This document shows positions 1-64,000 of a DNA stretch of 64,000 bases, piece by piece (positions within the stretch are counted from its first letter, which is position 1; every line of letters begins with the position of its first letter). Under the pieces are notes generated by a model that saw only the letters and a list, made by a program, of their open reading frames with translations, did not search any database and was not told where the DNA came from. Location: positions 3,348 to 67,347 of the IMG/VR virus record IMGVR_UViG_3300048575_000119. The stretch is one strand, 5' to 3'. The position numbers were made by a program, and so were the translations under genes. This stretch comes from a virus.

Positions 1-20
1 TGGGGCTTGGGGTTCGCAAC

Positions 21-1433
21 GTGACGGCGGGAGCGGATTACGACCTCACGGGCGTCACCATCCTCGACTACCGCACCTTCAAGCTCAACACGGTAATAGC
101 GCAGCCCACGACGCACATTGACGATATCATCACGGCGGACTACCGCTTCCAAAGCGTGAATACCTTCACCTTCACGCTTCAGCCGGTGCGACGGATCGTG
201 TCGGTCGTCGGGGAGGTCTCCGGGACCCTCACACCGGACACGCACTACAAGCTCTACAAGACCGATGATCCGCTCCTCGAGGGGGAGTCAGCCCTGGCCA
301 CCGACCACATGGTCATCACGCAGGTAGGCGGCATCCCGTCAGGTGACACCATCACGATCAACGATGAGGTGCATACGCTCATCGGCTATGTCCAGGAGCC
401 TCTCGGATCGATCGGCATCAACACGAGTACGATCCGGATCTTCAACGCCGAACGCACCGTAGAGTTTGACGGCCCGGAGGCGGCTATCCCAGACTTCGAT
501 ATCATTTCGGGGACCGCTACGACCCCGGCCAAGATCGTCCGAACAAGCGCTTCAGCCATCCTCAATGGGCAAGCGGTCTCTGTTGACTACACCCACGACG
601 AGAACTTCACAGTGACCTATGTCGTCAACGACCTCATTCAGGAGCTGCAACGTAAGGTCAACTCCGGTCCGAAGCACATCACAGGTGACGTCCTCGTCAA
701 GCAATCGGTCCAGAATTCCATCGTCCTTGAAACGTCGGTCCAGATGACTACCGGCGCGAAGAAAGACAAGGTGGACCCTGCGATCCGCAGCAACGTCTCC
801 CTTGAGCTGAACAAGCGCCAAATCGGGCAAGGCGCCGCGCAATCCGACGTCATCAACTCCGTCGATTCAACCGAGGGCGTTGACTACCAGATCGTGCCAC
901 TCGCCCTCATGGCGTATGCGGACGGCTCCCGCAAGCTCCGGGAAGAGATCCTATCTACCTACACGTCCCTACCCTCACTGTATGCAGGGGGCGTCCGGGC
1001 TTACATCCTCACGAATGCCATGCAGAACCCCACGACGAATGGGGGAGGCTACGTGACTGAGCACCGGGGAGTCTTCCAAGACGACGTAGCTATGACCCTG
1101 GTGGACACTCTTGCGAATGTCGCTACGGCGGCGGGGCAAGCCTACATCATTGGGGCGGACGGGGTGATCATCACGGGCTACTCGGATGATGCCACGCTCA
1201 TAGCGGCAGGCTTCACCACGGCGGCGGCGATCCTTGCCGAAAGGCTGCGGAGGACCGCTAACCACGTCATCGTCGCCCTCTCGGCGGCGTCTTCACCGGC
1301 CGACGTTCCCACGGACCACGCGTACACCGTGAGCTACGTCATTCGCGGGGATTCGGGCGCCCACGACTTCTATGCCTCGGCGGTTGAATTCCTTGACCTT
1401 GGTTCTCTCACGGTCACCTACAGGAACGGCTGA
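21..1433 (+). CDS. Baseplate wedge subunit (baseplate J/gp6-like), C-terminal part; probably 5'-truncated by the window edge
   Basis: Frame is open from position 3 with no stop. J-like C-terminal pattern VLVKQS...IRSNVSLELNKRQIGQGAAQSDVINSVDSTEGVDY. Lies in the baseplate gene context. Confidence 0.6.
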   Translation: MTAGADYDLTGVTILDYRTFKLNTVIAQPTTHIDDIITADYRFQSVNTFTFTLQPVRRIVSVVGEVSGTLTPDTHYKLYKTDDPLLEGESALATDHMVITQVGGIPSGDTITINDEVHTLIGYVQEPLGSIGINTSTIRIFNAERTVEFDGPEAAIPDFDIISGTATTPAKIVRTSASAILNGQAVSVDYTHDENFTVTYVVNDLIQELQRKVNSGPKHITGDVLVKQSVQNSIVLETSVQMTTGAKKDKVDPAIRSNVSLELNKRQIGQGAAQSDVINSVDSTEGVDYQIVPLALMAYADGSRKLREEILSTYTSLPSLYAGGVRAYILTNAMQNPTTNGGGYVTEHRGVFQDDVAMTLVDTLANVATAAGQAYIIGADGVIITGYSDDATLIAAGFTTAAAILAERLRRTANHVIVALSAASSPADVPTDHAYTVSYVIRGDSGAHDFYASAVEFLDLGSLTVTYRNG

Positions 1434-2146
1434 TGGCGCGGTTTGGGATTGTCTACGGCCTCTATGACCCTCGGGATAACGAGCTTAGATACGTGGGTCA
1501 AACTACGAGATCTCTGAAAAAGCGGCTCCAAGAGCACACGCACGCTCTTAGTCGCGCCAGATCAACACATTTGGCGCATTGGGTTTCGTTGCTATGGAGC
1601 TTGGGGCTTCGACCGCACATCAAAGAGCTTGCAACAGCAGACTCCCGAGAATCACTCGACGCTTTGGAGATTTCAACCATTGCGTCGCTTCGTAGTATGG
1701 GCGTTCGACTTACCAACCACACAGATGGTGGCGGAGGACAAACCGGGCGAGTTGTTTCAGAAGAGACCCGTCACAAGCTCTCCGTGGCGAACAAGGGGCG
1801 CCCTGCTCCCCACATGCAACAACCGCGTTCCGAAGAGACAAAGCTCAAAATACAGCACACCTTGAAGGGGCGTGATATCGGAGAGTCTAGCCCACGTTTC
1901 CGCAAGGACATTACTTTGGACAGCATCCTTCGGGAGTTGTCCAAAGGTTGCTCGCAAGAGGACGTCGCGAAAACCCTTGGTGTCTCTTACAATACGGTGG
2001 CCAATCGCTTACGGCAGGCACGTAAGCAAGGCATCCAGGTTCCTAAGAACTACAAGGCGTGGAATAAGGGCAAGGTGCATTCTTCGGAGCATCTTGCTGC
2101 TTGGCACCGATCTCGTTGGGGAGGTACTGATGGCCAGGTTCTCTGA
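1433..2146 (+). mobile_element. Free-standing GIY-YIG homing endonuclease with NUMOD3 repeats and a C-terminal HTH
   Basis: GIVYGLYDPRDNELRYVGQTTRSLKKRLQEH; NUMOD3-like SEETRHKLSVANKG and SEETKLKIQHTLKG; HTH SQEDVAKTLGVSYNTVANRL. Confidence 0.85.
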
Positions 2147-2939
2147 TGATCCCAACCGGTTGAATTACAATACGAAGCGTGCAGGCAAGGAGTACAACCT
2201 CCGCCTTCAACAGCGGGCGAAGGCGATCTTTGCGACGCTCATGGGCCTCCTTCCCTCCAACTGGATCTCGACCGTTCAAGGACCGAACTACACGAATGAG
2301 CTGAAGGCGGTAGCGGTTGAGCTTGCCCGGCTTGAGCTTGCCTTGGAGGACATCGATCGCGACCACGGGTTTTCGCAGACGCGATCGGACTTCCTCTATT
2401 CCATCGTGGGCTACCTCGTGATTCTCAACGGGCAGCTACCAGGGTTGGAGTATAGCGACGAGCAATTCAGGCAATTCTTCCTCAACCTCATCCAGATCTA
2501 CTTCCAAGGGGCCGTCCCGGCTGCCATCCAAGACGCCGTGGCGCTCTTCATCACAGGCTCCGTAGAGGTTAAGGAGAACTACCTCTTGGTGCGTAAGGGC
2601 GCGTCGGGCCTAGACATTTCAGACCAATTTGGTTTCCAGATCGATGTAGCCTGCTCCGGGAGCTTCCCCGATGATCTCTTCGTCATCGATGCGGCGCTCC
2701 GGCAGATCCTCGATATCATTCGCCCGGCGCACACGCTCTACCGGATTCGCTACATCTTCGAGGACAAGTACAGCCCGAATGACCCCCTGGGGCGGATCAT
2801 CGACTCCATGCGGTGGCGCCTCAGCACGTACTACTACGAGGACATGCGGGCGTATTGGGCTGGAATCAAGGATCGTGACAGGCTTGGGCGCAAGGTCAAC
2901 CGCACCGTGGTCAATGAGGACCACAGCGATGACTTCTGA
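2130..2939 (+). CDS. Baseplate wedge protein (tail protein I/gp7-like)
   Basis: ATG at 2130 after GAGG. Follows the J-like gene. LRQILDIIRPAHTLY resembles the KPAH motif of baseplate wedge proteins. Confidence 0.55.
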   Translation: MARFSDDPNRLNYNTKRAGKEYNLRLQQRAKAIFATLMGLLPSNWISTVQGPNYTNELKAVAVELARLELALEDIDRDHGFSQTRSDFLYSIVGYLVILNGQLPGLEYSDEQFRQFFLNLIQIYFQGAVPAAIQDAVALFITGSVEVKENYLLVRKGASGLDISDQFGFQIDVACSGSFPDDLFVIDAALRQILDIIRPAHTLYRIRYIFEDKYSPNDPLGRIIDSMRWRLSTYYYEDMRAYWAGIKDRDRLGRKVNRTVVNEDHSDDF

Positions 2940-2976
2940 GTCCTTTTATAGCTGCATCAAGCTGGAGGTTCGTCTC

Positions 2977-3478
2977 ATGCACATTCCGCAGAACGTCATT
3001 CTTCAACGCGCTCACTGCCGCGTCCAAGTTCGCCGGGCCTATGACTTCGATGAGAAGCGTGGCCTCTTCCTCTACCGTGACGAGGATCCCGTCGAGTCTC
3101 TCAACGAGATCACCAACGCGGGCCGTATTCAGCTCCATACTTTCTGCTACGGGACGGCTTCCCGCACGAACGGCCTCAACTACATCGGCCTTTCGAATGA
3201 CGGCAACAGCCCCAGCCGATACGGCGCTCACGAGCGAGCTTTCGGGCAACGGCCTCACCCGCGCGCAGGGTACGGTGACGCCTCCAACGGGCTCCGGAAA
3301 CCAAACGACGATCCAGCACGTCTTCACCTACACGGGCGGCGGGTCGCAGGCGGTCCAAAAGACAGCCCTCTTTGACCAGGCCAGCGGGGGCGTCATGGCG
3401 CACGAGATCCTCTTCACGCAGAGGACCCTGTTCACCAACGACACCCTGACCGTGACATTCACGCTCACCCTGGGATAG
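2977..3478 (+). pseudogene. Tail/baseplate structural protein interrupted by a +1 frameshift at about 3202 (real lesion or sequence error)
   Basis: GGAGG plus ATG at 2977 gives MHIPQ...NYIGLSND in frame 1. The natural continuation ATAPADTALTSEL...TLTVTFTLTLG is in frame 2 (ORF 3041-3478). Confidence 0.7.
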
Positions 3479-3522
3479 AAATCCTCATGTTTTCAAGGGG
3501 TTGCGTGTGTTAAGGGTAAATG

Positions 3523-3552
3523 TTGTCATGTGGGTGTTAGGTGTGCTAAGGT
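3523..3552 (+). promoter_or_regulatory. Sigma70-type promoter for a leaderless homing endonuclease mRNA
   Basis: TTGTCA (3523-3528), 18 nt spacer, extended -10 TG-C-TAAGGT (3544-3552), 7 nt, ATG at 3560; no SD. Confidence 0.5.
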
Positions 3553-3559
3553 GTTCCGT

Positions 3560-4378
3560 ATGAAGATTCACGGCGTCATCTATGGATTGCACGACCCTGA
3601 GACTGGGGAACTACGGTATATCGGGCAAACAGTCACCACGGTTGTCCAACGCCTACGCACCCACATCACACCATCTCAACTCAAAAAGCATACCTATCTT
3701 GCTCGGTGGCTCTTGGGCCTTGTGAAACGGGGTCTGTCCCCCACATGGTCGCAGATTGCTATAGCTCAAAGTCAATCTGAACTTGATCGCCTGGAGATTG
3801 AGTTCATTGCCGAGGCTCGTGCTGTTGGTGTTCGGCTTGTGAATCTTTCCGCAGGCGGTGGTGGGCGTTTCGGGTATGTTCCGTCCGCAGAGGAGCGAGA
3901 GAAGATTCGTAAGGGTAATCTGGGCAAGCCTCATCCAAAGCATACGCCCGAGTGGCGCGAACACATGGCCCAGCTCATGGCGGGGCGGTGTACCAACACG
4001 CCCGAGCACATGGCGAAGCTAGCGGAGTCCAAGCGTGGTGTTCAGAGGTCTCAAGAGGTACGAGACAAGATCTCCAAAGCTAAGAGGGGATGCCCTTCCC
4101 ATAACAAGGGCGTCCCTATGTCCGAATCGGTCAAGGCCAAGGTATCGGCAGCTCGCAAGGGTAAACTAAAGGGATCGACCCACCCTCAATATCGGCACGA
4201 CATCTCGACTGACGACATCCTCCAGCGACTCTCCAACGGTCAGAGTAAAGTCGAAATCGCGGTGGCGCTTGGGGTCTCACCTACATTCATTCACCGCCGT
4301 TTGAATCAACTTGGGCGCCAAGTCCAGCCGCGCCTAAGCGGCGCGAGAGGTGCTTATGGCGATCGAACGTTTTGCTAA
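3560..4378 (+). mobile_element. Free-standing GIY-YIG homing endonuclease (second paralog) with NUMOD3 repeats and a C-terminal HTH
   Basis: GVIYGLHDPETGELRYIGQT; repeats SAEEREKIRKGNLG, SQEVRDKISKAKRG, SESVKAKVSAARKG; HTH SKVEIAVALGVSPTFIHRRL. Confidence 0.85.
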
Positions 4379-7300
4379 CAAGGCAAGCACCACGCTTGCC
4401 GCAGGGATAGGGTCAGGGGACCTCTCGCTCACGGTTGCCTCGGCGGCGCTCTTCCCGACCTCCGGGCAATTCCGCATCATCATCGAGAACGAGATCCTCC
4501 TCGTCTCGGCAGTGGCTGGGACGACCTTCACGGTAGCACGCGGTCAAGAGGGTACGACGGCGACGAGTCATGGCTCGGGCATGCCGGTGACGTGCATCTT
4601 GACCGCTGCGGCTGTCAACAAGATCAAGGACGACACGCCCCGTCCCAAGAAGTCCTACCTCCCGCTTGTAGCGGGGCAGCAATACGCCACGACGACGCTC
4701 TACAGCACCCTTGGGGCCGGAACGGGTGTTGTTGCGACCCGCCAATACGGCCTTGCAGGTGTGAGTGAGATCACGACGGTCTCGGATTCGGCTACGGGGG
4801 CACGCAGCACAAGCACGGGGGTTTCCGAAACCACGACGGTTTCTGACACTGCCCACGGGAGCGCAGGTTACCACCCCGATGCCCTCGAGACGGTGGCTAT
4901 AGCTGAATCGGTAAGTACCCCGCAAGCCTACGCCCTTGGCGTGGATGAGACCACGGGGCTGACCGAAGATCTCCTCGTCCAAGATCGTGTTTCGATCCGA
5001 GAGACCATTACCGTCTATGCCTCCCTCTCGGTGGGCTTGGCTCGGACTCTCGGGTTTGCCGTCACCGTTCCCTTCACAGAGGGCAACGTTTCGTCAACAG
5101 GCGCTACCAGAAGCCTGGTCGAATCAGTCTTCTTGGCTGAAAACCTCACAGATAGCCCGAGCGCCATGGCGTTCGTCCATGAGGTCATCTCCCTTGATGA
5201 ATCCTGCACGATCGGCACCGAGGGAATCAGCCCCACCGATCGATCCCTTCGCGTCAGGTTCTCCGCAGATATGGACAAGGATGGCCTCACCAATCCCGAC
5301 AACTACGCTATTCGGGCCGTCACAGGGTACCCCGTCCAGATCACAGCCATCACCCCGATTCATCAAGAGGTGCAGGCCGGAGCGTCTTGTAGGGTTCTAT
5401 CCACCGGGGCCTTGACCTTTACGGACGCCTCCATCGCTTTCACGGTAGGCCACTACATTGACCTCGGTGACGGATCCCCGGCCAAGATCCTCACGGCAGC
5501 AGGACCAACCGTCACCATCGACCGTTACCTTCCCCCAACGGTCCGTGCTACCGCTTGGGCAGAAGTCGTCTACACGGGAGTCACTCTCACCACGACCAAG
5601 GCTACCGACGACCGCCTCTATCAGCTAAGCGTCCGGAATCTCAAGGACATCTCCGGAGCAGCCGTGACCTTCACGCAAGACTACATCGCGGTAGCCTCCA
5701 AGCCACGCCTCACGGCCGTAGACGTCCTCACGGATGGTCAGCTCCTCTTGACCTTCAGCGAGGCAATGCGGGCGGACAACATCTTGACCTCAACGTCAGA
5801 GTACCGTGTTGTCGGCACCCCCGAAGTCACGGTTCAGGATGTCTTGCCGATTTCGGCGACGCAGGTGCTTCTCAAGACGAAGGGGATGACGGGGGGAGCG
5901 TACACAATCGAGGTTAACGCTTCTGGGACGCCTCACGACGAGGCGGGCAACCCCATCGACCCGGTTTTCAATGCTGCCATTTTCACGGGCAGCCTACCGA
6001 TCACGGCGCGATCAGTCTTCACTGACAAGGGGCCGATCGCGAAGCCTGCCTTGACGATGCTCTCGGGGACGGGCGTTACCATTGAGAGCCCGAACACGGT
6101 CGTACTCACAGGGGCGGCTATCCTTCCGGCGCACGTTGGGCTCTACGTGACGCTTTCAGGGTCCTCCGTGACCAACGATGGGTCCTACCGCATCGCCGCC
6201 CGGCTTTCGGCAACACGGGTCCGCCTGGTTGCCTCCTTGAACCTGACGGAGACGGGGACGCTTGCTTGGGCAGTCGTTGATGAACGCAACGGGCAGGTGG
6301 CAGACGATCCCTCCGATGTGACTGTGACCGTGAACGGTACCCCGGTGGTTCCTGAATCAGTCATCGGCTTGCTTGGGCAGGTAGTACTTCCCTCGGCACC
6401 CGTCCATGGGGACGATGTGCAAGTGGGCTATGCTTGGGTTCCCAATCCAACCTTGGAGTTCCGGCGCCTCAACTCTAAGGAATTCCGCCTCAATTGTTGG
6501 AACCGTGACCAGGGGGTTGAATCCGCGCATCGTTACCGCTTCAACAGCACGCTCATTCAGCCGGGGGAGTTTAACCCGCTCGATCTGCGCGCTTTACTTG
6601 CCCAACCCCTCGCGCGAGAGATGCACTACCGAGGGCTTGAGCGGGGATACACGGCGGCCTTGAATGACCCCAACCTGCTCCTTTTGAATACACCGTCCCA
6701 CCACATCGCATACCCTCCGATGCAGCGGGCGCTAACCAACCTCTTCGTCCCCTATGAGGCGCTCACGCTACCTGAAGCCGACGCGACCTATCCATGGGAG
6801 CGGGTTGGGACGGGGACAGCAACGGTTTCCGCAGGTGTCTTGACGATCGTTGATGACTCCTCGGGGATCTTTCCCACGGGGAAGCCGATCTTCTGGCGAC
6901 GTGATTTGGACCTGACGTTCCCTGCGGTCTTCGCGACCTCCTGGCGAATGACGCTCACGGCGCCATCGGCTCCCGATGGTGTATTCACGGGGGTAGCAGC
7001 GGGGTTCTCGGATGACGAGAAGGCTTGCATTATCGGCTACATCCTTGACGGGACCACGAGAAAGCTCGGGATCTTGATTGACCCCGCCAACCCTTCGGAC
7101 ATCGCCTCGTGGTCGGGTAGCACAACGACCTCGGGGGCTCCGATTGAGATCGATTGGTCTGTGATCCACAGCTACCGCATCCTTCGCGATCGTGACGGGA
7201 CCGTTCGTGTTTATCTTGATGGGAGTATCGTTGAAAGCCTCCGGTTGTCGCGTGATGCCCTGCCCCCCTTGGAATCGCTCGAGGAGCCCTTCGATGCCAT

Positions 7301-9845
7301 CCAAGGGGTCTTCTTTGGGGCTCTTTCCCGCCCGGCTAAGAGTACCTCCACGTGGGACTTCGTTCGCTACCTGGTTCTTCCAACCAACCCCCAGCAATCG
7401 GCGCCGTCGATCTTCGTAAGCTACGAGGCCACGCAAGTTCCAGAGCGCAGCACCGATCCTTGGACCCCCATTGGGGCGCATGGATCGGAAACCATCACGG
7501 GGGCAGATTTCCTCCTCTTGGATTCCACAAGCGCAACTGACGCCGACGCTGGTTTGGTCAATGGTGACTTCCGAGGCTTCATCCGGCTCGAGCCGCTTCT
7601 TTCAGCAGCATCCGATGACGTTCTGGATGTGAACCTTCAGGTTCGAACGATCACCTCTGGAATCGATCCGAATGCGGTCATGGCTGCTATGGACGACGGC
7701 ACACGCCTCATTCAGCTCAGCCTCTTCGCGGATACAGCCTCTCCCAAGTTCAGCTACGGCGGCAGGGTTCTTCCCCCGGACTTCACCCCTTATGCCTGGC
7801 AGACCTTGGGGACAGCTACGGCGGCTATGGTTGGGCCGAAGCTACGCATCACGGATACGACCACGACGGGCGGGCGCGTGTACTTCATCGACGATACCGC
7901 TGCCCCCGGGGCGTCCGACCGTGTTATCGGGGGCACTACCGATTACATCTTCGAATTCCGATGCAAGGTCATCTCGCATACGGCCGAAACAGGGCCAGAT
8001 CCCAAGTTCGCGGGCGTCCTTGCCCAGGCTTACGACGGCTCCCGTCTTGTTGGCCTCATGTTCGTAGAGGTCGCCGGGGTTCGGCAGCTCGCGCTTCATT
8101 CCGATGGGGTTGTCAAGGCGGTCTTGAGCTACGTGTGGGACAATCAGGAGCACACGTACAGGGTTTCGAAGAGCACCTCGGGCAACCTGGTGAGCGTCTT
8201 CGTTGACTCTGTCTTCATCGGGTCCTTGGCCTATTCGAGCTTTGATGCTCCGGCGATAGCCGACCCGGTCGGTGTCTTCTCCTTCGGTAGCGCGACTCCT
8301 TCAAGCACCGGGGCTGTATCGGTCGTCGATTGGAGCTACGCCAACGTCTGGCGTGTCCTCGCCTCTGTGCGGCGCTACGCGGGCATTTGGAAAGGCTATG
8401 ACCCTGACAGCCTTACGGGTTACCACCTCCCGCTCAAGGTCACTGGGCGCAATGCTAACATCGTAGGCAATGCGGTTGGATGCCTGGGCGCCCAATTCAT
8501 CTCGAACGGCGTCGTGACAGGTGATAAGCTCATCATCGACAGCGGTGCCAACAAGGGGGTCTACGAGGTTGCGGCCGTCACGAGTCAAACCACCTTGACG
8601 CTCACAAACAGCCCTCCGCAGCTCCCCGCCCTTGAGGACTTCCGGATCGTCAAGGAAACCGACTGGAGCACCTACCACCGTTATCGGATCTCGAGAACGC
8701 CTAACGGAGCTGTGAGCGTCTTCCTGGATTCCGCGACGCTTCCGATGATCGAGGTAGGCTACAACGACCTCGACTTGCCTTCAAGCTCTGTAGGTATCGT
8801 TCGAAAGCTCGGCGCGGGCATCCCGGCCATTGCCTTCGGGGCTTTCGATCCCACGAACCTCTCACAGACCTCTTGGGACTACGTTCGTTACGGGATCACA
8901 CGGTCTCCCACAGAGATGCGAATCGTTCCGCATCATGAGCTAATCAACCAGTGGAACGTCATCGCGTCACCCGAGCACCTTTTCACGGACACGCCGCACG
9001 ATCATACGGGCTACATGTCCTGCTCGACGGGGATCCCTCCATCGGGGACGCCTGACTTCCTCAAGGATTCAGGGCTTGTAGCCTTCACGATCCTTGGCGA
9101 CGATACCCCGCTGGTCCCACAAACGCAGAGCCTTGAGGTTCGGAGACCCACGCCCGTAGCGGTTCCGGTATCGGCCCTCAATCGCCCAGAGGACGTCCTC
9201 AACACAGATCCTGACTTCGTCCTGAATGACACGCGGCGGAGGGTTGAGCTTATTATGCCGGAGGACGTCCTCTACAATTGCCTAGAGATCATCGAGCAGG
9301 ATACCGGAGACCCCCATCTGGTCACCTCTCTTGATGACGACGGCGGTTTGGGCTGGGGCACCTTCAGCTACACAGGGACTCACTGCCTGGAGTACTTGGC
9401 GGATGCCTTGCCCGAAGATACTGAGAGCCCCACCCCTTGGGAGCTGGTGAGCGACGACCCCACGCAAGTCTTGCGATCGGTAAGCGGTGGCATCCTGACC
9501 TATGCGATCGGAGCGATCGGCACGTGCTCGATCTACCGCAATGCTACGCCGCTTCCGGATGCCATCGGGCTTGAAACCACGGCGAGCTTCAAGATCAGGG
9601 TCTTGAATGACACGACCCTGGGGCTTGGCGACACGCAGATTCGCGTAGGCATCTCGTTCCCAGAGGTCACAGCGGGGCTGGCCTTCGCAACGGTCCCTAC
9701 GGGTGAGCGCTATGTCCTTGTCATAGACCTCAATTCAGGCGAGGTTGTTGGCGGCATCCCCTTTGACTACCTTGACGGCGCCTACCACACCTACCGCATG
9801 GTCAAGGATGTGCAGAATGATGCGTTGCAGATCTACATAGATTAG
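4356..9845 (+). CDS. Large virion structural protein with Ig-like and LamG/concanavalin-like repeats
   Basis: About 1829 aa, rich in Thr/Ser/Gly/Val. Repeated VRFS.xM...LTN..NY and (W/Y)HxYR motifs. GAGG before ATG 4356. Confidence 0.6.
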   Translation: MAIERFANKASTTLAAGIGSGDLSLTVASAALFPTSGQFRIIIENEILLVSAVAGTTFTVARGQEGTTATSHGSGMPVTCILTAAAVNKIKDDTPRPKKSYLPLVAGQQYATTTLYSTLGAGTGVVATRQYGLAGVSEITTVSDSATGARSTSTGVSETTTVSDTAHGSAGYHPDALETVAIAESVSTPQAYALGVDETTGLTEDLLVQDRVSIRETITVYASLSVGLARTLGFAVTVPFTEGNVSSTGATRSLVESVFLAENLTDSPSAMAFVHEVISLDESCTIGTEGISPTDRSLRVRFSADMDKDGLTNPDNYAIRAVTGYPVQITAITPIHQEVQAGASCRVLSTGALTFTDASIAFTVGHYIDLGDGSPAKILTAAGPTVTIDRYLPPTVRATAWAEVVYTGVTLTTTKATDDRLYQLSVRNLKDISGAAVTFTQDYIAVASKPRLTAVDVLTDGQLLLTFSEAMRADNILTSTSEYRVVGTPEVTVQDVLPISATQVLLKTKGMTGGAYTIEVNASGTPHDEAGNPIDPVFNAAIFTGSLPITARSVFTDKGPIAKPALTMLSGTGVTIESPNTVVLTGAAILPAHVGLYVTLSGSSVTNDGSYRIAARLSATRVRLVASLNLTETGTLAWAVVDERNGQVADDPSDVTVTVNGTPVVPESVIGLLGQVVLPSAPVHGDDVQVGYAWVPNPTLEFRRLNSKEFRLNCWNRDQGVESAHRYRFNSTLIQPGEFNPLDLRALLAQPLAREMHYRGLERGYTAALNDPNLLLLNTPSHHIAYPPMQRALTNLFVPYEALTLPEADATYPWERVGTGTATVSAGVLTIVDDSSGIFPTGKPIFWRRDLDLTFPAVFATSWRMTLTAPSAPDGVFTGVAAGFSDDEKACIIGYILDGTTRKLGILIDPANPSDIASWSGSTTTSGAPIEIDWSVIHSYRILRDRDGTVRVYLDGSIVESLRLSRDALPPLESLEEPFDAIQGVFFGALSRPAKSTSTWDFVRYLVLPTNPQQSAPSIFVSYEATQVPERSTDPWTPIGAHGSETITGADFLLLDSTSATDADAGLVNGDFRGFIRLEPLLSAASDDVLDVNLQVRTITSGIDPNAVMAAMDDGTRLIQLSLFADTASPKFSYGGRVLPPDFTPYAWQTLGTATAAMVGPKLRITDTTTTGGRVYFIDDTAAPGASDRVIGGTTDYIFEFRCKVISHTAETGPDPKFAGVLAQAYDGSRLVGLMFVEVAGVRQLALHSDGVVKAVLSYVWDNQEHTYRVSKSTSGNLVSVFVDSVFIGSLAYSSFDAPAIADPVGVFSFGSATPSSTGAVSVVDWSYANVWRVLASVRRYAGIWKGYDPDSLTGYHLPLKVTGRNANIVGNAVGCLGAQFISNGVVTGDKLIIDSGANKGVYEVAAVTSQTTLTLTNSPPQLPALEDFRIVKETDWSTYHRYRISRTPNGAVSVFLDSATLPMIEVGYNDLDLPSSSVGIVRKLGAGIPAIAFGAFDPTNLSQTSWDYVRYGITRSPTEMRIVPHHELINQWNVIASPEHLFTDTPHDHTGYMSCSTGIPPSGTPDFLKDSGLVAFTILGDDTPLVPQTQSLEVRRPTPVAVPVSALNRPEDVLNTDPDFVLNDTRRRVELIMPEDVLYNCLEIIEQDTGDPHLVTSLDDDGGLGWGTFSYTGTHCLEYLADALPEDTESPTPWELVSDDPTQVLRSVSGGILTYAIGAIGTCSIYRNATPLPDAIGLETTASFKIRVLNDTTLGLGDTQIRVGISFPEVTAGLAFATVPTGERYVLVIDLNSGEVVGGIPFDYLDGAYHTYRMVKDVQNDALQIYID

Positions 9846-9855
9846 AGGAGCAGCT

Positions 9856-11106
9856 ATGACGGTCCTGGGAGCGATTTTCGGACTTGGCCCTTTCGGAGGG
9901 ATTAGAGCTGGTTGGTTGTCCGGCCTCGGTTACGGCGGCCCCCCAAGGTACCTCCTAGCGGAGTCAGCCGAGACACTCACGCCCACCAGGATCCGGATTG
10001 TCTTCAATGACCTTCTCGATCTCTCAAGCCCTGCTACCACCAACGTGGCCAACTATCCGATCTCGGATTTCCACGTGTGGGCAAACGTGTTCTACCCCAC
10101 GTGGGTTGAGGTCGAGACGCACAGGTCCGTCATCCTCCACACGTCATTTCTCAGCAAGGCCCGCTACTCGACGGTTCCGCAGAACATCCCATCGTATTTC
10201 GGCGGAATCTTTCCGACGAGCTGGCTTGATTTCGTCGGCTTTGCTGGCGGCGCGACATTCCGCCCGGTTCCTGTCTCTTGGCGCAAGGTGCGTCTCGTCT
10301 TTTCAGGGCCAATGCTGGTCAACTCCGCGCTTACGAATCCCGCGAGCTATCGCGTTCGGACGCACACGGGTGTTGATCTTCCGATCACGTCGGTCATACC
10401 AGAGGGGCCTAGCAACTTGCCGGTGGCTGTCTCCTTGGTGCTTGGCGCGGATCTAATCGATCGCGGCGTCCATACGGCGTCCGTAACCTCCCTTGAGGTT
10501 CAAGATATCCTCGGACACGTCATATCCCCAAGCAGCTTGGATCTTCGTTGGGTGGCACCAACGCCCAGGCTCACTATCCCCGTCCGCAAGTTCACGGGCG
10601 AGACACGTCAGGGGCTCCTTGGTAGGCACAACGGCCTTGCATTCTTCTCCCCCGCCTTGACGACCCCGGCGCCCAATTCCGCCATCCAGGTCGATGAGGT
10701 CAAGGTATGCACGCGGGCGGAGGACGTCTACACAATCCCAAACCCCCCAGATCCGAATGTGCTCTTCACCTTCAAACGAGGGGTTTCAACCGGGACGCTT
10801 GCGACGGCCGGTCACGTAACGTTCGCAACGTTCGATCGTCTTGGAGGTGCGCGTGTAGACCTACACAGCACCCATCAAGACACATTAGCGGCTCCGACCG
10901 ACTCGAGGTGCATTGCGACGCTCACCGAGACGCTTGAGCCCGCGCGGGCGCCCAGGCTCAATGCCATGGCGTACAACACGACCGCCCCGCATCTTCGCCC
11001 GGTATGGCCCCTCTTCGATGGTGTTTCGTCAACGCCATTTGCTACCGCATCGAATCTGACGCCGATTCCTCCTGGAACGACGACGGTGCGCACCCTTGAG
11101 CCGTAG
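9856..11106 (+). CDS. Virion structural protein with two Ig-like repeats
   Basis: GAGGAG RBS; IRIVFNDLLD...TNVANY and VRLVFSGPML...LTNPASY. Confidence 0.55.
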   Translation: MTVLGAIFGLGPFGGIRAGWLSGLGYGGPPRYLLAESAETLTPTRIRIVFNDLLDLSSPATTNVANYPISDFHVWANVFYPTWVEVETHRSVILHTSFLSKARYSTVPQNIPSYFGGIFPTSWLDFVGFAGGATFRPVPVSWRKVRLVFSGPMLVNSALTNPASYRVRTHTGVDLPITSVIPEGPSNLPVAVSLVLGADLIDRGVHTASVTSLEVQDILGHVISPSSLDLRWVAPTPRLTIPVRKFTGETRQGLLGRHNGLAFFSPALTTPAPNSAIQVDEVKVCTRAEDVYTIPNPPDPNVLFTFKRGVSTGTLATAGHVTFATFDRLGGARVDLHSTHQDTLAAPTDSRCIATLTETLEPARAPRLNAMAYNTTAPHLRPVWPLFDGVSSTPFATASNLTPIPPGTTTVRTLEP

Positions 11107-11151
11107 AGCTTCTGTTTATCCCCACCCCTTTGGCAGGTTAGAGGAGATCGG

Positions 11152-11811
11152 ATGAGACTGACAGACGTTTTTCGCAAGGCCACCTCGGCGTTCCGCGCCC
11201 AGATGCACAATATCCTCCGTGAGGATATGCAGATGACGCTGAAAGGCGAGGTTTTCATGGTGATGCGCGACGGGGCCTCTGGAGAGATCCAGGAGGAACG
11301 TCACATCAAGAACCTCGTCGTTCGGGACGCCAGCATCCTCATCGCACGGCTTCTCAAGGACAATGCCGAGACAGGGCTTCACGGGGCCTTTGTTCTTGCG
11401 GTAGGGACCGGCGATACGGGGTGGGATCCAATGGCACCCCCGGCGCCAACGGAGACGCAGAGAGCGCTCTATAGCGAGCTGACCCGCAAGCGTTTCCAAA
11501 CAACGACCTTCGTCACGTCCGGTGGGCTCCCGGTAGGGTATCCGACCAACATTGTGGACTACACGACGGTCTTCTCGGAGAGTGAGGCCGTAGGCCCCCT
11601 GGTGGAGATGGCTCTTCTCGGTGGCAACATCTCCACCAACATGTCGGTACGCAACCCCGTCCCGACGCCGTATGGGCCGAACAGCTCCTTGGCCTACGAC
11701 GCGCTCCACAACCTCACGATGTGGGAAACCGAGCTGAACTACCTCACCTTCCCCGTCGTAAACAAGCCAGCCACCAGCACGCTCGCCATTACCTGGCGGC
11801 TCACGACTTGA
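11152..11811 (+). CDS. Tail collar/baseplate fibre-type protein (DUF3751-like)
   Basis: GAGGAG RBS; KNLVV...LAVGTGD...QRALYSELTRK...VEMALLGG pattern of phage tail-collar proteins. Confidence 0.5.
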   Translation: MRLTDVFRKATSAFRAQMHNILREDMQMTLKGEVFMVMRDGASGEIQEERHIKNLVVRDASILIARLLKDNAETGLHGAFVLAVGTGDTGWDPMAPPAPTETQRALYSELTRKRFQTTTFVTSGGLPVGYPTNIVDYTTVFSESEAVGPLVEMALLGGNISTNMSVRNPVPTPYGPNSSLAYDALHNLTMWETELNYLTFPVVNKPATSTLAITWRLTT

Positions 11812-11818
11812 GGCTAGA

Positions 11819-14392
11819 ATGGGCAACAAGAACTTCGGCGCGGGCGTCAGCGGTTACCTCGATCCTTCTGGAAGGAATTTCGAGACCGTTGTCTTCCAAG
11901 CAGGCAAACCAGTCGTCGACTCCGAGCTGAATCTCACGCCCGATGCCCTCGAGCAGGACTTGTGGCGTCTCCGTTACACCGGATGGCTTGTACCAGAGAA
12001 CCTTCGGCGCACGAACAATGCAGATTTCTACATTGATGGTACCTCCAATCAGATCCGTGTGTACCCATTCACAGCGGTCGTCAATGGCTGGAACCTGATC
12101 ATCGATCAAACAAGCGGGAGCGCGTACAACACAATCGCCCTCACAGCGGGGCCTATTGGGACCGCAACCCATCGAACGGATCTCGTAGTCCTTGAGGTGT
12201 GGCGACGGCTCATTTCCCCAGCGCCCTCGACAGACGGTAAGAGCCCCCTCGGCCGAATCTTCAAGAACGGCAACGTGAAGCTCTTCAGCCTCTCAGACCC
12301 AACGGTGGATTCGAGCAACAACTACGCCGATGACCTTATCGACGCAGCCGTGGGAACCGAGACGACGAAGCGCGTCCAGATTCAGTACCGCCTTCGCGTC
12401 ATTCCCGGGGTGGACCTTATGTCGTACCCCACCGGGCTAGATGATCCTACCATCGAGGTCCATGGCGTGCCCCTCTCCCCAACAACCCCAGACGGAGTTG
12501 TCGTTCCGATCTTCACCTACACGAATTGCTCAAGTGAGGGCGACCCGGGCCTCTGGAGAGCTGGTAACGGCGATCCTACGAACGCATTGGGGACCGTGGA
12601 CGGATACATCTACGCTACCCCGCTTTGTGCGATCTTCCGACGCAATACGACAGCCTTCGACAAGAACACCAACCACAACGGAGGCGCGGCCCTTCCCGGC
12701 CCGTCGACCCGCCCTGACGGGCTCTACACCGACCTGGTCGTAGAAGACGACATCGCCGACCTACGTTACATCGTTGCTCCCCAAGGATGGGACCACACAG
12801 AAGTTCTCGAGAAGACCGTCAACCTTCTTCTCGACAACAACCTCTGTTCGGAATGGATGACGACGGCACGTGGCGGAGGCGTTTGGGGCCACACGGTTCT
12901 CTACGCCAATGAGATCGGCCTTTCAACGGCCAACGGCGGCGACGGCATCGTCACAGGGGACACCCCTGGAGCGGAGTTCATCGGAGAGTTCGACGCAATC
13001 CGGCGTGAATTCTCCGATCGGGCGGTTTTCGAAGTCGCGACGATCCGCGTGCCTTGCCCAGGAGCTTCATGGACGGCGGGGACGGTGGTGACGATCAGCC
13101 CCTCGGCCTTGGAGGTCTACCCCTACGCGCCTTTCAATTGGGCCGCCTTTGCTCCCTCCGAATGCACCTGGGTTGACGTTCCTCGGGCTCGTTATGAGGG
13201 CCACGACGCCTCGCACCATTGCCTCCCGGCAACGATCGCGAGCATCACGAACCTCGGAACACGGCCCCAGGCGGCGCTTCAAGTGACCATAGGGACCGTT
13301 GACCCGATGATCACGAACGAAGACTTGATGCTTGACATCATGATTGCCTACCCCCCTGGGCGTGGCTTGAGCAAGACCCCGGTTGAGGACTTCGGGACCA
13401 ATAGCATCTCCGTCAACAACCCCGCGCAGCTCCCTGCTACCTCCCCGATCAGGTACGACTCGATGGTCTTCGGCCTTGACCACCCTCACCGAGAGGCTTC
13501 CTTGCGCTACCGCACAGGGATCTACACGGTGGTCCTTTCCGCCGACCAAACAACGAACCCCAGCCCAACGGTGGTCCTTCCTGAAAGGGCCATCAACATC
13601 ATCAGCGTTACGATCAACGGATGGGCCACGGCAGCATGGACCCTGTCCGCCGATGGGCGCACCTTGACGATCAACCCTATGGCGGTCTCAGGCGACGTGG
13701 TCTACGTCACCTTCCAGGCGATCCGCCCATTCCCGCAGAATGGTGAACAGGTCACAATTTGGTACAACGCTCGAGCGCCTCAGACGGTCCGCGATCTCAA
13801 CTTACCATCCCCGCTCGCGATCACACCACGCTGCGTATCCCCGCACCTACACACCCTCACGGTGGGCTCAGGATCTCCAGATGAAGCCTACCCCTTCCCC
13901 ATGGGCTATGTCCAAGCGGGCGGGGTCAAGGTAGCCGCTGGCGACCTCTTCACGGGGGACCATGAGCTTGACGCCACGGCGCACACGACCGTGGCCAACT
14001 TCGATGCAGATACCGGATGGATGCGCCTGCCTAGCTACATCCCCATGGTAGCTCCCGCAGACGGCCTTGTGCTCACGCGCCCGGGAGGATCCGGTGAGGT
14101 CGACGCTGAATCCCGCACGTACTACTCGACGGTTGCAGCGGGTTACCAGCCCAACGCATTCGCGCAAAACCTATCGGATCCGAAGAAGCACAAGGTTTTC
14201 CTGCCCATCCTGTGTGAGCTGGCGAGTGATAGCGGTGTGGGTAAGCGAAATCAGCTCGTCCTTGTGTTGCTCACAAGATGGGCCGCCTTCGATGCCGTCA
14301 ACGGTGTCTTCTTTGACACCACGGCGGCTTCAAACACGACGACAGCAAGCGTCTACCGTCTGCGGGGCAACCTGCTTAACGGGAGGTTCTGA
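11819..14392 (+). CDS. Tail/baseplate structural protein (paralog of 24243-28601)
   Basis: 857 aa; conserved blocks shared with 24243 (QxGKP..DxELN, LEVW, ETTxRVQxQYRxRV, DPGLWRAG). Confidence 0.6.
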   Translation: MGNKNFGAGVSGYLDPSGRNFETVVFQAGKPVVDSELNLTPDALEQDLWRLRYTGWLVPENLRRTNNADFYIDGTSNQIRVYPFTAVVNGWNLIIDQTSGSAYNTIALTAGPIGTATHRTDLVVLEVWRRLISPAPSTDGKSPLGRIFKNGNVKLFSLSDPTVDSSNNYADDLIDAAVGTETTKRVQIQYRLRVIPGVDLMSYPTGLDDPTIEVHGVPLSPTTPDGVVVPIFTYTNCSSEGDPGLWRAGNGDPTNALGTVDGYIYATPLCAIFRRNTTAFDKNTNHNGGAALPGPSTRPDGLYTDLVVEDDIADLRYIVAPQGWDHTEVLEKTVNLLLDNNLCSEWMTTARGGGVWGHTVLYANEIGLSTANGGDGIVTGDTPGAEFIGEFDAIRREFSDRAVFEVATIRVPCPGASWTAGTVVTISPSALEVYPYAPFNWAAFAPSECTWVDVPRARYEGHDASHHCLPATIASITNLGTRPQAALQVTIGTVDPMITNEDLMLDIMIAYPPGRGLSKTPVEDFGTNSISVNNPAQLPATSPIRYDSMVFGLDHPHREASLRYRTGIYTVVLSADQTTNPSPTVVLPERAINIISVTINGWATAAWTLSADGRTLTINPMAVSGDVVYVTFQAIRPFPQNGEQVTIWYNARAPQTVRDLNLPSPLAITPRCVSPHLHTLTVGSGSPDEAYPFPMGYVQAGGVKVAAGDLFTGDHELDATAHTTVANFDADTGWMRLPSYIPMVAPADGLVLTRPGGSGEVDAESRTYYSTVAAGYQPNAFAQNLSDPKKHKVFLPILCELASDSGVGKRNQLVLVLLTRWAAFDAVNGVFFDTTAASNTTTASVYRLRGNLLNGRF

Positions 14393-16575
14393 TGCCATCT
14401 GATAAGAACCCCGCCACAATCGTAAACCCTGGGCCAGGTAAGCTCTCCTCGGGTGTGGCAACAGCGTCGGCCTTCATCTTCCCCGGGAGTGGCGGAGGCG
14501 GTAGCTCATCAGCGCTACATGCGCACATTGTGGATCCTATGGACGCGCACATGTCAGGCGCGATTGGTATCCCAGCAACTGACCCTGTTACGGGCCTCCC
14601 AATCCTTGCAAGCGCAGGCGGCCCGGTCGACGGTGAGAGCGTCTTCGATTTCATCGTCGCAGCGAAGGACCTCTTCCCCGTTCGACCCAACGTCCTCGGT
14701 TACGCCACCACCGGAATCCCTAACACAGGGGTCCCGGATTGGGGCAACCTTGGAGAGCGCCCCGCTGGACCGGCCTACACGGGGGGCTTCACACGAGGAT
14801 CGGTGGTCATCCCCACGCATGAGATGATCGACGGCACCTCCATCGTGAGCGCCACGGTCCAAGGCACGCTCTACCCCGCCGATCGCGGCGTTTTGGCGAT
14901 TTACTACAGCACGAATGGGCTGTACCTCGCGGCACCCTCGCTGACGCTTGTTGCGGCCCTGTGGCTTGGGAGCACGGCTGCCCCAGCCGGGATTCCAAAC
15001 GCGGCGTTCAATGAGGCGAATAGGGCTGTCAACCAACTTGACCATACGGCGACGGGTGTCGGGCTGGATAACATCACCCTCACGCACCGGCTCCCTTACC
15101 TCGAGGACTACTCCGGCTACGCGGGCTACTACACGGACTACACGTCCAACTTCTACCGCTATCAGCTTGGGCATTACAGCTACCCCATCACGATCGCGGC
15201 GCAAGACGCTGGAAGCTGGCTGATGGTTCATTGGCGCGAGACTTACGCCACCTCCCTCACGGCGATTCAACCCGCCGCCATGGTGACGCACCTCTCAAGC
15301 GCCTATTGCTATTCGGCGATGCCTTCGGGCGTTGACTTCGACACGGGCGAGATCCGCGAAGTCAACAGGCACAACGTCTACCGTGACACCATGCTGGCCA
15401 CACCGATCCCCAACACCTACACGGTTTCGGTTGTCGGATCTCCCGGGACGGAGCAACTCTCTGGGGTTACGTTCTACAGCAATCGCTCAACGCCCTTGCT
15501 GTGGAACATGGACCTCCGGATCGATGACCTCCTCACCTACAGCTACTACACAGGGACGGTTGCCTCCGTGGGCAACATCCCCGCAGGCTTCGAGTCACCC
15601 TACGACCCCATGACGATCGACTTCTCCGACTTCGGAGGCGCCGTCCTTGGGGTCCCATACCACCACCTTCGGGACACAGGTACGCTCACATACTACAGCA
15701 TCACACATGCTCCTACCCTTGGGGCTACGAATGTCTTCCAAGAGACCAGCGTTCCGATTCATGGGACGCCGGTTCATGCAAGCCCCGTTGGCGGCTATGG
15801 TTTGATCCGAGGGGTTTGTCGAAAGCCATTCGTGAGCAGCCTCACTTGGGCGGACACCCCGAGGTACCTTTTCAACTCGTACCCGCAGACGGGTTCGTCC
15901 ACGGCGTCGACTTCGACCTTCGAGCCATTCACAGATGAGCGCTTCCGATTTGATGCGTCCGCGCTTATCTTGGCCTCGCTTAGGGTTGAACCGAGCATTT
16001 TGAACCACTACAACTCCACGACAACGCTCACGATTGGGGACAACAACCTCCAGGTCGTAGGGCACCAGCTCGTGTATCCCCACGCCAACTTCTCGTCGGG
16101 TTACCTGCCTGCGGGGCCTGACTATGCGGCGGTCCTTGCAGGTGACGCCGCAAGTGAGATGCGTAGCTACATCCGAGCTTTTGACACGGGTGTGCCCCGC
16201 AACACGGGTAAGCTCCGGATCAGGGGCATTCGTTACTCGGACATCTCCAGCTCAACGGCGAGCCCTTCGGATATACGTGATGGGCATACGGGGGGAGCGA
16301 TTGTGCTCATCAAGGTTCCTGGCCAGACAGGGTGGTTGGACCTTGGCCGGGCCTACGGTGTCCCAGACCTCAACGTGGCGATGAATTACCGTGGCTGCGC
16401 GACAGGGGTTTCCCCAAGCACCACGGCGACCGACTTCACGGTGACCTACAACACCAGCCTCTTCACGGCAGACAATGGCGCTGGGGAATTCCCCATCTTC
16501 ATCCGTGTGATTCTCTTCAAGAACGGCGCTGGGGAACTCCTGTCGATCGACGACATTACTTGGGAAGCCCCCTAG
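14392..16575 (+). CDS. Tail fibre-associated structural protein
   Basis: 727 aa; N-terminal LHAHIVDPMDAH motif typical of fibre attachment segments; translationally coupled (TGATG). Confidence 0.5.
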   Translation: MPSDKNPATIVNPGPGKLSSGVATASAFIFPGSGGGGSSSALHAHIVDPMDAHMSGAIGIPATDPVTGLPILASAGGPVDGESVFDFIVAAKDLFPVRPNVLGYATTGIPNTGVPDWGNLGERPAGPAYTGGFTRGSVVIPTHEMIDGTSIVSATVQGTLYPADRGVLAIYYSTNGLYLAAPSLTLVAALWLGSTAAPAGIPNAAFNEANRAVNQLDHTATGVGLDNITLTHRLPYLEDYSGYAGYYTDYTSNFYRYQLGHYSYPITIAAQDAGSWLMVHWRETYATSLTAIQPAAMVTHLSSAYCYSAMPSGVDFDTGEIREVNRHNVYRDTMLATPIPNTYTVSVVGSPGTEQLSGVTFYSNRSTPLLWNMDLRIDDLLTYSYYTGTVASVGNIPAGFESPYDPMTIDFSDFGGAVLGVPYHHLRDTGTLTYYSITHAPTLGATNVFQETSVPIHGTPVHASPVGGYGLIRGVCRKPFVSSLTWADTPRYLFNSYPQTGSSTASTSTFEPFTDERFRFDASALILASLRVEPSILNHYNSTTTLTIGDNNLQVVGHQLVYPHANFSSGYLPAGPDYAAVLAGDAASEMRSYIRAFDTGVPRNTGKLRIRGIRYSDISSSTASPSDIRDGHTGGAIVLIKVPGQTGWLDLGRAYGVPDLNVAMNYRGCATGVSPSTTATDFTVTYNTSLFTADNGAGEFPIFIRVILFKNGAGELLSIDDITWEAP

Positions 16576-16635
16576 CTAGTCTGCTTGTAATCCCAGCTAG
16601 AGAGCAACGGCAGCGGTCGCGCCGAGAGGACCAGC

Positions 16636-19600
16636 ATGGCAAACGTATTCACGAGCACAGGCACCATCACGAACCTCACTCGTCTTGAGCTGGAACAGCT
16701 ACGCCGAGCCGACTCTTTCACAGCAGGCAAGGCGCTCACCGTAGGCGATTCGGCCTATGGCGCCGAGAACGTCGTCGGTAAGGGCGACCTCAATGCGGAG
16801 CCGTACTACACCAGCCCTGAGATCCCCCTTGATAGCGTCTACACGAACACGCCGCCCACAGCCCCTGGTATAGGGCTTTCGACGCAGACAGCGGTAGAGG
16901 GCACCCCTACGGATTCCGTTAGCTGGGTAGGCCCTGAGCTGATCTATGACTCCGATGTTGGCTGGGCGGAGACCACGACCCGGTGGCGTGACGATACAGC
17001 CGGTTTGAACTTCACCCTCTTCGTTCAAGCGGGTGACCTTCTGCTCATCAAGTCCAAGCCCTCCGGCGTCATGTCAAGAAACACCTGGGCGGTTGGGACG
17101 GTTCTGACGGTGACCGCGAACACGCTCACCCTCACGAACATCTACAACCCCTCTTGGTCGACTCCATCGAACCTTCACGCAGAGGCGGACCTCTACAACT
17201 ACGTCATCGTACGCCCCTCGGCGGCGCAGCTATTCGCGGTCCCAGGGTCAGGACCAACGGGGCGCGAGCAAACCTTCATGATGGTGCAGCCTGGGGCGAG
17301 CGTTCACAGCCTCCTCAGCCCCACGGTGGACCAGGTCAATGCGGTTCGTCTCCTGAACGTAGTCCCTGCTAATGCCAGCGGAACCACGACGATTGACCGA
17401 GCGGACGGTGTTTATGGCGCCCCCGCGCCCCGCACGTCGCTAGACAAGCTCGGCTACCGTGTTGTGCTCTACCCTGACAACGGGTCGGGCACAGGCCCGG
17501 ATCTGACGCGACCGATCGCAACGCTCAACCCCCTCATCAACAGCACGATCTCCGCAGACGATCAGCGGATGACGATAGACTACCAGGCGGGCATCATCCG
17601 GTTCTCATGCGCGCCGCGAACAGGGGATGACATCAAGCCATCGGCGGGTTGCGTCAATACCACAACGGGGCGGCTCAACCTCTATGCCGTGTTCTGGGTC
17701 ATTGACACATCGCTCACCAAGGGGAACGCTCGGGGGCTTTGGGCCTCACGAAGCACCTACTATGGGGCAAAGGCCGCAGGTAGGATCGAATTCGACGCCT
17801 CGAACAACTGGTGGAAGATTCACTCCGGTATCAGCGGCAAGTACTTCTTCGTTCGGGCGCTTGACGCGGCGGAGACGGGGGAGACACAGGTCACCGAATT
17901 CGGAGCCTACGACGTTACGGGGCCTCGAAGCTTCAAGTACCGTAGCATGAGCGAGACCTGGGTCTTCACCAGGCACAGCGCGATCGATGCAGACCCGGCG
18001 ACCTCGGTGGAGCTAGGTGTTGCTGACAAGATCATGCTCACCATGGGCGACGGCGCCAACCCCGCCATAATCCCAGGCGGAGACATTCAACCGAGCGCGA
18101 CTTCCGTCACGGGTGGCTACCGAGATGTGACCTACCCCTTGAAGAGCCTCGTCAAAACGGCGAGCTACGGGGCCTACAACAAGGTCCACCTGCGGCGTGG
18201 TAACTACCAGATCACCCGTACGATCCACGTCCCTCCAGGTGTCGTGATCGAAGGCGAGGGCTCGGCTACGGTCCTTCGAAACATGACGTCCAACTCCCCG
18301 ATTCTTCGGTTCGGAGCAAATACGCCTTGGGGTGTCTACGACTTTGACTGGGACAACACTTACCACACGCCCACCAGCATTCTCCCCTCAACCATCATGA
18401 CGAAGGTCGAGGGATTTGACATCTGCTGGAACCCCAACAAGCGCTGCTGGGGCTTCGTATGGGGTGACACGACGACACAAGAGGTCTGGTTCCAGGAGAT
18501 GACGCTTGCGGGAACCCCGCTTCACGCGGGCCAGGGTATTCCGCTGAAGAACACCGCGACGCCTCTGTTCACAAGCGAGACAGGCGCGTCAGCACCGGTT
18601 GCAAGGCACACGGCGGGCCACGCACCCCGCATTGCCTACGACACTTTCCGGAACCGTTACGGTGTCGTTTGGGTGGAGACGGGGCTCTTCAATGCCCCTT
18701 ATGTGGGCATCACGCTCTTCAAGGTAACGGACACGGATACTGTGTCCACCCTCTACACGACCACGCTTGGAAGTTTCACCAAGTCTTATGACCTCCCCTC
18801 CATTGCCTTCAATGACTTCGACGATGGCTACACCGCCTACGTCTCAACAGCAGTGAAGGAGACTGGAAATCCTGCCTCAATTGAGCTGCATCAAGTCTCA
18901 GAGAGCGGCGTCACAACCTACGACTACGCCCTCCCGGCCTACTACGTTATCACCTCCACGGACGTTGCGATCAATACGGAGGGGTTGGCGATGGTGGTGT
19001 GGTCTTGCCTCAACCACCTTCTTATTGAGGGCACCTCGGGGTCTATCACGGCGGGCACGCCCTCCACGTTCCATCACAATGACACCATCGACTTCACGAC
19101 GCTCGGTGTCGTGGCGGGTGATAAGTTCCACCACCTCAATCTCACGGTAGGCTCTGACGTCGAAGGCGGTATGGACGGGTACGTTTGCGATGCCCCGTCC
19201 GCCAGCACGGTCTCGATCAAGCGTGAGGATTCACCCGACAAGTCATGGACCGCGCATGCCGCGACGAATATCCGGTGGGCCATCAGCCCCAAGGGTTACA
19301 TCATGTCGGCCTACTTGGGGGGCAGCGGGCTCACGCCAGGTCTGGTCATAGACAGCGGGACGCTAGCCGCAGGCTACTTCAAGGCGGAAATGCGAGAGCC
19401 TGATTTCGTGAGAATTTCGGCGGGCTCGGACGGCCGTTACCTGGTTGTCTTCCAGGCGTTCAACACGACCGCTTACCTCTCGAAGACGACGCTCCGAAAC
19501 TTCGACGACGGCATCAGCTTTGACTTCATCGATTCGGGGGCCATCCCGGTACAATCCCCTTACCTCTACCGTGAACACATCGGGACCTGCTCGGTTCTAA

Positions 19601-22600
19601 TGGGAGCAACGGGTGGTGCCTTGGAGCCATCTGGCAGTGTCACCGCTACTCGCATGGAGCCTGATGGGTCTTCATTGAGCAATTTGCTGCTTTGCGGCAA
19701 CACGGGCGTCGCAGCAAAGTCCTTGGGGGCGCCGGATCCCCTGATGCCCCGTCCGAATTCGGCATGGCTCAACTTCCAAATTGCCACTGTGAACGAGCCT
19801 TGGGGACCTCGCCGTGGTTATCACCTTGACGTTTCAGCTCGCAATATCGTCCACAAGTGGACCGCCACGCGGCCCATGTCCCTCATCCCGGACGTCACTT
19901 GGACGGGCGAGGATTGGACGGTCATCAGCCCCACGCAGAACCAGATCTTCTCGGATACGGGGTACATCATTCTCGACGGAGGTGACTCCTACCTGGTTGA
20001 TGAGACCTACTTCTTCGGATCTGGGACCAAGACGTACACGGATGGTAACTACCTCCCTCAGACTGCCTCCGGGACCGTGTACTTCCCAGCGTCTGGGATC
20101 ACGGCGACCTACACGGTCATCAGCGAGCATTGCGTCCTCTTGGACACTGCGATGCCCGCAGGGAAGATCTCCTACTACGCGGTCTACGACCATGAGACCT
20201 ACTACGACGAAGCACGGCTAAACACCGGCTTGAAGAGCATGCTCTTCCGCGTTGCGTCGGATGGGTCCTTGATTCAAGGCTGCTCACACTTGACCCCCGC
20301 AATGAGTCACTTGGGCGAAGAGGTCTTCCTCACCAAGCCCTACATCCCTGACACACGGATCGAAACCGTCAGCCGGAGGAAGGTCTACACGCAGTACAGC
20401 CCTAACGTATCCTCCGGGGGCGGTAACGACCCGATGACTTGGGGCGACCTGGCGCAGACAGGGCTGATCAATGGTGGCTGGTACACCAACTACCCCTCGA
20501 CGCGCATCTCGGGCGACATTGGCTTTGTCGGGGCCTTTGTAGGGGCGCCACGAAGCTACAGCTACCACACGCCCACCGAGGCACCCTTGGCGGCGCTTGC
20601 TTGGGGTGAGAGCTTCTTCGCTTCGATGGGTCGGCAGTATTCACCTAGCCAGATTGCGCTCTACCGGCAGAGCGCGGGTCCTTACAATTCGGCGGCCAAG
20701 AGCCTTCGTTTGGAAAACATCTCGAAGCGGCGAAACGAGCTGTCGATCACTCCGACCTACATGAGGATGCTGTCGCACACGCGGATCCTCACACGTTGGG
20801 GGCTTCCTGCGATCGGGACGGCAGGGTTCGATACGGATGGGTACCGTAACTGCTTCGTGTACCCCTCCCAGAAGATGATGCCTGAAACCAACCCGCTCCT
20901 AACCGTCTACTACGGTAACATCTACGTAGGGTACACAGGGCGTCACGCGATCTCCTGGAATGCCACCTACACGAATGCCACAGGCGAAGGTCCTATTGAA
21001 TACATGGGGCCAGATAGCACCTGGAACAGCTCCAACGTGATGGCGTTCCCGCCAGGAACGTCCGTTGCGCCGGATACTGGATCAGACCCCTACCCAGCAG
21101 CACGTAGGGAGTACAACAGCGGAGCCCCGATCGTCATTTGGAACGGGTCCAACTTCGTGGCCTTCTGGACCGAGCAGATGGCTAATTGTGCCACGGATCA
21201 ACAAGGCAATCTGATCTGCATGGGGACTTATCCTGGGGGTGAGGAAACCCACCGTATCGATGACTCCATCGGAACGCTCAACGATATGAACCGACCCACG
21301 GTCAACCAAGTCGTCCGTGTTTCTTGCGGGCAAGGGTTGGACTTGAACGAGATTGGAGACACCACGGATCCTAACCGAGGTCAGATCGCGACACTTGGGG
21401 CGGCATTCTCCGGCAAGAATTACTGCGTGGCTTGGGCGGTCGGGCTTCACCCGGATACGGACACAGGGAGCTTCCAAGCGGGATCCACTATTGGAGTCAC
21501 CATCTTCCACGGCGTTACGGGATCTGGTGGTGCTCAGAGTTACGTCCTTAACACCTCCACCAATGGGCTATACTTCAGCTCTCCCAAGGTTGTCTGGGAT
21601 GGCCAAGCCTTCGTGGTGTTCTGGCGTGTGGGTGGTGACTCAGGCGGAGCCATCCGATACCAGGTGGTTCCTGAAGAGGGCTTGGGGCAATCAATCCAAT
21701 TGCGCGACCTTTCTGCGCCTACCACGCAGAAGTTCAACCGGAAGCACAGCATTGGGCGATTCCACTCCATGGGGATGATTCAACTTGGAGACGCCTCGGA
21801 CATCTCTTGTGGCCCCGGCGACCTCCTTCACATTCAATCCACGCGAACCGTCACCACGACTTCGGGGACGGGCAGCACGTCAGGATCTGTATTGACCGAC
21901 GGTACTGCTAACTTTGTCGCAGCAGGCATTGTGGCCGGTGATATGGTGGTGATTGGTGGGGCGAGTCGTTACACGATCACCAACGTTGCGGCGACGCAGC
22001 TCACGGTTGAATACTCGATCGGAACGCTTGCCAGCATTGCCTACACAGTCGAGCACTACGTGTACCAAACCAAGAACGCTGGGTGGTACACCATCCGGGA
22101 TTACAACCCGGTCCAGCAGACCATTCACCTCGCTCTCGGCATTGATTGTCCTTGGGACGGCCAGGAAGTCATCGGAGCGATCTTCTCGGGTGTTGGTGTT
22201 GGAACAAATGCCAACACCTCGATCTACAAGTCAGATTTATCGCTCCCCATTCCCCTGACGGGGATCTCCCGGGCGGGGCAACTGCTTCCGAGCGCCTCTC
22301 AGAATGAGTACTCCACCACGGCATCCGACCCGGCACGCCTCCTGGACGTGATTTACAATGAGCAAGACGGAACCTTTGCCATCCTGTATCTCGATGACAA
22401 TCGCTTCGTCGGAATCCAAACGGTCACACGTTCGGACTTCAGGGCTTTCAATAGGGCGCTCATCACGACAAGCAGCGTCCGTGAGGGAAAGATCTCCTGG
22501 AACGGGCATCACTACCTTGTGGTGTACATCCAGGGGACCTACATTTACTACGCCCTGCTTTCAAGGGACTTCGCGGTAGAGGAGAGCAACGTTCTTCTCT

Positions 22601-23571
22601 ACCACAACGGATCCACCGAGAGGCACATGTGTGGCCTCAACTACGGTCAGCTCCCCGGGCCTCTCAGCTACAACTACGTCGCGTCGGGTTCTCAAACCTG
22701 GTACGACCCGGCTCCGGCCAACGGGTGTTACCAGCCACGGCCGTGGAGCCTTGACCTTAAGTGGAACGATCGCCTTGGGCGCTGGATCCTTTCCACCGGG
22801 CACCTTTGGGGCTTGAACAATGCCGCCTCAGCCTTGGGGCGAGATGACATCCAGCAGGAGTACGGCCTTCGTACGCTGCTCTATTTCAACGGGGGCACCT
22901 TCAACAACCCCGTCACGGGCTACAGCGGGCGAACGCTTACGGGCAAGTTCTACGTTCCTATGATCCAGCCTGGTATGCGCCTGGCCTTCTGGGATACCGC
23001 CAACGAGAAGTTCGCGGTTGTTATGACCATCACGGGAACGGGTGGGTCCGTAACAGCAGATCCCTTCGGCATCGCGGCATACTACACGACCCTCTACGTT
23101 GACGTTGATTCCTCGCAGCTCACAGCCAGTGACATTGCGATCGTCACCCACGGGCATAGCTTGGGCGAGCCCTACACGACCTACATCATGACGAGAGAGG
23201 ACGTTTACGTCACGACGCTTGGGGTTGGTAATGCTGCCGTCGAAATCATCGATGGTGACTCTTGCAGCCTTGAGGACATGGATATTCGAGGCGGTCAGGT
23301 TGACGTTTCGGAGGTCTTCAACTTCATGGCCCGCCCAACTTGGCGATCCGCAGGTGCGATGGTTGGTGCCCCGTACGACATCGCGAACGTGTATGGCTCC
23401 TCTTTGGCGAGGCACTACACGCGATCCTTCTTGTCACCTGCGGGTAAGGTAGAGACTGTTCGCCTCTCGAACGTCCGATCCCAAACGCCCTGCAAGTACG
23501 GCCAAGGATCGGACCCCGCCGATCCCCTGAAGGGCACGCAACGAGGGGCTTTCCGTAATAGGAGATCCTGA
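16636..23571 (+). CDS. Giant tailspike/receptor-binding protein with a pectate-lyase-like beta-helix start and propeller-like repeats
   Basis: 2311 aa; KVHLRRGNYQITRTIHVPPGVVIEGEG at about 18181; many xxW(N/D)GxxFxVxW repeats. Confidence 0.6.
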   Translation: MANVFTSTGTITNLTRLELEQLRRADSFTAGKALTVGDSAYGAENVVGKGDLNAEPYYTSPEIPLDSVYTNTPPTAPGIGLSTQTAVEGTPTDSVSWVGPELIYDSDVGWAETTTRWRDDTAGLNFTLFVQAGDLLLIKSKPSGVMSRNTWAVGTVLTVTANTLTLTNIYNPSWSTPSNLHAEADLYNYVIVRPSAAQLFAVPGSGPTGREQTFMMVQPGASVHSLLSPTVDQVNAVRLLNVVPANASGTTTIDRADGVYGAPAPRTSLDKLGYRVVLYPDNGSGTGPDLTRPIATLNPLINSTISADDQRMTIDYQAGIIRFSCAPRTGDDIKPSAGCVNTTTGRLNLYAVFWVIDTSLTKGNARGLWASRSTYYGAKAAGRIEFDASNNWWKIHSGISGKYFFVRALDAAETGETQVTEFGAYDVTGPRSFKYRSMSETWVFTRHSAIDADPATSVELGVADKIMLTMGDGANPAIIPGGDIQPSATSVTGGYRDVTYPLKSLVKTASYGAYNKVHLRRGNYQITRTIHVPPGVVIEGEGSATVLRNMTSNSPILRFGANTPWGVYDFDWDNTYHTPTSILPSTIMTKVEGFDICWNPNKRCWGFVWGDTTTQEVWFQEMTLAGTPLHAGQGIPLKNTATPLFTSETGASAPVARHTAGHAPRIAYDTFRNRYGVVWVETGLFNAPYVGITLFKVTDTDTVSTLYTTTLGSFTKSYDLPSIAFNDFDDGYTAYVSTAVKETGNPASIELHQVSESGVTTYDYALPAYYVITSTDVAINTEGLAMVVWSCLNHLLIEGTSGSITAGTPSTFHHNDTIDFTTLGVVAGDKFHHLNLTVGSDVEGGMDGYVCDAPSASTVSIKREDSPDKSWTAHAATNIRWAISPKGYIMSAYLGGSGLTPGLVIDSGTLAAGYFKAEMREPDFVRISAGSDGRYLVVFQAFNTTAYLSKTTLRNFDDGISFDFIDSGAIPVQSPYLYREHIGTCSVLMGATGGALEPSGSVTATRMEPDGSSLSNLLLCGNTGVAAKSLGAPDPLMPRPNSAWLNFQIATVNEPWGPRRGYHLDVSARNIVHKWTATRPMSLIPDVTWTGEDWTVISPTQNQIFSDTGYIILDGGDSYLVDETYFFGSGTKTYTDGNYLPQTASGTVYFPASGITATYTVISEHCVLLDTAMPAGKISYYAVYDHETYYDEARLNTGLKSMLFRVASDGSLIQGCSHLTPAMSHLGEEVFLTKPYIPDTRIETVSRRKVYTQYSPNVSSGGGNDPMTWGDLAQTGLINGGWYTNYPSTRISGDIGFVGAFVGAPRSYSYHTPTEAPLAALAWGESFFASMGRQYSPSQIALYRQSAGPYNSAAKSLRLENISKRRNELSITPTYMRMLSHTRILTRWGLPAIGTAGFDTDGYRNCFVYPSQKMMPETNPLLTVYYGNIYVGYTGRHAISWNATYTNATGEGPIEYMGPDSTWNSSNVMAFPPGTSVAPDTGSDPYPAARREYNSGAPIVIWNGSNFVAFWTEQMANCATDQQGNLICMGTYPGGEETHRIDDSIGTLNDMNRPTVNQVVRVSCGQGLDLNEIGDTTDPNRGQIATLGAAFSGKNYCVAWAVGLHPDTDTGSFQAGSTIGVTIFHGVTGSGGAQSYVLNTSTNGLYFSSPKVVWDGQAFVVFWRVGGDSGGAIRYQVVPEEGLGQSIQLRDLSAPTTQKFNRKHSIGRFHSMGMIQLGDASDISCGPGDLLHIQSTRTVTTTSGTGSTSGSVLTDGTANFVAAGIVAGDMVVIGGASRYTITNVAATQLTVEYSIGTLASIAYTVEHYVYQTKNAGWYTIRDYNPVQQTIHLALGIDCPWDGQEVIGAIFSGVGVGTNANTSIYKSDLSLPIPLTGISRAGQLLPSASQNEYSTTASDPARLLDVIYNEQDGTFAILYLDDNRFVGIQTVTRSDFRAFNRALITTSSVREGKISWNGHHYLVVYIQGTYIYYALLSRDFAVEESNVLLYHNGSTERHMCGLNYGQLPGPLSYNYVASGSQTWYDPAPANGCYQPRPWSLDLKWNDRLGRWILSTGHLWGLNNAASALGRDDIQQEYGLRTLLYFNGGTFNNPVTGYSGRTLTGKFYVPMIQPGMRLAFWDTANEKFAVVMTITGTGGSVTADPFGIAAYYTTLYVDVDSSQLTASDIAIVTHGHSLGEPYTTYIMTREDVYVTTLGVGNAAVEIIDGDSCSLEDMDIRGGQVDVSEVFNFMARPTWRSAGAMVGAPYDIANVYGSSLARHYTRSFLSPAGKVETVRLSNVRSQTPCKYGQGSDPADPLKGTQRGAFRNRRS

Positions 23572-24215
23572 TGGCCTACGTTCCCGCTGTACACTACCTG
23601 GTCGACCTCTTCGATGCGCCGGTCGCGTCGGCCAAGATCAACGACGTCATTGCGGCGACGACAGGCGTGAGCGAGATCAATGGGAACTTCGTCGTCAGGG
23701 TTCCCGGGGACGTCTCGGTGCAAAACCCCACGAACCTTGCGGAACTTCTCACGCAGAAGTACGCGGGGCTCTTGGCGGCGAATGCTGGCTTCACGGAGGT
23801 CATCTGGGATGACCTCCTCGATGCTTCGCACACGGACACGGCCGCCCCCAACGTAGAGGGGCGGTTTGGGGATCGCGGCACGATCGTTATCAATCCCGGC
23901 AAGGTCTTCCAATCCACGGTCATCAGCCCGATCCCAGGCTTCGCCCCCTCACAAGCCGTCGTCACTTGGGAAACCTTCGAGTATGTCGACGTTGACCCTC
24001 GATCCGATCGAATCGTACGGTCTTACGGGGGAACCTGGGCTGACCTTGTGAGCACTTGCGAGGTCAGCTTCGACAATGGCGTTTCCTTTTTCGCGGTGAC
24101 GGATGGTGGAGTGGTCAACATCCCTCTCGTGAGCCAAGGAACGGACTTCATCATCCGCATCACGAACACCACGGCAGCACCAATTCATCTCGGCTCTTGG
24201 GCGGTTGTGTATTGA
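23571..24215 (+). CDS. Hypothetical virion protein
   Basis: 214 aa, coupled to the tailspike stop (TGATG), beta-rich. Confidence 0.55.
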   Translation: MAYVPAVHYLVDLFDAPVASAKINDVIAATTGVSEINGNFVVRVPGDVSVQNPTNLAELLTQKYAGLLAANAGFTEVIWDDLLDASHTDTAAPNVEGRFGDRGTIVINPGKVFQSTVISPIPGFAPSQAVVTWETFEYVDVDPRSDRIVRSYGGTWADLVSTCEVSFDNGVSFFAVTDGGVVNIPLVSQGTDFIIRITNTTAAPIHLGSWAVVY

Positions 24216-24242
24216 GGATCCTCTAGAGGAGCAGATGTAGAT

Positions 24243-27200
24243 ATGGACAACCTCGGATCTGGCGTATCCCGAAACCTCAGCCCGGCGCAGCGCGCCCTAT
24301 TGACCGTCATCTGGCAGCAAGGTAAGCCCCCAACCGACGCCGAGCTGAACCTGCTTCAGCAAGTCGGTGACGAGTGGAACCGGGTGCTGACCCTTCGAGG
24401 CACCCCCTCCGGATGGATCTCCAACGATACCAACCCCGGGGATTGCTACGACACGGACCCCTCCCGCTCCAATTGGTTCAAGTTCGGGCGGCAGGTAAGC
24501 GGTGAAACCCAACCCGCTATGTGGGCGGTTGTTAATGGATGGCTCATCCCCGTCACGACGACCCTCACGGGGCTGCCTCCCGGCGCGGCGGATAACACCT
24601 CGACCTGGAACAAGATCACGCTGGACCCCCCGCCCACAAGCGCAGGGGACTATCGCGTTGACTTCGTCTTCCTCGAGGTCTGGAAGGCTCGCGTAGCACC
24701 GGACCCCTCCTCGGCCAACAAGCCCTCCAACAGCGGGCTCTACTTCCAAGGCAACGTTGAGAGCGGCCACGACGCCATCACGGACGACCTTCAGGACCCC
24801 GCCCTTGGAATCGAGACGACTCAGCGCGTTCAGCTCCAATACCGGATCAGGGTTGTCACGGGGCTCGTAGGTCTCTCGTCCTATCCGGACGGCTTCGACC
24901 CGACCGTTGTGAAAGCCCAAGGGGCGGCAACGTCGGCGACCTCCTGGACCTTCTCGAACATGCGCAAGGAGCTGGGCGATCCTGGGCTTTGGCGGGCCGG
25001 AGACGGCAGCACCAACACGCTTGGAACCGTTGACGGCTACGTCTACGCCATCCCCATGTGCGTCGTGTTCCGGCGCAACAGTCAGCCTTGGAACGGTGAG
25101 CCCTCCCCCAACTTCAACGGGAGCTTCAACCGTAATCCCACGGCAACAAGCCGGGCTGGAGCCGCGACCTTTTCAACGATTCCGACCCTCACCTCGGACA
25201 TCTCGGCCACCGCTACAACAGCGACCCTTTCGAGCGTCTCGAACATCGCCCTCCCGCTATCCCCGACAACGGCGATCCTCATCCGGATTGGCGACGAACT
25301 CTTGGAGTACTCGACGGCCATTTCAGGAACGACGATTACCTTCTCGACACGCAGGGCACGTGGAACCAAGGCGGAGGTTCATAAGGCCGGAACCCCGGTG
25401 GAGATCGTCGCAGAGCGCCCTGATGGTCTTTTCTCCGATCAGATTGCCTTGACGGACATTCTTGACCTCCGGCACACTGTCAATCCCAACGGGTTCGACT
25501 ATGAGGCGCACCTCAAGGCGAGCTTGGATAAGCTCCTACGAGGCAAGCTCCGGACCTCTTGGAAGTACACCACAGCGGGTGTACAGGGGACCTTCGTACC
25601 CTACCAGGACTACATCGCGTCCAGCGCGCCCCCGGTTGCAGGCGCCGATAAGCTCGATTCACCCGACAACATCCGTGAGATCTTCTCGGATGCCGCCTGC
25701 GTTCAACGCTGCACGGCGGTCGTCAAGGCCAATGCCTTGGCGGTCCCTGCGGCGGTCAACGTGCCTTGGACGTTGGGGTTCACGGTGAACCAGACAACAC
25801 GCGCGGTCGTCAATCAGTTCAACCCCAATGACGTCCTGGTGATTCCGATCTCGTCGTTCAAGCTCACCTTGCCTGCGGCGGATCAGGATCAAGTACGGTT
25901 CCTCGACCCAGGGTACTCAAGTGCGATCGAGATCCATGTGGATGGCATCGATGGGCCTATCCCACCCTCTTGCTACACGGTGACCCCCGCCAACCCTGAA
26001 ACGACGGACGACCTCACGATCACGCTTGGTGCGGACTTCCCCACGGGGGTTGGAAGCAATGGGAGCAACATGTACATCACGCTCCACGTGCTATATGGCG
26101 CGGGGCGCGGGCTCTCCCACCGGCCACTTTCCCTTCAGAACGTGTCGTACTACAACCCCTCCACGGAGGTCATGACCCAGCAGGAGCAGGCACCAACGAA
26201 CAACGTGCCCCTTCGGACGGCATGGGCGCCCCTTTGGTCGAAGTACCGCAACACGGTCTACAGGGGCCTGGTGCCCGTCACGGCCGAATCCTACGCGGAC
26301 CTCGGGTCCAAGTCGGTCATCCTCACGCCCTTCCGGCGCATCGTGATGCCTACCCTGCTCCAGCCGCTTGACGGAAATGGGCTCTGGTCCGGGGCGGCCA
26401 TTCGCACCGGCACCGTAGGGACCACGGGGACCACCTGGGACTACACCTTCACGGACACGACGGTCAACTTCACCACAGGGGTGGTTGTGCAGCCGGGCGA
26501 CCGTCTGGTCATCACCTCCGGGACCTGCGCGGGCTCCTACGCCATCACGGCGGTCACGGCAACGCAGCTCACGCTTTCCAGCCGCATCGCCCCTACAGTC
26601 GGGGCGGTAAGCTACGAGATCTACCGGGGCGTTGGCCTCATGCCTCTCCTGAAGCGTGACGGGGTGACAGCCAAGTGGACCACGACGGACCCCTTGGAGA
26701 TCTTCTCGGGCTGCACGGACCCCGTAGCGGCGCGCAAGAACATCTACGTTCGTATGCCTCGCAACCTCGTCCCTGGATGGGGTGAGGTTCGAACCCCGAT
26801 TCAGCACCGCAATCCTGACACGGGGACCTTCAACGAGGGCGTGAACTTCCTCATCATTTCGAAGAAGGGCGCATCCCCACCGAATTCAGAGAAGAACTAC
26901 GTCGCCTACACCCCGGGTGGGTCGCCACACTACGCGATCTTCTCGACTTGGAATTGGAATCTCCCAGAGGCAGCGGCGGAGTACAACACCAAGATCACGG
27001 TCAGCGGCACGACCTTGGCGGGTATGCGCAAGTTCAATGACGTTCCGTCGCCATCACGCCCCACGGCGCGCGGCCTTGGTCGGCAAGGGCTCGAGCTGCC
27101 GCCCTTCTATGGGATTGCCCGCCTCTTTGCGGTCTATGAGGCCCAGGACTACAAGACGAACAGGTCGGCGTACGACTACAACACGAGGGAGCTGCTCACC

Positions 27201-28601
27201 TCTACGGGCCATGCGACGAACCTCCTTCGCCAGAATATGGACCCCAACACGCCGGTCTTCTGGATTGAGAAGGACGACGACGGTGACTCCACGTTCATCC
27301 TCAACGCCGAGGCGATCGATATCACCAAATCGCCCACTACGATCGCGGATTTCGCCAGCGGCGAGTACGTCATCGAAGCGAGCGTCTTTGGCTTTGACCG
27401 TGACGCCTTCGACCTCGATCAAGAATGCCGCATCGTCCTGACCCGTGAACGGCTCCAGGCGAATAGCGGAACCAGAGCTTCGAACATTGGTGAGAACGTT
27501 ATCACCTTCGACGGCCCCGAATGCGTCATTCCAGCTCCGCCTGCGGCGACGGATACGATTCTCGTCAACTACTGCCGGTCACCCTACCAAGGGGACCCAT
27601 TCGGTTCACAGACCCTCTTTGTGGACCAGGGGTACTATGCCGGACCCTTGACGACGATCAACGCCTACAACATGAGCACGACCGAGCTTGACGAATCAAG
27701 CCTCACACGGGCCAATCAGAAGCCCCTTGAGGTCCTTGCTTCCGTTGGGTTCGTCACGACCCTTGGAACGGGTCGCATGAGCGGGACGATCGACTCAGAC
27801 GTCACGTCAGCTTATTGCCCCGGCTACGAGAACCTCTCAAGTTACCCCCCGGCGACCATTTCTTCGGCACGGCCTCGGGTCCTTGCCCAAGCGATCGGAT
27901 CGGGTGACTACCAAGAAGCGGTTGCGACGGAGTACCTTGGCTGCACGGAGAGGCTCCCCTTGGGGTCCCTCTTCCGGGACAAGGACTTCCGGGGCGGTAA
28001 GCTCAGCGGCTATGGTGACCTCTTCAACGTCCCCATCGTCTACACGCGAACGGCCCCCGGTATCCTCGGGATCAGCCTTCAAGCCAACAAGGAGCTTGAG
28101 GCCAATGAGGCCCCCTTGGATTGCTCAACCCCAGCATCTGGGCAGCCAGGTGAGGTCCTTGTGGCGGTCGACGGTAGCCCGAACATCAACCAGTACGTAG
28201 CCTTCCGGACCTTCCGGGGCGGGAGCGTGTTCAACGCTTCTGGTGGGCACCCTGGCGGCGAGGTTGCTTGCACAAACGGGCACATTTCGCCGATCTACAA
28301 CTCCACCAACTTCATCTCAGGCCGAGCTATGCTGGTTCGTAACTCCTCGACCTACATCGGGCTCAATGAGGTTTCGGCTGGGGATGAACTGATGCTCTTG
28401 ATCGTCACGACGGCGACCCGCTGCGTAGGCGGTTCCGACCAAGATGCGAGGGTCATCATTGGAACGAATGGGACGGGCGAAGGCGTCTCCGCCGCAGACC
28501 TCTACCGCATTGACGGGCGGCCCCTGGTACGGGACAACGTTGGACACGACGTGGATCCCACGGCGATCAGCCTTTCGAAGCACTTCAGCGTGACGCTGTA
28601 A
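24243..28601 (+). CDS. Large tail/baseplate structural protein (paralog of 11819-14392)
   Basis: 1452 aa, GAGGAG RBS, shared N-terminal blocks with 11819. Confidence 0.6.
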   Translation: MDNLGSGVSRNLSPAQRALLTVIWQQGKPPTDAELNLLQQVGDEWNRVLTLRGTPSGWISNDTNPGDCYDTDPSRSNWFKFGRQVSGETQPAMWAVVNGWLIPVTTTLTGLPPGAADNTSTWNKITLDPPPTSAGDYRVDFVFLEVWKARVAPDPSSANKPSNSGLYFQGNVESGHDAITDDLQDPALGIETTQRVQLQYRIRVVTGLVGLSSYPDGFDPTVVKAQGAATSATSWTFSNMRKELGDPGLWRAGDGSTNTLGTVDGYVYAIPMCVVFRRNSQPWNGEPSPNFNGSFNRNPTATSRAGAATFSTIPTLTSDISATATTATLSSVSNIALPLSPTTAILIRIGDELLEYSTAISGTTITFSTRRARGTKAEVHKAGTPVEIVAERPDGLFSDQIALTDILDLRHTVNPNGFDYEAHLKASLDKLLRGKLRTSWKYTTAGVQGTFVPYQDYIASSAPPVAGADKLDSPDNIREIFSDAACVQRCTAVVKANALAVPAAVNVPWTLGFTVNQTTRAVVNQFNPNDVLVIPISSFKLTLPAADQDQVRFLDPGYSSAIEIHVDGIDGPIPPSCYTVTPANPETTDDLTITLGADFPTGVGSNGSNMYITLHVLYGAGRGLSHRPLSLQNVSYYNPSTEVMTQQEQAPTNNVPLRTAWAPLWSKYRNTVYRGLVPVTAESYADLGSKSVILTPFRRIVMPTLLQPLDGNGLWSGAAIRTGTVGTTGTTWDYTFTDTTVNFTTGVVVQPGDRLVITSGTCAGSYAITAVTATQLTLSSRIAPTVGAVSYEIYRGVGLMPLLKRDGVTAKWTTTDPLEIFSGCTDPVAARKNIYVRMPRNLVPGWGEVRTPIQHRNPDTGTFNEGVNFLIISKKGASPPNSEKNYVAYTPGGSPHYAIFSTWNWNLPEAAAEYNTKITVSGTTLAGMRKFNDVPSPSRPTARGLGRQGLELPPFYGIARLFAVYEAQDYKTNRSAYDYNTRELLTSTGHATNLLRQNMDPNTPVFWIEKDDDGDSTFILNAEAIDITKSPTTIADFASGEYVIEASVFGFDRDAFDLDQECRIVLTRERLQANSGTRASNIGENVITFDGPECVIPAPPAATDTILVNYCRSPYQGDPFGSQTLFVDQGYYAGPLTTINAYNMSTTELDESSLTRANQKPLEVLASVGFVTTLGTGRMSGTIDSDVTSAYCPGYENLSSYPPATISSARPRVLAQAIGSGDYQEAVATEYLGCTERLPLGSLFRDKDFRGGKLSGYGDLFNVPIVYTRTAPGILGISLQANKELEANEAPLDCSTPASGQPGEVLVAVDGSPNINQYVAFRTFRGGSVFNASGGHPGGEVACTNGHISPIYNSTNFISGRAMLVRNSSTYIGLNEVSAGDELMLLIVTTATRCVGGSDQDARVIIGTNGTGEGVSAADLYRIDGRPLVRDNVGHDVDPTAISLSKHFSVTL

Positions 28602-28611
28602 CGGAGAAGCC

Positions 28612-28866
28612 ATGCTAGGACATCTGAACTACATCGGATTGACCGCTGAAAAGCGGGATGAAGTGGCAGCCAAAGCCAGGACGCAAATCAAGGCGGCGCT
28701 TTCCAACCCGGCGCTTACGGAGGAGCAACGGGCCGTTCTTCAGGAGCGTTTGACTCGGCTCAACCAATGGGCGGCGGGATCCCTCCCCTCGTCCGCGACC
28801 CTACGTGCCTCCCAAAACCAGACCGTCTCCGTGGCCGAGGGTGTTTCGGTCGGCGAGAAGGTCTGA
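28612..28866 (+). CDS. Small hypothetical protein (possible tail assembly chaperone)
   Basis: GGAG RBS, 84 aa helical ORF filling the gap. Confidence 0.5.
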   Translation: MLGHLNYIGLTAEKRDEVAAKARTQIKAALSNPALTEEQRAVLQERLTRLNQWAAGSLPSSATLRASQNQTVSVAEGVSVGEKV

Positions 28867-28877
28867 TCCTTCTATAG

Positions 28878-28903
28878 GCCGGTCTCCTACGAAGGAGACC
28901 GGC
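28878..28903 (+). promoter_or_regulatory. RBS-sequestering hairpin upstream of the holin
   Basis: GCCGGTCTCCT-ACGA-AGGAGACCGGC, an 11-bp perfect stem whose 3' arm contains the AGGAG of the ATG at 28905. Confidence 0.7.
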
Positions 28904-28904
28904 T

Positions 28905-29327
28905 ATGCCTCAAAACATCGGGATCGAAATCTTCGCCAATTGGCAGACGTTGGTGCTGGCCCTCGGCATCTTCGTCATCACATACATCATCCGCTTGAGC
29001 ATTCAGACCTTCTGGAGGACCTGGAAGGAGAACCGCGTCTACAATGAACTCGTGCTGCACGCTCTTCCGATCGTGATTGCCTTGATCATTGCCATCTTCG
29101 CCAAGAAGTATCCCTGGCCAGACGCTGCGCTTACGACCTCCGCCTCGGCGCGCATCTTCTATTCCATGTTCATCGGAATGGCTTGCGGGATCTTCTACGG
29201 ACGCGTTCGGGCCTTGATCGGAATGGTCAACCTTGGAGTCAAGCTACCTGAAGCCAAGGATGTCGTTCCGGACATGCCCACCTCGGACGAAGGCGCTGCT
29301 GCAAAGGCTCCGGAAAACAAGCCGTGA
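28905..29327 (+). CDS. Putative holin
   Basis: 140 aa with three hydrophobic segments and a charged C-terminus, directly after the tail genes. Confidence 0.6.
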   Translation: MPQNIGIEIFANWQTLVLALGIFVITYIIRLSIQTFWRTWKENRVYNELVLHALPIVIALIIAIFAKKYPWPDAALTTSASARIFYSMFIGMACGIFYGRVRALIGMVNLGVKLPEAKDVVPDMPTSDEGAAAKAPENKP

Positions 29328-29851
29328 AAGACTTCTGGCGCGCGGTGTGGGAGCACATCAAGGCGGCGGCTAAGTGGCTTGCCATGAAGGTCGCCGCCCC
29401 TGGTGTGGCTCTTCTCATTGTCGTCGGAGCCATTATCCTCGTGGCGATTGGCTTCAAGGATCTCCAGATCGGTGGGCTTCTCGGCAAGATCCTGGGTAAG
29501 GCCCCTCCCGAGGGTAAGAAGGTCATCGACGTCGCCAACACGATCCCCAAGGATCGTGTTGACCCTAATGGGAATCTCATCCCCATTGGCAAGCCCGACT
29601 CCGTGGGGGATACGCAAATCCAAGTGGTCCCCATTGATCAGCCAGGGCTCTTTTCCAACCCCGACCATGTGACGTTCACGTCCCCAGGGGAAACGACTCC
29701 CACAACGGTGGTTCTCCCTGACGGTGTGAAGGCCAAGGACGTTGACCAGGTTGTCATCGTCAAACCCGACGTCGTCGTGGTCACGGTCAAGGACAACTCT
29801 GGTGTAACCCCCACGCAAGTGGACGACCTTCTCAAGAAATATGGCGGGTAA
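29324..29851 (+). CDS. Membrane-anchored protein, putative i-spanin-like
   Basis: N-terminal TM (VAAPGVALLIVVGAIILVAIGF) then a soluble domain; overlaps the holin stop. Confidence 0.45.
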   Translation: MKDFWRAVWEHIKAAAKWLAMKVAAPGVALLIVVGAIILVAIGFKDLQIGGLLGKILGKAPPEGKKVIDVANTIPKDRVDPNGNLIPIGKPDSVGDTQIQVVPIDQPGLFSNPDHVTFTSPGETTPTTVVLPDGVKAKDVDQVVIVKPDVVVVTVKDNSGVTPTQVDDLLKKYGG

Positions 29852-30455
29852 GATGCGAAACGGCGTCATCCTCATGGTCGTGGCCTTGTGCCTCTTCTTG
29901 GCTCGCTTTGCCTTGGGGGCGGAGTGTGCTCCTGGGTCGACTTGTGTGCCCCCCGAGGACATGAAGGTCTTCGTCAAGCTCCTCCAGGAGAAGAAGTGCC
30001 TCCAATCGAGCAAGCCGGTCTTCCAGCTTGACCCCATCACCGTCGTAACGGACAAGGACGGGCGCACCTTCGTTTCAGGGGACAAGCCCTACCCCTACCG
30101 CCTACACATGACGTGGTGTGACTACACGGCGGACGCTGAGGGTAAGGTGACGGCGACGGCTGCCCGTATGGTCCCGCCGACCTACGGCTTCCGTTTCCGC
30201 CCCAAAGCCTACGTCAGCTACCTCCCCCTTGAGGCTATCAAGGACGAGAAGGCGGGGACAGGGATCGACGCGGGCGTGCTTCTTGATTTCTTCCATTGGC
30301 GGTGGGCCAACGTGAATGCGGCTGTAGGCGTCCGGTCCGGGGGCCTTGGCGTAGGCGTTGACATCACCTCGAACTTCGGCGCCTACCTCGGGTACGGTAT
30401 CACCTGGGGATCTTGGCGCCACAACCCCAACGGCGGCCTCTGGTTCGCCTTCTAG
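29841..30455 (+). CDS. Exported protein with C-terminal amphipathic beta-strands (outer-membrane beta-barrel-like); alternative start 29853
   Basis: Signal peptide MRNGVILMVVALCLFLARFALGA; alternating strands ending GGLWFAF with a terminal Phe. Confidence 0.5.
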   Translation: MAGKMRNGVILMVVALCLFLARFALGAECAPGSTCVPPEDMKVFVKLLQEKKCLQSSKPVFQLDPITVVTDKDGRTFVSGDKPYPYRLHMTWCDYTADAEGKVTATAARMVPPTYGFRFRPKAYVSYLPLEAIKDEKAGTGIDAGVLLDFFHWRWANVNAAVGVRSGGLGVGVDITSNFGAYLGYGITWGSWRHNPNGGLWFAF

Positions 30456-30465
30456 GAGGCTTGTC

Positions 30466-30873
30466 ATGGTTTCTGCGGGAACGCACTTGATCATCGATGG
30501 TTACGTGCGGGACGCCAGCGTGTTCGACGCTGCCCGTCTCGAAGCGCTCTTTCGAACCTTGGTTGACGCCCTGGAAATGCAAATCCTCCACGGCCCCACG
30601 TTCGTGGAGGTTCCCTTGGACGAAAGCAAGCTCCAATCGAGCGTCTTTCAGGACGAGGGTGGCATCACCGGGTCCTGCATCATCTCGACGAGCCACATTG
30701 CCATCCACTGCTGGCCTCTTCGACGTTTCTTTTCTTTGGATGTGTTCTCGTGTAAGGACTTCGACACGGCTCGAGCTATGCGGGTGATCCACGAGGCCCT
30801 CTCGCTTGAGAACGTCAACGTTCACAACATCAATCGAACGAAACCCGTTGATCACCGGACCGTTCAGGCATAG
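30466..30873 (+). CDS. speD: Pyruvoyl-dependent S-adenosylmethionine decarboxylase-family proenzyme
   Basis: AGGAGG RBS; GTHLIID...GGITGSCIISTSHIAIHCWP...LDVFSCKDFD. Confidence 0.8.
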   Translation: MVSAGTHLIIDGYVRDASVFDAARLEALFRTLVDALEMQILHGPTFVEVPLDESKLQSSVFQDEGGITGSCIISTSHIAIHCWPLRRFFSLDVFSCKDFDTARAMRVIHEALSLENVNVHNINRTKPVDHRTVQA

Positions 30874-30880
30874 GTGGGAC

Positions 30881-31246
30881 ATGCGCTACAGCTACGACAG
30901 GACAGCATACGCGGACGTCTCCATGGCGGACGCACAGCACGCATACATGGACGACCTCACGAAGGACGTCATGAAGGCGCTCACGGACCGGCGCTACAAG
31001 GTCAACCTCCAAGGCAAGTACGGGTGGAGCATCATCGGGATTGCCTCCACGCACCGTATCCGCGTCAGCTTGGACCTTTTGGATAACGGTATCATCCGAT
31101 CCGGCGTAACCTCAGCGCCTCCGGGGTCGACTTCTTTCCCCTTGGCCTCCGGTATTGAGTGGGACTCTACCACCAAGGCGGGCGCCATCGTCAAAGATCT
31201 CATGAAGATGCTTCAGACAGAAACCGCCAAGTACGTGAAGAGGTAG
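30881..31246 (+). CDS. Hypothetical protein (N-terminal SYDRTA)
   Basis: AGGTGG before ATG 30881; phage-like codon use. Confidence 0.55.
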   Translation: MRYSYDRTAYADVSMADAQHAYMDDLTKDVMKALTDRRYKVNLQGKYGWSIIGIASTHRIRVSLDLLDNGIIRSGVTSAPPGSTSFPLASGIEWDSTTKAGAIVKDLMKMLQTETAKYVKR

Positions 31247-31248
31247 CC

Positions 31249-31617
31249 ATGTCCTACGATCGTCGAAAGACTGCACAAACCGGCGTCAAGCCGATGGGGG
31301 AGTTCATCAATCAAGGGCTCAAAGACCTTGCTCAAGCGATCATTCGTGAAGGTATGCAGAGCAACCGTCACATGACCGGATCCATTGAGGATAAGCGGTG
31401 GTACCGCATCAACATCGACTTCGACGGGGAGAGCCTTTCGGATCTGCCCGCGTCGGGGTTCGCTATGCTTGAATTCGAGAAGGGTATGGTCACGGCGCGT
31501 TGTACCTACGACGAGGTCGGCGGCCTCAAGCGGGATTCACATCTCTACATGCTGAAGATGGATGAGGACCCGTCCCATTTCATCAAGGTCATTTCTGACT
31601 TTCTGGTCGGTGTCTGA
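31249..31617 (+). CDS. Hypothetical protein (N-terminal SYDRRKTA)
   Basis: GAGG before ATG 31249, adjacent to the previous stop. Confidence 0.55.
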   Translation: MSYDRRKTAQTGVKPMGEFINQGLKDLAQAIIREGMQSNRHMTGSIEDKRWYRINIDFDGESLSDLPASGFAMLEFEKGMVTARCTYDEVGGLKRDSHLYMLKMDEDPSHFIKVISDFLVGV

Positions 31618-31650
31618 TTGATCCCGCCCCGTCCCCGGCATACTAGGGGC

Positions 31651-32007
31651 ATGAGAAACGCGCTCTACACCCCCGCCACCACGAAGTACACCCCAGGCAC
31701 CATCAATTGCCTCCTGGGAGGCTACGGCCGTAGAGGGACATTCAAGGCAAGCGTCGAAGACGTTGCCCGCGCCCTCGGGCGGAGCCACATGCCGCAGTTT
31801 GATTCCAAGGTGAGCATCGAGTACGTGTTCATCGATAACCAGAGCAAGACGCTGGTTTCCCTTTACAGCTACAAGGGATCAGCAGAGAAGCATGGGGAAT
31901 GGTCGATCAGCGGCCCGGCGCACCCGGTAGCCTTTGAGATATGGCTCAAGCGCCAGGTCTCGAACTACCGACGCCGGGCACGCCGGTTGATGCCTACGGC
32001 AGCTTAG
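31651..32007 (+). CDS. Hypothetical protein
   Basis: ATG 31651 within ORF 31618-32007; converges on the minus-strand pair. Confidence 0.5.
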   Translation: MRNALYTPATTKYTPGTINCLLGGYGRRGTFKASVEDVARALGRSHMPQFDSKVSIEYVFIDNQSKTLVSLYSYKGSAEKHGEWSISGPAHPVAFEIWLKRQVSNYRRRARRLMPTAA

Positions 32008-32314
32008 GGCAGGGGATGCGGCGCTCCTCGGCTTGGAACGCCGCGTAGGCTTCAGCCTCTTCTTCAGGGGGCAAGCGCCCTCCGAATTCACCTCCATCCA
32101 TGAGGTCCCTCACGGTGAGCTTGTCCGGGAGCATGTCCTCGAGGGCCAGCAATCCCTTGGTGGGCTTGCCGTCGTCATCCGTGGTGTTGACTTGGACGTA
32201 GAGGTGTGGGTAGCCCTCGCGGTCAATGACGAGCTGCCAACGCCCGTCATCGGGCTTGACGACGCCTTGAGCTTGAGGGTCATCCGCAAAACGGCCGATG
32301 TAGAGATTCTGCAT
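31994..32314 (-). CDS. Hypothetical protein
   Basis: AGGAG RBS on the minus strand (ctcct at 32324-32328); 106 aa. Confidence 0.6.
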   Translation of the reverse strand: MQNLYIGRFADDPQAQGVVKPDDGRWQLVIDREGYPHLYVQVNTTDDDGKPTKGLLALEDMLPDKLTVRDLMDGGEFGGRLPPEEEAEAYAAFQAEERRIPCPKLP

Positions 32315-32394
32315 GGGGGTACTCTCCTGCTAGGGTTCAGCCGGATGGTCATCCCCCATCGGCACGTCAAGCCTACAACGGTGTAGAGCCTTCG

Positions 32395-32778
32395 TCAAGC
32401 GATCTTTCCACCGTGCCGATTCTCACGGGTCTGGTTGAAGGCATCCTTTGTGGCGACGGCATAGGCTACGTCGACGTTGTGCGCTCGGGCGGTATCCAGG
32501 GCACGAATGATGATATCCGCAATCTCCTCTTCGGCGCAGGTAAGGGCCGGTAGCCCTACCGCGAGCATCTTCTCGGCCTTGTCACAAGGCGCATTGAGCT
32601 TGTCCTCCCGATATGCGTCCCAGAGTTCGGTAACCTCCCCGTGGAGATTTGCGATGTACCGGGACATTCCCTTGGCCTCGAGGTCAGGGTCGTGGAAACC
32701 CTTCTCGGTGGCGACGGCGTGTACGTGGTCGCGAAGCGTATTGAGCGTCGCGAGGTCCTGAGCAATGAACTTCCTCAT
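32395..32778 (-). CDS. mazG: MazG-like nucleotide pyrophosphohydrolase
   Basis: LHGEVTELWDAYR...EEEIADIIIRALD...N..R..RHGGK; start MRKFIAQ 8 nt after a CGGTGTAG copy. Confidence 0.75.
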   Translation of the reverse strand: MRKFIAQDLATLNTLRDHVHAVATEKGFHDPDLEAKGMSRYIANLHGEVTELWDAYREDKLNAPCDKAEKMLAVGLPALTCAEEEIADIIIRALDTARAHNVDVAYAVATKDAFNQTRENRHGGKIA

Positions 32779-32785
32779 GCCACGG

Positions 32786-32809
32786 TCTACACCGGGACCT
32801 CGGTGTAGA
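32786..32809. promoter_or_regulatory. Back-to-back YGGTGTAG elements (divergent promoter pair)
   Basis: TCTACACCG-ggacct-CGGTGTAGA inverted repeat between the divergent mazG and SNF2 helicase genes. Confidence 0.65.
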
Positions 32810-32869
32810 TAGACCTGTCCAGGCCGTTTATGCCGCTGGCCGTGGAGGATCAACCGATCGGGAGAAATA

Positions 32870-34630
32870 ATGGCAAAGATTACGATTCCGGACCCCATAG
32901 AAGCGGTGCGTCCCGTCTACGAGAAGTTGCGTGAAATCCGTGAATCCAAGACGATAAGTCTCAAGCCCAGCCCTTATCTCCGGGAGGAAATCACGGGGTT
33001 GGATGGGGAAAAGGTGCCCCTCAAGCTCAGGTACTACCAGTGCCAGGGGATCTATCACCTGCTGCTCATGCGGAGGATGGTCCTTGGGGATGGTACCGGC
33101 TTGGGGAAAACCCTTCAGGCCATCGGATCCGTCTGCTACCTTTGGCCCAAGGAGCCCGCCAACAGGGTCATCGTCATCGCCCCAAAGAGCGCCTTGCGTC
33201 AATGGGCGGCGGAGATTCAGCGCTTCACGAAGGGCGTGAGGACGTTCATCGCTTCGGGCTCGTTCGCGGAACGTGAACGAGCTTACGACGCCTTTTTCAA
33301 TTCCCCGGCCGAAGAGGGTAAGCCCCGGGCTGTCTTGCTCTTGAACTACCACGTCTTCACGAGGGATTGGCGCCAGGGGCGCGTTCAGCCGCTTCTCCCC
33401 AATGGGAGGATCAACCCCAAGGCCCCTGTGACTCCGGGCTACCTTGACCGGCGCACCGCGCCCGTAGGCAAGGATCTGGTGGTCATCTTCGACGAGGCGA
33501 CCGCCTTCAAGAACATGCGGACGAAGACCTGGGAAGTCTGCCGGGAGCTAAGTGACCGCGCGGGTAGGGTCTACGGGCTCACGGCAACGCTGCTCAAGAA
33601 CAAGCTGGAGGAGGGATTCTCGATCTTCAAGTGCATCCACCCCCCAGTGTTCACGACCAAGTCGGCCTTCCTCGACACCTACTGCACGGTGAAGCTGCAA
33701 AGCGTGGGGACGGCCAAGGTCCCGATCATCCTGGGCTACAAGAACCTGGACCTCTTCCGTTCCAGGATCGACCCCTTCTTCCTCGGGCGCCCCAAGCACG
33801 CGGTCTCCAATGAGCTACCGACCTTGACGACCCGGGAGATCGTCTTCGACCTCACCGATGCCGAATGCGCCAAGTACAACGAGGCCCTTACGGGGATCTT
33901 CGAGTTGGGCGACGGAGAGGTCAAGGACTACGAGGAGCACAAGGCATTCGTCAGCCTCATCTATTGCCAGCAGATCGTCAACTCCCTCTACATGCTACGG
34001 TTCCAGAAGGACGCCGGGTTCACCTCCGGCATGTTTGACGACCGCGTCCATACGATCGGCGACGTGAGCAGCAAGGAACAGGAGCTGATCGACCTCATCA
34101 GCGAAGACCTTGATGGTGAAAAGGTCATCGTCTACACACGATTCGAGTCGCATGTTGGGCGGCTCGTCAAGCTCCTCGCCAACGCCGGGATCAAGAGCGT
34201 ACGCATCACGGGGGCTGAGAAGGACAAGGAGCGGAAGGCATCGCAGGATGCCTTCCAGGACCTCAAGAGTGACACCCGCGTCGTCTTCATCACGGCGGCT
34301 GGATCCGAGGCCATCAACCTCCAGGCGGCCTCTGCCCTCGTGTTCTTCGACTCCCCTTGGTCCTGGGGCGAGTACGTCCAGATCATTGGGCGTATGATTC
34401 GCATCGGATCACCCCACACGGGTGTCCTCGTGTACCACCTTGTAGCAGAACGTGTAGCTGACACGGCGGACGACCGGCATACGATCGACCTTCACATCTT
34501 GCGAACCCTGCGGACGAAGAAGAACCTGATCGATCGGGTCATTGGTGAAGCTGCCGTGGGGGCGCTTGAATTCGAGGCGGAGGGCTCAACCGTCAAGGAC
34601 TTGCTGCGGCGGGTCAAAGGCGCGGTGTAG
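32870..34630 (+). CDS. SNF2-family (SF2) helicase/translocase
   Basis: GDGTGLGKT, VIFDEAT, LTAT, AGSEAINLQAA, QIIGRMIRIG. Confidence 0.85.
   Translation: MAKITIPDPIEAVRPVYEKLREIRESKTISLKPSPYLREEITGLDGEKVPLKLRYYQCQGIYHLLLMRRMVLGDGTGLGKTLQAIGSVCYLWPKEPANRVIVIAPKSALRQWAAEIQRFTKGVRTFIASGSFAERERAYDAFFNSPAEEGKPRAVLLLNYHVFTRDWRQGRVQPLLPNGRINPKAPVTPGYLDRRTAPVGKDLVVIFDEATAFKNMRTKTWEVCRELSDRAGRVYGLTATLLKNKLEEGFSIFKCIHPPVFTTKSAFLDTYCTVKLQSVGTAKVPIILGYKNLDLFRSRIDPFFLGRPKHAVSNELPTLTTREIVFDLTDAECAKYNEALTGIFELGDGEVKDYEEHKAFVSLIYCQQIVNSLYMLRFQKDAGFTSGMFDDRVHTIGDVSSKEQELIDLISEDLDGEKVIVYTRFESHVGRLVKLLANAGIKSVRITGAEKDKERKASQDAFQDLKSDTRVVFITAAGSEAINLQAASALVFFDSPWSWGEYVQIIGRMIRIGSPHTGVLVYHLVAERVADTADDRHTIDLHILRTLRTKKNLIDRVIGEAAVGALEFEAEGSTVKDLLRRVKGAV
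34623..34630 (+). promoter_or_regulatory. YGGTGTAG element
   Basis: CGGTGTAG, 8 nt, ATG 34639; contains the stop of the upstream gene. Confidence 0.6.
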
Positions 34631-34638
34631 GCATGAGC

Positions 34639-35469
34639 ATGGCTGTTTGCCCGCATTGCAAAGATACTGGGTGGGTCGCTGTTGATGACACCACCCGACG
34701 CAAGTGCATCTGCGCCTACGCCAAGGAGCTAAAAGAGCACCTGGGAAAGGAGATCGCTTATGCAAGAACCCTGGAGCAGTCACCGCTCTTCGTGCCTGGT
34801 AAGGATGACCTCACGGAGGACGACCTCTTCATCAAGTGTGACTGGCCCAAGCTATTACCCCATCTCAAGTGGACGCTGACCTTCAAGACGCTGGCCTTCA
34901 AGTTCGTGATCGTCACGGACGAGAAGATTAAGACCGTCTACCTTGGAGCGGAATCCTATGCGGCCCGCGCCAAAGGGCTGCGTGACGACGTGTCCACGTA
35001 CAACTGCCTAGCCGACCTCATTGGCTCGCAGTATGACCTTGTGATCATCAAGCTAGGGAACCTTGGCTACCCCAACAAGGCCATGCCAGGGATCCTTAAG
35101 GAGGCGCTTCTACTTCGAGAGGCCCTTGGAAAGACTACCTGGTTGATCGAGGAATCCGATAAGGTCTTCGGTCCGGGCAACTTCTCGTACAGCCCGGATC
35201 TGCACACCTACATCCAAGAGAATTTTACGGTTGTAGCATTAGAGGGAGAGGCGCGACACGTCCCGCCGCTGAAAGCGGTGACGGCCCCAAGAAAAGCGGA
35301 ACCCATTGAGGACGTCTCGTTGGATGATCCTCCCGAAGAGGCCCCTGTAGCGGCAACAGAGTCCGCATTCAAGGACCTTGACTGGGATATTGTTGCGGGA
35401 GGAAGTCCCAAGCGTTCCAAAGGTGGGTGGAAGCCTAAGAAGCGCCCAAGTGGTGGAGGACCGATCTGA
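34639..35469 (+). CDS. DnaC/IstB-like helicase loader homolog with degenerate ATPase motifs
   Basis: N-terminal CPHCKDTGW...CIC zinc motif; LVIIKLG...LLLREALGKTTWL echoes the loader C-terminus; directly upstream of DnaB. Confidence 0.5.
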   Translation: MAVCPHCKDTGWVAVDDTTRRKCICAYAKELKEHLGKEIAYARTLEQSPLFVPGKDDLTEDDLFIKCDWPKLLPHLKWTLTFKTLAFKFVIVTDEKIKTVYLGAESYAARAKGLRDDVSTYNCLADLIGSQYDLVIIKLGNLGYPNKAMPGILKEALLLREALGKTTWLIEESDKVFGPGNFSYSPDLHTYIQENFTVVALEGEARHVPPLKAVTAPRKAEPIEDVSLDDPPEEAPVAATESAFKDLDWDIVAGGSPKRSKGGWKPKKRPSGGGPI

Positions 35470-36929
35470 TGAAGCGTATTTTAAGGTCTCTGATCGACTA
35501 CAATGGCTCTATTCCGCAGGATGCCTTGGCGTCGAACTACCAGCGTGTCGTTAGCTCCAACATCGAATGGACCCGCCCGGACGAGGATCGCATCTTCCAA
35601 TTTCTCAAGTCATACTTTCAGCAGCGCCTTGAGATGCCTCACGTCCAGACGGTCACGGATTACTTCGAGAAGATGGGCGACCTTGAGGTCACCGAGCGCC
35701 TCAAGGACATCGCGGCGGCTCCGTCGTACACCCGGAGCAACTTCTCACACCTCTTGAAGGAGCAGCTTGAGGCGCAAAACCAGATCAAGGCTATCGCGCA
35801 CCTCAAGGAAGCCCACGAGATGATCGTCAAGGGCGTCACCGTAGGGGGCGTCCGTAAGCAAGGCGTCCGCGATGCCCTCTTGTACTTCACGGAGAAGGCC
35901 AACCAGCTCATCATTCCAGAAGCAAATGCTAAGGTTCGCGGCAACATCCGTGAGGACGGTCAAGCCGTGTGGGACGAGTACCAACGCGCCAAAGGTGACC
36001 AATCCAAGGCGTGGGGGCGCTTCACGGGGCTCAACAACATCGACACGATCTGCCGGGGTATTAAGAAGGGTGAGCTTTGGATTCACGCGGCCTTTGCCGG
36101 GGAGCTGAAGACGACCTTCGCGACCAATTGGTGCTACAACCTCATCACACGCTACCGTTCCAATCTCTTCTACGGCTCCCTGGAGATGAAGTACGAGCAC
36201 ATCCGGCGCTTGATCTACGTCATACACTCGGCCAACGCGCGATTCCGGGCCATGGGCTACGCCCCGCTTGATTACCGAAAGGTCCGCGACGGTGAGCTAA
36301 CCCCCGAGGAGGAGGTCTACTACCAGCTTGTCATCAAAGACTTCGTCGAGAACCCCGAGTATTGTGACTTCGAAACCTGGGCGCCCGATCGCGACATCAC
36401 GGTTGATGATATGAAGATCGAGGCCGAGATCCTTCACCAACGCAAGGAGATCGGCATGGTGGTCATTGACCACGGCGGCTTGGCGGAAGCCCGGAAGGCC
36501 AAGCGCAACAAGGACTACGGCGTCGAGCTGAACAGCGTCATCCGTGACGCTAAGAAGTTCGCGCTACAATTCAATCACGGTGAAGGCATCCCGGTCCTTC
36601 TCCTCTTCCAGATCAACCGTGACGGAAAGGACTACGCGGACAAGAACAACGGGGAGTACAAGATGCGGGCGCTAAGTTACGCCAACGAGGCGGAGCGTTC
36701 GGCCGACGTCATCACGACGACCTACCTCAATGCGGACTACAGGGAGCACAACGTCACCAAGTTCTGCTGCCTCAAGAACCGTGACAATCCCCTCTTCGAC
36801 CCCTTCGAAGCTGCCGTGGACTTCACAACCCGCCGCATCTTCAACGCGGACCCCTATGCGGGAGCTGACGGGCGCGGAATCTCGGTTGACGACAACCGAC
36901 AAATCATGGACGTTATGATGACGGTGTAA
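35469..36929 (+). CDS. dnaB: DnaB-like replicative helicase
   Basis: Walker A variant AFAGELKT, YGSLEM, VVIDH, LLFQINR, AERSADVI, KNRD. Confidence 0.8.
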   Translation: MKRILRSLIDYNGSIPQDALASNYQRVVSSNIEWTRPDEDRIFQFLKSYFQQRLEMPHVQTVTDYFEKMGDLEVTERLKDIAAAPSYTRSNFSHLLKEQLEAQNQIKAIAHLKEAHEMIVKGVTVGGVRKQGVRDALLYFTEKANQLIIPEANAKVRGNIREDGQAVWDEYQRAKGDQSKAWGRFTGLNNIDTICRGIKKGELWIHAAFAGELKTTFATNWCYNLITRYRSNLFYGSLEMKYEHIRRLIYVIHSANARFRAMGYAPLDYRKVRDGELTPEEEVYYQLVIKDFVENPEYCDFETWAPDRDITVDDMKIEAEILHQRKEIGMVVIDHGGLAEARKAKRNKDYGVELNSVIRDAKKFALQFNHGEGIPVLLLFQINRDGKDYADKNNGEYKMRALSYANEAERSADVITTTYLNADYREHNVTKFCCLKNRDNPLFDPFEAAVDFTTRRIFNADPYAGADGRGISVDDNRQIMDVMMTV

Positions 36930-36931
36930 TC

Positions 36932-37294
36932 ATGTTCATTGGTAGCTTAGTGAATCAGACGGTACGATTGCGGATGGCTTATGATTGCCAGCACGATTGG
37001 CAGTACTACAACGCAACCGAGGATCAGTGTTCGAAGTGTCGCGTTATCGCGACGGAGGAGGGGAAGCGGACCCTGGCAGCTATGGCGGCACGCTTCCATG
37101 GGCTTCCGGTCGGTGTAGAAGCTGACCATGCCCCGGGACTTTCGGCGAGAAGCCGAACAGGAAAGCAGTCAGCGGAAGCTTCAACAAGCCTGGATTCAGG
37201 AACGTGTCGCTGCGATTCGGGCGACGGTGAGCGCCTACGATGTTCTCCGCAGGTTCGGAGTGAAGCTCCAACATGCGGGGGAGACCCGCATTGA
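36932..37294 (+). CDS. Possible small Cys-containing protein; 3' end uncertain because it overlaps the next gene
   Basis: CQHDW...CSKC motif in the first half; 167-nt out-of-frame overlap with 37128. Confidence 0.3.
   Translation: MFIGSLVNQTVRLRMAYDCQHDWQYYNATEDQCSKCRVIATEEGKRTLAAMAARFHGLPVGVEADHAPGLSARSRTGKQSAEASTSLDSGTCRCDSGDGERLRCSPQVRSEAPTCGGDPH
37111..37118 (+). promoter_or_regulatory. YGGTGTAG element
   Basis: CGGTGTAG, 9 nt, ATG 37128. Confidence 0.55.
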
Positions 37295-37763
37295 GCAGTT
37301 CTCCTGCCCCTTTCACGGTAAAGACTCAAAGCCCTCGGCCCGGCTATACCCCGCTGGGCCTACGGGGCCGTCTCACGCTTGGTGCTTCGTTTGCCAAGAG
37401 CGCTGGGACGCCATAGCCCTCTGGCGCAAGTTCAACGACCCTACGGCCCCCTTCACCCGGTCTCTTGCCGAGATCGAGCGGACTTACGGGATCCACGCGC
37501 CCGAAATGCCGAACCTCGGCGACATTCGTGCATCAATCCGCGAGCAAGAGTTCGAGGAGCTTCAAAGCCTCTTGGATGTGGCTGAACGACGGCTCATGGG
37601 CGCCCGTGACGACTTCGACATGAAAGCCTACCTCACCATCGGATCCGTCTTGGACAAGCTCCATACCCGGATCGAGAAGGGGACCATCACCGCCGAGGTT
37701 ACCCGCGCCACCATCCGGAAGATTCTCGATAAGATCGGAGAGCGATGCCGCGCCGCGTCTTAG
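37128..37763 (+). CDS. Primase zinc-binding (CHC2) domain protein without a TOPRIM domain
   Basis: CPFHGKDSKPSARLY...HAWCFVC; helical C-terminus. Confidence 0.75.
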   Translation: MPRDFRREAEQESSQRKLQQAWIQERVAAIRATVSAYDVLRRFGVKLQHAGETRIEQFSCPFHGKDSKPSARLYPAGPTGPSHAWCFVCQERWDAIALWRKFNDPTAPFTRSLAEIERTYGIHAPEMPNLGDIRASIREQEFEELQSLLDVAERRLMGARDDFDMKAYLTIGSVLDKLHTRIEKGTITAEVTRATIRKILDKIGERCRAAS

Positions 37764-38170
37764 TGAACATCCGGGAGATGGGGCAGATCGAATTGCTCCT
37801 TGTTCGGATGGAGGGGGGCTGTTGGGAGCCGGAGTGGGAGGCTCTGCGCGAGACACCCATAGCGGGGCTGCTTCCGGTCGTTACCCGACAAGATATAGAG
37901 CACGCCCTCAAGGGATACACTCGCCCGCTATACCGTGGGCTGGGTTTGCCTCCTGACGGGGCGTTACGCAAGCTGCCCAAGGACGCCAAGGAGTGCCGTG
38001 AAAGGCGCTCCTGTCGCCTGTGGCGGCCCGAGGAGTGTCACCCCGTGGCGAAAGCCATGCCCTGGTGTTTTCAACCGGACGCCTTGCCCTTGAAGGCAGC
38101 CGAGGTGATTCAGTTATGGCGAGAGAAGACCTACATCGTCATAACCCTTGAGGAGGATCAGAATGCCTGA
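37745..38170 (+). CDS. Hypothetical Cys-rich protein
   Basis: 141 aa, overlaps both neighbours; C..RRSC...EC...WC. Confidence 0.55.
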   Translation: MPRRVLVNIREMGQIELLLVRMEGGCWEPEWEALRETPIAGLLPVVTRQDIEHALKGYTRPLYRGLGLPPDGALRKLPKDAKECRERRSCRLWRPEECHPVAKAMPWCFQPDALPLKAAEVIQLWREKTYIVITLEEDQNA

Positions 38171-40982
38171 TGTACTAGATTGGGAAGGTAGCTTCGACGT
38201 CGAAGCCTTGCTGGATGACAGCGTCCCCGTGGCGTCAAATCCCCCACCCCCTGCGGCTGATCCACCCCCTATGGTCAGCCGTCAGATGGCCCCCGCTACA
38301 TCATCGGATTCCGATGACGACGCAGCATACTTCCTCTCCATAATGCAAACGGAGAGGGAGGTCCCCAATCCCGAGAAGCCTTGGATGAAGCATCACAAGT
38401 TCGTCCTGGTCACCTCGGTTGATCAGATCAACCAGATCGTGGATAGCGCCATCGCGGCTGGCAAGTGCGCCCTCGACCTTGAAACCGAGGGGTTGGACAA
38501 CCGCATCAACTACGACGCGAATGGCGCCCCTCAGACAGTCCATCAGATCGTAGGCTATTGCTTGTCCTATGACGGGCACACGGGTTACTACGTCCCCGTG
38601 GGGCACCGTGTCATCGAGGGCGAGGATAACCCCAACCTCCCTCGCGACGAGGTTAACGCTGCGATCCGCCGCCTTTGCATCGCCGCGCAGCCGGTCATGG
38701 ACCCAAGTGATCCTGACCCCCTTGGAGGTAAGACATGGCTCGAGCCCCCCAAGGTCATCATCGGGTTCTGGCACGCCAAGTTCGACCAGGAGTTCCTCTA
38801 CCCCGTGACAGGGATCGACTTCTATCACCCCGACTCCTTCCACGACGGCTACCTTGCGTCATTCGTCCTCTACACGAATGACGTCCTCGGCCTCAAAGAA
38901 AAGGCGGCGGAAAAGCTCCGGGATCCTGACGGTAACCCTTACGAGATGATCAAGCTCCAAGAGCTATTCATCCGGGGGCGTGACATCGAATTCGCAGAGC
39001 TTGACCCCCGTGAGGAGGGTGTGGTCAAGTACGCTTGTTCTGACGGCATCTGCACCTACAAGCTATGCTTCGAGAGCGACATCCCCACCCGCGTCGCGGA
39101 CAAGAAGTTCACCGGGATCTATCGGCTCGAGAAGCAGGTCTCCCAGGTCATCCGCGTTATGGAGCGCAACCGCGTCAAGATAGACAAGGCCGAGGTCCAG
39201 CGGGTTATGCTGGAGGCCCAGGCCGAACGCGACGAGTATGAGCGGAAGATCCAAGCCTTGGCTGAGAGTAAGGGGTTCCACAACTTCAACCCAGGCTCGA
39301 CCAAGCAGCTCTCCGATTTCCTCTTCGGTGAAGACGGGCTCAACCTCACCCCCAAGCCCGAGAAGAATGAGAAGAGCGGCAACTACAAGACGGACGCCAA
39401 GACGCTTGAGGGGCTCATCGAAGACCTCCCGGAGGATGAGGCCAAGGACAACGTCCTCGTGTGGATCGTCAAGCACCGGCAGATCGACAAGATCCTCGGG
39501 ACGTATTTGACCAACATGGTCAACAACACGGACGAGCTTGACCAGCTCCGGTTCCAATTCAACCAGACCGGGGCTGCTACGGGGCGATTCTCAGCCCCTG
39601 CGGGCGACCCGGCCCACGGCTACGGCGGCGTACCACCCCAGGGCATCCCAAGCCGATCGGACCCCAAGAGGCCCAAGTGCGCCAACAGTCTCCGGCGAAC
39701 GTTCGTCGCTCGGGCGGGCTACACGCTGGCCAAGTGTGACTACGCCGGTCAAGAGCTACGCGTCGTTACGAACCTCTCTGGTGAGCCCGTTTGGATGAAG
39801 GAGTTCATCGAGGGTGACGGTGACCTCCACAGCATCACGGCTCGAGCCTTCTTCGGCAAGGAGGATGTCACAAGCGAGGAGCGTGGCGCCGGTAAGCGCG
39901 CCAACTTCGCCCTGGTCTACGGAGGCGGCCCGGCAGCCATCATGCGCGCCACCGGCTGCAACAAGATCGAAGGCAAGCGCCGCAAGCAAGCCTTCGATAA
40001 GGCCGTTCCGACCTTCGCCAAGTGGGTTGAGAACCAGCACAAGAGCGTCAAGAAGGAGCTGGGGGTTTGCACGGCCTTCGGACGGTGGCTCGCTATCCCT
40101 GACGCCAACAGCCCCGACCACCAAATCCAGGCCGCTTGCGAACGATACTCGACGAACTACCCGATCCAGGGCTCAGGCTCCGACATCATGAAGATCTCGC
40201 TCGTGAAGATGCACAAGGAATTCACGAAGCGTGGTTGGCTCAAGGTAGGCGGGGACGATTCGGTTCGGATGCTTTTGACGGTTCACGACGAGGTGGTCTT
40301 CGAGATTCGGCATGACCTTGTGCCGATCGTCATCCCGGTCATTGTTGAGATCATGGAGTCACCGACCTTCATGGCGCGGCCTGCTTGGAAGGTCCCGCTG
40401 GTTGTAGAGCCGCTTCTCGGGCTTGCCTGGGACGGCAAGTATGACTGGGGCAAGATGCGGCATGGGCGCAAGGCGAAGCCCAATGAGCAGCCGAAAGAGA
40501 AGGAGTACGCGGTTGAGGATCGGATCTACCAGTGTGTTCCACCATGGCTCACTGACATTCTTGCTTTCAAGGGAGGTCATCTTGTGAAGCCTGGCACCGA
40601 TGAGCTGCCCGAAGCCCCGAGCCCTGCGGTTGTAGAGGCCATCGCCAATGCGGTAGCGTCCGTCCCGGTCAAACCCGCAGAGGTCAAACCTACGTCGGCC
40701 CCGCCCCCGGCTGTGCCGCCTCCGCCCGCGCCCGTAGCAACACAGGATGGGGGGCTTGCGGAGTTTTGCATCGAGACCCTGACGCGCAACACGGCCAGGA
40801 TCGTGAGCGTTGTTTGTATGGAGGCTCGGGATGTCGACGCGGGCAAGGTTCTGCGCCTGGTGGACATCCATGGCAATCTGCTGGTGGACCCGCGCCTCCA
40901 AATCCGCGTAGACCCTGACCATTTCCTCCGGGAGATGCGAAAGTACAACCTTGGAGTTGGCAGAATCCTCGGGAAGAGCTAA
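38163..40982 (+). CDS. polA: DNA polymerase, family A, with a 3'-5' exonuclease domain
   Basis: Exo ALDLETEGL, HAKFD, YACSD; Pol DYAGQELR, GKRANFALVYG, LTVHDEVVFE; GAGGAGG RBS. Confidence 0.92.
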   Translation: MPDVLDWEGSFDVEALLDDSVPVASNPPPPAADPPPMVSRQMAPATSSDSDDDAAYFLSIMQTEREVPNPEKPWMKHHKFVLVTSVDQINQIVDSAIAAGKCALDLETEGLDNRINYDANGAPQTVHQIVGYCLSYDGHTGYYVPVGHRVIEGEDNPNLPRDEVNAAIRRLCIAAQPVMDPSDPDPLGGKTWLEPPKVIIGFWHAKFDQEFLYPVTGIDFYHPDSFHDGYLASFVLYTNDVLGLKEKAAEKLRDPDGNPYEMIKLQELFIRGRDIEFAELDPREEGVVKYACSDGICTYKLCFESDIPTRVADKKFTGIYRLEKQVSQVIRVMERNRVKIDKAEVQRVMLEAQAERDEYERKIQALAESKGFHNFNPGSTKQLSDFLFGEDGLNLTPKPEKNEKSGNYKTDAKTLEGLIEDLPEDEAKDNVLVWIVKHRQIDKILGTYLTNMVNNTDELDQLRFQFNQTGAATGRFSAPAGDPAHGYGGVPPQGIPSRSDPKRPKCANSLRRTFVARAGYTLAKCDYAGQELRVVTNLSGEPVWMKEFIEGDGDLHSITARAFFGKEDVTSEERGAGKRANFALVYGGGPAAIMRATGCNKIEGKRRKQAFDKAVPTFAKWVENQHKSVKKELGVCTAFGRWLAIPDANSPDHQIQAACERYSTNYPIQGSGSDIMKISLVKMHKEFTKRGWLKVGGDDSVRMLLTVHDEVVFEIRHDLVPIVIPVIVEIMESPTFMARPAWKVPLVVEPLLGLAWDGKYDWGKMRHGRKAKPNEQPKEKEYAVEDRIYQCVPPWLTDILAFKGGHLVKPGTDELPEAPSPAVVEAIANAVASVPVKPAEVKPTSAPPPAVPPPPAPVATQDGGLAEFCIETLTRNTARIVSVVCMEARDVDAGKVLRLVDIHGNLLVDPRLQIRVDPDHFLREMRKYNLGVGRILGKS

Positions 40983-40994
40983 CTTGAGGTGGCA

Positions 40995-41474
40995 ATGAGT
41001 GACTTCATCACGGAATGCAACGAGTACAAGGTCCCTGAACAGGACTTCGTTGGGGCGTGGTGTTCACGATGTCGCCGTGAGGATTGTGTTCGGAGCAGCC
41101 AAGGGACGAGCCGCTTTGACGTGCGTACCAAGACGTGGCAAGAGCGGCTCTTCACCAAGGTCCCGAAGCTGCCCGAAACCGATCCTCGCTTCCCTGGGAT
41201 TGCTGCCAAGATGTTTCAGGAGACGGACAAGACCGTGCAAGCGCATGGATGGGATGCCCCTCCGCCGCCAATGCCTGAACCATCTCAAGTAGAATCGCCT
41301 CCGCCCGCGCCGGTTTCTGTGGGGCAATACACGAGGGCGCCCAATCAATCGGGGCGTGTCTTAGGCACGGCCCCGGCCGGTTGGACCCCGAAGGAAGCTG
41401 TTATTCGACCTGGGACCCGCATCAAACTTGGTGGTGGCGGTGTAGGAGAGGGCAGCGACGGAAGTAAGGCATAG
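40995..41474 (+). CDS. Hypothetical protein
   Basis: GAGG RBS; C...WCSRC...C N-terminus and Pro-rich C-terminus. Confidence 0.55.
   Translation: MSDFITECNEYKVPEQDFVGAWCSRCRREDCVRSSQGTSRFDVRTKTWQERLFTKVPKLPETDPRFPGIAAKMFQETDKTVQAHGWDAPPPPMPEPSQVESPPPAPVSVGQYTRAPNQSGRVLGTAPAGWTPKEAVIRPGTRIKLGGGGVGEGSDGSKA
41438..41445 (+). promoter_or_regulatory. YGGTGTAG element
   Basis: CGGTGTAG 41 nt before ATG 41487, which has an AGGAG SD. Confidence 0.45.
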
Positions 41475-41486
41475 GAGACCATCACC

Positions 41487-41669
41487 ATGGGTATGCGATT
41501 CAAGGCAGTCATTAGGAAAGACGGCAAGGTTGTGACCGAGGTACTGGAGCGCGGTGAGCACCTCTGCACCGAGGTCTACAAGGTCACCAACGCGATCGGC
41601 AAGCAGCTATCGGACGAACACACTGGCCCAGAAGGGGACCGTGTTGAGGAGATCAACGGAGGGAGCTGA
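41487..41669 (+). CDS. DUF2997-like small protein
   Basis: FKAVIRKDGKVVTEV...G..C pattern; next to DUF1257-like and Ycf46-like genes. Confidence 0.6.
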   Translation: MGMRFKAVIRKDGKVVTEVLERGEHLCTEVYKVTNAIGKQLSDEHTGPEGDRVEEINGGS

Positions 41670-41715
41670 GAACGCGCCTCGACCCCCCACAACGTCAGTC
41701 ACAGGAGAGTGGATC

Positions 41716-42042
41716 ATGTCACGAAGAGTTACCACCAAGACCGAGATCAAGGACAAGGCGCTGGCCGAACAGGCGCTCAAGCTCGCCAACATGCACTACC
41801 GGGATGAAGGCGACGCGCTTTACATCACCTCGGGTGCCCTCGCGAACGCACGCATCAACCTCACCACGGGTGAGGTTAGCGGCGACACGGACTACCGCCA
41901 TAGCCAGGAGAGCCTTGGGGCGATCCGGCAATTCTATGGTGAGGCGAAGTACCGCCAGGAATGCTTGCGACAGGGCATCACGATCGAATCCCGGACCGTC
42001 AATCGTGAGGGGGACATCGAGCTGGTCTGCATGACGGCCTGA
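41716..42042 (+). CDS. DUF1257 (Ycf35)-like protein
   Basis: MSRRVTTKTEIKDKALAEQAL...IRQFYGEAKY...QGITI...EGDIELV; AGGAG RBS. Confidence 0.6.
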   Translation: MSRRVTTKTEIKDKALAEQALKLANMHYRDEGDALYITSGALANARINLTTGEVSGDTDYRHSQESLGAIRQFYGEAKYRQECLRQGITIESRTVNREGDIELVCMTA

Positions 42043-42065
42043 TCCCATCATCGACGGTGTCGTAA

Positions 42066-42095
42066 CGAAGCCCGCGCAAAAGATCGCGGGCTTCG
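42066..42095 (+). terminator. Strong stem-loop, probable terminator or processing hairpin
   Basis: CGAAGCCCGCG-caaaagat-CGCGGGCTTCG, 11 bp; weak U-tract; followed by TGGTGTAG. Confidence 0.55.
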
Positions 42096-42102
42096 GTCTA
42101 TC

Positions 42103-42110
42103 TGGTGTAG
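42103..42110 (+). promoter_or_regulatory. YGGTGTAG element
   Basis: TGGTGTAG right after the hairpin, 22 nt before ATG 42133 (AGGAG SD). Confidence 0.6.
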
Positions 42111-42132
42111 CAGTTGCTAGGAGAAAACAGCA

Positions 42133-43689
42133 ATGAGCCCCGACCTCGAATTCCTACTACGATCCTTGACCCGTATGATCTACGTCGTGACGGACGAGGA
42201 AGATCAATTCATTCGAACCTTCCAGAAGAAACTCTCGAAGTTTGAGAAGCAGACCTGGGTTTACAATGCGGCGCTCGGCCTTGTTCCCATCGGGCAGCTC
42301 ACCAAGGATTGGCAGAACCGCGCGCACCAAGAGATCCCGGCGACGATGAGCATCCATGAGGCGCTCATCCAGATCTACAAGAATGACCCGCAAGACGGGC
42401 AGCATTTCTATATCATCACGGACCCCGAGCGGTGGCTTCGTGACGAACACGTGCAGCGCCGGATCTTGAACGTCGCGCATCAGCTTCACAACAACATCAA
42501 GGTCGTCAAGCTGATGATCTTCGTCGGCCCCCGCAAATACATCCCCGAGAAGCTCTCGCGGTACATCGAGGTCGTGAATGAGCGCGGGCTTACGCCGGAG
42601 GAGATCACCGAGCTTGCGACCGAGACGTGTACGCGCCTCAAGATCGACGTTCCCGAGGACGCGCCTCGGATCTTCCAAGGGCTCACGCACTATGAATGCA
42701 TCTCGGCCATTGCGCAGAGCTACATCAAGACGCGCAAGACGACCCGCAAGGTCGATCCGGCATACATCGCGCAATTCAAGCGCAACCAGATCAAGAAGAC
42801 GGACCTGCTCCAATTCGTCGACACGACAACGACCTTCGATGACGTTGGCGGCAACGATCGCTTCAAGGAATGGGCCTTGGAGACCAAGGCTGCCTGGACC
42901 GAGCAAGGTCGCGCCTACGGCTTGAAGCCCCCGAAGGGCGTACTAGCGGTCGGCGTATGGGGCTGCGGTAAGTCCCTCTCGGTCAAGGCTATGGGGTCGG
43001 CTTGGAACCTCCCGGTGGTCCAGCTTGAAATGGGGAAGCTACGCTCGAGCGGCGTCGGCGAATCCGAAGCCAACGTCTACCGGGCAACGCGGCTCATTGA
43101 AGCCATCGCGCCTTGCATCGTATGGGTTGACGAAGCTGAGAAGAGCTTGGCGGGTAACGCATCCTCGGGGCAGAGCGACGCGGGTACGACGTCACGCACG
43201 ATCGGCATCTTGTCGACTTGGCTGCAAGAGACCACGGCGCCGATCTGCATGGCGATGACGGCCAACAGCCTCACTACGATGCCGGTCGAATTCGTCAACC
43301 GCATGGACGAGCGCTTCTTCTTCGACATCCCGAGCGAAGAGGAACGCATGGCGATCCTCAAGATTCACCTCCGGAAGGCGGGGCAGAGTCCGGACAACTA
43401 CGACCTTGCGACCTTGGCCGAGAAGTCCAACAACATGGTCGGCCGTGAGATCGAGCAAGCCATCCAGGCGGCCATGATCAAGAGCTTCAACGCCAAGAAG
43501 CCGAGCCTTGACGAGGGCATCCTCATCGACGTGTTCGCCCACAAGCCTCGGATTCTCCGGACCATGGCGGACGAGATGAAGGCGATCACCGAATGGGTGG
43601 GATACGATCCCGACGCCCAGGAGGGTATCCGCGCCCGTCTCGCCTCCGGGTCACGCAGCGCCTCTTTCCGGGTGGTCAACGGGTCATGA
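42133..43689 (+). CDS. Ycf46-like AAA+ ATPase
   Basis: N-terminal LLRSLTRMIYVVTDEE; Walker A GVWGCGKSL; Walker B VWVDEAEK; RMDERFFFDIP. Confidence 0.8.
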   Translation: MSPDLEFLLRSLTRMIYVVTDEEDQFIRTFQKKLSKFEKQTWVYNAALGLVPIGQLTKDWQNRAHQEIPATMSIHEALIQIYKNDPQDGQHFYIITDPERWLRDEHVQRRILNVAHQLHNNIKVVKLMIFVGPRKYIPEKLSRYIEVVNERGLTPEEITELATETCTRLKIDVPEDAPRIFQGLTHYECISAIAQSYIKTRKTTRKVDPAYIAQFKRNQIKKTDLLQFVDTTTTFDDVGGNDRFKEWALETKAAWTEQGRAYGLKPPKGVLAVGVWGCGKSLSVKAMGSAWNLPVVQLEMGKLRSSGVGESEANVYRATRLIEAIAPCIVWVDEAEKSLAGNASSGQSDAGTTSRTIGILSTWLQETTAPICMAMTANSLTTMPVEFVNRMDERFFFDIPSEEERMAILKIHLRKAGQSPDNYDLATLAEKSNNMVGREIEQAIQAAMIKSFNAKKPSLDEGILIDVFAHKPRILRTMADEMKAITEWVGYDPDAQEGIRARLASGSRSASFRVVNGS

Positions 43690-44852
43690 GTGACCTTCAA
43701 AAGGGACCCTCCCAGGAGCTTCTGCTTAACGCTCGGGTTCTCATCAACAATGACCCCGAGCTTCAGGAGCTATTTCAGACGGCCCTACGCGAGAGCAAGG
43801 ATGCCGAATGGTTGGCAGACAACCTGGGCATCCGCCTCTCGGCTCGATGGGGCGGGCATGACTTCGACGCGGCTATGGCGGTCGCGTCGAGCCTCACGGC
43901 GGAATTCTTCGCCCACCCCGACCGTGGGATCTCCATCGTCAACACCTCCACGGGGGCTGTCGTTGGCACCTACAGCCCGGAGGACGTCTACACTCCGGCT
44001 CCGGTCCCCCGGGAGTCCGGGGGCTTGGCGCAGCCGCTACCACGCCTCCGCCCGGAGATTGAGGCTGCCCTTGTTGTCAACACGCACAACGCCGCCCGTG
44101 AGGAGCAGACAATTGCGGCCGTCCTGGCTAAGACGCCCTCTACAGCGCTTCAGCAGGCAGAGGGTGACCGAAGGCTTCAGGTGCTCACCAAGGGCGGCCG
44201 TGAGCGCCTCCTCGCCGAGATACCGGGCATGATCCAGGACCGCCTGTTCAACAAGACCGCCAGGGCGGCTATGCGCGACGAGAACCTCTCCGCATTCGAG
44301 ATGTTGGCCCGCGTGGTCAAGACAGAACCCAAAGAGCCTGGAACCACCCACCTCGTGGAATCCAGGGTGGTTGTACCCATCCAAGACTTGCAAACGACCA
44401 ATCTCCACTACAGCGCTCACGAAAGGATCGTCTCGGCGGTTCTTGGGGATTGGGCGAGATTTCTTGGGGTGCTCTACGTAGAGCGCGCGCAATCCGATCG
44501 AGTCTTTGAGGGGATGCCTGATCCCGAGGAGACGACGTTGGAAGAGCTGGCGGCGCTTCCGTGCCTTTGCTGGATTGCCCCTCAAGATGTCGCGGTTCGG
44601 TTTCAAGCCATGGTTCGTCCCCGGCGCGTCATTGCCACGCCTCTTTGGGGTCCCTTGGTGGATGTCATGGCGCGGTCCGTTACGGCCATACCGCAGATCG
44701 AATCCATGGACATCAAGAGCATCGAGTACAATGACCGCTGGGCGATCGTCGTCACCACATCGCTCAAGCTATGGTGGGAACACCCCAATCACTTCACGGC
44801 TCGCCACGTTGCGCAGCCGCCCGCCGAAGGACGCGCTGAAGTTCTGCGCTGA
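43686..44852 (+). CDS. Hypothetical protein
   Basis: About 388 aa, ATGA-coupled to the AAA stop. Confidence 0.6.
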   Translation: MSDLQKGPSQELLLNARVLINNDPELQELFQTALRESKDAEWLADNLGIRLSARWGGHDFDAAMAVASSLTAEFFAHPDRGISIVNTSTGAVVGTYSPEDVYTPAPVPRESGGLAQPLPRLRPEIEAALVVNTHNAAREEQTIAAVLAKTPSTALQQAEGDRRLQVLTKGGRERLLAEIPGMIQDRLFNKTARAAMRDENLSAFEMLARVVKTEPKEPGTTHLVESRVVVPIQDLQTTNLHYSAHERIVSAVLGDWARFLGVLYVERAQSDRVFEGMPDPEETTLEELAALPCLCWIAPQDVAVRFQAMVRPRRVIATPLWGPLVDVMARSVTAIPQIESMDIKSIEYNDRWAIVVTTSLKLWWEHPNHFTARHVAQPPAEGRAEVLR

Positions 44853-44878
44853 GAATGCGTTTATGCCTGGCAACAGGT

Positions 44879-45238
44879 ATGAGCATCTCTGACGTAACCA
44901 CAACAGGTCTACAAGGGGCGCTAGCCACGATCACGGGGACGGGATTTGGAGCCTCGCGGGGCTCCTCCATGCTGCTCTTCTATCCGGGGGCGCTTAAGGC
45001 GGTAGTGCCTATCCTGCCGTTGACGTGGAGCGATACCGTCATCACGGCCAACATCCCCACCAATGCGACCATCACGACCGAGGCATACTTCGCGGTTCAG
45101 CTTGCGGACGGTAGCGCCGGGTCGCGATCGGAGAGCTTCGCTGTCACGCAAGGCGCGGTAGCGGCCATCACGGTCTACGCTACGGACACAACGGTTACGG
45201 CTAAGCCCGGGTCCACCGGCGAAGAAGTGGAGATGTAG
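44879..45238 (+). CDS. Small IPT/TIG (Ig-like) domain protein
   Basis: ATITGTGFG...TWSDTVITANIP...FAVQ motif. Confidence 0.5.
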   Translation: MSISDVTTTGLQGALATITGTGFGASRGSSMLLFYPGALKAVVPILPLTWSDTVITANIPTNATITTEAYFAVQLADGSAGSRSESFAVTQGAVAAITVYATDTTVTAKPGSTGEEVEM

Positions 45239-45239
45239 T

Positions 45240-45449
45240 ATGGCAACAGTCGTTCTACCTATCAAGGCAGGCTGGAAGACCCCAATCGGAACCATCCAAG
45301 GCGGCTCCGAACCTTACTTGACCTCTTGGGAGCAAACAGACGACCACCCTCTGGTTCTTTCGGTTTTGGCAAGTGCCATCCGCCCTTCTGGTGTACTGAC
45401 TCAACGGTACATACAGCGCGTGCTAGGTAGCGCGACGAGGGAAGAGTGA
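45240..45449 (+). CDS. Hypothetical protein
   Basis: GGAG RBS, tightly packed. Confidence 0.5.
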   Translation: MATVVLPIKAGWKTPIGTIQGGSEPYLTSWEQTDDHPLVLSVLASAIRPSGVLTQRYIQRVLGSATREE

Positions 45450-45685
45450 TGGGATACTGGTCTATTGCGTGTCACGCAAGTCGTGAAGTGTACGTCAAGG
45501 AGGCGGACGTGGTCTTGGGTCCTGGTGACAACGTGTTCACGGTTGTCACCCCCAACCTTGATCGACTCATTGATTGGCTTGAAGCGCAAGGGGCGACCGT
45601 GCGCTGCATGCATTGTCTTGACACACATGAGGCCCTACATGAACCCGTCCAACTTCAAGCAGCAAGTCAAGACCTCCCTTCTTGA
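45446..45685 (+). CDS. Hypothetical protein
   Basis: GAGG RBS, overlaps the upstream stop. Confidence 0.5.
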   Translation: MMGYWSIACHASREVYVKEADVVLGPGDNVFTVVTPNLDRLIDWLEAQGATVRCMHCLDTHEALHEPVQLQAASQDLPS

Positions 45686-45863
45686 ATCCAGGATGCGCCG
45701 GGTGGGGCCGATCATGGTTGGACCCATCTCCGTAGAATTCCACCTTCGACTCTCCGTAGCCGAAGAGGTCCTCGAGGAGCTTGTTGACGACAAGGTCCTC
45801 CGCCGCGCAACGCCCGCCGAAAAACGCCAGTACGATATCCAGGGTGGTTACTTCCTGGTGTAG
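45639..45863 (+). CDS. Small winged-helix-like protein; start uncertain
   Basis: PISVEFHLRLSVAEEVLEELVDDKVLRR pattern; ends in GTG TAG. Confidence 0.45.
   Translation: MNPSNFKQQVKTSLLESRMRRVGPIMVGPISVEFHLRLSVAEEVLEELVDDKVLRRATPAEKRQYDIQGGYFLV
45856..45863 (+). promoter_or_regulatory. YGGTGTAG element
   Basis: TGGTGTAG, 9 nt, GTG 45873. Confidence 0.55.
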
Positions 45864-45872
45864 TACCTGCCC

Positions 45873-46172
45873 GTGGGAATCCGGGCAGAAAAACAGCGCT
45901 ACGTCAGCATCATCCAGCTACACGCGAAGTCCAAGGGTTTCAAGCCCGAAGAGGTCGCGCGTCTTGTAGCGATGGTTCGGTCTTGCAAGACCGATGAGGC
46001 GCTTGCGCAAGTCAAGACGGCCATCTGGGACGTCCTTGGGGATAAACCCCCAGACACGGCCACGCGCCTTCTGGTTGAAGACCTATTCGAGCGTGCGGAA
46101 GAGCCCGAGGATCCCCCAGCCTTGCGGGAGGCCCTTGCCCGCTCCCAAGTCAACCTCAAGGACTATCGATGA
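45873..46172 (+). CDS. Hypothetical protein
   Basis: 99 aa helical ORF, ATGA-coupled to the next gene. Confidence 0.55.
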   Translation: MGIRAEKQRYVSIIQLHAKSKGFKPEEVARLVAMVRSCKTDEALAQVKTAIWDVLGDKPPDTATRLLVEDLFERAEEPEDPPALREALARSQVNLKDYR

Positions 46173-46720
46173 CCAAGACGATTCTCATCGACGCGGATGG
46201 CGTCCTATTCGACTTCATCACACCCTTCCTCGCCCTGGGTAACCGGATCGCCGGGACCCAGATCACCCGGGAGGACATCACTACGTGGGACATCCTCCCA
46301 CACTTCCCCGAAGCCCACCGGGAGGAGATTCTCGGGATCATGGGCTCGGAGGGGTGGTGTTACGACCTGCCGGTCCTTCCGGGGGCGGAGGAGGCATTGG
46401 CAGCGCTCCGGGAGATGGGGAGGGTCTATTGCGTCACGTCCCCTTGGTCGTCACGCACGTGGACGTATGAGCGAACGCTGGCCCTCAAGGACAAGCTGGG
46501 CTTCGACCCCCATGACGTCCTTCACGTCTCCGCCAAGCACCTCGTTAAAGGAGACGTGCTTATCGACGACAAGTACTCCACGTTGGAGGCTTGGAAGGAC
46601 GCCTTCCCCAACGGCACAGCCATCTTGATCCACATGCCGTACAACGCGTCGATCCCCTACAACCCACACATCTGGCGGGCGAAGAATTGGGACGACGTCC
46701 TAACCCTATCAAGGATCTGA
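46169..46720 (+). CDS. 5'(3')-deoxyribonucleotidase (HAD, NT5C family)
   Basis: ILIDADGVLFDF, YCVTSP, GDVLIDD, PYN. Confidence 0.85.
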   Translation: MTKTILIDADGVLFDFITPFLALGNRIAGTQITREDITTWDILPHFPEAHREEILGIMGSEGWCYDLPVLPGAEEALAALREMGRVYCVTSPWSSRTWTYERTLALKDKLGFDPHDVLHVSAKHLVKGDVLIDDKYSTLEAWKDAFPNGTAILIHMPYNASIPYNPHIWRAKNWDDVLTLSRI

Positions 46721-46721
46721 G

Positions 46722-47456
46722 ATGATTTCACCGTGGCAGGAAGCGACACTTGAAGACCGTAAGGCCGACTTGGAAGCCACTATTCAATCGCTTCGCAAGT
46801 ACACCGGCACCATCGCGGCACAAACCTTGGCAGTACGCGAGAGGGAACTCGCGGAAATCAACCGGAGAATACAGATGAACAGCAGCAAAGTCGTAGCGCA
46901 CGAGCCCCCGGCCGCAATCACCCCCGTGACGACGATCAAGTACCTCAAGGATCCGGCCCGGCACCTCGTTGAGAGCGGGTTGCTTCAAGAGATCAACCGG
47001 ACCCTCATGCACCCCCTGGGGCTCGCCCTCGCGGTGGAGTGGCCGGAGACGCCGGAGGAGGAGGCGCTTGCGGCCAAATCCGAAAGCGCGGGGATCAGGA
47101 TCTGGGACAATCAAAACGACCCCGAAGGGATCATCTACGATGACTCCTGCCTGACGGAAGAGCGTCGCGAGCGGTTCTGTAAGACGGTCGAAGCTGCCCT
47201 TCCCCTCTTGCAGACACGGCTCAAGATCCTTGGGTACGTCGTCCAGGGGTCAACGATCGAGGACGAAGCCAAACGCGCCTACAAGGCGTATGGCGCCAGC
47301 ACGGGCGGTAAGAACTTCCGGGGCGATCCTATGCCCAAGTGGGATGAGCTGCCTGGGGCTATCCGTGAGGCGTGGCGTCACACCGTAGGGACCATTCTAG
47401 GGCTGGCTGGGGCCGGACGTCCAACCGTTCCAGACCCGGTCGGATGGGAGCCGTGA
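46722..47456 (+). CDS. Hypothetical modular protein
   Basis: 244 aa; GLLQEINRTLMHPLGLALAV block and C-terminal AYKAY...GDPMPKWDELP..IREAW block. Confidence 0.55.
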   Translation: MISPWQEATLEDRKADLEATIQSLRKYTGTIAAQTLAVRERELAEINRRIQMNSSKVVAHEPPAAITPVTTIKYLKDPARHLVESGLLQEINRTLMHPLGLALAVEWPETPEEEALAAKSESAGIRIWDNQNDPEGIIYDDSCLTEERRERFCKTVEAALPLLQTRLKILGYVVQGSTIEDEAKRAYKAYGASTGGKNFRGDPMPKWDELPGAIREAWRHTVGTILGLAGAGRPTVPDPVGWEP

Positions 47457-47457
47457 T

Positions 47458-47727
47458 ATGCGCAAGCTCTACCGATACTTCAGCGATTGTGGGCGTATGG
47501 GCAACATCGAGGGGCTCTTCGTCGCCGAAGAGGATGAGGTCAAGGCCGCCATCGGTAAGCACGTCTACTTCGGAGAGATCCTTGGTAAGCATTCCGAGAT
47601 CTGCGGCGACATTGATGCCGACGAGATCGTCGCCTTGACGGACGACCAGGATTTCATCGACAAGGCCATCGCCTGCAATGTCGTGCCGACAGGCTACAAC
47701 CCATTGAAATACTTGGGGAACGGATGA
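47458..47727 (+). CDS. Hypothetical protein
   Basis: 89 aa; DCGRMGNIEGLFVA; packed between neighbours. Confidence 0.6.
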   Translation: MRKLYRYFSDCGRMGNIEGLFVAEEDEVKAAIGKHVYFGEILGKHSEICGDIDADEIVALTDDQDFIDKAIACNVVPTGYNPLKYLGNG

Positions 47728-48059
47728 CACGCTGCCAAACCCTCACCGAGTATTTCCAAGCCGTCGTCGATCGGCACGCCCACCGAGATAAGCTCGTCGC
47801 CTATTCCGAGGGGATGCGCATCGGGTTCACTGATACGACGACGAACGAGACCATCACGGTGTCCTTGGGCGCCATCAAGACGTACTACCACGTTCGCTTG
47901 TTCGAAGATCCTGCGGCGACCGGCCTCCTATTCAGGAAGGATCTTGAGCTTGCCTACAGCGGCGTCACGCCGGACCCCGTGGCACCTCCCACCAAATGGA
48001 CCCGTGAGGAGCTTCCGCTCCCAGGCGGGAACACTGCTGTAGGCTTCACCCGCACATAG
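47724..48059 (+). CDS. Hypothetical protein
   Basis: ATGA-coupled, 111 aa. Confidence 0.55.
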   Translation: MTRCQTLTEYFQAVVDRHAHRDKLVAYSEGMRIGFTDTTTNETITVSLGAIKTYYHVRLFEDPAATGLLFRKDLELAYSGVTPDPVAPPTKWTREELPLPGGNTAVGFTRT

Positions 48060-48066
48060 GAGTCTC

Positions 48067-48303
48067 ATGCCCTACAAGAAATCCATCTGGGCGGGTCTTG
48101 GTAATACGGCCCTCGACGCCGTTGTAGACCACCCTGTGATCACAATCTTGACCATTCTCGCGGTCATCGTGGCTATCTGCGCGGTGCTCATACACGCCCA
48201 AAACCTCGAAGTCATGGAGTGCTCCAAAATGTCCTGCCCGAAGGACATGGAGCCTCGGATGATTCGCTACAGCGGGTGCCTTTGCGTCACCCCGGCAAAG
48301 TGA
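48067..48303 (+). CDS. Small membrane protein with Cys-rich C-terminus
   Basis: AGGAG RBS; TM VITILTILAVIVAICAVL. Confidence 0.5.
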   Translation: MPYKKSIWAGLGNTALDAVVDHPVITILTILAVIVAICAVLIHAQNLEVMECSKMSCPKDMEPRMIRYSGCLCVTPAK

Positions 48304-48309
48304 GGAACG

Positions 48310-49518
48310 ATGCATCAATATCAAGAGCTAGTCCGGCACATTCTCACGAATGGTGTCCGGAAGGAAAACCGTACCGGGGTCGACACGATTTCGACCTTTG
48401 GGTACTACTACGAGCTTGACCTTGAGGAGGGCTTCCCGATCCTCACGACGAAGAAGATCGCGTGGAAGAACATCGTGATCGAGCTGCTTTGGTTCCTTTC
48501 AGGGTCCAACCGGAGCGGCTTCCTCGATCGTCACGGGTGTGGGTTTTGGAAGCCGTGGTACAACCAGCCGACTCAAGCGGACCTCTTCTCGGGCAGTACG
48601 GATGTGACTGTCAACGCCGCCTATGGCCCGGCATGGCGGCGCTTTGAGTACCCCAGCTACCATGAGAGCGAGACGGGCTTGACCGACGACGGCCCTTGCA
48701 CGGGCTACAATGACCAAGTCGCCTGGGTACTCCGCAAGCTCAAGGAGCGGCCGATGAGCCGAGACCTTGTGGTCTCCGCCTGGCAGCCCCATATCGCCCA
48801 GAACCCCCCGAACCCCAAGGCGTACCTCGCGCCTTGTCACTGCATGTGGATTCTCAACGTGCAGAACGAAGAGGTCTTTGAGCGGCGGTACCACGTTCAT
48901 GCGCTACAGGACGGCGTGGTCACGCATTTGGGGACCATCAGGGCGATGTCCGAGCAAGAGGCTACGAATAAGGCCCGAGCAGACTACCCCAATGCGCTTG
49001 ACATGGTGGTGGACGTGGACGCCCAGTACAACTTCGAACTCGCCGTCGCCAAGGGCAAGCGGTGGAACCCCAAGGGGTCGCCTCACGGGTGGCTGGGAGA
49101 GCCCATGACGCCGGATGCCATGAGGCAGCGCCTTTGCCTACACATGACCCAGAGGTCGTGCGATGTAGCCCTCGGGGTCCCGTACAACATCGCCTCCTAC
49201 GCTCTTCTCTTGAGCCTCTTCGCCCGGTTCGCTGGGATGCCACCTGGGATCTTCGGGCACACGCTCATCGACGCGCACATCTACACGTCCAAGCCGGACG
49301 GTACTCAAGCCGAGTATGACCACATCCCGGTGCTCTTGGAGCAACTTGATCGTAAGCCGAAGGCGCTCCCCAAGCTCCGCATTGCCGACGACATCCGGAG
49401 CCTCGAGGACGTTGAGCGCCTCTTGGATCCCAAGTACAGCACGGCGGAGATCATGAGCAAGTTCGTCCTCGAGGGCTACGATCCTGACCCGGCCCTTTCC
49501 TTCAAGGTGGCCGTGTGA
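48310..49518 (+). CDS. thyA: Thymidylate synthase with an approximately 85-aa insertion
   Basis: RTGVDT, ELLWFLSG, YG..WR, LAPCH, QRSCDVALGVPYNIASY, DAHIY. Confidence 0.9.
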   Translation: MHQYQELVRHILTNGVRKENRTGVDTISTFGYYYELDLEEGFPILTTKKIAWKNIVIELLWFLSGSNRSGFLDRHGCGFWKPWYNQPTQADLFSGSTDVTVNAAYGPAWRRFEYPSYHESETGLTDDGPCTGYNDQVAWVLRKLKERPMSRDLVVSAWQPHIAQNPPNPKAYLAPCHCMWILNVQNEEVFERRYHVHALQDGVVTHLGTIRAMSEQEATNKARADYPNALDMVVDVDAQYNFELAVAKGKRWNPKGSPHGWLGEPMTPDAMRQRLCLHMTQRSCDVALGVPYNIASYALLLSLFARFAGMPPGIFGHTLIDAHIYTSKPDGTQAEYDHIPVLLEQLDRKPKALPKLRIADDIRSLEDVERLLDPKYSTAEIMSKFVLEGYDPDPALSFKVAV

Positions 49519-49742
49519 TGGGCTGGCTCAAGCGCAACCTACCGACGTGCCTTGTAGTGGCTGCAATCGCGATCGTCTACTTGGGCGTCGTCAATTGTGA
49601 CTCACAGCCTACACCTCACTGCAATCAGGTCCGGTGTGTGCCGGTCACGACAATCATGCTCATTGGCAAGACCTTCATCCCGGTCACGACCCAAAGCTGC
49701 ACCTGCGTTTCATTTGCGGCGGCTTCAAGCAGCGCACCCTAG
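49515..49742 (+). CDS. Small membrane or secreted protein
   Basis: Hydrophobic N-terminus, Cys-rich; overlaps the thyA stop. Confidence 0.45.
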   Translation: MMGWLKRNLPTCLVVAAIAIVYLGVVNCDSQPTPHCNQVRCVPVTTIMLIGKTFIPVTTQSCTCVSFAAASSSAP

Positions 49743-49750
49743 CGGTGTAG
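49743..49750 (+). promoter_or_regulatory. YGGTGTAG element
   Basis: CGGTGTAG, 8 nt, ATG 49759. Confidence 0.6.
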
Positions 49751-49758
49751 TCTGGGGC

Positions 49759-49977
49759 ATGCCGAAAACCAACCGACCTGTTCGGGAGCTTATGCTCCTC
49801 ACCCTTAAACTTCACGAAGAGATCGATCTCGGTATGGGCGACGAGGCTCAAGCCGATGCGATCCGTGACGACATGGATGACCTTTGGAAGCTGATCCCAA
49901 GGGATGCCAAGGACGCCATTTCCAACATGAGCGGCGCCCTCAATGATGAGCGTAAGCGTCTTGGGGGTAAAGGTTGA
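49759..49977 (+). CDS. Hypothetical protein
   Basis: Leaderless-type start after the motif; 72 aa. Confidence 0.55.
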   Translation: MPKTNRPVRELMLLTLKLHEEIDLGMGDEAQADAIRDDMDDLWKLIPRDAKDAISNMSGALNDERKRLGGKG

Positions 49978-49984
49978 GGTTAAC

Positions 49985-50191
49985 ATGGCAGATCCAGTAC
50001 AAGTAACGCGGGGCGCCTTCACGTACAGCATCGAGGGGGAGCTGGTGACGTGTACTCTGGGGGATCCGAAGGACCCTGAGAGCGAGCACGTCTTCGCCCT
50101 TGATCATAGCTACCTGCCCGAGGTCATCGCGGGGCTACAGGCGATTGTTCGAAGCAAGAAGAGACAAGCCCGGAGGGGTAAAGATGGCTGA
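49985..50191 (+). CDS. Hypothetical protein
   Basis: GAGG RBS before ATG 49985. Confidence 0.5.
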   Translation: MADPVQVTRGAFTYSIEGELVTCTLGDPKDPESEHVFALDHSYLPEVIAGLQAIVRSKKRQARRGKDG

Positions 50192-50420
50192 ACCGATCCA
50201 GATTCACTACTTGACGACCGGCACGTTCTCTTGGGAGCTTCACCTGGACAATGAAGAGGAGACGACCATCGCCAGTGTCTGCGGGGGGCCGCTGCCTCGA
50301 CGAGGGGACCATGTCAGCCATGAGGACTTTGACAAGCCTCTCAAGGTGACGCGCGTCGTTTGGGATATTCGACGCGGATACGGACTACAAGCCGACGTCT
50401 ACGTGGATCCGTTGGTGTAG
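50184..50420 (+). CDS. Hypothetical protein
   Basis: GGAGG RBS; LPRRGDHV...KVTRVVW; ends GTG TAG. Confidence 0.55.
   Translation: MAEPIQIHYLTTGTFSWELHLDNEEETTIASVCGGPLPRRGDHVSHEDFDKPLKVTRVVWDIRRGYGLQADVYVDPLV
50413..50420 (+). promoter_or_regulatory. YGGTGTAG element
   Basis: TGGTGTAG 19 nt before ATG 50440 (AGGAG SD). Confidence 0.55.
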
Positions 50421-50439
50421 CAGGACGCAAGGAGACCCC

Positions 50440-51198
50440 ATGAATTCAGATGAGACCCGTGATCAGAAGATCGCCGAAGAAGCTGATGCCGCCGTCAAGG
50501 ACGTTCTAGCTAACCTCTCCCCCGAAGAGCGTGAGGCGCTTGCTGCGTCCATGGCGAACCCTGTGCGTGGCCCCAGGGACCCTCTGGCCGAGATGGAGGC
50601 TAAGTTCGCGGCGGAGCCGGGGTATGCGGACCTCTCCTACGAAGAGAAGAAGGAATTTCTCAAGGAGAAGATCCGAACCATGCCTAAGCCGGATCGGAAG
50701 GCTCTGGTCAAGGCTATGGCGAAGCGTATGCGCCCGCGTGGCCCTGCGCCCGTCAAGCAGCCTCCGATGCCCAAGCCCAACGACCCCTGCCCATGCGGGG
50801 CCGAGAATGACGACGGTAAGCCTATCAAGTTCAAGAAGTGCTGTGGATCCAACCGAGGAGACCTGGTGTACTTCGTGGCCCGAGGCGAAGAGGCCCTGAT
50901 GAACGACTTGGGGCAAGTCCTGATCTTCGAATCGCCGACCCACGCTGTGGCAGGAGCAAGGCACTACGGGTGGACAGACGGGGACGTTATCCCGCTCCCT
51001 CCGGCACGCTTTGAGAAGTTCAAGGGGCAGATCCCCTACGTCCACGTGGTGACCAAGGAGTTTGACGTCGCCAAGACAGAGGACGAGGAGAAGGCTGAGC
51101 CCCCGGCTATCGCCATCACGTCCGTTGCTCAAATCATGTCCGATGCAATCGCCAAGGAGACCTCGGATGAAGAGCAAGGCTCTACAGCAAGCCCTTGA
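50440..51198 (+). CDS. SEC-C motif (zinc-binding) protein
   Basis: PKPNDPCPCG...KFKKCCG. Confidence 0.7.
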   Translation: MNSDETRDQKIAEEADAAVKDVLANLSPEEREALAASMANPVRGPRDPLAEMEAKFAAEPGYADLSYEEKKEFLKEKIRTMPKPDRKALVKAMAKRMRPRGPAPVKQPPMPKPNDPCPCGAENDDGKPIKFKKCCGSNRGDLVYFVARGEEALMNDLGQVLIFESPTHAVAGARHYGWTDGDVIPLPPARFEKFKGQIPYVHVVTKEFDVAKTEDEEKAEPPAIAITSVAQIMSDAIAKETSDEEQGSTASP

Positions 51199-51469
51199 GG
51201 TTGCCAAGCAAGAGGTGAAGCCCTTGGGGGAGTCCTTGCGACGCGTCCACCGTCGCAAGGTCGAGATGGCGAGGGCTCAGAAGTACGACGGGAGGCAGAC
51301 GGCGTACGCCGAGATCAACCAGATTGACTTCCGAGAGGCGTGGCGTCGTGCCGTCGAGGTTGACGCGGGGATTCCAGACGAGCCCCCAACGGACCTCCCG
51401 GATGAAGCCAAACGGGCGATCATCACGCTTGCCAGGTCCCTAGCCGTATTGGAAAAGGAATGGTGCTGA
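51167..51469 (+). CDS. Hypothetical protein
   Basis: AAGGAG before ATG 51167. Confidence 0.5.
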   Translation: MKSKALQQALEVAKQEVKPLGESLRRVHRRKVEMARAQKYDGRQTAYAEINQIDFREAWRRAVEVDAGIPDEPPTDLPDEAKRAIITLARSLAVLEKEWC

Positions 51470-51470
51470 C

Positions 51471-51983
51471 ATGAAGATGATCGTCGCGATGGATCCCACT
51501 GGGATCATCGGGGTTAACGGAGGTATGCCCTGGCACTACAAGGCTGACTTCAAGCGATTCAAGGAGATGACCATGGGGGGGACGCTAATCATGGGTCGCA
51601 AGACCTGGGAGAGCCTCCCCGGGCCTCTTCCGGGGCGCCGTTCGATCGTCTTGACCCGAGCCCCTAACTACACGGCGGTAGGGGCAGAGGTCTATGCTGG
51701 GATCGATGCAGCTATCCTTGCGGCAGGTAGTGACCAGCACGGCCCCTCCAACGGGGTCTGGATTTGTGGTGGGGCGGAGATCTACCGCCTCTTCCTTGAG
51801 CAGGCTTGCGCGGACATCGAAATGGTGGACGTGACGATCGTCCCGGCCGTGGAAATCACGACCGACGAGCAGGATGTCACTCGCTTCCCCATTAATCTCC
51901 TTGAGGAGCGCTTCATAGGCGTAGGCGGCTACGTGAATAGCGCCGATCTACGGCTCACCCACAAGCAGTACATGAGAAGGTAG
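51471..51983 (+). CDS. folA: Dihydrofolate reductase
   Basis: IVAMD..GIIG..GGMPW...DFKRFKEMTMG..LIMGRKTWESL..PLPGRRSIVLTR, WICGGAEIY. Confidence 0.92.
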   Translation: MKMIVAMDPTGIIGVNGGMPWHYKADFKRFKEMTMGGTLIMGRKTWESLPGPLPGRRSIVLTRAPNYTAVGAEVYAGIDAAILAAGSDQHGPSNGVWICGGAEIYRLFLEQACADIEMVDVTIVPAVEITTDEQDVTRFPINLLEERFIGVGGYVNSADLRLTHKQYMRR

Positions 51984-51985
51984 AC

Positions 51986-52360
51986 ATGGAGAGTACATCT
52001 TACTTCGCCGTTGAGGTGAAGCGTGGGGAAACACCTCACGTAGTAGCAGGAGTTGTCATCAATGCCGCCATCGCGGCGGGGCTCAAGTTCAAGGAGCTTG
52101 AGGTGATGGGAGACCTTGAGATTGCGGGCGCCAAGTTCGTCCGATTCCGGGCGGATGTGTACAGCATCAAAGAGGCCCTCGATAAGGTCAAGGATCGTGG
52201 GCTCATTCAGCTTCAGGGGACGACGTTCCAAGTAGCCCTCACGAATGGGCGCAAGGGGACGCTGCCTCTCGAGCGTATGCTTGTGACCCCGAGGATGGAT
52301 CAAGCTGTCAAGTACAGGGGTCCTGGCCAGCCCTACGCCGAACGCCAATTCGAATCGTGA
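51986..52360 (+). CDS. Hypothetical protein
   Basis: 124 aa, packed after folA. Confidence 0.55.
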   Translation: MESTSYFAVEVKRGETPHVVAGVVINAAIAAGLKFKELEVMGDLEIAGAKFVRFRADVYSIKEALDKVKDRGLIQLQGTTFQVALTNGRKGTLPLERMLVTPRMDQAVKYRGPGQPYAERQFES

Positions 52361-52385
52361 TCCCTTTTATGGCGGCGCCCTGGTT

Positions 52386-53153
52386 ATGCGGGTAGCAGCT
52401 ATCCAAATGCAGCCGGTCTTCAAAGACCATCCAGGAAACATCCGAAAGGCCATGCTGCTGGCCTCCAAGGCCGCCAAAGACGGCGCCAAGCTCATCGTTC
52501 TCCCCGAGCTATGCACGACGGGCTACTCCTTCATGAGTGCCGAATCAGCTCGACACTATGCCGAGACCTTGAGTGACTTCGACCCCAGCAAGCGAATCCC
52601 TGACAGCGGGGCGTGCTCTTGCCCGAGCATGTACGTCATGCACCGGGTAGCGGCATCGTTCGACACCTACGTAGCTTGGGGGCTCGTAGAGGCGGACCCT
52701 GGAACGGGGCACCTGTACAACGCTCAGGTCCTCATGGCGCCGGATGGCTCCTGGGAAAGCTACCGCAAGGTCAACCTCTGGGGTAATGACTTCCTCTGGG
52801 CCAAGCCGGGGCGCGCTAACCCTCCGGTGGTCCCGACGCCTCATGGAAAGATCGGGCTCCTTGTTTGCCGCGACGTGCGGGACAAGAGCGACAAGCTCGA
52901 CTCATTCTATGAGAAGGGTGACGCCGACATCGTTGCCTTCTCCGCCAATTGGGGCAAAGGGGGCTTCCCAGCGGTACACTGGATGGAGTTCGCCTCGGAC
53001 AATGCCACAACGCTGGTCGTGGCCAATCGTTACGGGATCGAAGATAATAACGACTTCGGTCTTGGTGGAATTTGCATCATTCGCCCGGACGGCACGGTAA
53101 ATTGCGACGGCCTTCTTTGGGGCGCCAACTGCATTGTAGCAGGAGACCTGTGA
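52386..53153 (+). CDS. Carbon-nitrogen hydrolase (nitrilase superfamily)
   Basis: Catalytic triad contexts LPELCTTGY (E), YRKVNL (K), GLLVCRD (C). Confidence 0.85.
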   Translation: MRVAAIQMQPVFKDHPGNIRKAMLLASKAAKDGAKLIVLPELCTTGYSFMSAESARHYAETLSDFDPSKRIPDSGACSCPSMYVMHRVAASFDTYVAWGLVEADPGTGHLYNAQVLMAPDGSWESYRKVNLWGNDFLWAKPGRANPPVVPTPHGKIGLLVCRDVRDKSDKLDSFYEKGDADIVAFSANWGKGGFPAVHWMEFASDNATTLVVANRYGIEDNNDFGLGGICIIRPDGTVNCDGLLWGANCIVAGDL

Positions 53154-54163
53154 CGAAACATATCGCGAGAAACGTTGCCCGTCGTTACGCCAACGGACGG
53201 ATCCTACCGGAGATGCTCAAGGCGCTCGATCAGCTCGATCAGCTTGACGAGAATCTCACGAAGCTCGAGACGACCTTCGACATGCACTTTGCGGCGGCAA
53301 CCCCCGAGGTCAAGGGGCACATGGATTCGCTCGTCAAGGCCATCGAAGGGTTGAAGACGGCCAAGATGGTGCTTGACGGGCTCAACAAGCTCGTCGCAAC
53401 GTTCCCCGAGGACAAGGGCGCGGCTAAGGCCAAGGTCGAGGCCGAACGTATGGTTGACCGCTTCGAGAAGCACATCGAGAAGACCAGGAAGATCGTCCGG
53501 ACCCTTTCCGCCAAGGCGATGCCCAAGGCCCTCAAGGATCTTGGGGCCAAGATCGAAAAGATCATCAAGGCCAAGCTGGTGAACCCATCGGTGCTCGAGG
53601 TCCTCCCTTGGCAAGATACACAGACCCACACCGCACCCTACTTGATCTTCTTCCGGATCCAGGATAAGTCGTTCCATAACGGGCGCGTAGAGGTACGCAT
53701 CGAAGAAAACATCTCGTCAACGGATGGACCATCGTTGTACGATGGGTATAACATTACCCGAAATATCACGGCGGACAAAGCCGCTGAGGCATTCTTCGCG
53801 AAGCTGCGTGGGTGGGATGGCATCAAGGGCGGGGCTGAAGAGAAGACCCTCCGGAAGATGCGGTGCGTTGGGATTGAAGGCGCAATCAAGAGCATCACCA
53901 ACTCGCTCGGTTGGATGACAGATCCTCCCACGGTTTCCGATGACTACCTCACGGTTGAGGGATCCTACCGTGCCGGATCCTTGCCCAAGGAGGGCGCATA
54001 CGAGCTAGGCGAGTATGAGTACGAGCAATTGGTGATGGCGGAGCGCGCCAAGTGTCAGAAGGCGGTAGATGCGAAGCTCGCCCCCTACAAGGACGTCATC
54101 AAGAACACCGAGATCAGCTTCGGCGAGAAAAGCTGGGTCTACATCACCGTCCACCTGAAGTAA
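53150..54163 (+). CDS. Hypothetical protein, possible internal virion protein
   Basis: AGGAG plus GTG 53150; N-terminal RNVARRYA; Lys/Glu-rich coiled coil. Confidence 0.55.
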   Translation: MTKHIARNVARRYANGRILPEMLKALDQLDQLDENLTKLETTFDMHFAAATPEVKGHMDSLVKAIEGLKTAKMVLDGLNKLVATFPEDKGAAKAKVEAERMVDRFEKHIEKTRKIVRTLSAKAMPKALKDLGAKIEKIIKAKLVNPSVLEVLPWQDTQTHTAPYLIFFRIQDKSFHNGRVEVRIEENISSTDGPSLYDGYNITRNITADKAAEAFFAKLRGWDGIKGGAEEKTLRKMRCVGIEGAIKSITNSLGWMTDPPTVSDDYLTVEGSYRAGSLPKEGAYELGEYEYEQLVMAERAKCQKAVDAKLAPYKDVIKNTEISFGEKSWVYITVHLK

Positions 54164-54172
54164 GCACGTGCC

Positions 54173-54180
54173 CGGTGTAG
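54173..54180 (+). promoter_or_regulatory. YGGTGTAG element
   Basis: CGGTGTAG, 8 nt, ATG 54189. Confidence 0.6.
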
Positions 54181-54188
54181 ATCCGGGC

Positions 54189-55487
54189 ATGACTACTACA
54201 ACGCCCACCATCGAACGTTGCTCCTTCTGCAAGCGCCCTCGCAACGAGGTCAAGCAGCTCATTGCAGGCCCTGACGGCGCCTTCATCTGCAACAAATGCA
54301 TCGCGGCGGCGGCTAAGGCCGTCGAATCCGCCGCCAAGGGGGCGACCCCCGAAGCCACCAAGGAAGAGCCTCTCCGCAAGCCCAAAGAGATCCGGGCCTA
54401 CCTTGACGAACACATCATCGGGCAGGAAAAGGCCAAGGTCGACGTTTCTGTCGCCATCTACAATCACTTCAAGCGGCGCGTCACCTGTCAAAAGGGCATC
54501 CCCAACACGACCGGGGTGGAGATCCAGAAGTCCAACATCCTCCTCATGGGACCCTCGGGGACGGGAAAGACGGAGATCGCCCGAACGATCGCGCGTCTCC
54601 TCAAGGTCCCCTTCTACGTCGCGGATGCGACCAGGCTCACGCAGGCGGGCTACGTTGGGGACGATGTTGAAAGCCTCCTCCAGGGGCTCCTGGCCGACGC
54701 GGACGGGGATGTTGAACGGGCGGAATGGGGCATCATCTTCATCGACGAATTTGACAAGCTCGCCAGGAAGAGCGGGCGCGGGGCTTCGGGCTACCGTGAC
54801 GTTTCCGGTGAGGGCGTGCAGCAGGCGCTTCTCAAGATGCTTGAGGGCGGCAAGGTGCAGGTCCCTCGGGGCATGAACGCCCGCGTCGTGAGCGCCAGCG
54901 GGCAGGCCGTCGATATGATTGACACGCGCAACGTCCTCTTCATCTGCGCGGGCTCCTTTGCGGGGATCGAGGAGGCGGTCGGGCAGCGCCTCAACAAGGA
55001 CGCCCGGGTGGGCTTCGGGACCGCCAAGAAGAAGATCGCTCCGGACGAGGTCTATACGGCCATCACGGAGGACGATATCCTTGACTTCGGAATCATCCCG
55101 GAGCTGATCGGTCGTATCCCCATCCACACGACCACGCTGCCTTTGTCCGAGGACGATATGGTGCGCGTCCTGACCGAGCCCAAGAATTCCCTGGTCAAGC
55201 AATACCAGGCCCTCTTCGCTATGGACAACGTCGAGCTATCGTTCGACGAGGCGGCGCTTCGGTCGATCGGGCGCAAGGCCAATGAGCGCACCACGGGCGC
55301 GAGGGCGCTGCGTAGTATCATGGAAGAGATCCTCCGGGCCTACGCCTACACGGTCCCCAGTGAGCCTGACGTGCGCGCCATCCACATAACGGAGATGGCC
55401 GTCAACGGCGGGGACGCAGTCATCATGCGCGGCGAGGCCCCGGTGGCCTCCGCAGAAGAGCCTCAGATCCGGCTCGCCAAGGGCTGA
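54189..55487 (+). CDS. clpX: ATP-dependent Clp protease ATP-binding subunit ClpX
   Basis: CSFC...C..C zinc domain, KSNILLMGPSGTGKT, GYVGDD, FIDEFDK, RDVSGEGVQQALLK, VGF loop, GARALR. Confidence 0.92.
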   Translation: MTTTTPTIERCSFCKRPRNEVKQLIAGPDGAFICNKCIAAAAKAVESAAKGATPEATKEEPLRKPKEIRAYLDEHIIGQEKAKVDVSVAIYNHFKRRVTCQKGIPNTTGVEIQKSNILLMGPSGTGKTEIARTIARLLKVPFYVADATRLTQAGYVGDDVESLLQGLLADADGDVERAEWGIIFIDEFDKLARKSGRGASGYRDVSGEGVQQALLKMLEGGKVQVPRGMNARVVSASGQAVDMIDTRNVLFICAGSFAGIEEAVGQRLNKDARVGFGTAKKKIAPDEVYTAITEDDILDFGIIPELIGRIPIHTTTLPLSEDDMVRVLTEPKNSLVKQYQALFAMDNVELSFDEAALRSIGRKANERTTGARALRSIMEEILRAYAYTVPSEPDVRAIHITEMAVNGGDAVIMRGEAPVASAEEPQIRLAKG

Positions 55488-55514
55488 GGATTGTTCTTTT
55501 CCTCCCACTAAGGT

Positions 55515-56713
55515 ATGCTCGTCACGTCCAGCTTTCAGGGTTCGGTCTACCTTCGGAGCGCACACGCCCTCGATGAGGGCGGCTTGAATGAAATCTACAA
55601 CGCGAACTACGAGTTCGCGGATGGTGAGGTGAAGGGCTCTTCTCTTGTCCAAAACGTGGAAATGTACACGGACTACAAGAAGGGCATCGGCCGGGGTATC
55701 GTTTACGCCCTCAACCCTGACTACAACTACATCTACAAGATCGAGCGACCCCTACGGATCTTCGAGAAGAAGCGCGAAGACTTTCTCTACGCGATCAAGC
55801 GAGGTATGGTCGACCTCGACCTCATTGCGAAGCAGCACCCCAAGCTGACGCAAGAGGCGGCCATTGAAGAGGTCCTCAAAGAGGTCCTTGGTGAGGGCGT
55901 CTACTACCTCCAGTACTTCAAGAAGGCCCCCTTCATGAAGTACTATGACGGCGTTCAGGTCCACAAGACGGCTGACATGAAGTATTGGGGCAACGTGGGG
56001 ATCTGGCTTTCGATCATCCAGACCGGCGCGGACCTGATCGACGGTAACGTCAAGCGGTTCGTCAAGGAGGCGCCGGGGACGGTCCCAGATATCCCTTCGG
56101 ACATCGTAGAGGAGCTGGTTGACTACACGGCTAAGGCGGGCGGCCGTATTGGGACGCGTGCCAAGAAGTGGCTCCAAGAGAACATCAAGCCGCCTTACGG
56201 GTCCATCAAGGTCTACCGGGGCGTGAAGCTCGACAGCTACGATGTCAAAGGGCTCACCGAAGATGCTCAGACTTACTTGGGGCTCTCCAAGCTCACGGAC
56301 GTCCATAAGGGCGCCGTGGCGACGCTTAGCCGGGGCGAGCGTCGTCTTGGTCACAGACGCCCCAGATATCCCGAGAGTTCGCCAATTTGGGAGCCATGCA
56401 CCTCCTCTTGCAAGCTGAGCTGAAGCCCAAGCAGATCATCGTTGACCTCACCTTGCTCCCTATGGGCATCCGTACCAAGTTCAGGCACTTCAGCCAGAAC
56501 GAGGTCATTGCCGCGCCGGGAAAGATCCCGGCGAAGATCATCTCCATAGGGGTTTCGGAGTACCTCCTGAAGCATCTGGAGACACCCACGCAGTATTCGG
56601 ACCCTGCTCTCCAGAACTACGAGTGGGTTCCCCGCTACGGGTTCATCGAAAAGAAGGCCGATCTCGCGCGGAAGATCATGGCCCGTTATCTTGGGACTAC
56701 AGATATGGTGTAG
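55515..56713 (+). pseudogene. ADP-ribosyltransferase-like gene split by a -1 frameshift at about 56339 (real lesion or sequence error)
   Basis: Frame 0 has KVYRG. After GGC GAG, frame 2 reads ASSWSQTPQISREFA...QNEVI, giving the R-S-E motif set across two ORFs (55515-56423 and 56387-56713). Confidence 0.65.
56706..56713 (+). promoter_or_regulatory. YGGTGTAG element
   Basis: TGGTGTAG, 8 nt, ATG 56722. Confidence 0.6.
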
Positions 56714-56721
56714 TAGTGAGC

Positions 56722-57093
56722 ATGGCAGCAACGTTTGAGCATCTTTCTTGCCCTCTTCCGCTACCTCCCCTCGATCATCTATCCGTTGCAGAGCTAACCG
56801 CGTTGCGTCAGGAGCTTCATAGGATAGGGCGCACCGCCCGCAAGGAGGCGTCCAAGACCATCCAGAAGATCCCGGGCTTGAATAAGCTCTGGCTCAAGAC
56901 GATCGCGGTCAAGACCGACGATGAGAATCGCCTGGCGATCCTTGAGGAGTTCAATCGCGAGCTGGTCAAGCATCCCGAGGCGTTCGTGAAGCACGCCTAT
57001 GCCAACTCTCTCGTCATCATCGATACGGCCATCCACGATGAGGCCATGAAACGCGCAGCTACGACCCCTGTGATGGTGACACGAAGACGTTGA
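56722..57093 (+). CDS. Hypothetical protein
   Basis: 123 aa helical; start 8 nt after the motif. Confidence 0.55.
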   Translation: MAATFEHLSCPLPLPPLDHLSVAELTALRQELHRIGRTARKEASKTIQKIPGLNKLWLKTIAVKTDDENRLAILEEFNRELVKHPEAFVKHAYANSLVIIDTAIHDEAMKRAATTPVMVTRRR

Positions 57094-57107
57094 TCCCTCG
57101 CTGACAT

Positions 57108-57115
57108 CGGTGTAG
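57108..57115 (+). promoter_or_regulatory. YGGTGTAG element
   Basis: Intergenic CGGTGTAG, 8 nt, ATG 57124. Confidence 0.6.
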
Positions 57116-57123
57116 CTACCAGC

Positions 57124-57945
57124 ATGCTAAGCGGCAAAACAGAGGGGCTACCCTACTCGCTCTCACGTTGGACCGACGTTCCGGCGTCCAAGTGGGACTG
57201 GTTCAAGGCTCAATTGGCGCAAGGGCGCATGACGGCGTTCGACCCACGAACGGCCATCCCGGGGGAATGGAGCCTCCGGCAAGAGGACACCCAGGGGCTG
57301 ATTCTTTGGACGAAGAACCCCACCAACCTCTTGAAGGACGCCGCGCTCCTCAAGGGCTACCCCCTGGTCGTGCATGTGACCTTGACGGGATGGGGCGAGG
57401 TTGAGAAAAACGCCCCCGACATTCACGAAGGCATCCGGTTGCTCAAGGACACGGTCCGGACCTTTGGGGTGCATCAAGTCGTGTGGCGGTTCACGCCTAT
57501 CCCGCAGCTCCCGACCCTTGAGATCCTCGATCGGTTCACTGAGATCGCTGAAGAGGTCGCCAAGGTGGGCGTTCGTGAGGTCTACACGGTCTTCTTGCAG
57601 CCGAATGACCGGATGCCTGAGACCCGGACGGTCCACCGGCGCCACCTCACGATCCAAGCCATGGCGCGATCGGTGGAGTACCTACACATCCTGGTGCTTC
57701 ATTGCAAGGATGACCAGACAACCCTCTCCAAGCCGATCGACCAGTACGAGTACAACCTCGATGTAGGCGTTTGTGAGGACGGGCGGCGGTTCGGGGCGCC
57801 TCCCACCATGGATTGCGGATGCTGCCTTGCCGTTGACCCCTTCACGATCAACGAGACGTGCGCCTTGGGGTGCAAGTACTGCTACGCGGCGGATAAGAGC
57901 CTCTCGGCGAAGAAGCGCAACACGACGCTCAGGGTGCTGCCTTGA
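57124..57945 (+). CDS. DUF1848-family protein (radical SAM-related, C-terminal Cys cluster)
   Basis: SLSRWTDVPA..WDWF, LWTKNP, VVWRFTPI, CGC...ETCALGCKYCYA. Confidence 0.75.
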   Translation: MLSGKTEGLPYSLSRWTDVPASKWDWFKAQLAQGRMTAFDPRTAIPGEWSLRQEDTQGLILWTKNPTNLLKDAALLKGYPLVVHVTLTGWGEVEKNAPDIHEGIRLLKDTVRTFGVHQVVWRFTPIPQLPTLEILDRFTEIAEEVAKVGVREVYTVFLQPNDRMPETRTVHRRHLTIQAMARSVEYLHILVLHCKDDQTTLSKPIDQYEYNLDVGVCEDGRRFGAPPTMDCGCCLAVDPFTINETCALGCKYCYAADKSLSAKKRNTTLRVLP

Positions 57946-58331
57946 TTCACACGCATCCGTTTGCGGAGGATTGGCTTGCGCTCCAGGGCATACACATCCC
58001 CCCGGAGCCTGCCAAGGTCTCGCACTTCCTGAATTTTGACGTGACGCTCTACGACTACCACGACCCCCGCCCTCTTACGGAGGTGGTTGAGGATCAGATC
58101 ATGGTTTTGCTGGAGCGCTTCAAACCTGGAATGGACACACGCCTTCAGGTGGTGACCACGTATGCGGACGGTTCGAGTTACACCCGCACCTTAACACATC
58201 TGTTCTTCAACATGCCCAGGTACGACCTTGTGCATCGCGCGGTCACGTTATGCGACGACCGCGAGCGAGAGATTGTGAGCATCTTGTTAGCACTACACAA
58301 CATGGAAGAGATCCCCCATGCCAAATCTTGA
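57942..58331 (+). CDS. Hypothetical protein
   Basis: TTG start overlapping the upstream stop. Confidence 0.45.
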   Translation: MIHTHPFAEDWLALQGIHIPPEPAKVSHFLNFDVTLYDYHDPRPLTEVVEDQIMVLLERFKPGMDTRLQVVTTYADGSSYTRTLTHLFFNMPRYDLVHRAVTLCDDREREIVSILLALHNMEEIPHAKS

Positions 58332-58572
58332 GGACTCACCTGACTTGACCGACGAAGAGGTTGCGGCGGCGGTAGACGCGACGGACGCTGAGCTTGGGAA
58401 TCGCCTATTCGACCTCAAGTGTCGGTGCGATAGGCTTCACGAGCGGAGGCACAATAGCCTTCGTCGACGTCGCCCCTACCACTACGCCATTTTCGAGCTA
58501 AGCTGCCCTGTATGCGGTGACGCCCAAAAGGCTGTCTTCCGTTTGACCGATCCGAAATGGAGACTCACATGA
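58318..58572 (+). CDS. Small zinc-ribbon-like protein
   Basis: CRC...CPVC. Confidence 0.5.
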   Translation: MPNLEDSPDLTDEEVAAAVDATDAELGNRLFDLKCRCDRLHERRHNSLRRRRPYHYAIFELSCPVCGDAQKAVFRLTDPKWRLT

Positions 58573-58934
58573 GCAAGTGCGACGACGGTTGTGACCAGAC
58601 CCCGGTGACGTGCGAGACGCCCCGGACGACATACTGCGATCGAGATCGCAAGAACAACGTCTGGATCGAGGGCGGTGATCCCGCGACCGGCGAGGGCGGT
58701 GTGTGCCTCTTAGACAACATGCACCGCGAGCAGGTCGTCTACATCCTTGAGCGGGACGAGATCGCCCGGCGCGACCTTGCTCGTGTGACGAGCGATCCTG
58801 AGCTTCAGGAGATGGCGCTTACGGTACCGCGCCTCGCGACCAAGGAAGAGGCGGACACGATCCAGGAGAAGGCCAACGCCAACACGATGCCCTTCTACAC
58901 GGCCTTTGCGGGGCGGCCCCCCTTCGCCCAGTGA
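58569..58934 (+). CDS. Hypothetical protein
   Basis: GGAG RBS; ATGA-coupled. Confidence 0.5.
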   Translation: MSKCDDGCDQTPVTCETPRTTYCDRDRKNNVWIEGGDPATGEGGVCLLDNMHREQVVYILERDEIARRDLARVTSDPELQEMALTVPRLATKEEADTIQEKANANTMPFYTAFAGRPPFAQ

Positions 58935-58941
58935 GGTTGCC

Positions 58942-59289
58942 ATGGGCGGACAGATGAGAAAGATTGCTCGAAGGCAAAAGCAGGACCCCGTCAAGGCCCT
59001 CGGGTCAGCCATGCAAGCCCTCGAACGGCTTCAAGGCGTCCCGGAGCTTGTGGCGGCCGTCAAGAGCGTTGGCGAGGACCTCTCCGAAATCCAAAAGGTC
59101 CTGGCGATGGCCATCCAGGACCTTGGGGACCTCGACCATCGCTTCAATAGATTTCGGTATGCCGTCACCGAGATACTCGCGATCGGCGGAACGGATACGG
59201 ACATCGCCTACTTCGAGGCCAAGTACGACAAGGAGACCAAGCATGACGATCCGGCACAAGGACCAGCAGACGGCAAAGACCCCGCGTGA
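58942..59289 (+). CDS. Hypothetical coiled-coil protein
   Basis: GAGG RBS before ATG 58942. Confidence 0.5.
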   Translation: MGGQMRKIARRQKQDPVKALGSAMQALERLQGVPELVAAVKSVGEDLSEIQKVLAMAIQDLGDLDHRFNRFRYAVTEILAIGGTDTDIAYFEAKYDKETKHDDPAQGPADGKDPA

Positions 59290-59467
59290 CCTCTACGGGT
59301 GGGTCAAGCTGGCGCAGCTTGCCATTGCTCGGGCGGAAAAGATCAAGGATCGCCGTCTTGAGGGGCTGCGTGCATCGCTAACCAACGGAAAAGCCGAGAG
59401 AACCCTTCGACAGCTCGGGATCATTTGTGAGGCCGACGTCGATCGCGAATTCCCCAACCCAACCTGA
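59243..59467 (+). CDS. Hypothetical protein
   Basis: AAGGAG before ATG 59243. Confidence 0.5.
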   Translation: MTIRHKDQQTAKTPRDLYGWVKLAQLAIARAEKIKDRRLEGLRASLTNGKAERTLRQLGIICEADVDREFPNPT

Positions 59468-59552
59468 CCCGCCTAAAATCGAAACCACGATGCAAAGTTC
59501 TCTTGACATCGTGGGCATCACATCAAAAGATGGTGGCGATCATTAGACCTGG

Positions 59553-59560
59553 TGGTGTAG
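59553..59560 (+). promoter_or_regulatory. YGGTGTAG element
   Basis: Intergenic TGGTGTAG 39 nt before ATG 59600 (AAGGAG SD). Confidence 0.55.
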
Positions 59561-59599
59561 ACATCAGGACAGAACCACATCGGATTCAAGGAGATCAAC

Positions 59600-60268
59600 A
59601 TGAACGCACGTGAGCTGAAGAACACCCGCAAGCGGACCCTGGGCCTTGTCAACGCGATCGAAGCGCAGATCAAGAAACTCGAAGGCACCCTCAAGAGTGC
59701 CAAGTCGCACCTCAAGGAGGTCGACACCCTCATCGCCGACAACACCAAGCTGAGCGTGGCCAAGAAGAACGTCAAGGCTGAGAAGCCTGCGAAGGCTGCC
59801 AAGCCCGCGAAGGAAGTCAAAGCGGCCAAGGCGGAGAAGCCTGCGAAGACGGGTGATCGCCCGACGCTGGTTGAAGCGATCAAGATCGTCATGGGCAACA
59901 AGGTGATGAACGCCGAGGCGGTTCTCGCTGCGCTCACAGAGAAGGGGTGGGCACCCGGTGCCCAAGACAAGAAGACCTACACGAGCTACCTGCTCTCCTC
60001 GAACAAGGATGTCTTCGAACGCGTGCCTGACAAGGGTCGGGGATTCTACCGCGTCGCCGATGTCAAGGTGAAGGCTGCCGCTCCCAAGGCCGAGGCAAAG
60101 GCTGAAGTCAAGGCAGAGGCGCCCAAGGCCGAGGCAAAGGCTGAAGCCAAGGTCGAGGCCCCCAAGGCGGAGGCGCCCAAGGCCAAGAAGGACAAGGCTG
60201 CTGACGACAAGATCCTCGCCGACCTGGGCGTTACCGCGCCCGACGCCGCCAACCCCTTCGGCGGCTGA
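59600..60268 (+). CDS. Histone H1-like Lys/Ala-rich protein with a central HARE-HTH-like winged helix
   Basis: KPAK/KAEAK repeats flanking TLVEAIKIVMG...MNAEAVLAAL...YLLS...FERV..GRGFYRV. Confidence 0.65.
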   Translation: MNARELKNTRKRTLGLVNAIEAQIKKLEGTLKSAKSHLKEVDTLIADNTKLSVAKKNVKAEKPAKAAKPAKEVKAAKAEKPAKTGDRPTLVEAIKIVMGNKVMNAEAVLAALTEKGWAPGAQDKKTYTSYLLSSNKDVFERVPDKGRGFYRVADVKVKAAAPKAEAKAEVKAEAPKAEAKAEAKVEAPKAEAPKAKKDKAADDKILADLGVTAPDAANPFGG

Positions 60269-60288
60269 TCCTACACTTCAAGCCCTTC

Positions 60289-60330
60289 CACAAGGGGGAC
60301 GAGCTTTACGGCCGTCCCCCTTGTGCTTTC
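60289..60330 (+). terminator. Rho-independent terminator
   Basis: CACAAGGGGGACG-11 nt-CGTCCCCCTTGTG (13 bp) then CTTTCT, after the H1-like gene. Confidence 0.65.
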
Positions 60331-60338
60331 TGGTGTAG
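60331..60338 (+). promoter_or_regulatory. YGGTGTAG element
   Basis: TGGTGTAG immediately after the terminator, 36 nt before ATG 60375 (GAGGA SD). Confidence 0.6.
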
Positions 60339-60374
60339 CTGTAGGGTGTACGTGAGACACTGACGAGGATTTGT

Positions 60375-60740
60375 ATGTCAGACCGTAATGTAACGATCGA
60401 CGCCGCCCGCAGGCTGATCAAGATCCGCATGCAGCAGGCGATTTGCCGTGAGAAACTCAAGGAGCTGGGAGGGACGGACCATATCTGGGAACCTATGCTG
60501 ATGCTTGCAGACGGCTTCTACGACGAGGCCCTTAAGGATTGGAATGCCCATCTCAAGAGCGTCCCGATGCACATGCATGTCCGGCTTGCGCTCATCGTTG
60601 AGGCTATCTCCCAAGCAACCATTGAGGCGGGCTTCCCTTACAAGGACCACTGCGATGAAGCCTGGATCAAGCGGGTCATCGGTAACTTCCTGGCCACCTT
60701 TGACCCGATGGAGATGCTTGACGGTGTAGGGGACGCTTGA
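60375..60740 (+). CDS. Hypothetical protein
   Basis: GAGGA RBS; 121 aa. Confidence 0.55.
   Translation: MSDRNVTIDAARRLIKIRMQQAICREKLKELGGTDHIWEPMLMLADGFYDEALKDWNAHLKSVPMHMHVRLALIVEAISQATIEAGFPYKDHCDEAWIKRVIGNFLATFDPMEMLDGVGDA
60722..60729 (+). promoter_or_regulatory. YGGTGTAG element
   Basis: CGGTGTAG 7 nt before TTG 60737 and 10 nt before ATG 60740. Confidence 0.45.
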
Positions 60741-61234
60741 TGAAGACCGGGGACCTCATAGATCTGGATGGCAAACGCTACCAAGTCGGTCAATTTCGAC
60801 GTGACGTTAGGACCTTCATGGTTTACGACGTCACTGGAGTTGGGCGTGAGGTCCCAGACGACATTCCGCACAAGGTCGTGGCGCAACCGCCCTCCACGTG
60901 GCCCTTCATCACGTCGAAGGAGCATCCCAAACACGGGGCGGTAGCGTCCGTTCAGATCCCGTCCCGGCAGCGGGAGCTTACACCTCTTGAGGATTGGGCG
61001 CCAAGTGAGCCCACCCGGGCAGGCGGCAGTATCTTCCTGAACCCTGCCTTGGGGCTACGCCTTGGGGATACCGTCAACGTCACGCTCCGATCGGGAAAGA
61101 TCGTCCGTGTGACCATACAGAGGTCCTTTGCGTCGGTTCCACAGCGGATCGAAAGAGCTGCGGCCAAACCCAAGGAGCCAAAGACTGCTTTTGACCATCT
61201 CCTAGAGGGAGATGACGATGAAGATACCCCTTGA
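60737..61234 (+). CDS. Hypothetical protein
   Basis: 165 aa, coupled to the upstream stop. Confidence 0.55.
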   Translation: MMKTGDLIDLDGKRYQVGQFRRDVRTFMVYDVTGVGREVPDDIPHKVVAQPPSTWPFITSKEHPKHGAVASVQIPSRQRELTPLEDWAPSEPTRAGGSIFLNPALGLRLGDTVNVTLRSGKIVRVTIQRSFASVPQRIERAAAKPKEPKTAFDHLLEGDDDEDTP

Positions 61235-61820
61235 AGTCGATCGCGCCGTGGGTGCAATGCGGGTTGCCCGTTCCAGCATCCTCGAGGAGTTCACCCGGAA
61301 GAACGTGATGGGCACCACCTGTAGTGAGGGGTGTCACCATTGCTGCTATTGGCCGGTAGCGATATCGGTCCTTGAAGGGGCGGAGATCTACCTGCACCTC
61401 AAGGCGCAACACCGTTGGACGACGTCATTGGCGGCTCGACTTGACCAAGCGGCGACGGCGGTAACGGGGCTCAGCTATCCTGTGTGGCTGCATTCCGAGA
61501 CACCGTGCGTCTTCCTCGAGAAGGGGCGCTGCTCGATCTATGCGGCAAGGCCAACGGCGTGTCGCAGCGCAATCTCTAAGGGGGACCCCTTGGATTGTAA
61601 CGTCCATCGGTTAATCCAAGCGCAAAGCCTGGTCCCACGGGTTTCCGTCATGACGCGGTTTCACCAAGAGGAGCAGGCTATCCTCAAGCAATTCAAGGGT
61701 GACTGGCATACCATGCCGATCCCTACGGCGGTCCTTGTAGCGCATCGCATCTGCTCTGGGGAGTTCAACCTGAGCCAGGCCCGCGCGGCGGTGTTCGTTG
61801 AACACTTGGGGAGGATGTGA
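61212..61820 (+). CDS. YkgJ-family cysteine-cluster (CxxxCxxCC) protein
   Basis: TCSEGCHHCCY...CVFLEKGRCSIYAARPTACR. Confidence 0.8.
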   Translation: MTMKIPLEVDRAVGAMRVARSSILEEFTRKNVMGTTCSEGCHHCCYWPVAISVLEGAEIYLHLKAQHRWTTSLAARLDQAATAVTGLSYPVWLHSETPCVFLEKGRCSIYAARPTACRSAISKGDPLDCNVHRLIQAQSLVPRVSVMTRFHQEEQAILKQFKGDWHTMPIPTAVLVAHRICSGEFNLSQARAAVFVEHLGRM

Positions 61821-62107
61821 TGATTTGCTCGGTATGCCGAAAAGAGAAGCCTTGCCCTCACAAGGTCACGCTGACCCAGGAGCAGCTTGAATCAATGCGC
61901 AAGCTCACGGGGCATGACCTCCCGGAGAGCTTCTACTACTGCGAGCCGTGCTGGCGCGTAGTGATGGATCGTGAACGCGGGGCGGCGCTTCTTCGGGGGC
62001 TCTACCAGACCGCGTTGACCAACCTCGGACATCCAAATGCCGTCAAAGCAGGGGAACGCCTACAAGCATTCCTCCTTGATAAGACCAGGAAAGGTAAGCC
62101 GTCGTGA
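61817..62107 (+). CDS. Small zinc-finger-like protein
   Basis: CSVC...YYCEPC. Confidence 0.55.
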   Translation: MMICSVCRKEKPCPHKVTLTQEQLESMRKLTGHDLPESFYYCEPCWRVVMDRERGAALLRGLYQTALTNLGHPNAVKAGERLQAFLLDKTRKGKPS

Positions 62108-62772
62108 GTGACAACAAGTTCGAAGCCTTGATGCAACACCTTAACGGGATCCGTGAAAAGTACGGCGACGACGCCTACAAATCGGCCGCTACGGACATCG
62201 CGGGGCAATTCTTGGCGCAAGGAGGGGAGACCGCTGCCTTCGCCCGAGAGGCTTTCAAGGGCGTCGTTGATTTCGACGCCGTAGAGAAGCAGCGGGCTGA
62301 AATGCCTGCGGACAATCCCATCCTGGCGGCCATTCAACAGCAAGTCCCGGGGATCAAGTCACAAGCGCAATTCAACGTCTTCATGGCAGCCTTTGACGCC
62401 CTGCGGGCCACCATGAACGCCATCTTCACGGGCAACGACGCTGACGAGGCCAAGGGTAAGAAGGCTCTTGAGTCAGCCTATGAGGCCGCACACAAGGCGA
62501 CCGAGATCACAGGTAAGCTCACAGACGTCCCGGAGGCCGCTACCAGCAAGGCCGCCGAAGAATTCAAGAACCCTCCACGTCAATTCACGGAGCTATCCGA
62601 ACAACGTGCCCTCCTCACCGAGCTTGGCGAGATCAAGAGCACCGACACCCTCAACACGTGGTACGCTGCCAACCGCTCCCGTATTGACCGGGTTGTAAGT
62701 CAATCGCTACGCAACGCTCTCTTCGACTCGATTCGACAGAAGAGGGACGCGCTTTCCGCCTCCTCGGTGTAG
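62104..62772 (+). CDS. Hypothetical helical protein
   Basis: 222 aa, GTGA-coupled; ends GTG TAG. Confidence 0.6.
   Translation: MSDNKFEALMQHLNGIREKYGDDAYKSAATDIAGQFLAQGGETAAFAREAFKGVVDFDAVEKQRAEMPADNPILAAIQQQVPGIKSQAQFNVFMAAFDALRATMNAIFTGNDADEAKGKKALESAYEAAHKATEITGKLTDVPEAATSKAAEEFKNPPRQFTELSEQRALLTELGEIKSTDTLNTWYAANRSRIDRVVSQSLRNALFDSIRQKRDALSASSV
62765..62772 (+). promoter_or_regulatory. YGGTGTAG element
   Basis: CGGTGTAG, 9 nt, ATG 62782. Confidence 0.6.
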
Positions 62773-62781
62773 AACCGGGGC

Positions 62782-62979
62782 ATGCCACACCCTGATCGAG
62801 ACCACTGGTGGTATTGTCAAGCCAATGAGACCTTGCTACAAGGCCCTGGGTTTGATTTCAAGACCCTTGTCGCCGTCGAGGCGGATGACCTTGTCGTGCG
62901 GACCGGGATCGACCCGGATAACCCAATCCGGATTCCTCTCCCCTTGCTTGAAAATCTCCTGCGAAAGGCTGAAGGATGA
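62782..62979 (+). CDS. Hypothetical protein
   Basis: 65 aa, ATGA-coupled to the DHH gene. Confidence 0.5.
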   Translation: MPHPDRDHWWYCQANETLLQGPGFDFKTLVAVEADDLVVRTGIDPDNPIRIPLPLLENLLRKAEG

Positions 62980-63914
62980 CTCTCTCCATTGAAAAGCTAC
63001 GAAGCATCAAGACCATCATCACGCATGATGTGTGCCCTGATGGCACCGCCTCGGCCCTGATCCTCCAAGACGCTCTGGCTGAGAACGGGCTCACGGTCAA
63101 GTTCATCCAATACGGGACGGAGGCGATGGCTGCGCTCCAGCCGGAGCCTGGGATGATCTTCTGCGACGTGCATCCCAACGAGGACATGGCACAAGCCTTC
63201 GCGGACGCCGGGGCGATCCTCCTTGACCACCACCGGACGGCAGAGCATGTCGTCAAGCTCTTCGGGGACAATGGTGTCTACTCCGCCGAGCCTGGGGTGA
63301 GCGGGGCGACCTTGGCCTACCGTGAGGTATGGCTTCCGGCCGTCGAGGCGAAGCTCTCGGAGCACCACGCCTCCAAGACGATGGTCGAACGGATCGCGAC
63401 GCTTGCGGGCATCCGTGACACTTGGCAGAAGACAGATCCTCAATGGATCGAAGCCTGCCATCAATCCTACGGGCTCATGTTCCTCCCGCAGGAAGCCTTC
63501 ATCGGGTCGGTATCCGCGACGCTTAGCCCTCCCTTCTGGTCCAACCTCATGTGGGCTGGAAAGGTTCAGTATGAGAAGGGCTTGCGCCGGGTTGAACGGG
63601 CTGTCCGTGACGCCTACCGCTTCACGTCGGCCAAGGGGACCCGGGTTGCGGTATTCGAGGGAGTCAAGATGACGAGTGACGCTGCCGAGGTAGCCTCGGA
63701 CATCGACCTCATCGTCGGGTTCGACTACTACGTCGACAAGGGGATCCCCAAGGCGGTCTTCTCGACGCGTAGCCGGACGACCTTTGACTGCGGGTCTTTC
63801 TGCAAGGCCCAGGGCGGTGGGGGCCACACCAAGGCGGCAGGCTTCAACGTGCCCAACCCCAAGCAGGACCCCTGGTCCATTGTGATGGAACGCGTCAACG
63901 CGTTTGAGGGGTGA
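62976..63914 (+). CDS. DHH/DHHA1 phosphoesterase
   Basis: ITHDVCPDG, FCDV, LLDHH, STRS, GGGHTKAAGF. Confidence 0.85.
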   Translation: MTLSIEKLRSIKTIITHDVCPDGTASALILQDALAENGLTVKFIQYGTEAMAALQPEPGMIFCDVHPNEDMAQAFADAGAILLDHHRTAEHVVKLFGDNGVYSAEPGVSGATLAYREVWLPAVEAKLSEHHASKTMVERIATLAGIRDTWQKTDPQWIEACHQSYGLMFLPQEAFIGSVSATLSPPFWSNLMWAGKVQYEKGLRRVERAVRDAYRFTSAKGTRVAVFEGVKMTSDAAEVASDIDLIVGFDYYVDKGIPKAVFSTRSRTTFDCGSFCKAQGGGGHTKAAGFNVPNPKQDPWSIVMERVNAFEG

Positions 63915-63915
63915 T

Positions 63916-64000
63916 ATGCCAAGAGGCTATATCGCCACAACCCTGGCCGAGCTTGACGCCCTTCATGGGCAGCTCGTGCCGGGGTCGCACCTCGTCTTCC
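63916..64000 (+). CDS. Start of a gene truncated by the window end
   Basis: GAGGGG plus ATG 63916, open to the end (MPRGYIATT...). Confidence 0.45.
   Translation, partial: MPRGYIATTLAELDALHGQLVPGSHLVF

Follow-up and report, generated by a model that had tools for sequence, protein, structure and literature searches.

YGGTGTAG, very likely a virus-specific transcription-start signal conserved in a group of giant uncultivated phages

In this work, we have found that a short word, (C/T)GGTGTAG, very likely serves as a virus-specific transcription-start signal, conserved in a group of giant uncultivated phages. Since it adjoins many genes, their mRNAs are expected to start right at the initiation codon and to lack a ribosome-binding leader. 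The reading that we favour, with somewhat better than even confidence from the sequence evidence, is a -35-independent early/middle promoter at which the host core polymerase would act with a phage sigma factor, and which would give leaderless mRNAs where the ATG lies at the start point. The window analysed here is a stretch of 64,000 nt, part of an 83.7-kb fragment (the source contig; CheckV 18%) of a roughly 450-kb megaphage. For comparison, we have used 10 related megaphage contigs, three of them complete, including G005 and G006; the clade consists of giant uncultivated phages of about 370–510 kb. Sequencing runs labelled RNA-Seq behaved as DNA and were used as contigs.

On both strands of the window, YGGTGTAG occurs 20 times, against 2.38 ± 1.35 (largest 5) in 100 dinucleotide-preserving shuffles of the window. 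An earlier sequence-only reading had listed 16 plus-strand copies and one minus-strand copy (32787–32794), all of which are exact and lie within 32.4–62.8 kb (Table 1). It had seen no plus-strand copy in the structural 32 kb, and our scan of positions 1–32000 agrees. The remaining three copies (12724, 16806, 18828) are on the minus strand, antisense inside structural genes. Scanning the whole contig, as that reading had proposed, adds 7 more sense copies beyond the window, which are oriented with the local genes and keep the N8–10-ATG geometry. Strand switches are marked by back-to-back divergent copies, and the copies at 32787 (minus) and 32801 (plus) stand back to back, 6 bp apart. The two hairpins that had been noticed ahead of copies are real (z -5.4 and -7.7; Table 1). 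Canonical sigma70 promoters, on the other hand, are not enriched (4 found versus 4.8 expected). Within 90 nt of the copy at 32379, the sole sense ORF start is a TTG whose ORF runs antisense to the mazG-like gene, and this copy may be non-functional.

Table 1. Motif copies, hairpins and composite promoters in the window.
Feature	Position	Strand	Context
TTGATC-N13-GGCATA (second promoter class)	30848..30872	+	ATG 8 nt on, 121-aa ORF
TTGATC-N13-GGCATA (second promoter class)	31618..31642	+	ATG 31651 8 nt on, 118 aa
CGGTGTAG	32379..32386	+	antisense between two minus-strand genes; inside near-palindrome 32373–32386
CGGTGTAG	32787..32794	-	8 nt before ATG of 127-aa gene (mazG of the sequence-only reading)
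CGGTGTAG	32801..32808	+	61-nt leader, GGGAGA SD, SNF2-family helicase 32870–34630
TTGATC-N13-GGCATA (second promoter class)	32829..32853	-	tandem, about 35 nt upstream of minus-strand CGGTGTAG at 32787
CGGTGTAG	34623..34630	+	TAG is the helicase stop; ATG 34639 8 nt on; another ATG at 34633
CGGTGTAG	37111..37118	+	ATG 9 nt on; CHC2 zinc-ribbon (primase-like) gene 37128–37763
CGGTGTAG	41438..41445	+	41-nt leader, AGGAG SD, small gene from 41487
GC-rich 11-bp hairpin, terminator-like	42066..42095	+	-22.6 kcal/mol, z -5.41; ends 7 nt before 42103 copy
TGGTGTAG	42103..42110	+	22-nt leader, AGGAG SD, AAA+ ATPase gene 42133–43689
TGGTGTAG	45856..45863	+	GTG 45873 9 nt on (99 aa)
CGGTGTAG	49743..49750	+	ATG 49759 8 nt on (72 aa)
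TGGTGTAG	50413..50420	+	19-nt leader, AAGGAG SD, gene 50440–51198
CGGTGTAG	54173..54180	+	ClpX ATG 54189 8 nt on
TGGTGTAG	56706..56713	+	ATG 56722 8 nt on (123 aa); TAG closes upstream ORF
Hybrid promoter	57090..57115	+	TTGATC (-35-like), 13 bp, CGGTGTAG 57108–57115; DUF1848 gene 57124–57945, ATG 8 nt on
TGGTGTAG	59553..59560	+	39-nt leader, AAGGAG SD, gene 59600–60268
Strong hairpin, terminator-like	60289..60325	+	-29.8 kcal/mol, z -7.66; ends 5 nt before 60331 copy
TGGTGTAG	60331..60338	+	36-nt leader, GAGG, gene 60375–60740
CGGTGTAG	60722..60729	+	TTG 60737 7 nt on, ATG 60740 10 nt on
CGGTGTAG	62765..62772	+	TAG closes 222-aa upstream gene; ATG 62782 9 nt on

The distance to the start codon divides the sites of the contig into two classes. 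In the near class, 16 sites lie 7–10 nt before a start codon (14 ATG) and the Shine-Dalgarno (SD) sequence is absent; in the far class, 7 sites lie 17–61 nt upstream, and each gene has a GGAG-type SD. This split, already described for the window, holds without exception across the contig. Six copies are 8 nt from an ATG, all with spacers ending in GC (34623, 49743, 54173, 56706, 57108 and the minus-strand 32787), and three are at 9 nt (37111 and 62765 before ATG, 45856 before GTG). Each copy at 19–61 nt (32801, 41438, 42103, 50413, 59553, 60331) is followed by a GGAG/GAGG-type SD. We have also scored the 83.7-kb contig by machine for GGTGTAG with a start codon 7–10 nt downstream and an ORF of at least 60 codons. 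This recovers 18 of the 39 GGTGTAG copies (14 ATG), while two control words score 0, and the base at -1 is C in 17 of the 18. Sixteen of them are credible, the two left out being antisense in the structural region; these near sites leave too little space for an SD and show the sequence features of a leaderless regulon. Structural genes, like the far-spaced motif genes, have GGAG-type SDs. The geometry from motif to ATG (8–10 nt, C at -1, A at +1) is compatible with sigma70 transcription starts, 5–9 nt past the hexamer. In addition, at 16 of 24 sites the upstream reading frame stops at the TAG of the motif, a possible hint of translational coupling.

The motif is conserved well beyond the source contig. 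All 10 related contigs show enrichment of the core CGGTGTA ahead of ATGs (GGTGTA(G)-N-ATG counts are, for example, 50 versus 6, 36 versus 0 and 23 versus 1), and a de novo ranking of k-mers before ATGs recovers the same core in G005 and G006. Orthologues of SNF2, ClpX, AAA+, DUF1848 and other proteins, at 40–60% protein identity, keep the motif upstream. Actually, GGTGTA precedes the helicase orthologues in both G005 and G006, lies 52–59 nt upstream of the orthologues of the gene at 41487, and in G006 stands ten nt before the ATG of both the 127-aa gene and ClpX. GGTGTAG is found 9 nt before the ATG of the G006 orthologue of the 99-aa gene, and 8 nt before that of the G005 orthologue of the gene behind the 60722 copy. 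In related strains (runs X1 and X2), one extra G behind 49753 makes the spacer of the 49743 copy 9 nt. The spacing to the start in G005 has a single-distance peak (47 of 109 sites). In G005, 25 of 64 sites have C or T as the seventh base, so that the element does not include a stop codon. As in the window, the motif is missing in sense orientation from the 120–160-kb structural-gene blocks of the complete relatives, including G005 and G006.

The sequence-only reading had seen no -35 box common to all copies, which holds, yet the copy at 57108 has TTGATC 13 bp upstream. A conserved upstream box is absent from the aligned sites (24, 109 and 85 in the three sets), and in G005 and G006 no alignment column upstream of -1 exceeds 0.25 bits, a trait shared with extended -10 promoters, where a -35 is not required. 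At 3 of the 24 contig sites, one of which precedes the phage sigma-like gene, TTGATC lies 13 bp upstream of GGTGTA. We have further found a second promoter class, TTGATC-N13-GGCATA-N8-ATG; together, TTGATC-N13 composites with GGTGTA (3) and GGCATA (11) make 14 sites versus 0–0.01 expected. TTGATC and the TA of the motif are 17 bp apart, which is the -10 spacing of the sigma70 family. As the TTGATC-N13 spacing equals that of the GGCATA class, the motif occupies the -10 position of a sigma70-family-type promoter. Thus the -10-like consensus proposed earlier is supported, with refinements: the seventh base varies in the clade (core CGGTGTA), a minority of copies have TTGATC, and a second class exists.

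Two familiar promoter types do not fit. In extended -10 promoters, a single base separates TG from the TAnnnT hexamer that follows, and the textbook form (TGnTATAAT) is rejected because TG here directly abuts TA, with no T preference at the -7 equivalent (24, 109 and 85 sites). ECF sigma promoters need both a GGAAC-like -35 and a short CGTC-like -10; this type is also rejected, as the GGAAC-like box is absent and the -35, where present, is TTGATC. As a separate point, the motif has no T at the last position of the canonical -10 hexamer.

We infer where transcription starts, which factor reads the motif and to which temporal class it belongs as follows. YGGTGTAG would be the element at the -10 region in a class of early/middle promoters, most copies working without a -35 box. 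The motif would be used by the core RNA polymerase of the host, most likely with a sigma encoded by the phage, and transcription would start 8–10 nt past it. An ATG at the initiation point would give a leaderless mRNA, or one with a leader of at most 1–3 nt, and no SD; where the gene start is further off, a normal SD-containing leader would be transcribed.

The search for sigma and polymerase genes that had been suggested gave a Sigma70_r2 gene on the same contig (P0002, 157 aa) and no phage RNA polymerase in the complete relatives; RNA polymerase gene families were not detected. P0002 matches Sigma70_r2 at residues 35–97 with no region 4 match, and its alignment to an ECF sigma stops before the HTH of the latter. 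Its AF2 model is of low confidence (pLDDT 55). The protein is nearly an orphan, with one homologue at 45% identity, whereas the motif is conserved. A sigma-like family, diverged but conserved, occurs in all three complete relatives, and the long conserved sigma family has a C-terminal HTH, although the -35 is not conserved. Tentatively, and at somewhat less than even probability, a clade-wide private code may exist, in which CGGTGTA would be read by a sigma specific to the clade, its region 2 split by a large insertion, RNA would start exactly at the start codon, and 10–20% of phage genes (about 100 per complete genome) would be leaderless.

Several known systems share part of this architecture. 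The phiEco32 protein gp36 is an ECF-like phage sigma whose promoters have TAATGTATA at -10. A small phage-encoded sigma, a single conserved -10 element and a TGTA core are common to both cases; the flanks differ, phiEco32 is a small E. coli podovirus, and a leaderless regulon is not reported there. The gp55-type system of T4 drives late (structural) genes and needs gp33 and the sliding clamp. T4 late promoters have TATAAATA at -10, read by gp55, and jumbo phages without an RNA polymerase have minimal sigma factors (PMC7824862). The resemblance to these lies in a single -10 element of roughly 8 bp, no -35 and, as predicted here, a phage sigma that may be reduced to a region-2-like part and the host core polymerase. 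However, the sequence is entirely different, being the GC-rich CGGTGTAG here, and the genes that the motif serves are those of replication and host interaction, structural (late) genes being excluded. No similarity between P0002 and gp55 is detectable. A gp55-type late system is rejected, as neither the window nor G005 and G006 have the motif in sense orientation within their structural modules.

The Thermus phages P23-45 and phiYS40 have extended -10 middle/late promoters (PMC3950348) and leaderless mRNAs (PMC3594737). They too have -35-independent promoters, many transcripts starting at AUG (as predicted here), and a mixture of leaderless and SD-led genes. Their promoters are TG-n-TATAAT-like and read by host sigma A, while here the final T is missing and TG abuts TA; the phage sigma-like family also sets the present case apart. 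In Deinococcus-Thermus and Actinobacteria, a -10 motif TANNNT adjoins ORFs (PMC12340547). That system likewise places a -10 element at a fixed short distance from the start, giving leaderless messages (as predicted here), and has two gene classes, with either the -10 motif or a GGAG ribosome-binding site. TANNNT, in contrast, is the host housekeeping promoter, whereas our word is specific to a virus clade, has GGTG as four additional conserved bases and lacks a T at -7.

The same promoter and leaderless outcome could be produced by a host sigma, either in a housekeeping holoenzyme, redirected through a small phage protein that blocks -35 recognition (as P23-45 gp39 or T4 AsiA does), or as a host alternative sigma. 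Phages without their own RNA polymerase often reuse host sigma at -35-independent promoters, which is a precedent (PMC3950348), and the poor conservation of P0002 beside a conserved motif points the same way. TTGATC resembles TTGACA, its 17-bp distance to the TA of the motif is canonical, and in G005 and G006 the sigma genes themselves have TTGACG/TTGACA boxes in front of them. Nevertheless, we consider a host sigma rather unlikely: the would-be -7 base is not T, GGYR upstream of TA is invariant even with a -35, unlike in housekeeping promoters, the core is identical in phages of 47–65% GC whose hosts are probably different, and the sigma-like family is conserved in all complete relatives.

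An RNA-level element within a longer transcript (a non-SD initiation signal, a termination-reinitiation signal or an RNA processing site) would account for the fixed 8–10 nt to the start codon without an SD and for the 16 of 24 sites where the upstream frame stops at the TAG, and GGUG can pair with CACC of the 16S 3' tail. It appears highly improbable, since seven copies lie 17–61 nt from the start of genes with their own SD, some copies open divergent units with no upstream translation, and the variable seventh base in G005 (C or T at 25 of 64 sites) makes the stop codon dispensable. The anti-SD complementarity is only 4 nt and too widely spaced, the fixed TTGATC-N13 geometry belongs to the DNA level, and a leaderless mRNA would include neither the C at -1 nor the conserved G-rich spacer. 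Cluster K mycobacteriophages have start-associated sequences, with which such an element would be comparable; these carry an SD-like core that pairs with the 16S 3' end, and they always adjoin the start. This type is rejected on the same pairing (GGUG, 4 nt, too distant) and the same seven distant copies. Cluster A mycobacteriophages, for their part, have orientation-biased stoperators. That the motif is such an operator-type site for a phage DNA-binding regulator, and not a promoter, we regard as the most improbable reading. It is a short asymmetric repeat at gene boundaries, oriented with transcription, with a perfect inverted pair at 32787–32808 and frequent inverted pairs in G005. However, the copies are mostly single, follow terminator-like hairpins and keep a tightly fixed distance to the start codon (47 of 109 at one spacing in G005); 7–8 bp is short for such a site, and other promoter candidates are absent from the motif regions.

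To our knowledge, nothing is known experimentally about the transcription organisation of uncultivated megaphages. Our result supplies a concrete promoter consensus conserved over at least eleven contigs (the source and its relatives, 47–65% GC), together with a sigma family as the candidate reader and a second class of promoters, from which temporal classes and transcription units become predictable from sequence alone. Since an ATG 8–10 nt past the motif marks the start, the motif can also improve gene-start annotation. As far as we know, large-scale leaderless expression has so far been documented in Thermus phages and in Actinobacteria and Deinococcus hosts; our observations suggest that it is also a strategy of giant phages that use normal SD sites as well. 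If the clade-wide private code is true, a virus-specific promoter would be coupled to a way of initiating translation that the virus favours, and this would permit control, temporal or competitive, over the SD-led mRNAs of the host.

We have found YGGTGTAG in 20 copies in the window, against 2.38 expected and no more than 5 in any shuffle. An earlier sequence-only reading had listed 16 plus-strand copies and one minus-strand copy (32787-32794), with no plus-strand copy in the structural half (1-32000), and all of this was reproduced. The same holds for the distances to the start codons, the GC that ends the 8-nt spacers, the Shine-Dalgarno (SD) sequences in the leaders that follow distant copies, and both of the strong, terminator-like hairpins that directly precede copies. 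In the structural half, three minus-strand copies lie antisense within large structural genes, which corresponds to the chance level. When the whole contig was scanned, the further copies outside the window were seen to obey the same spacing rules, each with an ATG 8-10 nt downstream or, where there is an SD, 17 nt downstream. Divergent back-to-back copies occur at strand switches.

Placement relative to genes was counted for GGTGTAG on both strands of the contig, with only ORFs of 60 codons or more accepted. By this count, a start codon follows 18 of 39 copies at 7-10 nt (ATG in 14 cases, with C preceding the start in 17), while two control words gave 0 sites in the same test. Sixteen remain once two probable chance sites, both antisense in the structural region, are taken off. 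Another 7 copies stand 17-61 nt upstream, and all 7 genes carry a GGAG/GAGG SD 5-10 nt before the start. That is, the split is clean: near copies precede ATG starts lacking an SD, while far copies go with an SD. A role in ribosome binding cannot account for the far copies, since their genes have an SD of their own, while a promoter accounts for both classes. At 16 of 24 sites in this contig, the TAG of the motif is the stop codon of the upstream frame. Since the seventh base is variable in related phages, this overlap is a convenience of compaction lying outside the conserved signal.

The sequence-only reading saw no shared -35 box. This stands for the aligned motif sites of this contig, which have no conserved upstream box, but it does not hold for 3 GGTGTA copies (hybrids) with TTGATC exactly 13 bp upstream. 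A scan for other start-associated words further revealed a second class, TTGATC-N13-GGCATA-N8-ATG, in 11 copies, mostly ahead of small genes of unknown function in the minus-strand block at contig 74-82 kb. Over both classes, 14 composite TTGATC-N13 sites are observed against 0-0.01 expected. TTGATC is similar to the -35 hexamer TTGACA, and 17 bp, the canonical distance, separate it from the TA of the motif. This likeness, together with the distance, places both GGTGTA and GGCATA at the -10 region of a promoter of the sigma70-family type. Transcription would then start a few nucleotides downstream, so that with an ATG 8-10 nt away, the near-copy genes are predicted to have leaderless or almost leaderless mRNAs. 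The base C at -1, directly ahead of the A at +1, and the G-rich spacer would lie outside such an mRNA, and they fit a DNA-level initiation context. The spacer of the copy at 49743, which has one extra G in other strains (8 versus 9 nt being tolerated), fits DNA-level initiation too. Canonical sigma70 promoters and intrinsic terminators show no enrichment in 41-61 kb. The GGCATA sites may form the earliest of the classes; alternatively, the sigma that recognises them may have a functional region 4. Three sequencing runs (X2-X4) labelled as RNA-Seq behaved as DNA, with even coverage and Nextera ends.

Coordinates of promoter-like sites and sigma-like genes
Feature	Location	Strand	Remark
YGGTGTAG outside window	contig 80062	-	within minus-strand gene block
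YGGTGTAG outside window	contig 77860	-	within minus-strand gene block
YGGTGTAG outside window	contig 75103	-	within minus-strand gene block
YGGTGTAG outside window	contig 74704	-	within minus-strand gene block
YGGTGTAG outside window	contig 68731	-	within minus-strand gene block
YGGTGTAG outside window	contig 71914	+	whole-contig scan
YGGTGTAG outside window	contig 80555	+	whole-contig scan
GGCATA class	window 30848-30872	+	composite-site scan
GGCATA class	window 31618-31642	+	composite-site scan
GGCATA class	window 32829-32853	-	composite-site scan
GGCATA class	L016:1085-15169		10 sites
Hybrid GGTGTA	window 57090-57115
Hybrid GGTGTA	contig 71895
Hybrid GGTGTAC-N8-ATG	contig 82169	-	P0002's own promoter
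P0002, sigma-like, 157 aa	contig 81662-82135 (L016:14662-15135)	-	Sigma70_r2, residues 35-97
Sigma-like family member	L028:17838-18911 (G005)	-
Sigma-like family member	L066:5655-7196	-
Sigma-like family member	L026:526-1731	-
Sigma-like family member	L022:793-1713	-

The contig, from IMG/VR (83,744 bp, 59% GC), of which the window covers bases 3348-67347, has a CheckV completeness of 18%, which makes it a fragment of a phage of ~450 kb. Relatives of its family A DNA polymerase (PolA) are present on 15 viral contigs at 47-53% identity, several of these contigs being complete genomes, 380-512 kb in size and bounded by terminal repeats. Among GenBank phages, megablast gave no match, and the best tblastn match of PolA reached only 32% identity. 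On the plus strand of window 1-32 kb lie genes for huge tail and virion proteins, and these genes have normal GGAG-type SDs. In window 32-64 kb, there are genes for an SNF2 helicase, DnaB, a primase zinc ribbon, PolA, an AAA+ ATPase, ThyA, ClpX (45-50% identity, equally distant from many phyla) and DUF1848, for a DHH protein, and for many products of unknown function. A tRNA search found none. Two GIY-YIG/NUMOD3 homing-endonuclease genes lie within the virion-gene module (window 1433-2146 and 3530-4378, both plus strand).

We have observed the same element in related megaphages. In five relatives, GGTGTAG-N7-10-ATG outnumbers the reversed word (50/6, 36/0, 18/8, 23/1 and 11/2), and GGTGTA-N8-11-ATG is enriched three- to nine-fold in four more and found 9 versus 0 times in a fifth. 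In the complete genomes G005 and G006, when all 7-mers that stand 8-9 nt before ATGs are ranked without bias, CGGTGTA and GGTGTA(G/C/A/T) come out at the top, 27-56-fold enriched. The start-associated sites in these genomes (109 and 85, respectively) show a sharp spacing peak (47/109 at one spacing) with unconserved upstream bases; the GGCATA class was not found in either. GGTGTA is kept upstream of orthologues of the SNF2 helicase, ClpX, AAA+, DUF1848, a 127-aa gene and others at 35-60% protein identity, and some orthologues swap leaderless and leadered forms. As in the window, a block of 120-160 kb with structural genes has no sites in G005 and G006, which argues for a temporal class other than late. 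Near-identical strains from a biofilm run and wastewater runs differ by small indels at window 49753 (the extra G in a promoter spacer follows this position), 58275-58316 (a frameshift-compensating cluster) and 60302-60312. In biofilm or wastewater samples, the phage reaches a depth of about 30x.

As to what reads the motif, a gene search, suggested earlier, found a sigma-like gene on the contig, outside the window, and no RNA polymerase (RNAP) domain. Neither T7-like nor multisubunit RNAP domains were detected on the contig or in five relatives, a weak negative since the PF00940 control matched nowhere; the host core polymerase is thus probably used. Two other candidates were dropped. The Sigma70_r4_2 match at window 1433-2146 is the HTH of a homing endonuclease. 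The 2311-aa ORF at window 16636-23571 (plus strand), considered as a virion RNAP for its DFDWD string, has no PDB, Pfam or PHROG match; its product, G/T/S/N-rich and without a family match, reads as a tailspike-like protein of beta-helix/propeller plus repeats, not an RNA polymerase.

The sigma-like protein P0002 has no detectable region 4, ending before the region 4.2 HTH, and its AF2 model is of low confidence (pLDDT 55). A word-indexed search returned only P0002 itself, and an exhaustive HMMER search of 1.8 billion representative proteins added just one clear homologue, on whose contig GGTGTAG precedes gene starts by 8 and 10 nt. P0002 is also carried by a recorded contig of 341 kb. Near the P0002 gene, among small genes, are those for Endonuclease VII (L016:15270-15767, plus), DUF6891 (13056-13520, minus) and SWIM zinc-finger proteins (11126-11455, minus). 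The complete relatives have a conserved sigma-like family (pairwise E-values 1e-21 to 1e-55), found in 3/3 complete genomes plus three partial ones, with an insertion of 100-200 aa that separates region 2.2 from region 2.3 (CxxC pairs in some) and a C-terminal HTH. P0002 aligns weakly with region 2 of this family, sharing the motifs QH..L.L and HN..xN(W/Y)CR..RR; the family genes of G005 and G006 have TTGACG/TTGACA boxes upstream, not GGTGTA. Since P0002 is on the contig and the family is conserved in relatives, we prefer a phage sigma as the factor that reads the motif, which may be P0002 or a long-form orthologue in the missing 80% of the genome; a redirected host sigma is the less probable reader.

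In function, the element is similar to the -35-independent T4 late/gp55 promoters, to those of the minimal sigmas of jumbo phages, which are -35-independent (PMC7824862), and to the extended -10, -35-independent promoters of Thermus phage P23-45 (PMC3950348). The outcome resembles the leaderless middle/late mRNAs of phiYS40 (PMC3594737) and the "-10 motif adjacent to the ORF" pattern of Deinococcus-Thermus (PMC12340547). On the other hand, the element is not of the extended -10 class, since T is missing at -7 and its TG abuts TA, and it is neither an ECF-type nor a late promoter. In the literature searched, the motif string turned up only in primers, and no paper on the motif word or on a promoter consensus for such megaphages was found, which is absence of evidence only.

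Overall, the feature is real; its occurrence is strongly non-random, and it is conserved. Enrichment, spacing classes, -10 geometry and conservation support the promoter interpretation first proposed, with YGGTGTAG as a candidate phage-specific, -10-only promoter coupled to leaderless expression. To this, the present analysis adds the TTGATC/GGCATA class and a sigma-like family that extends across the clade.
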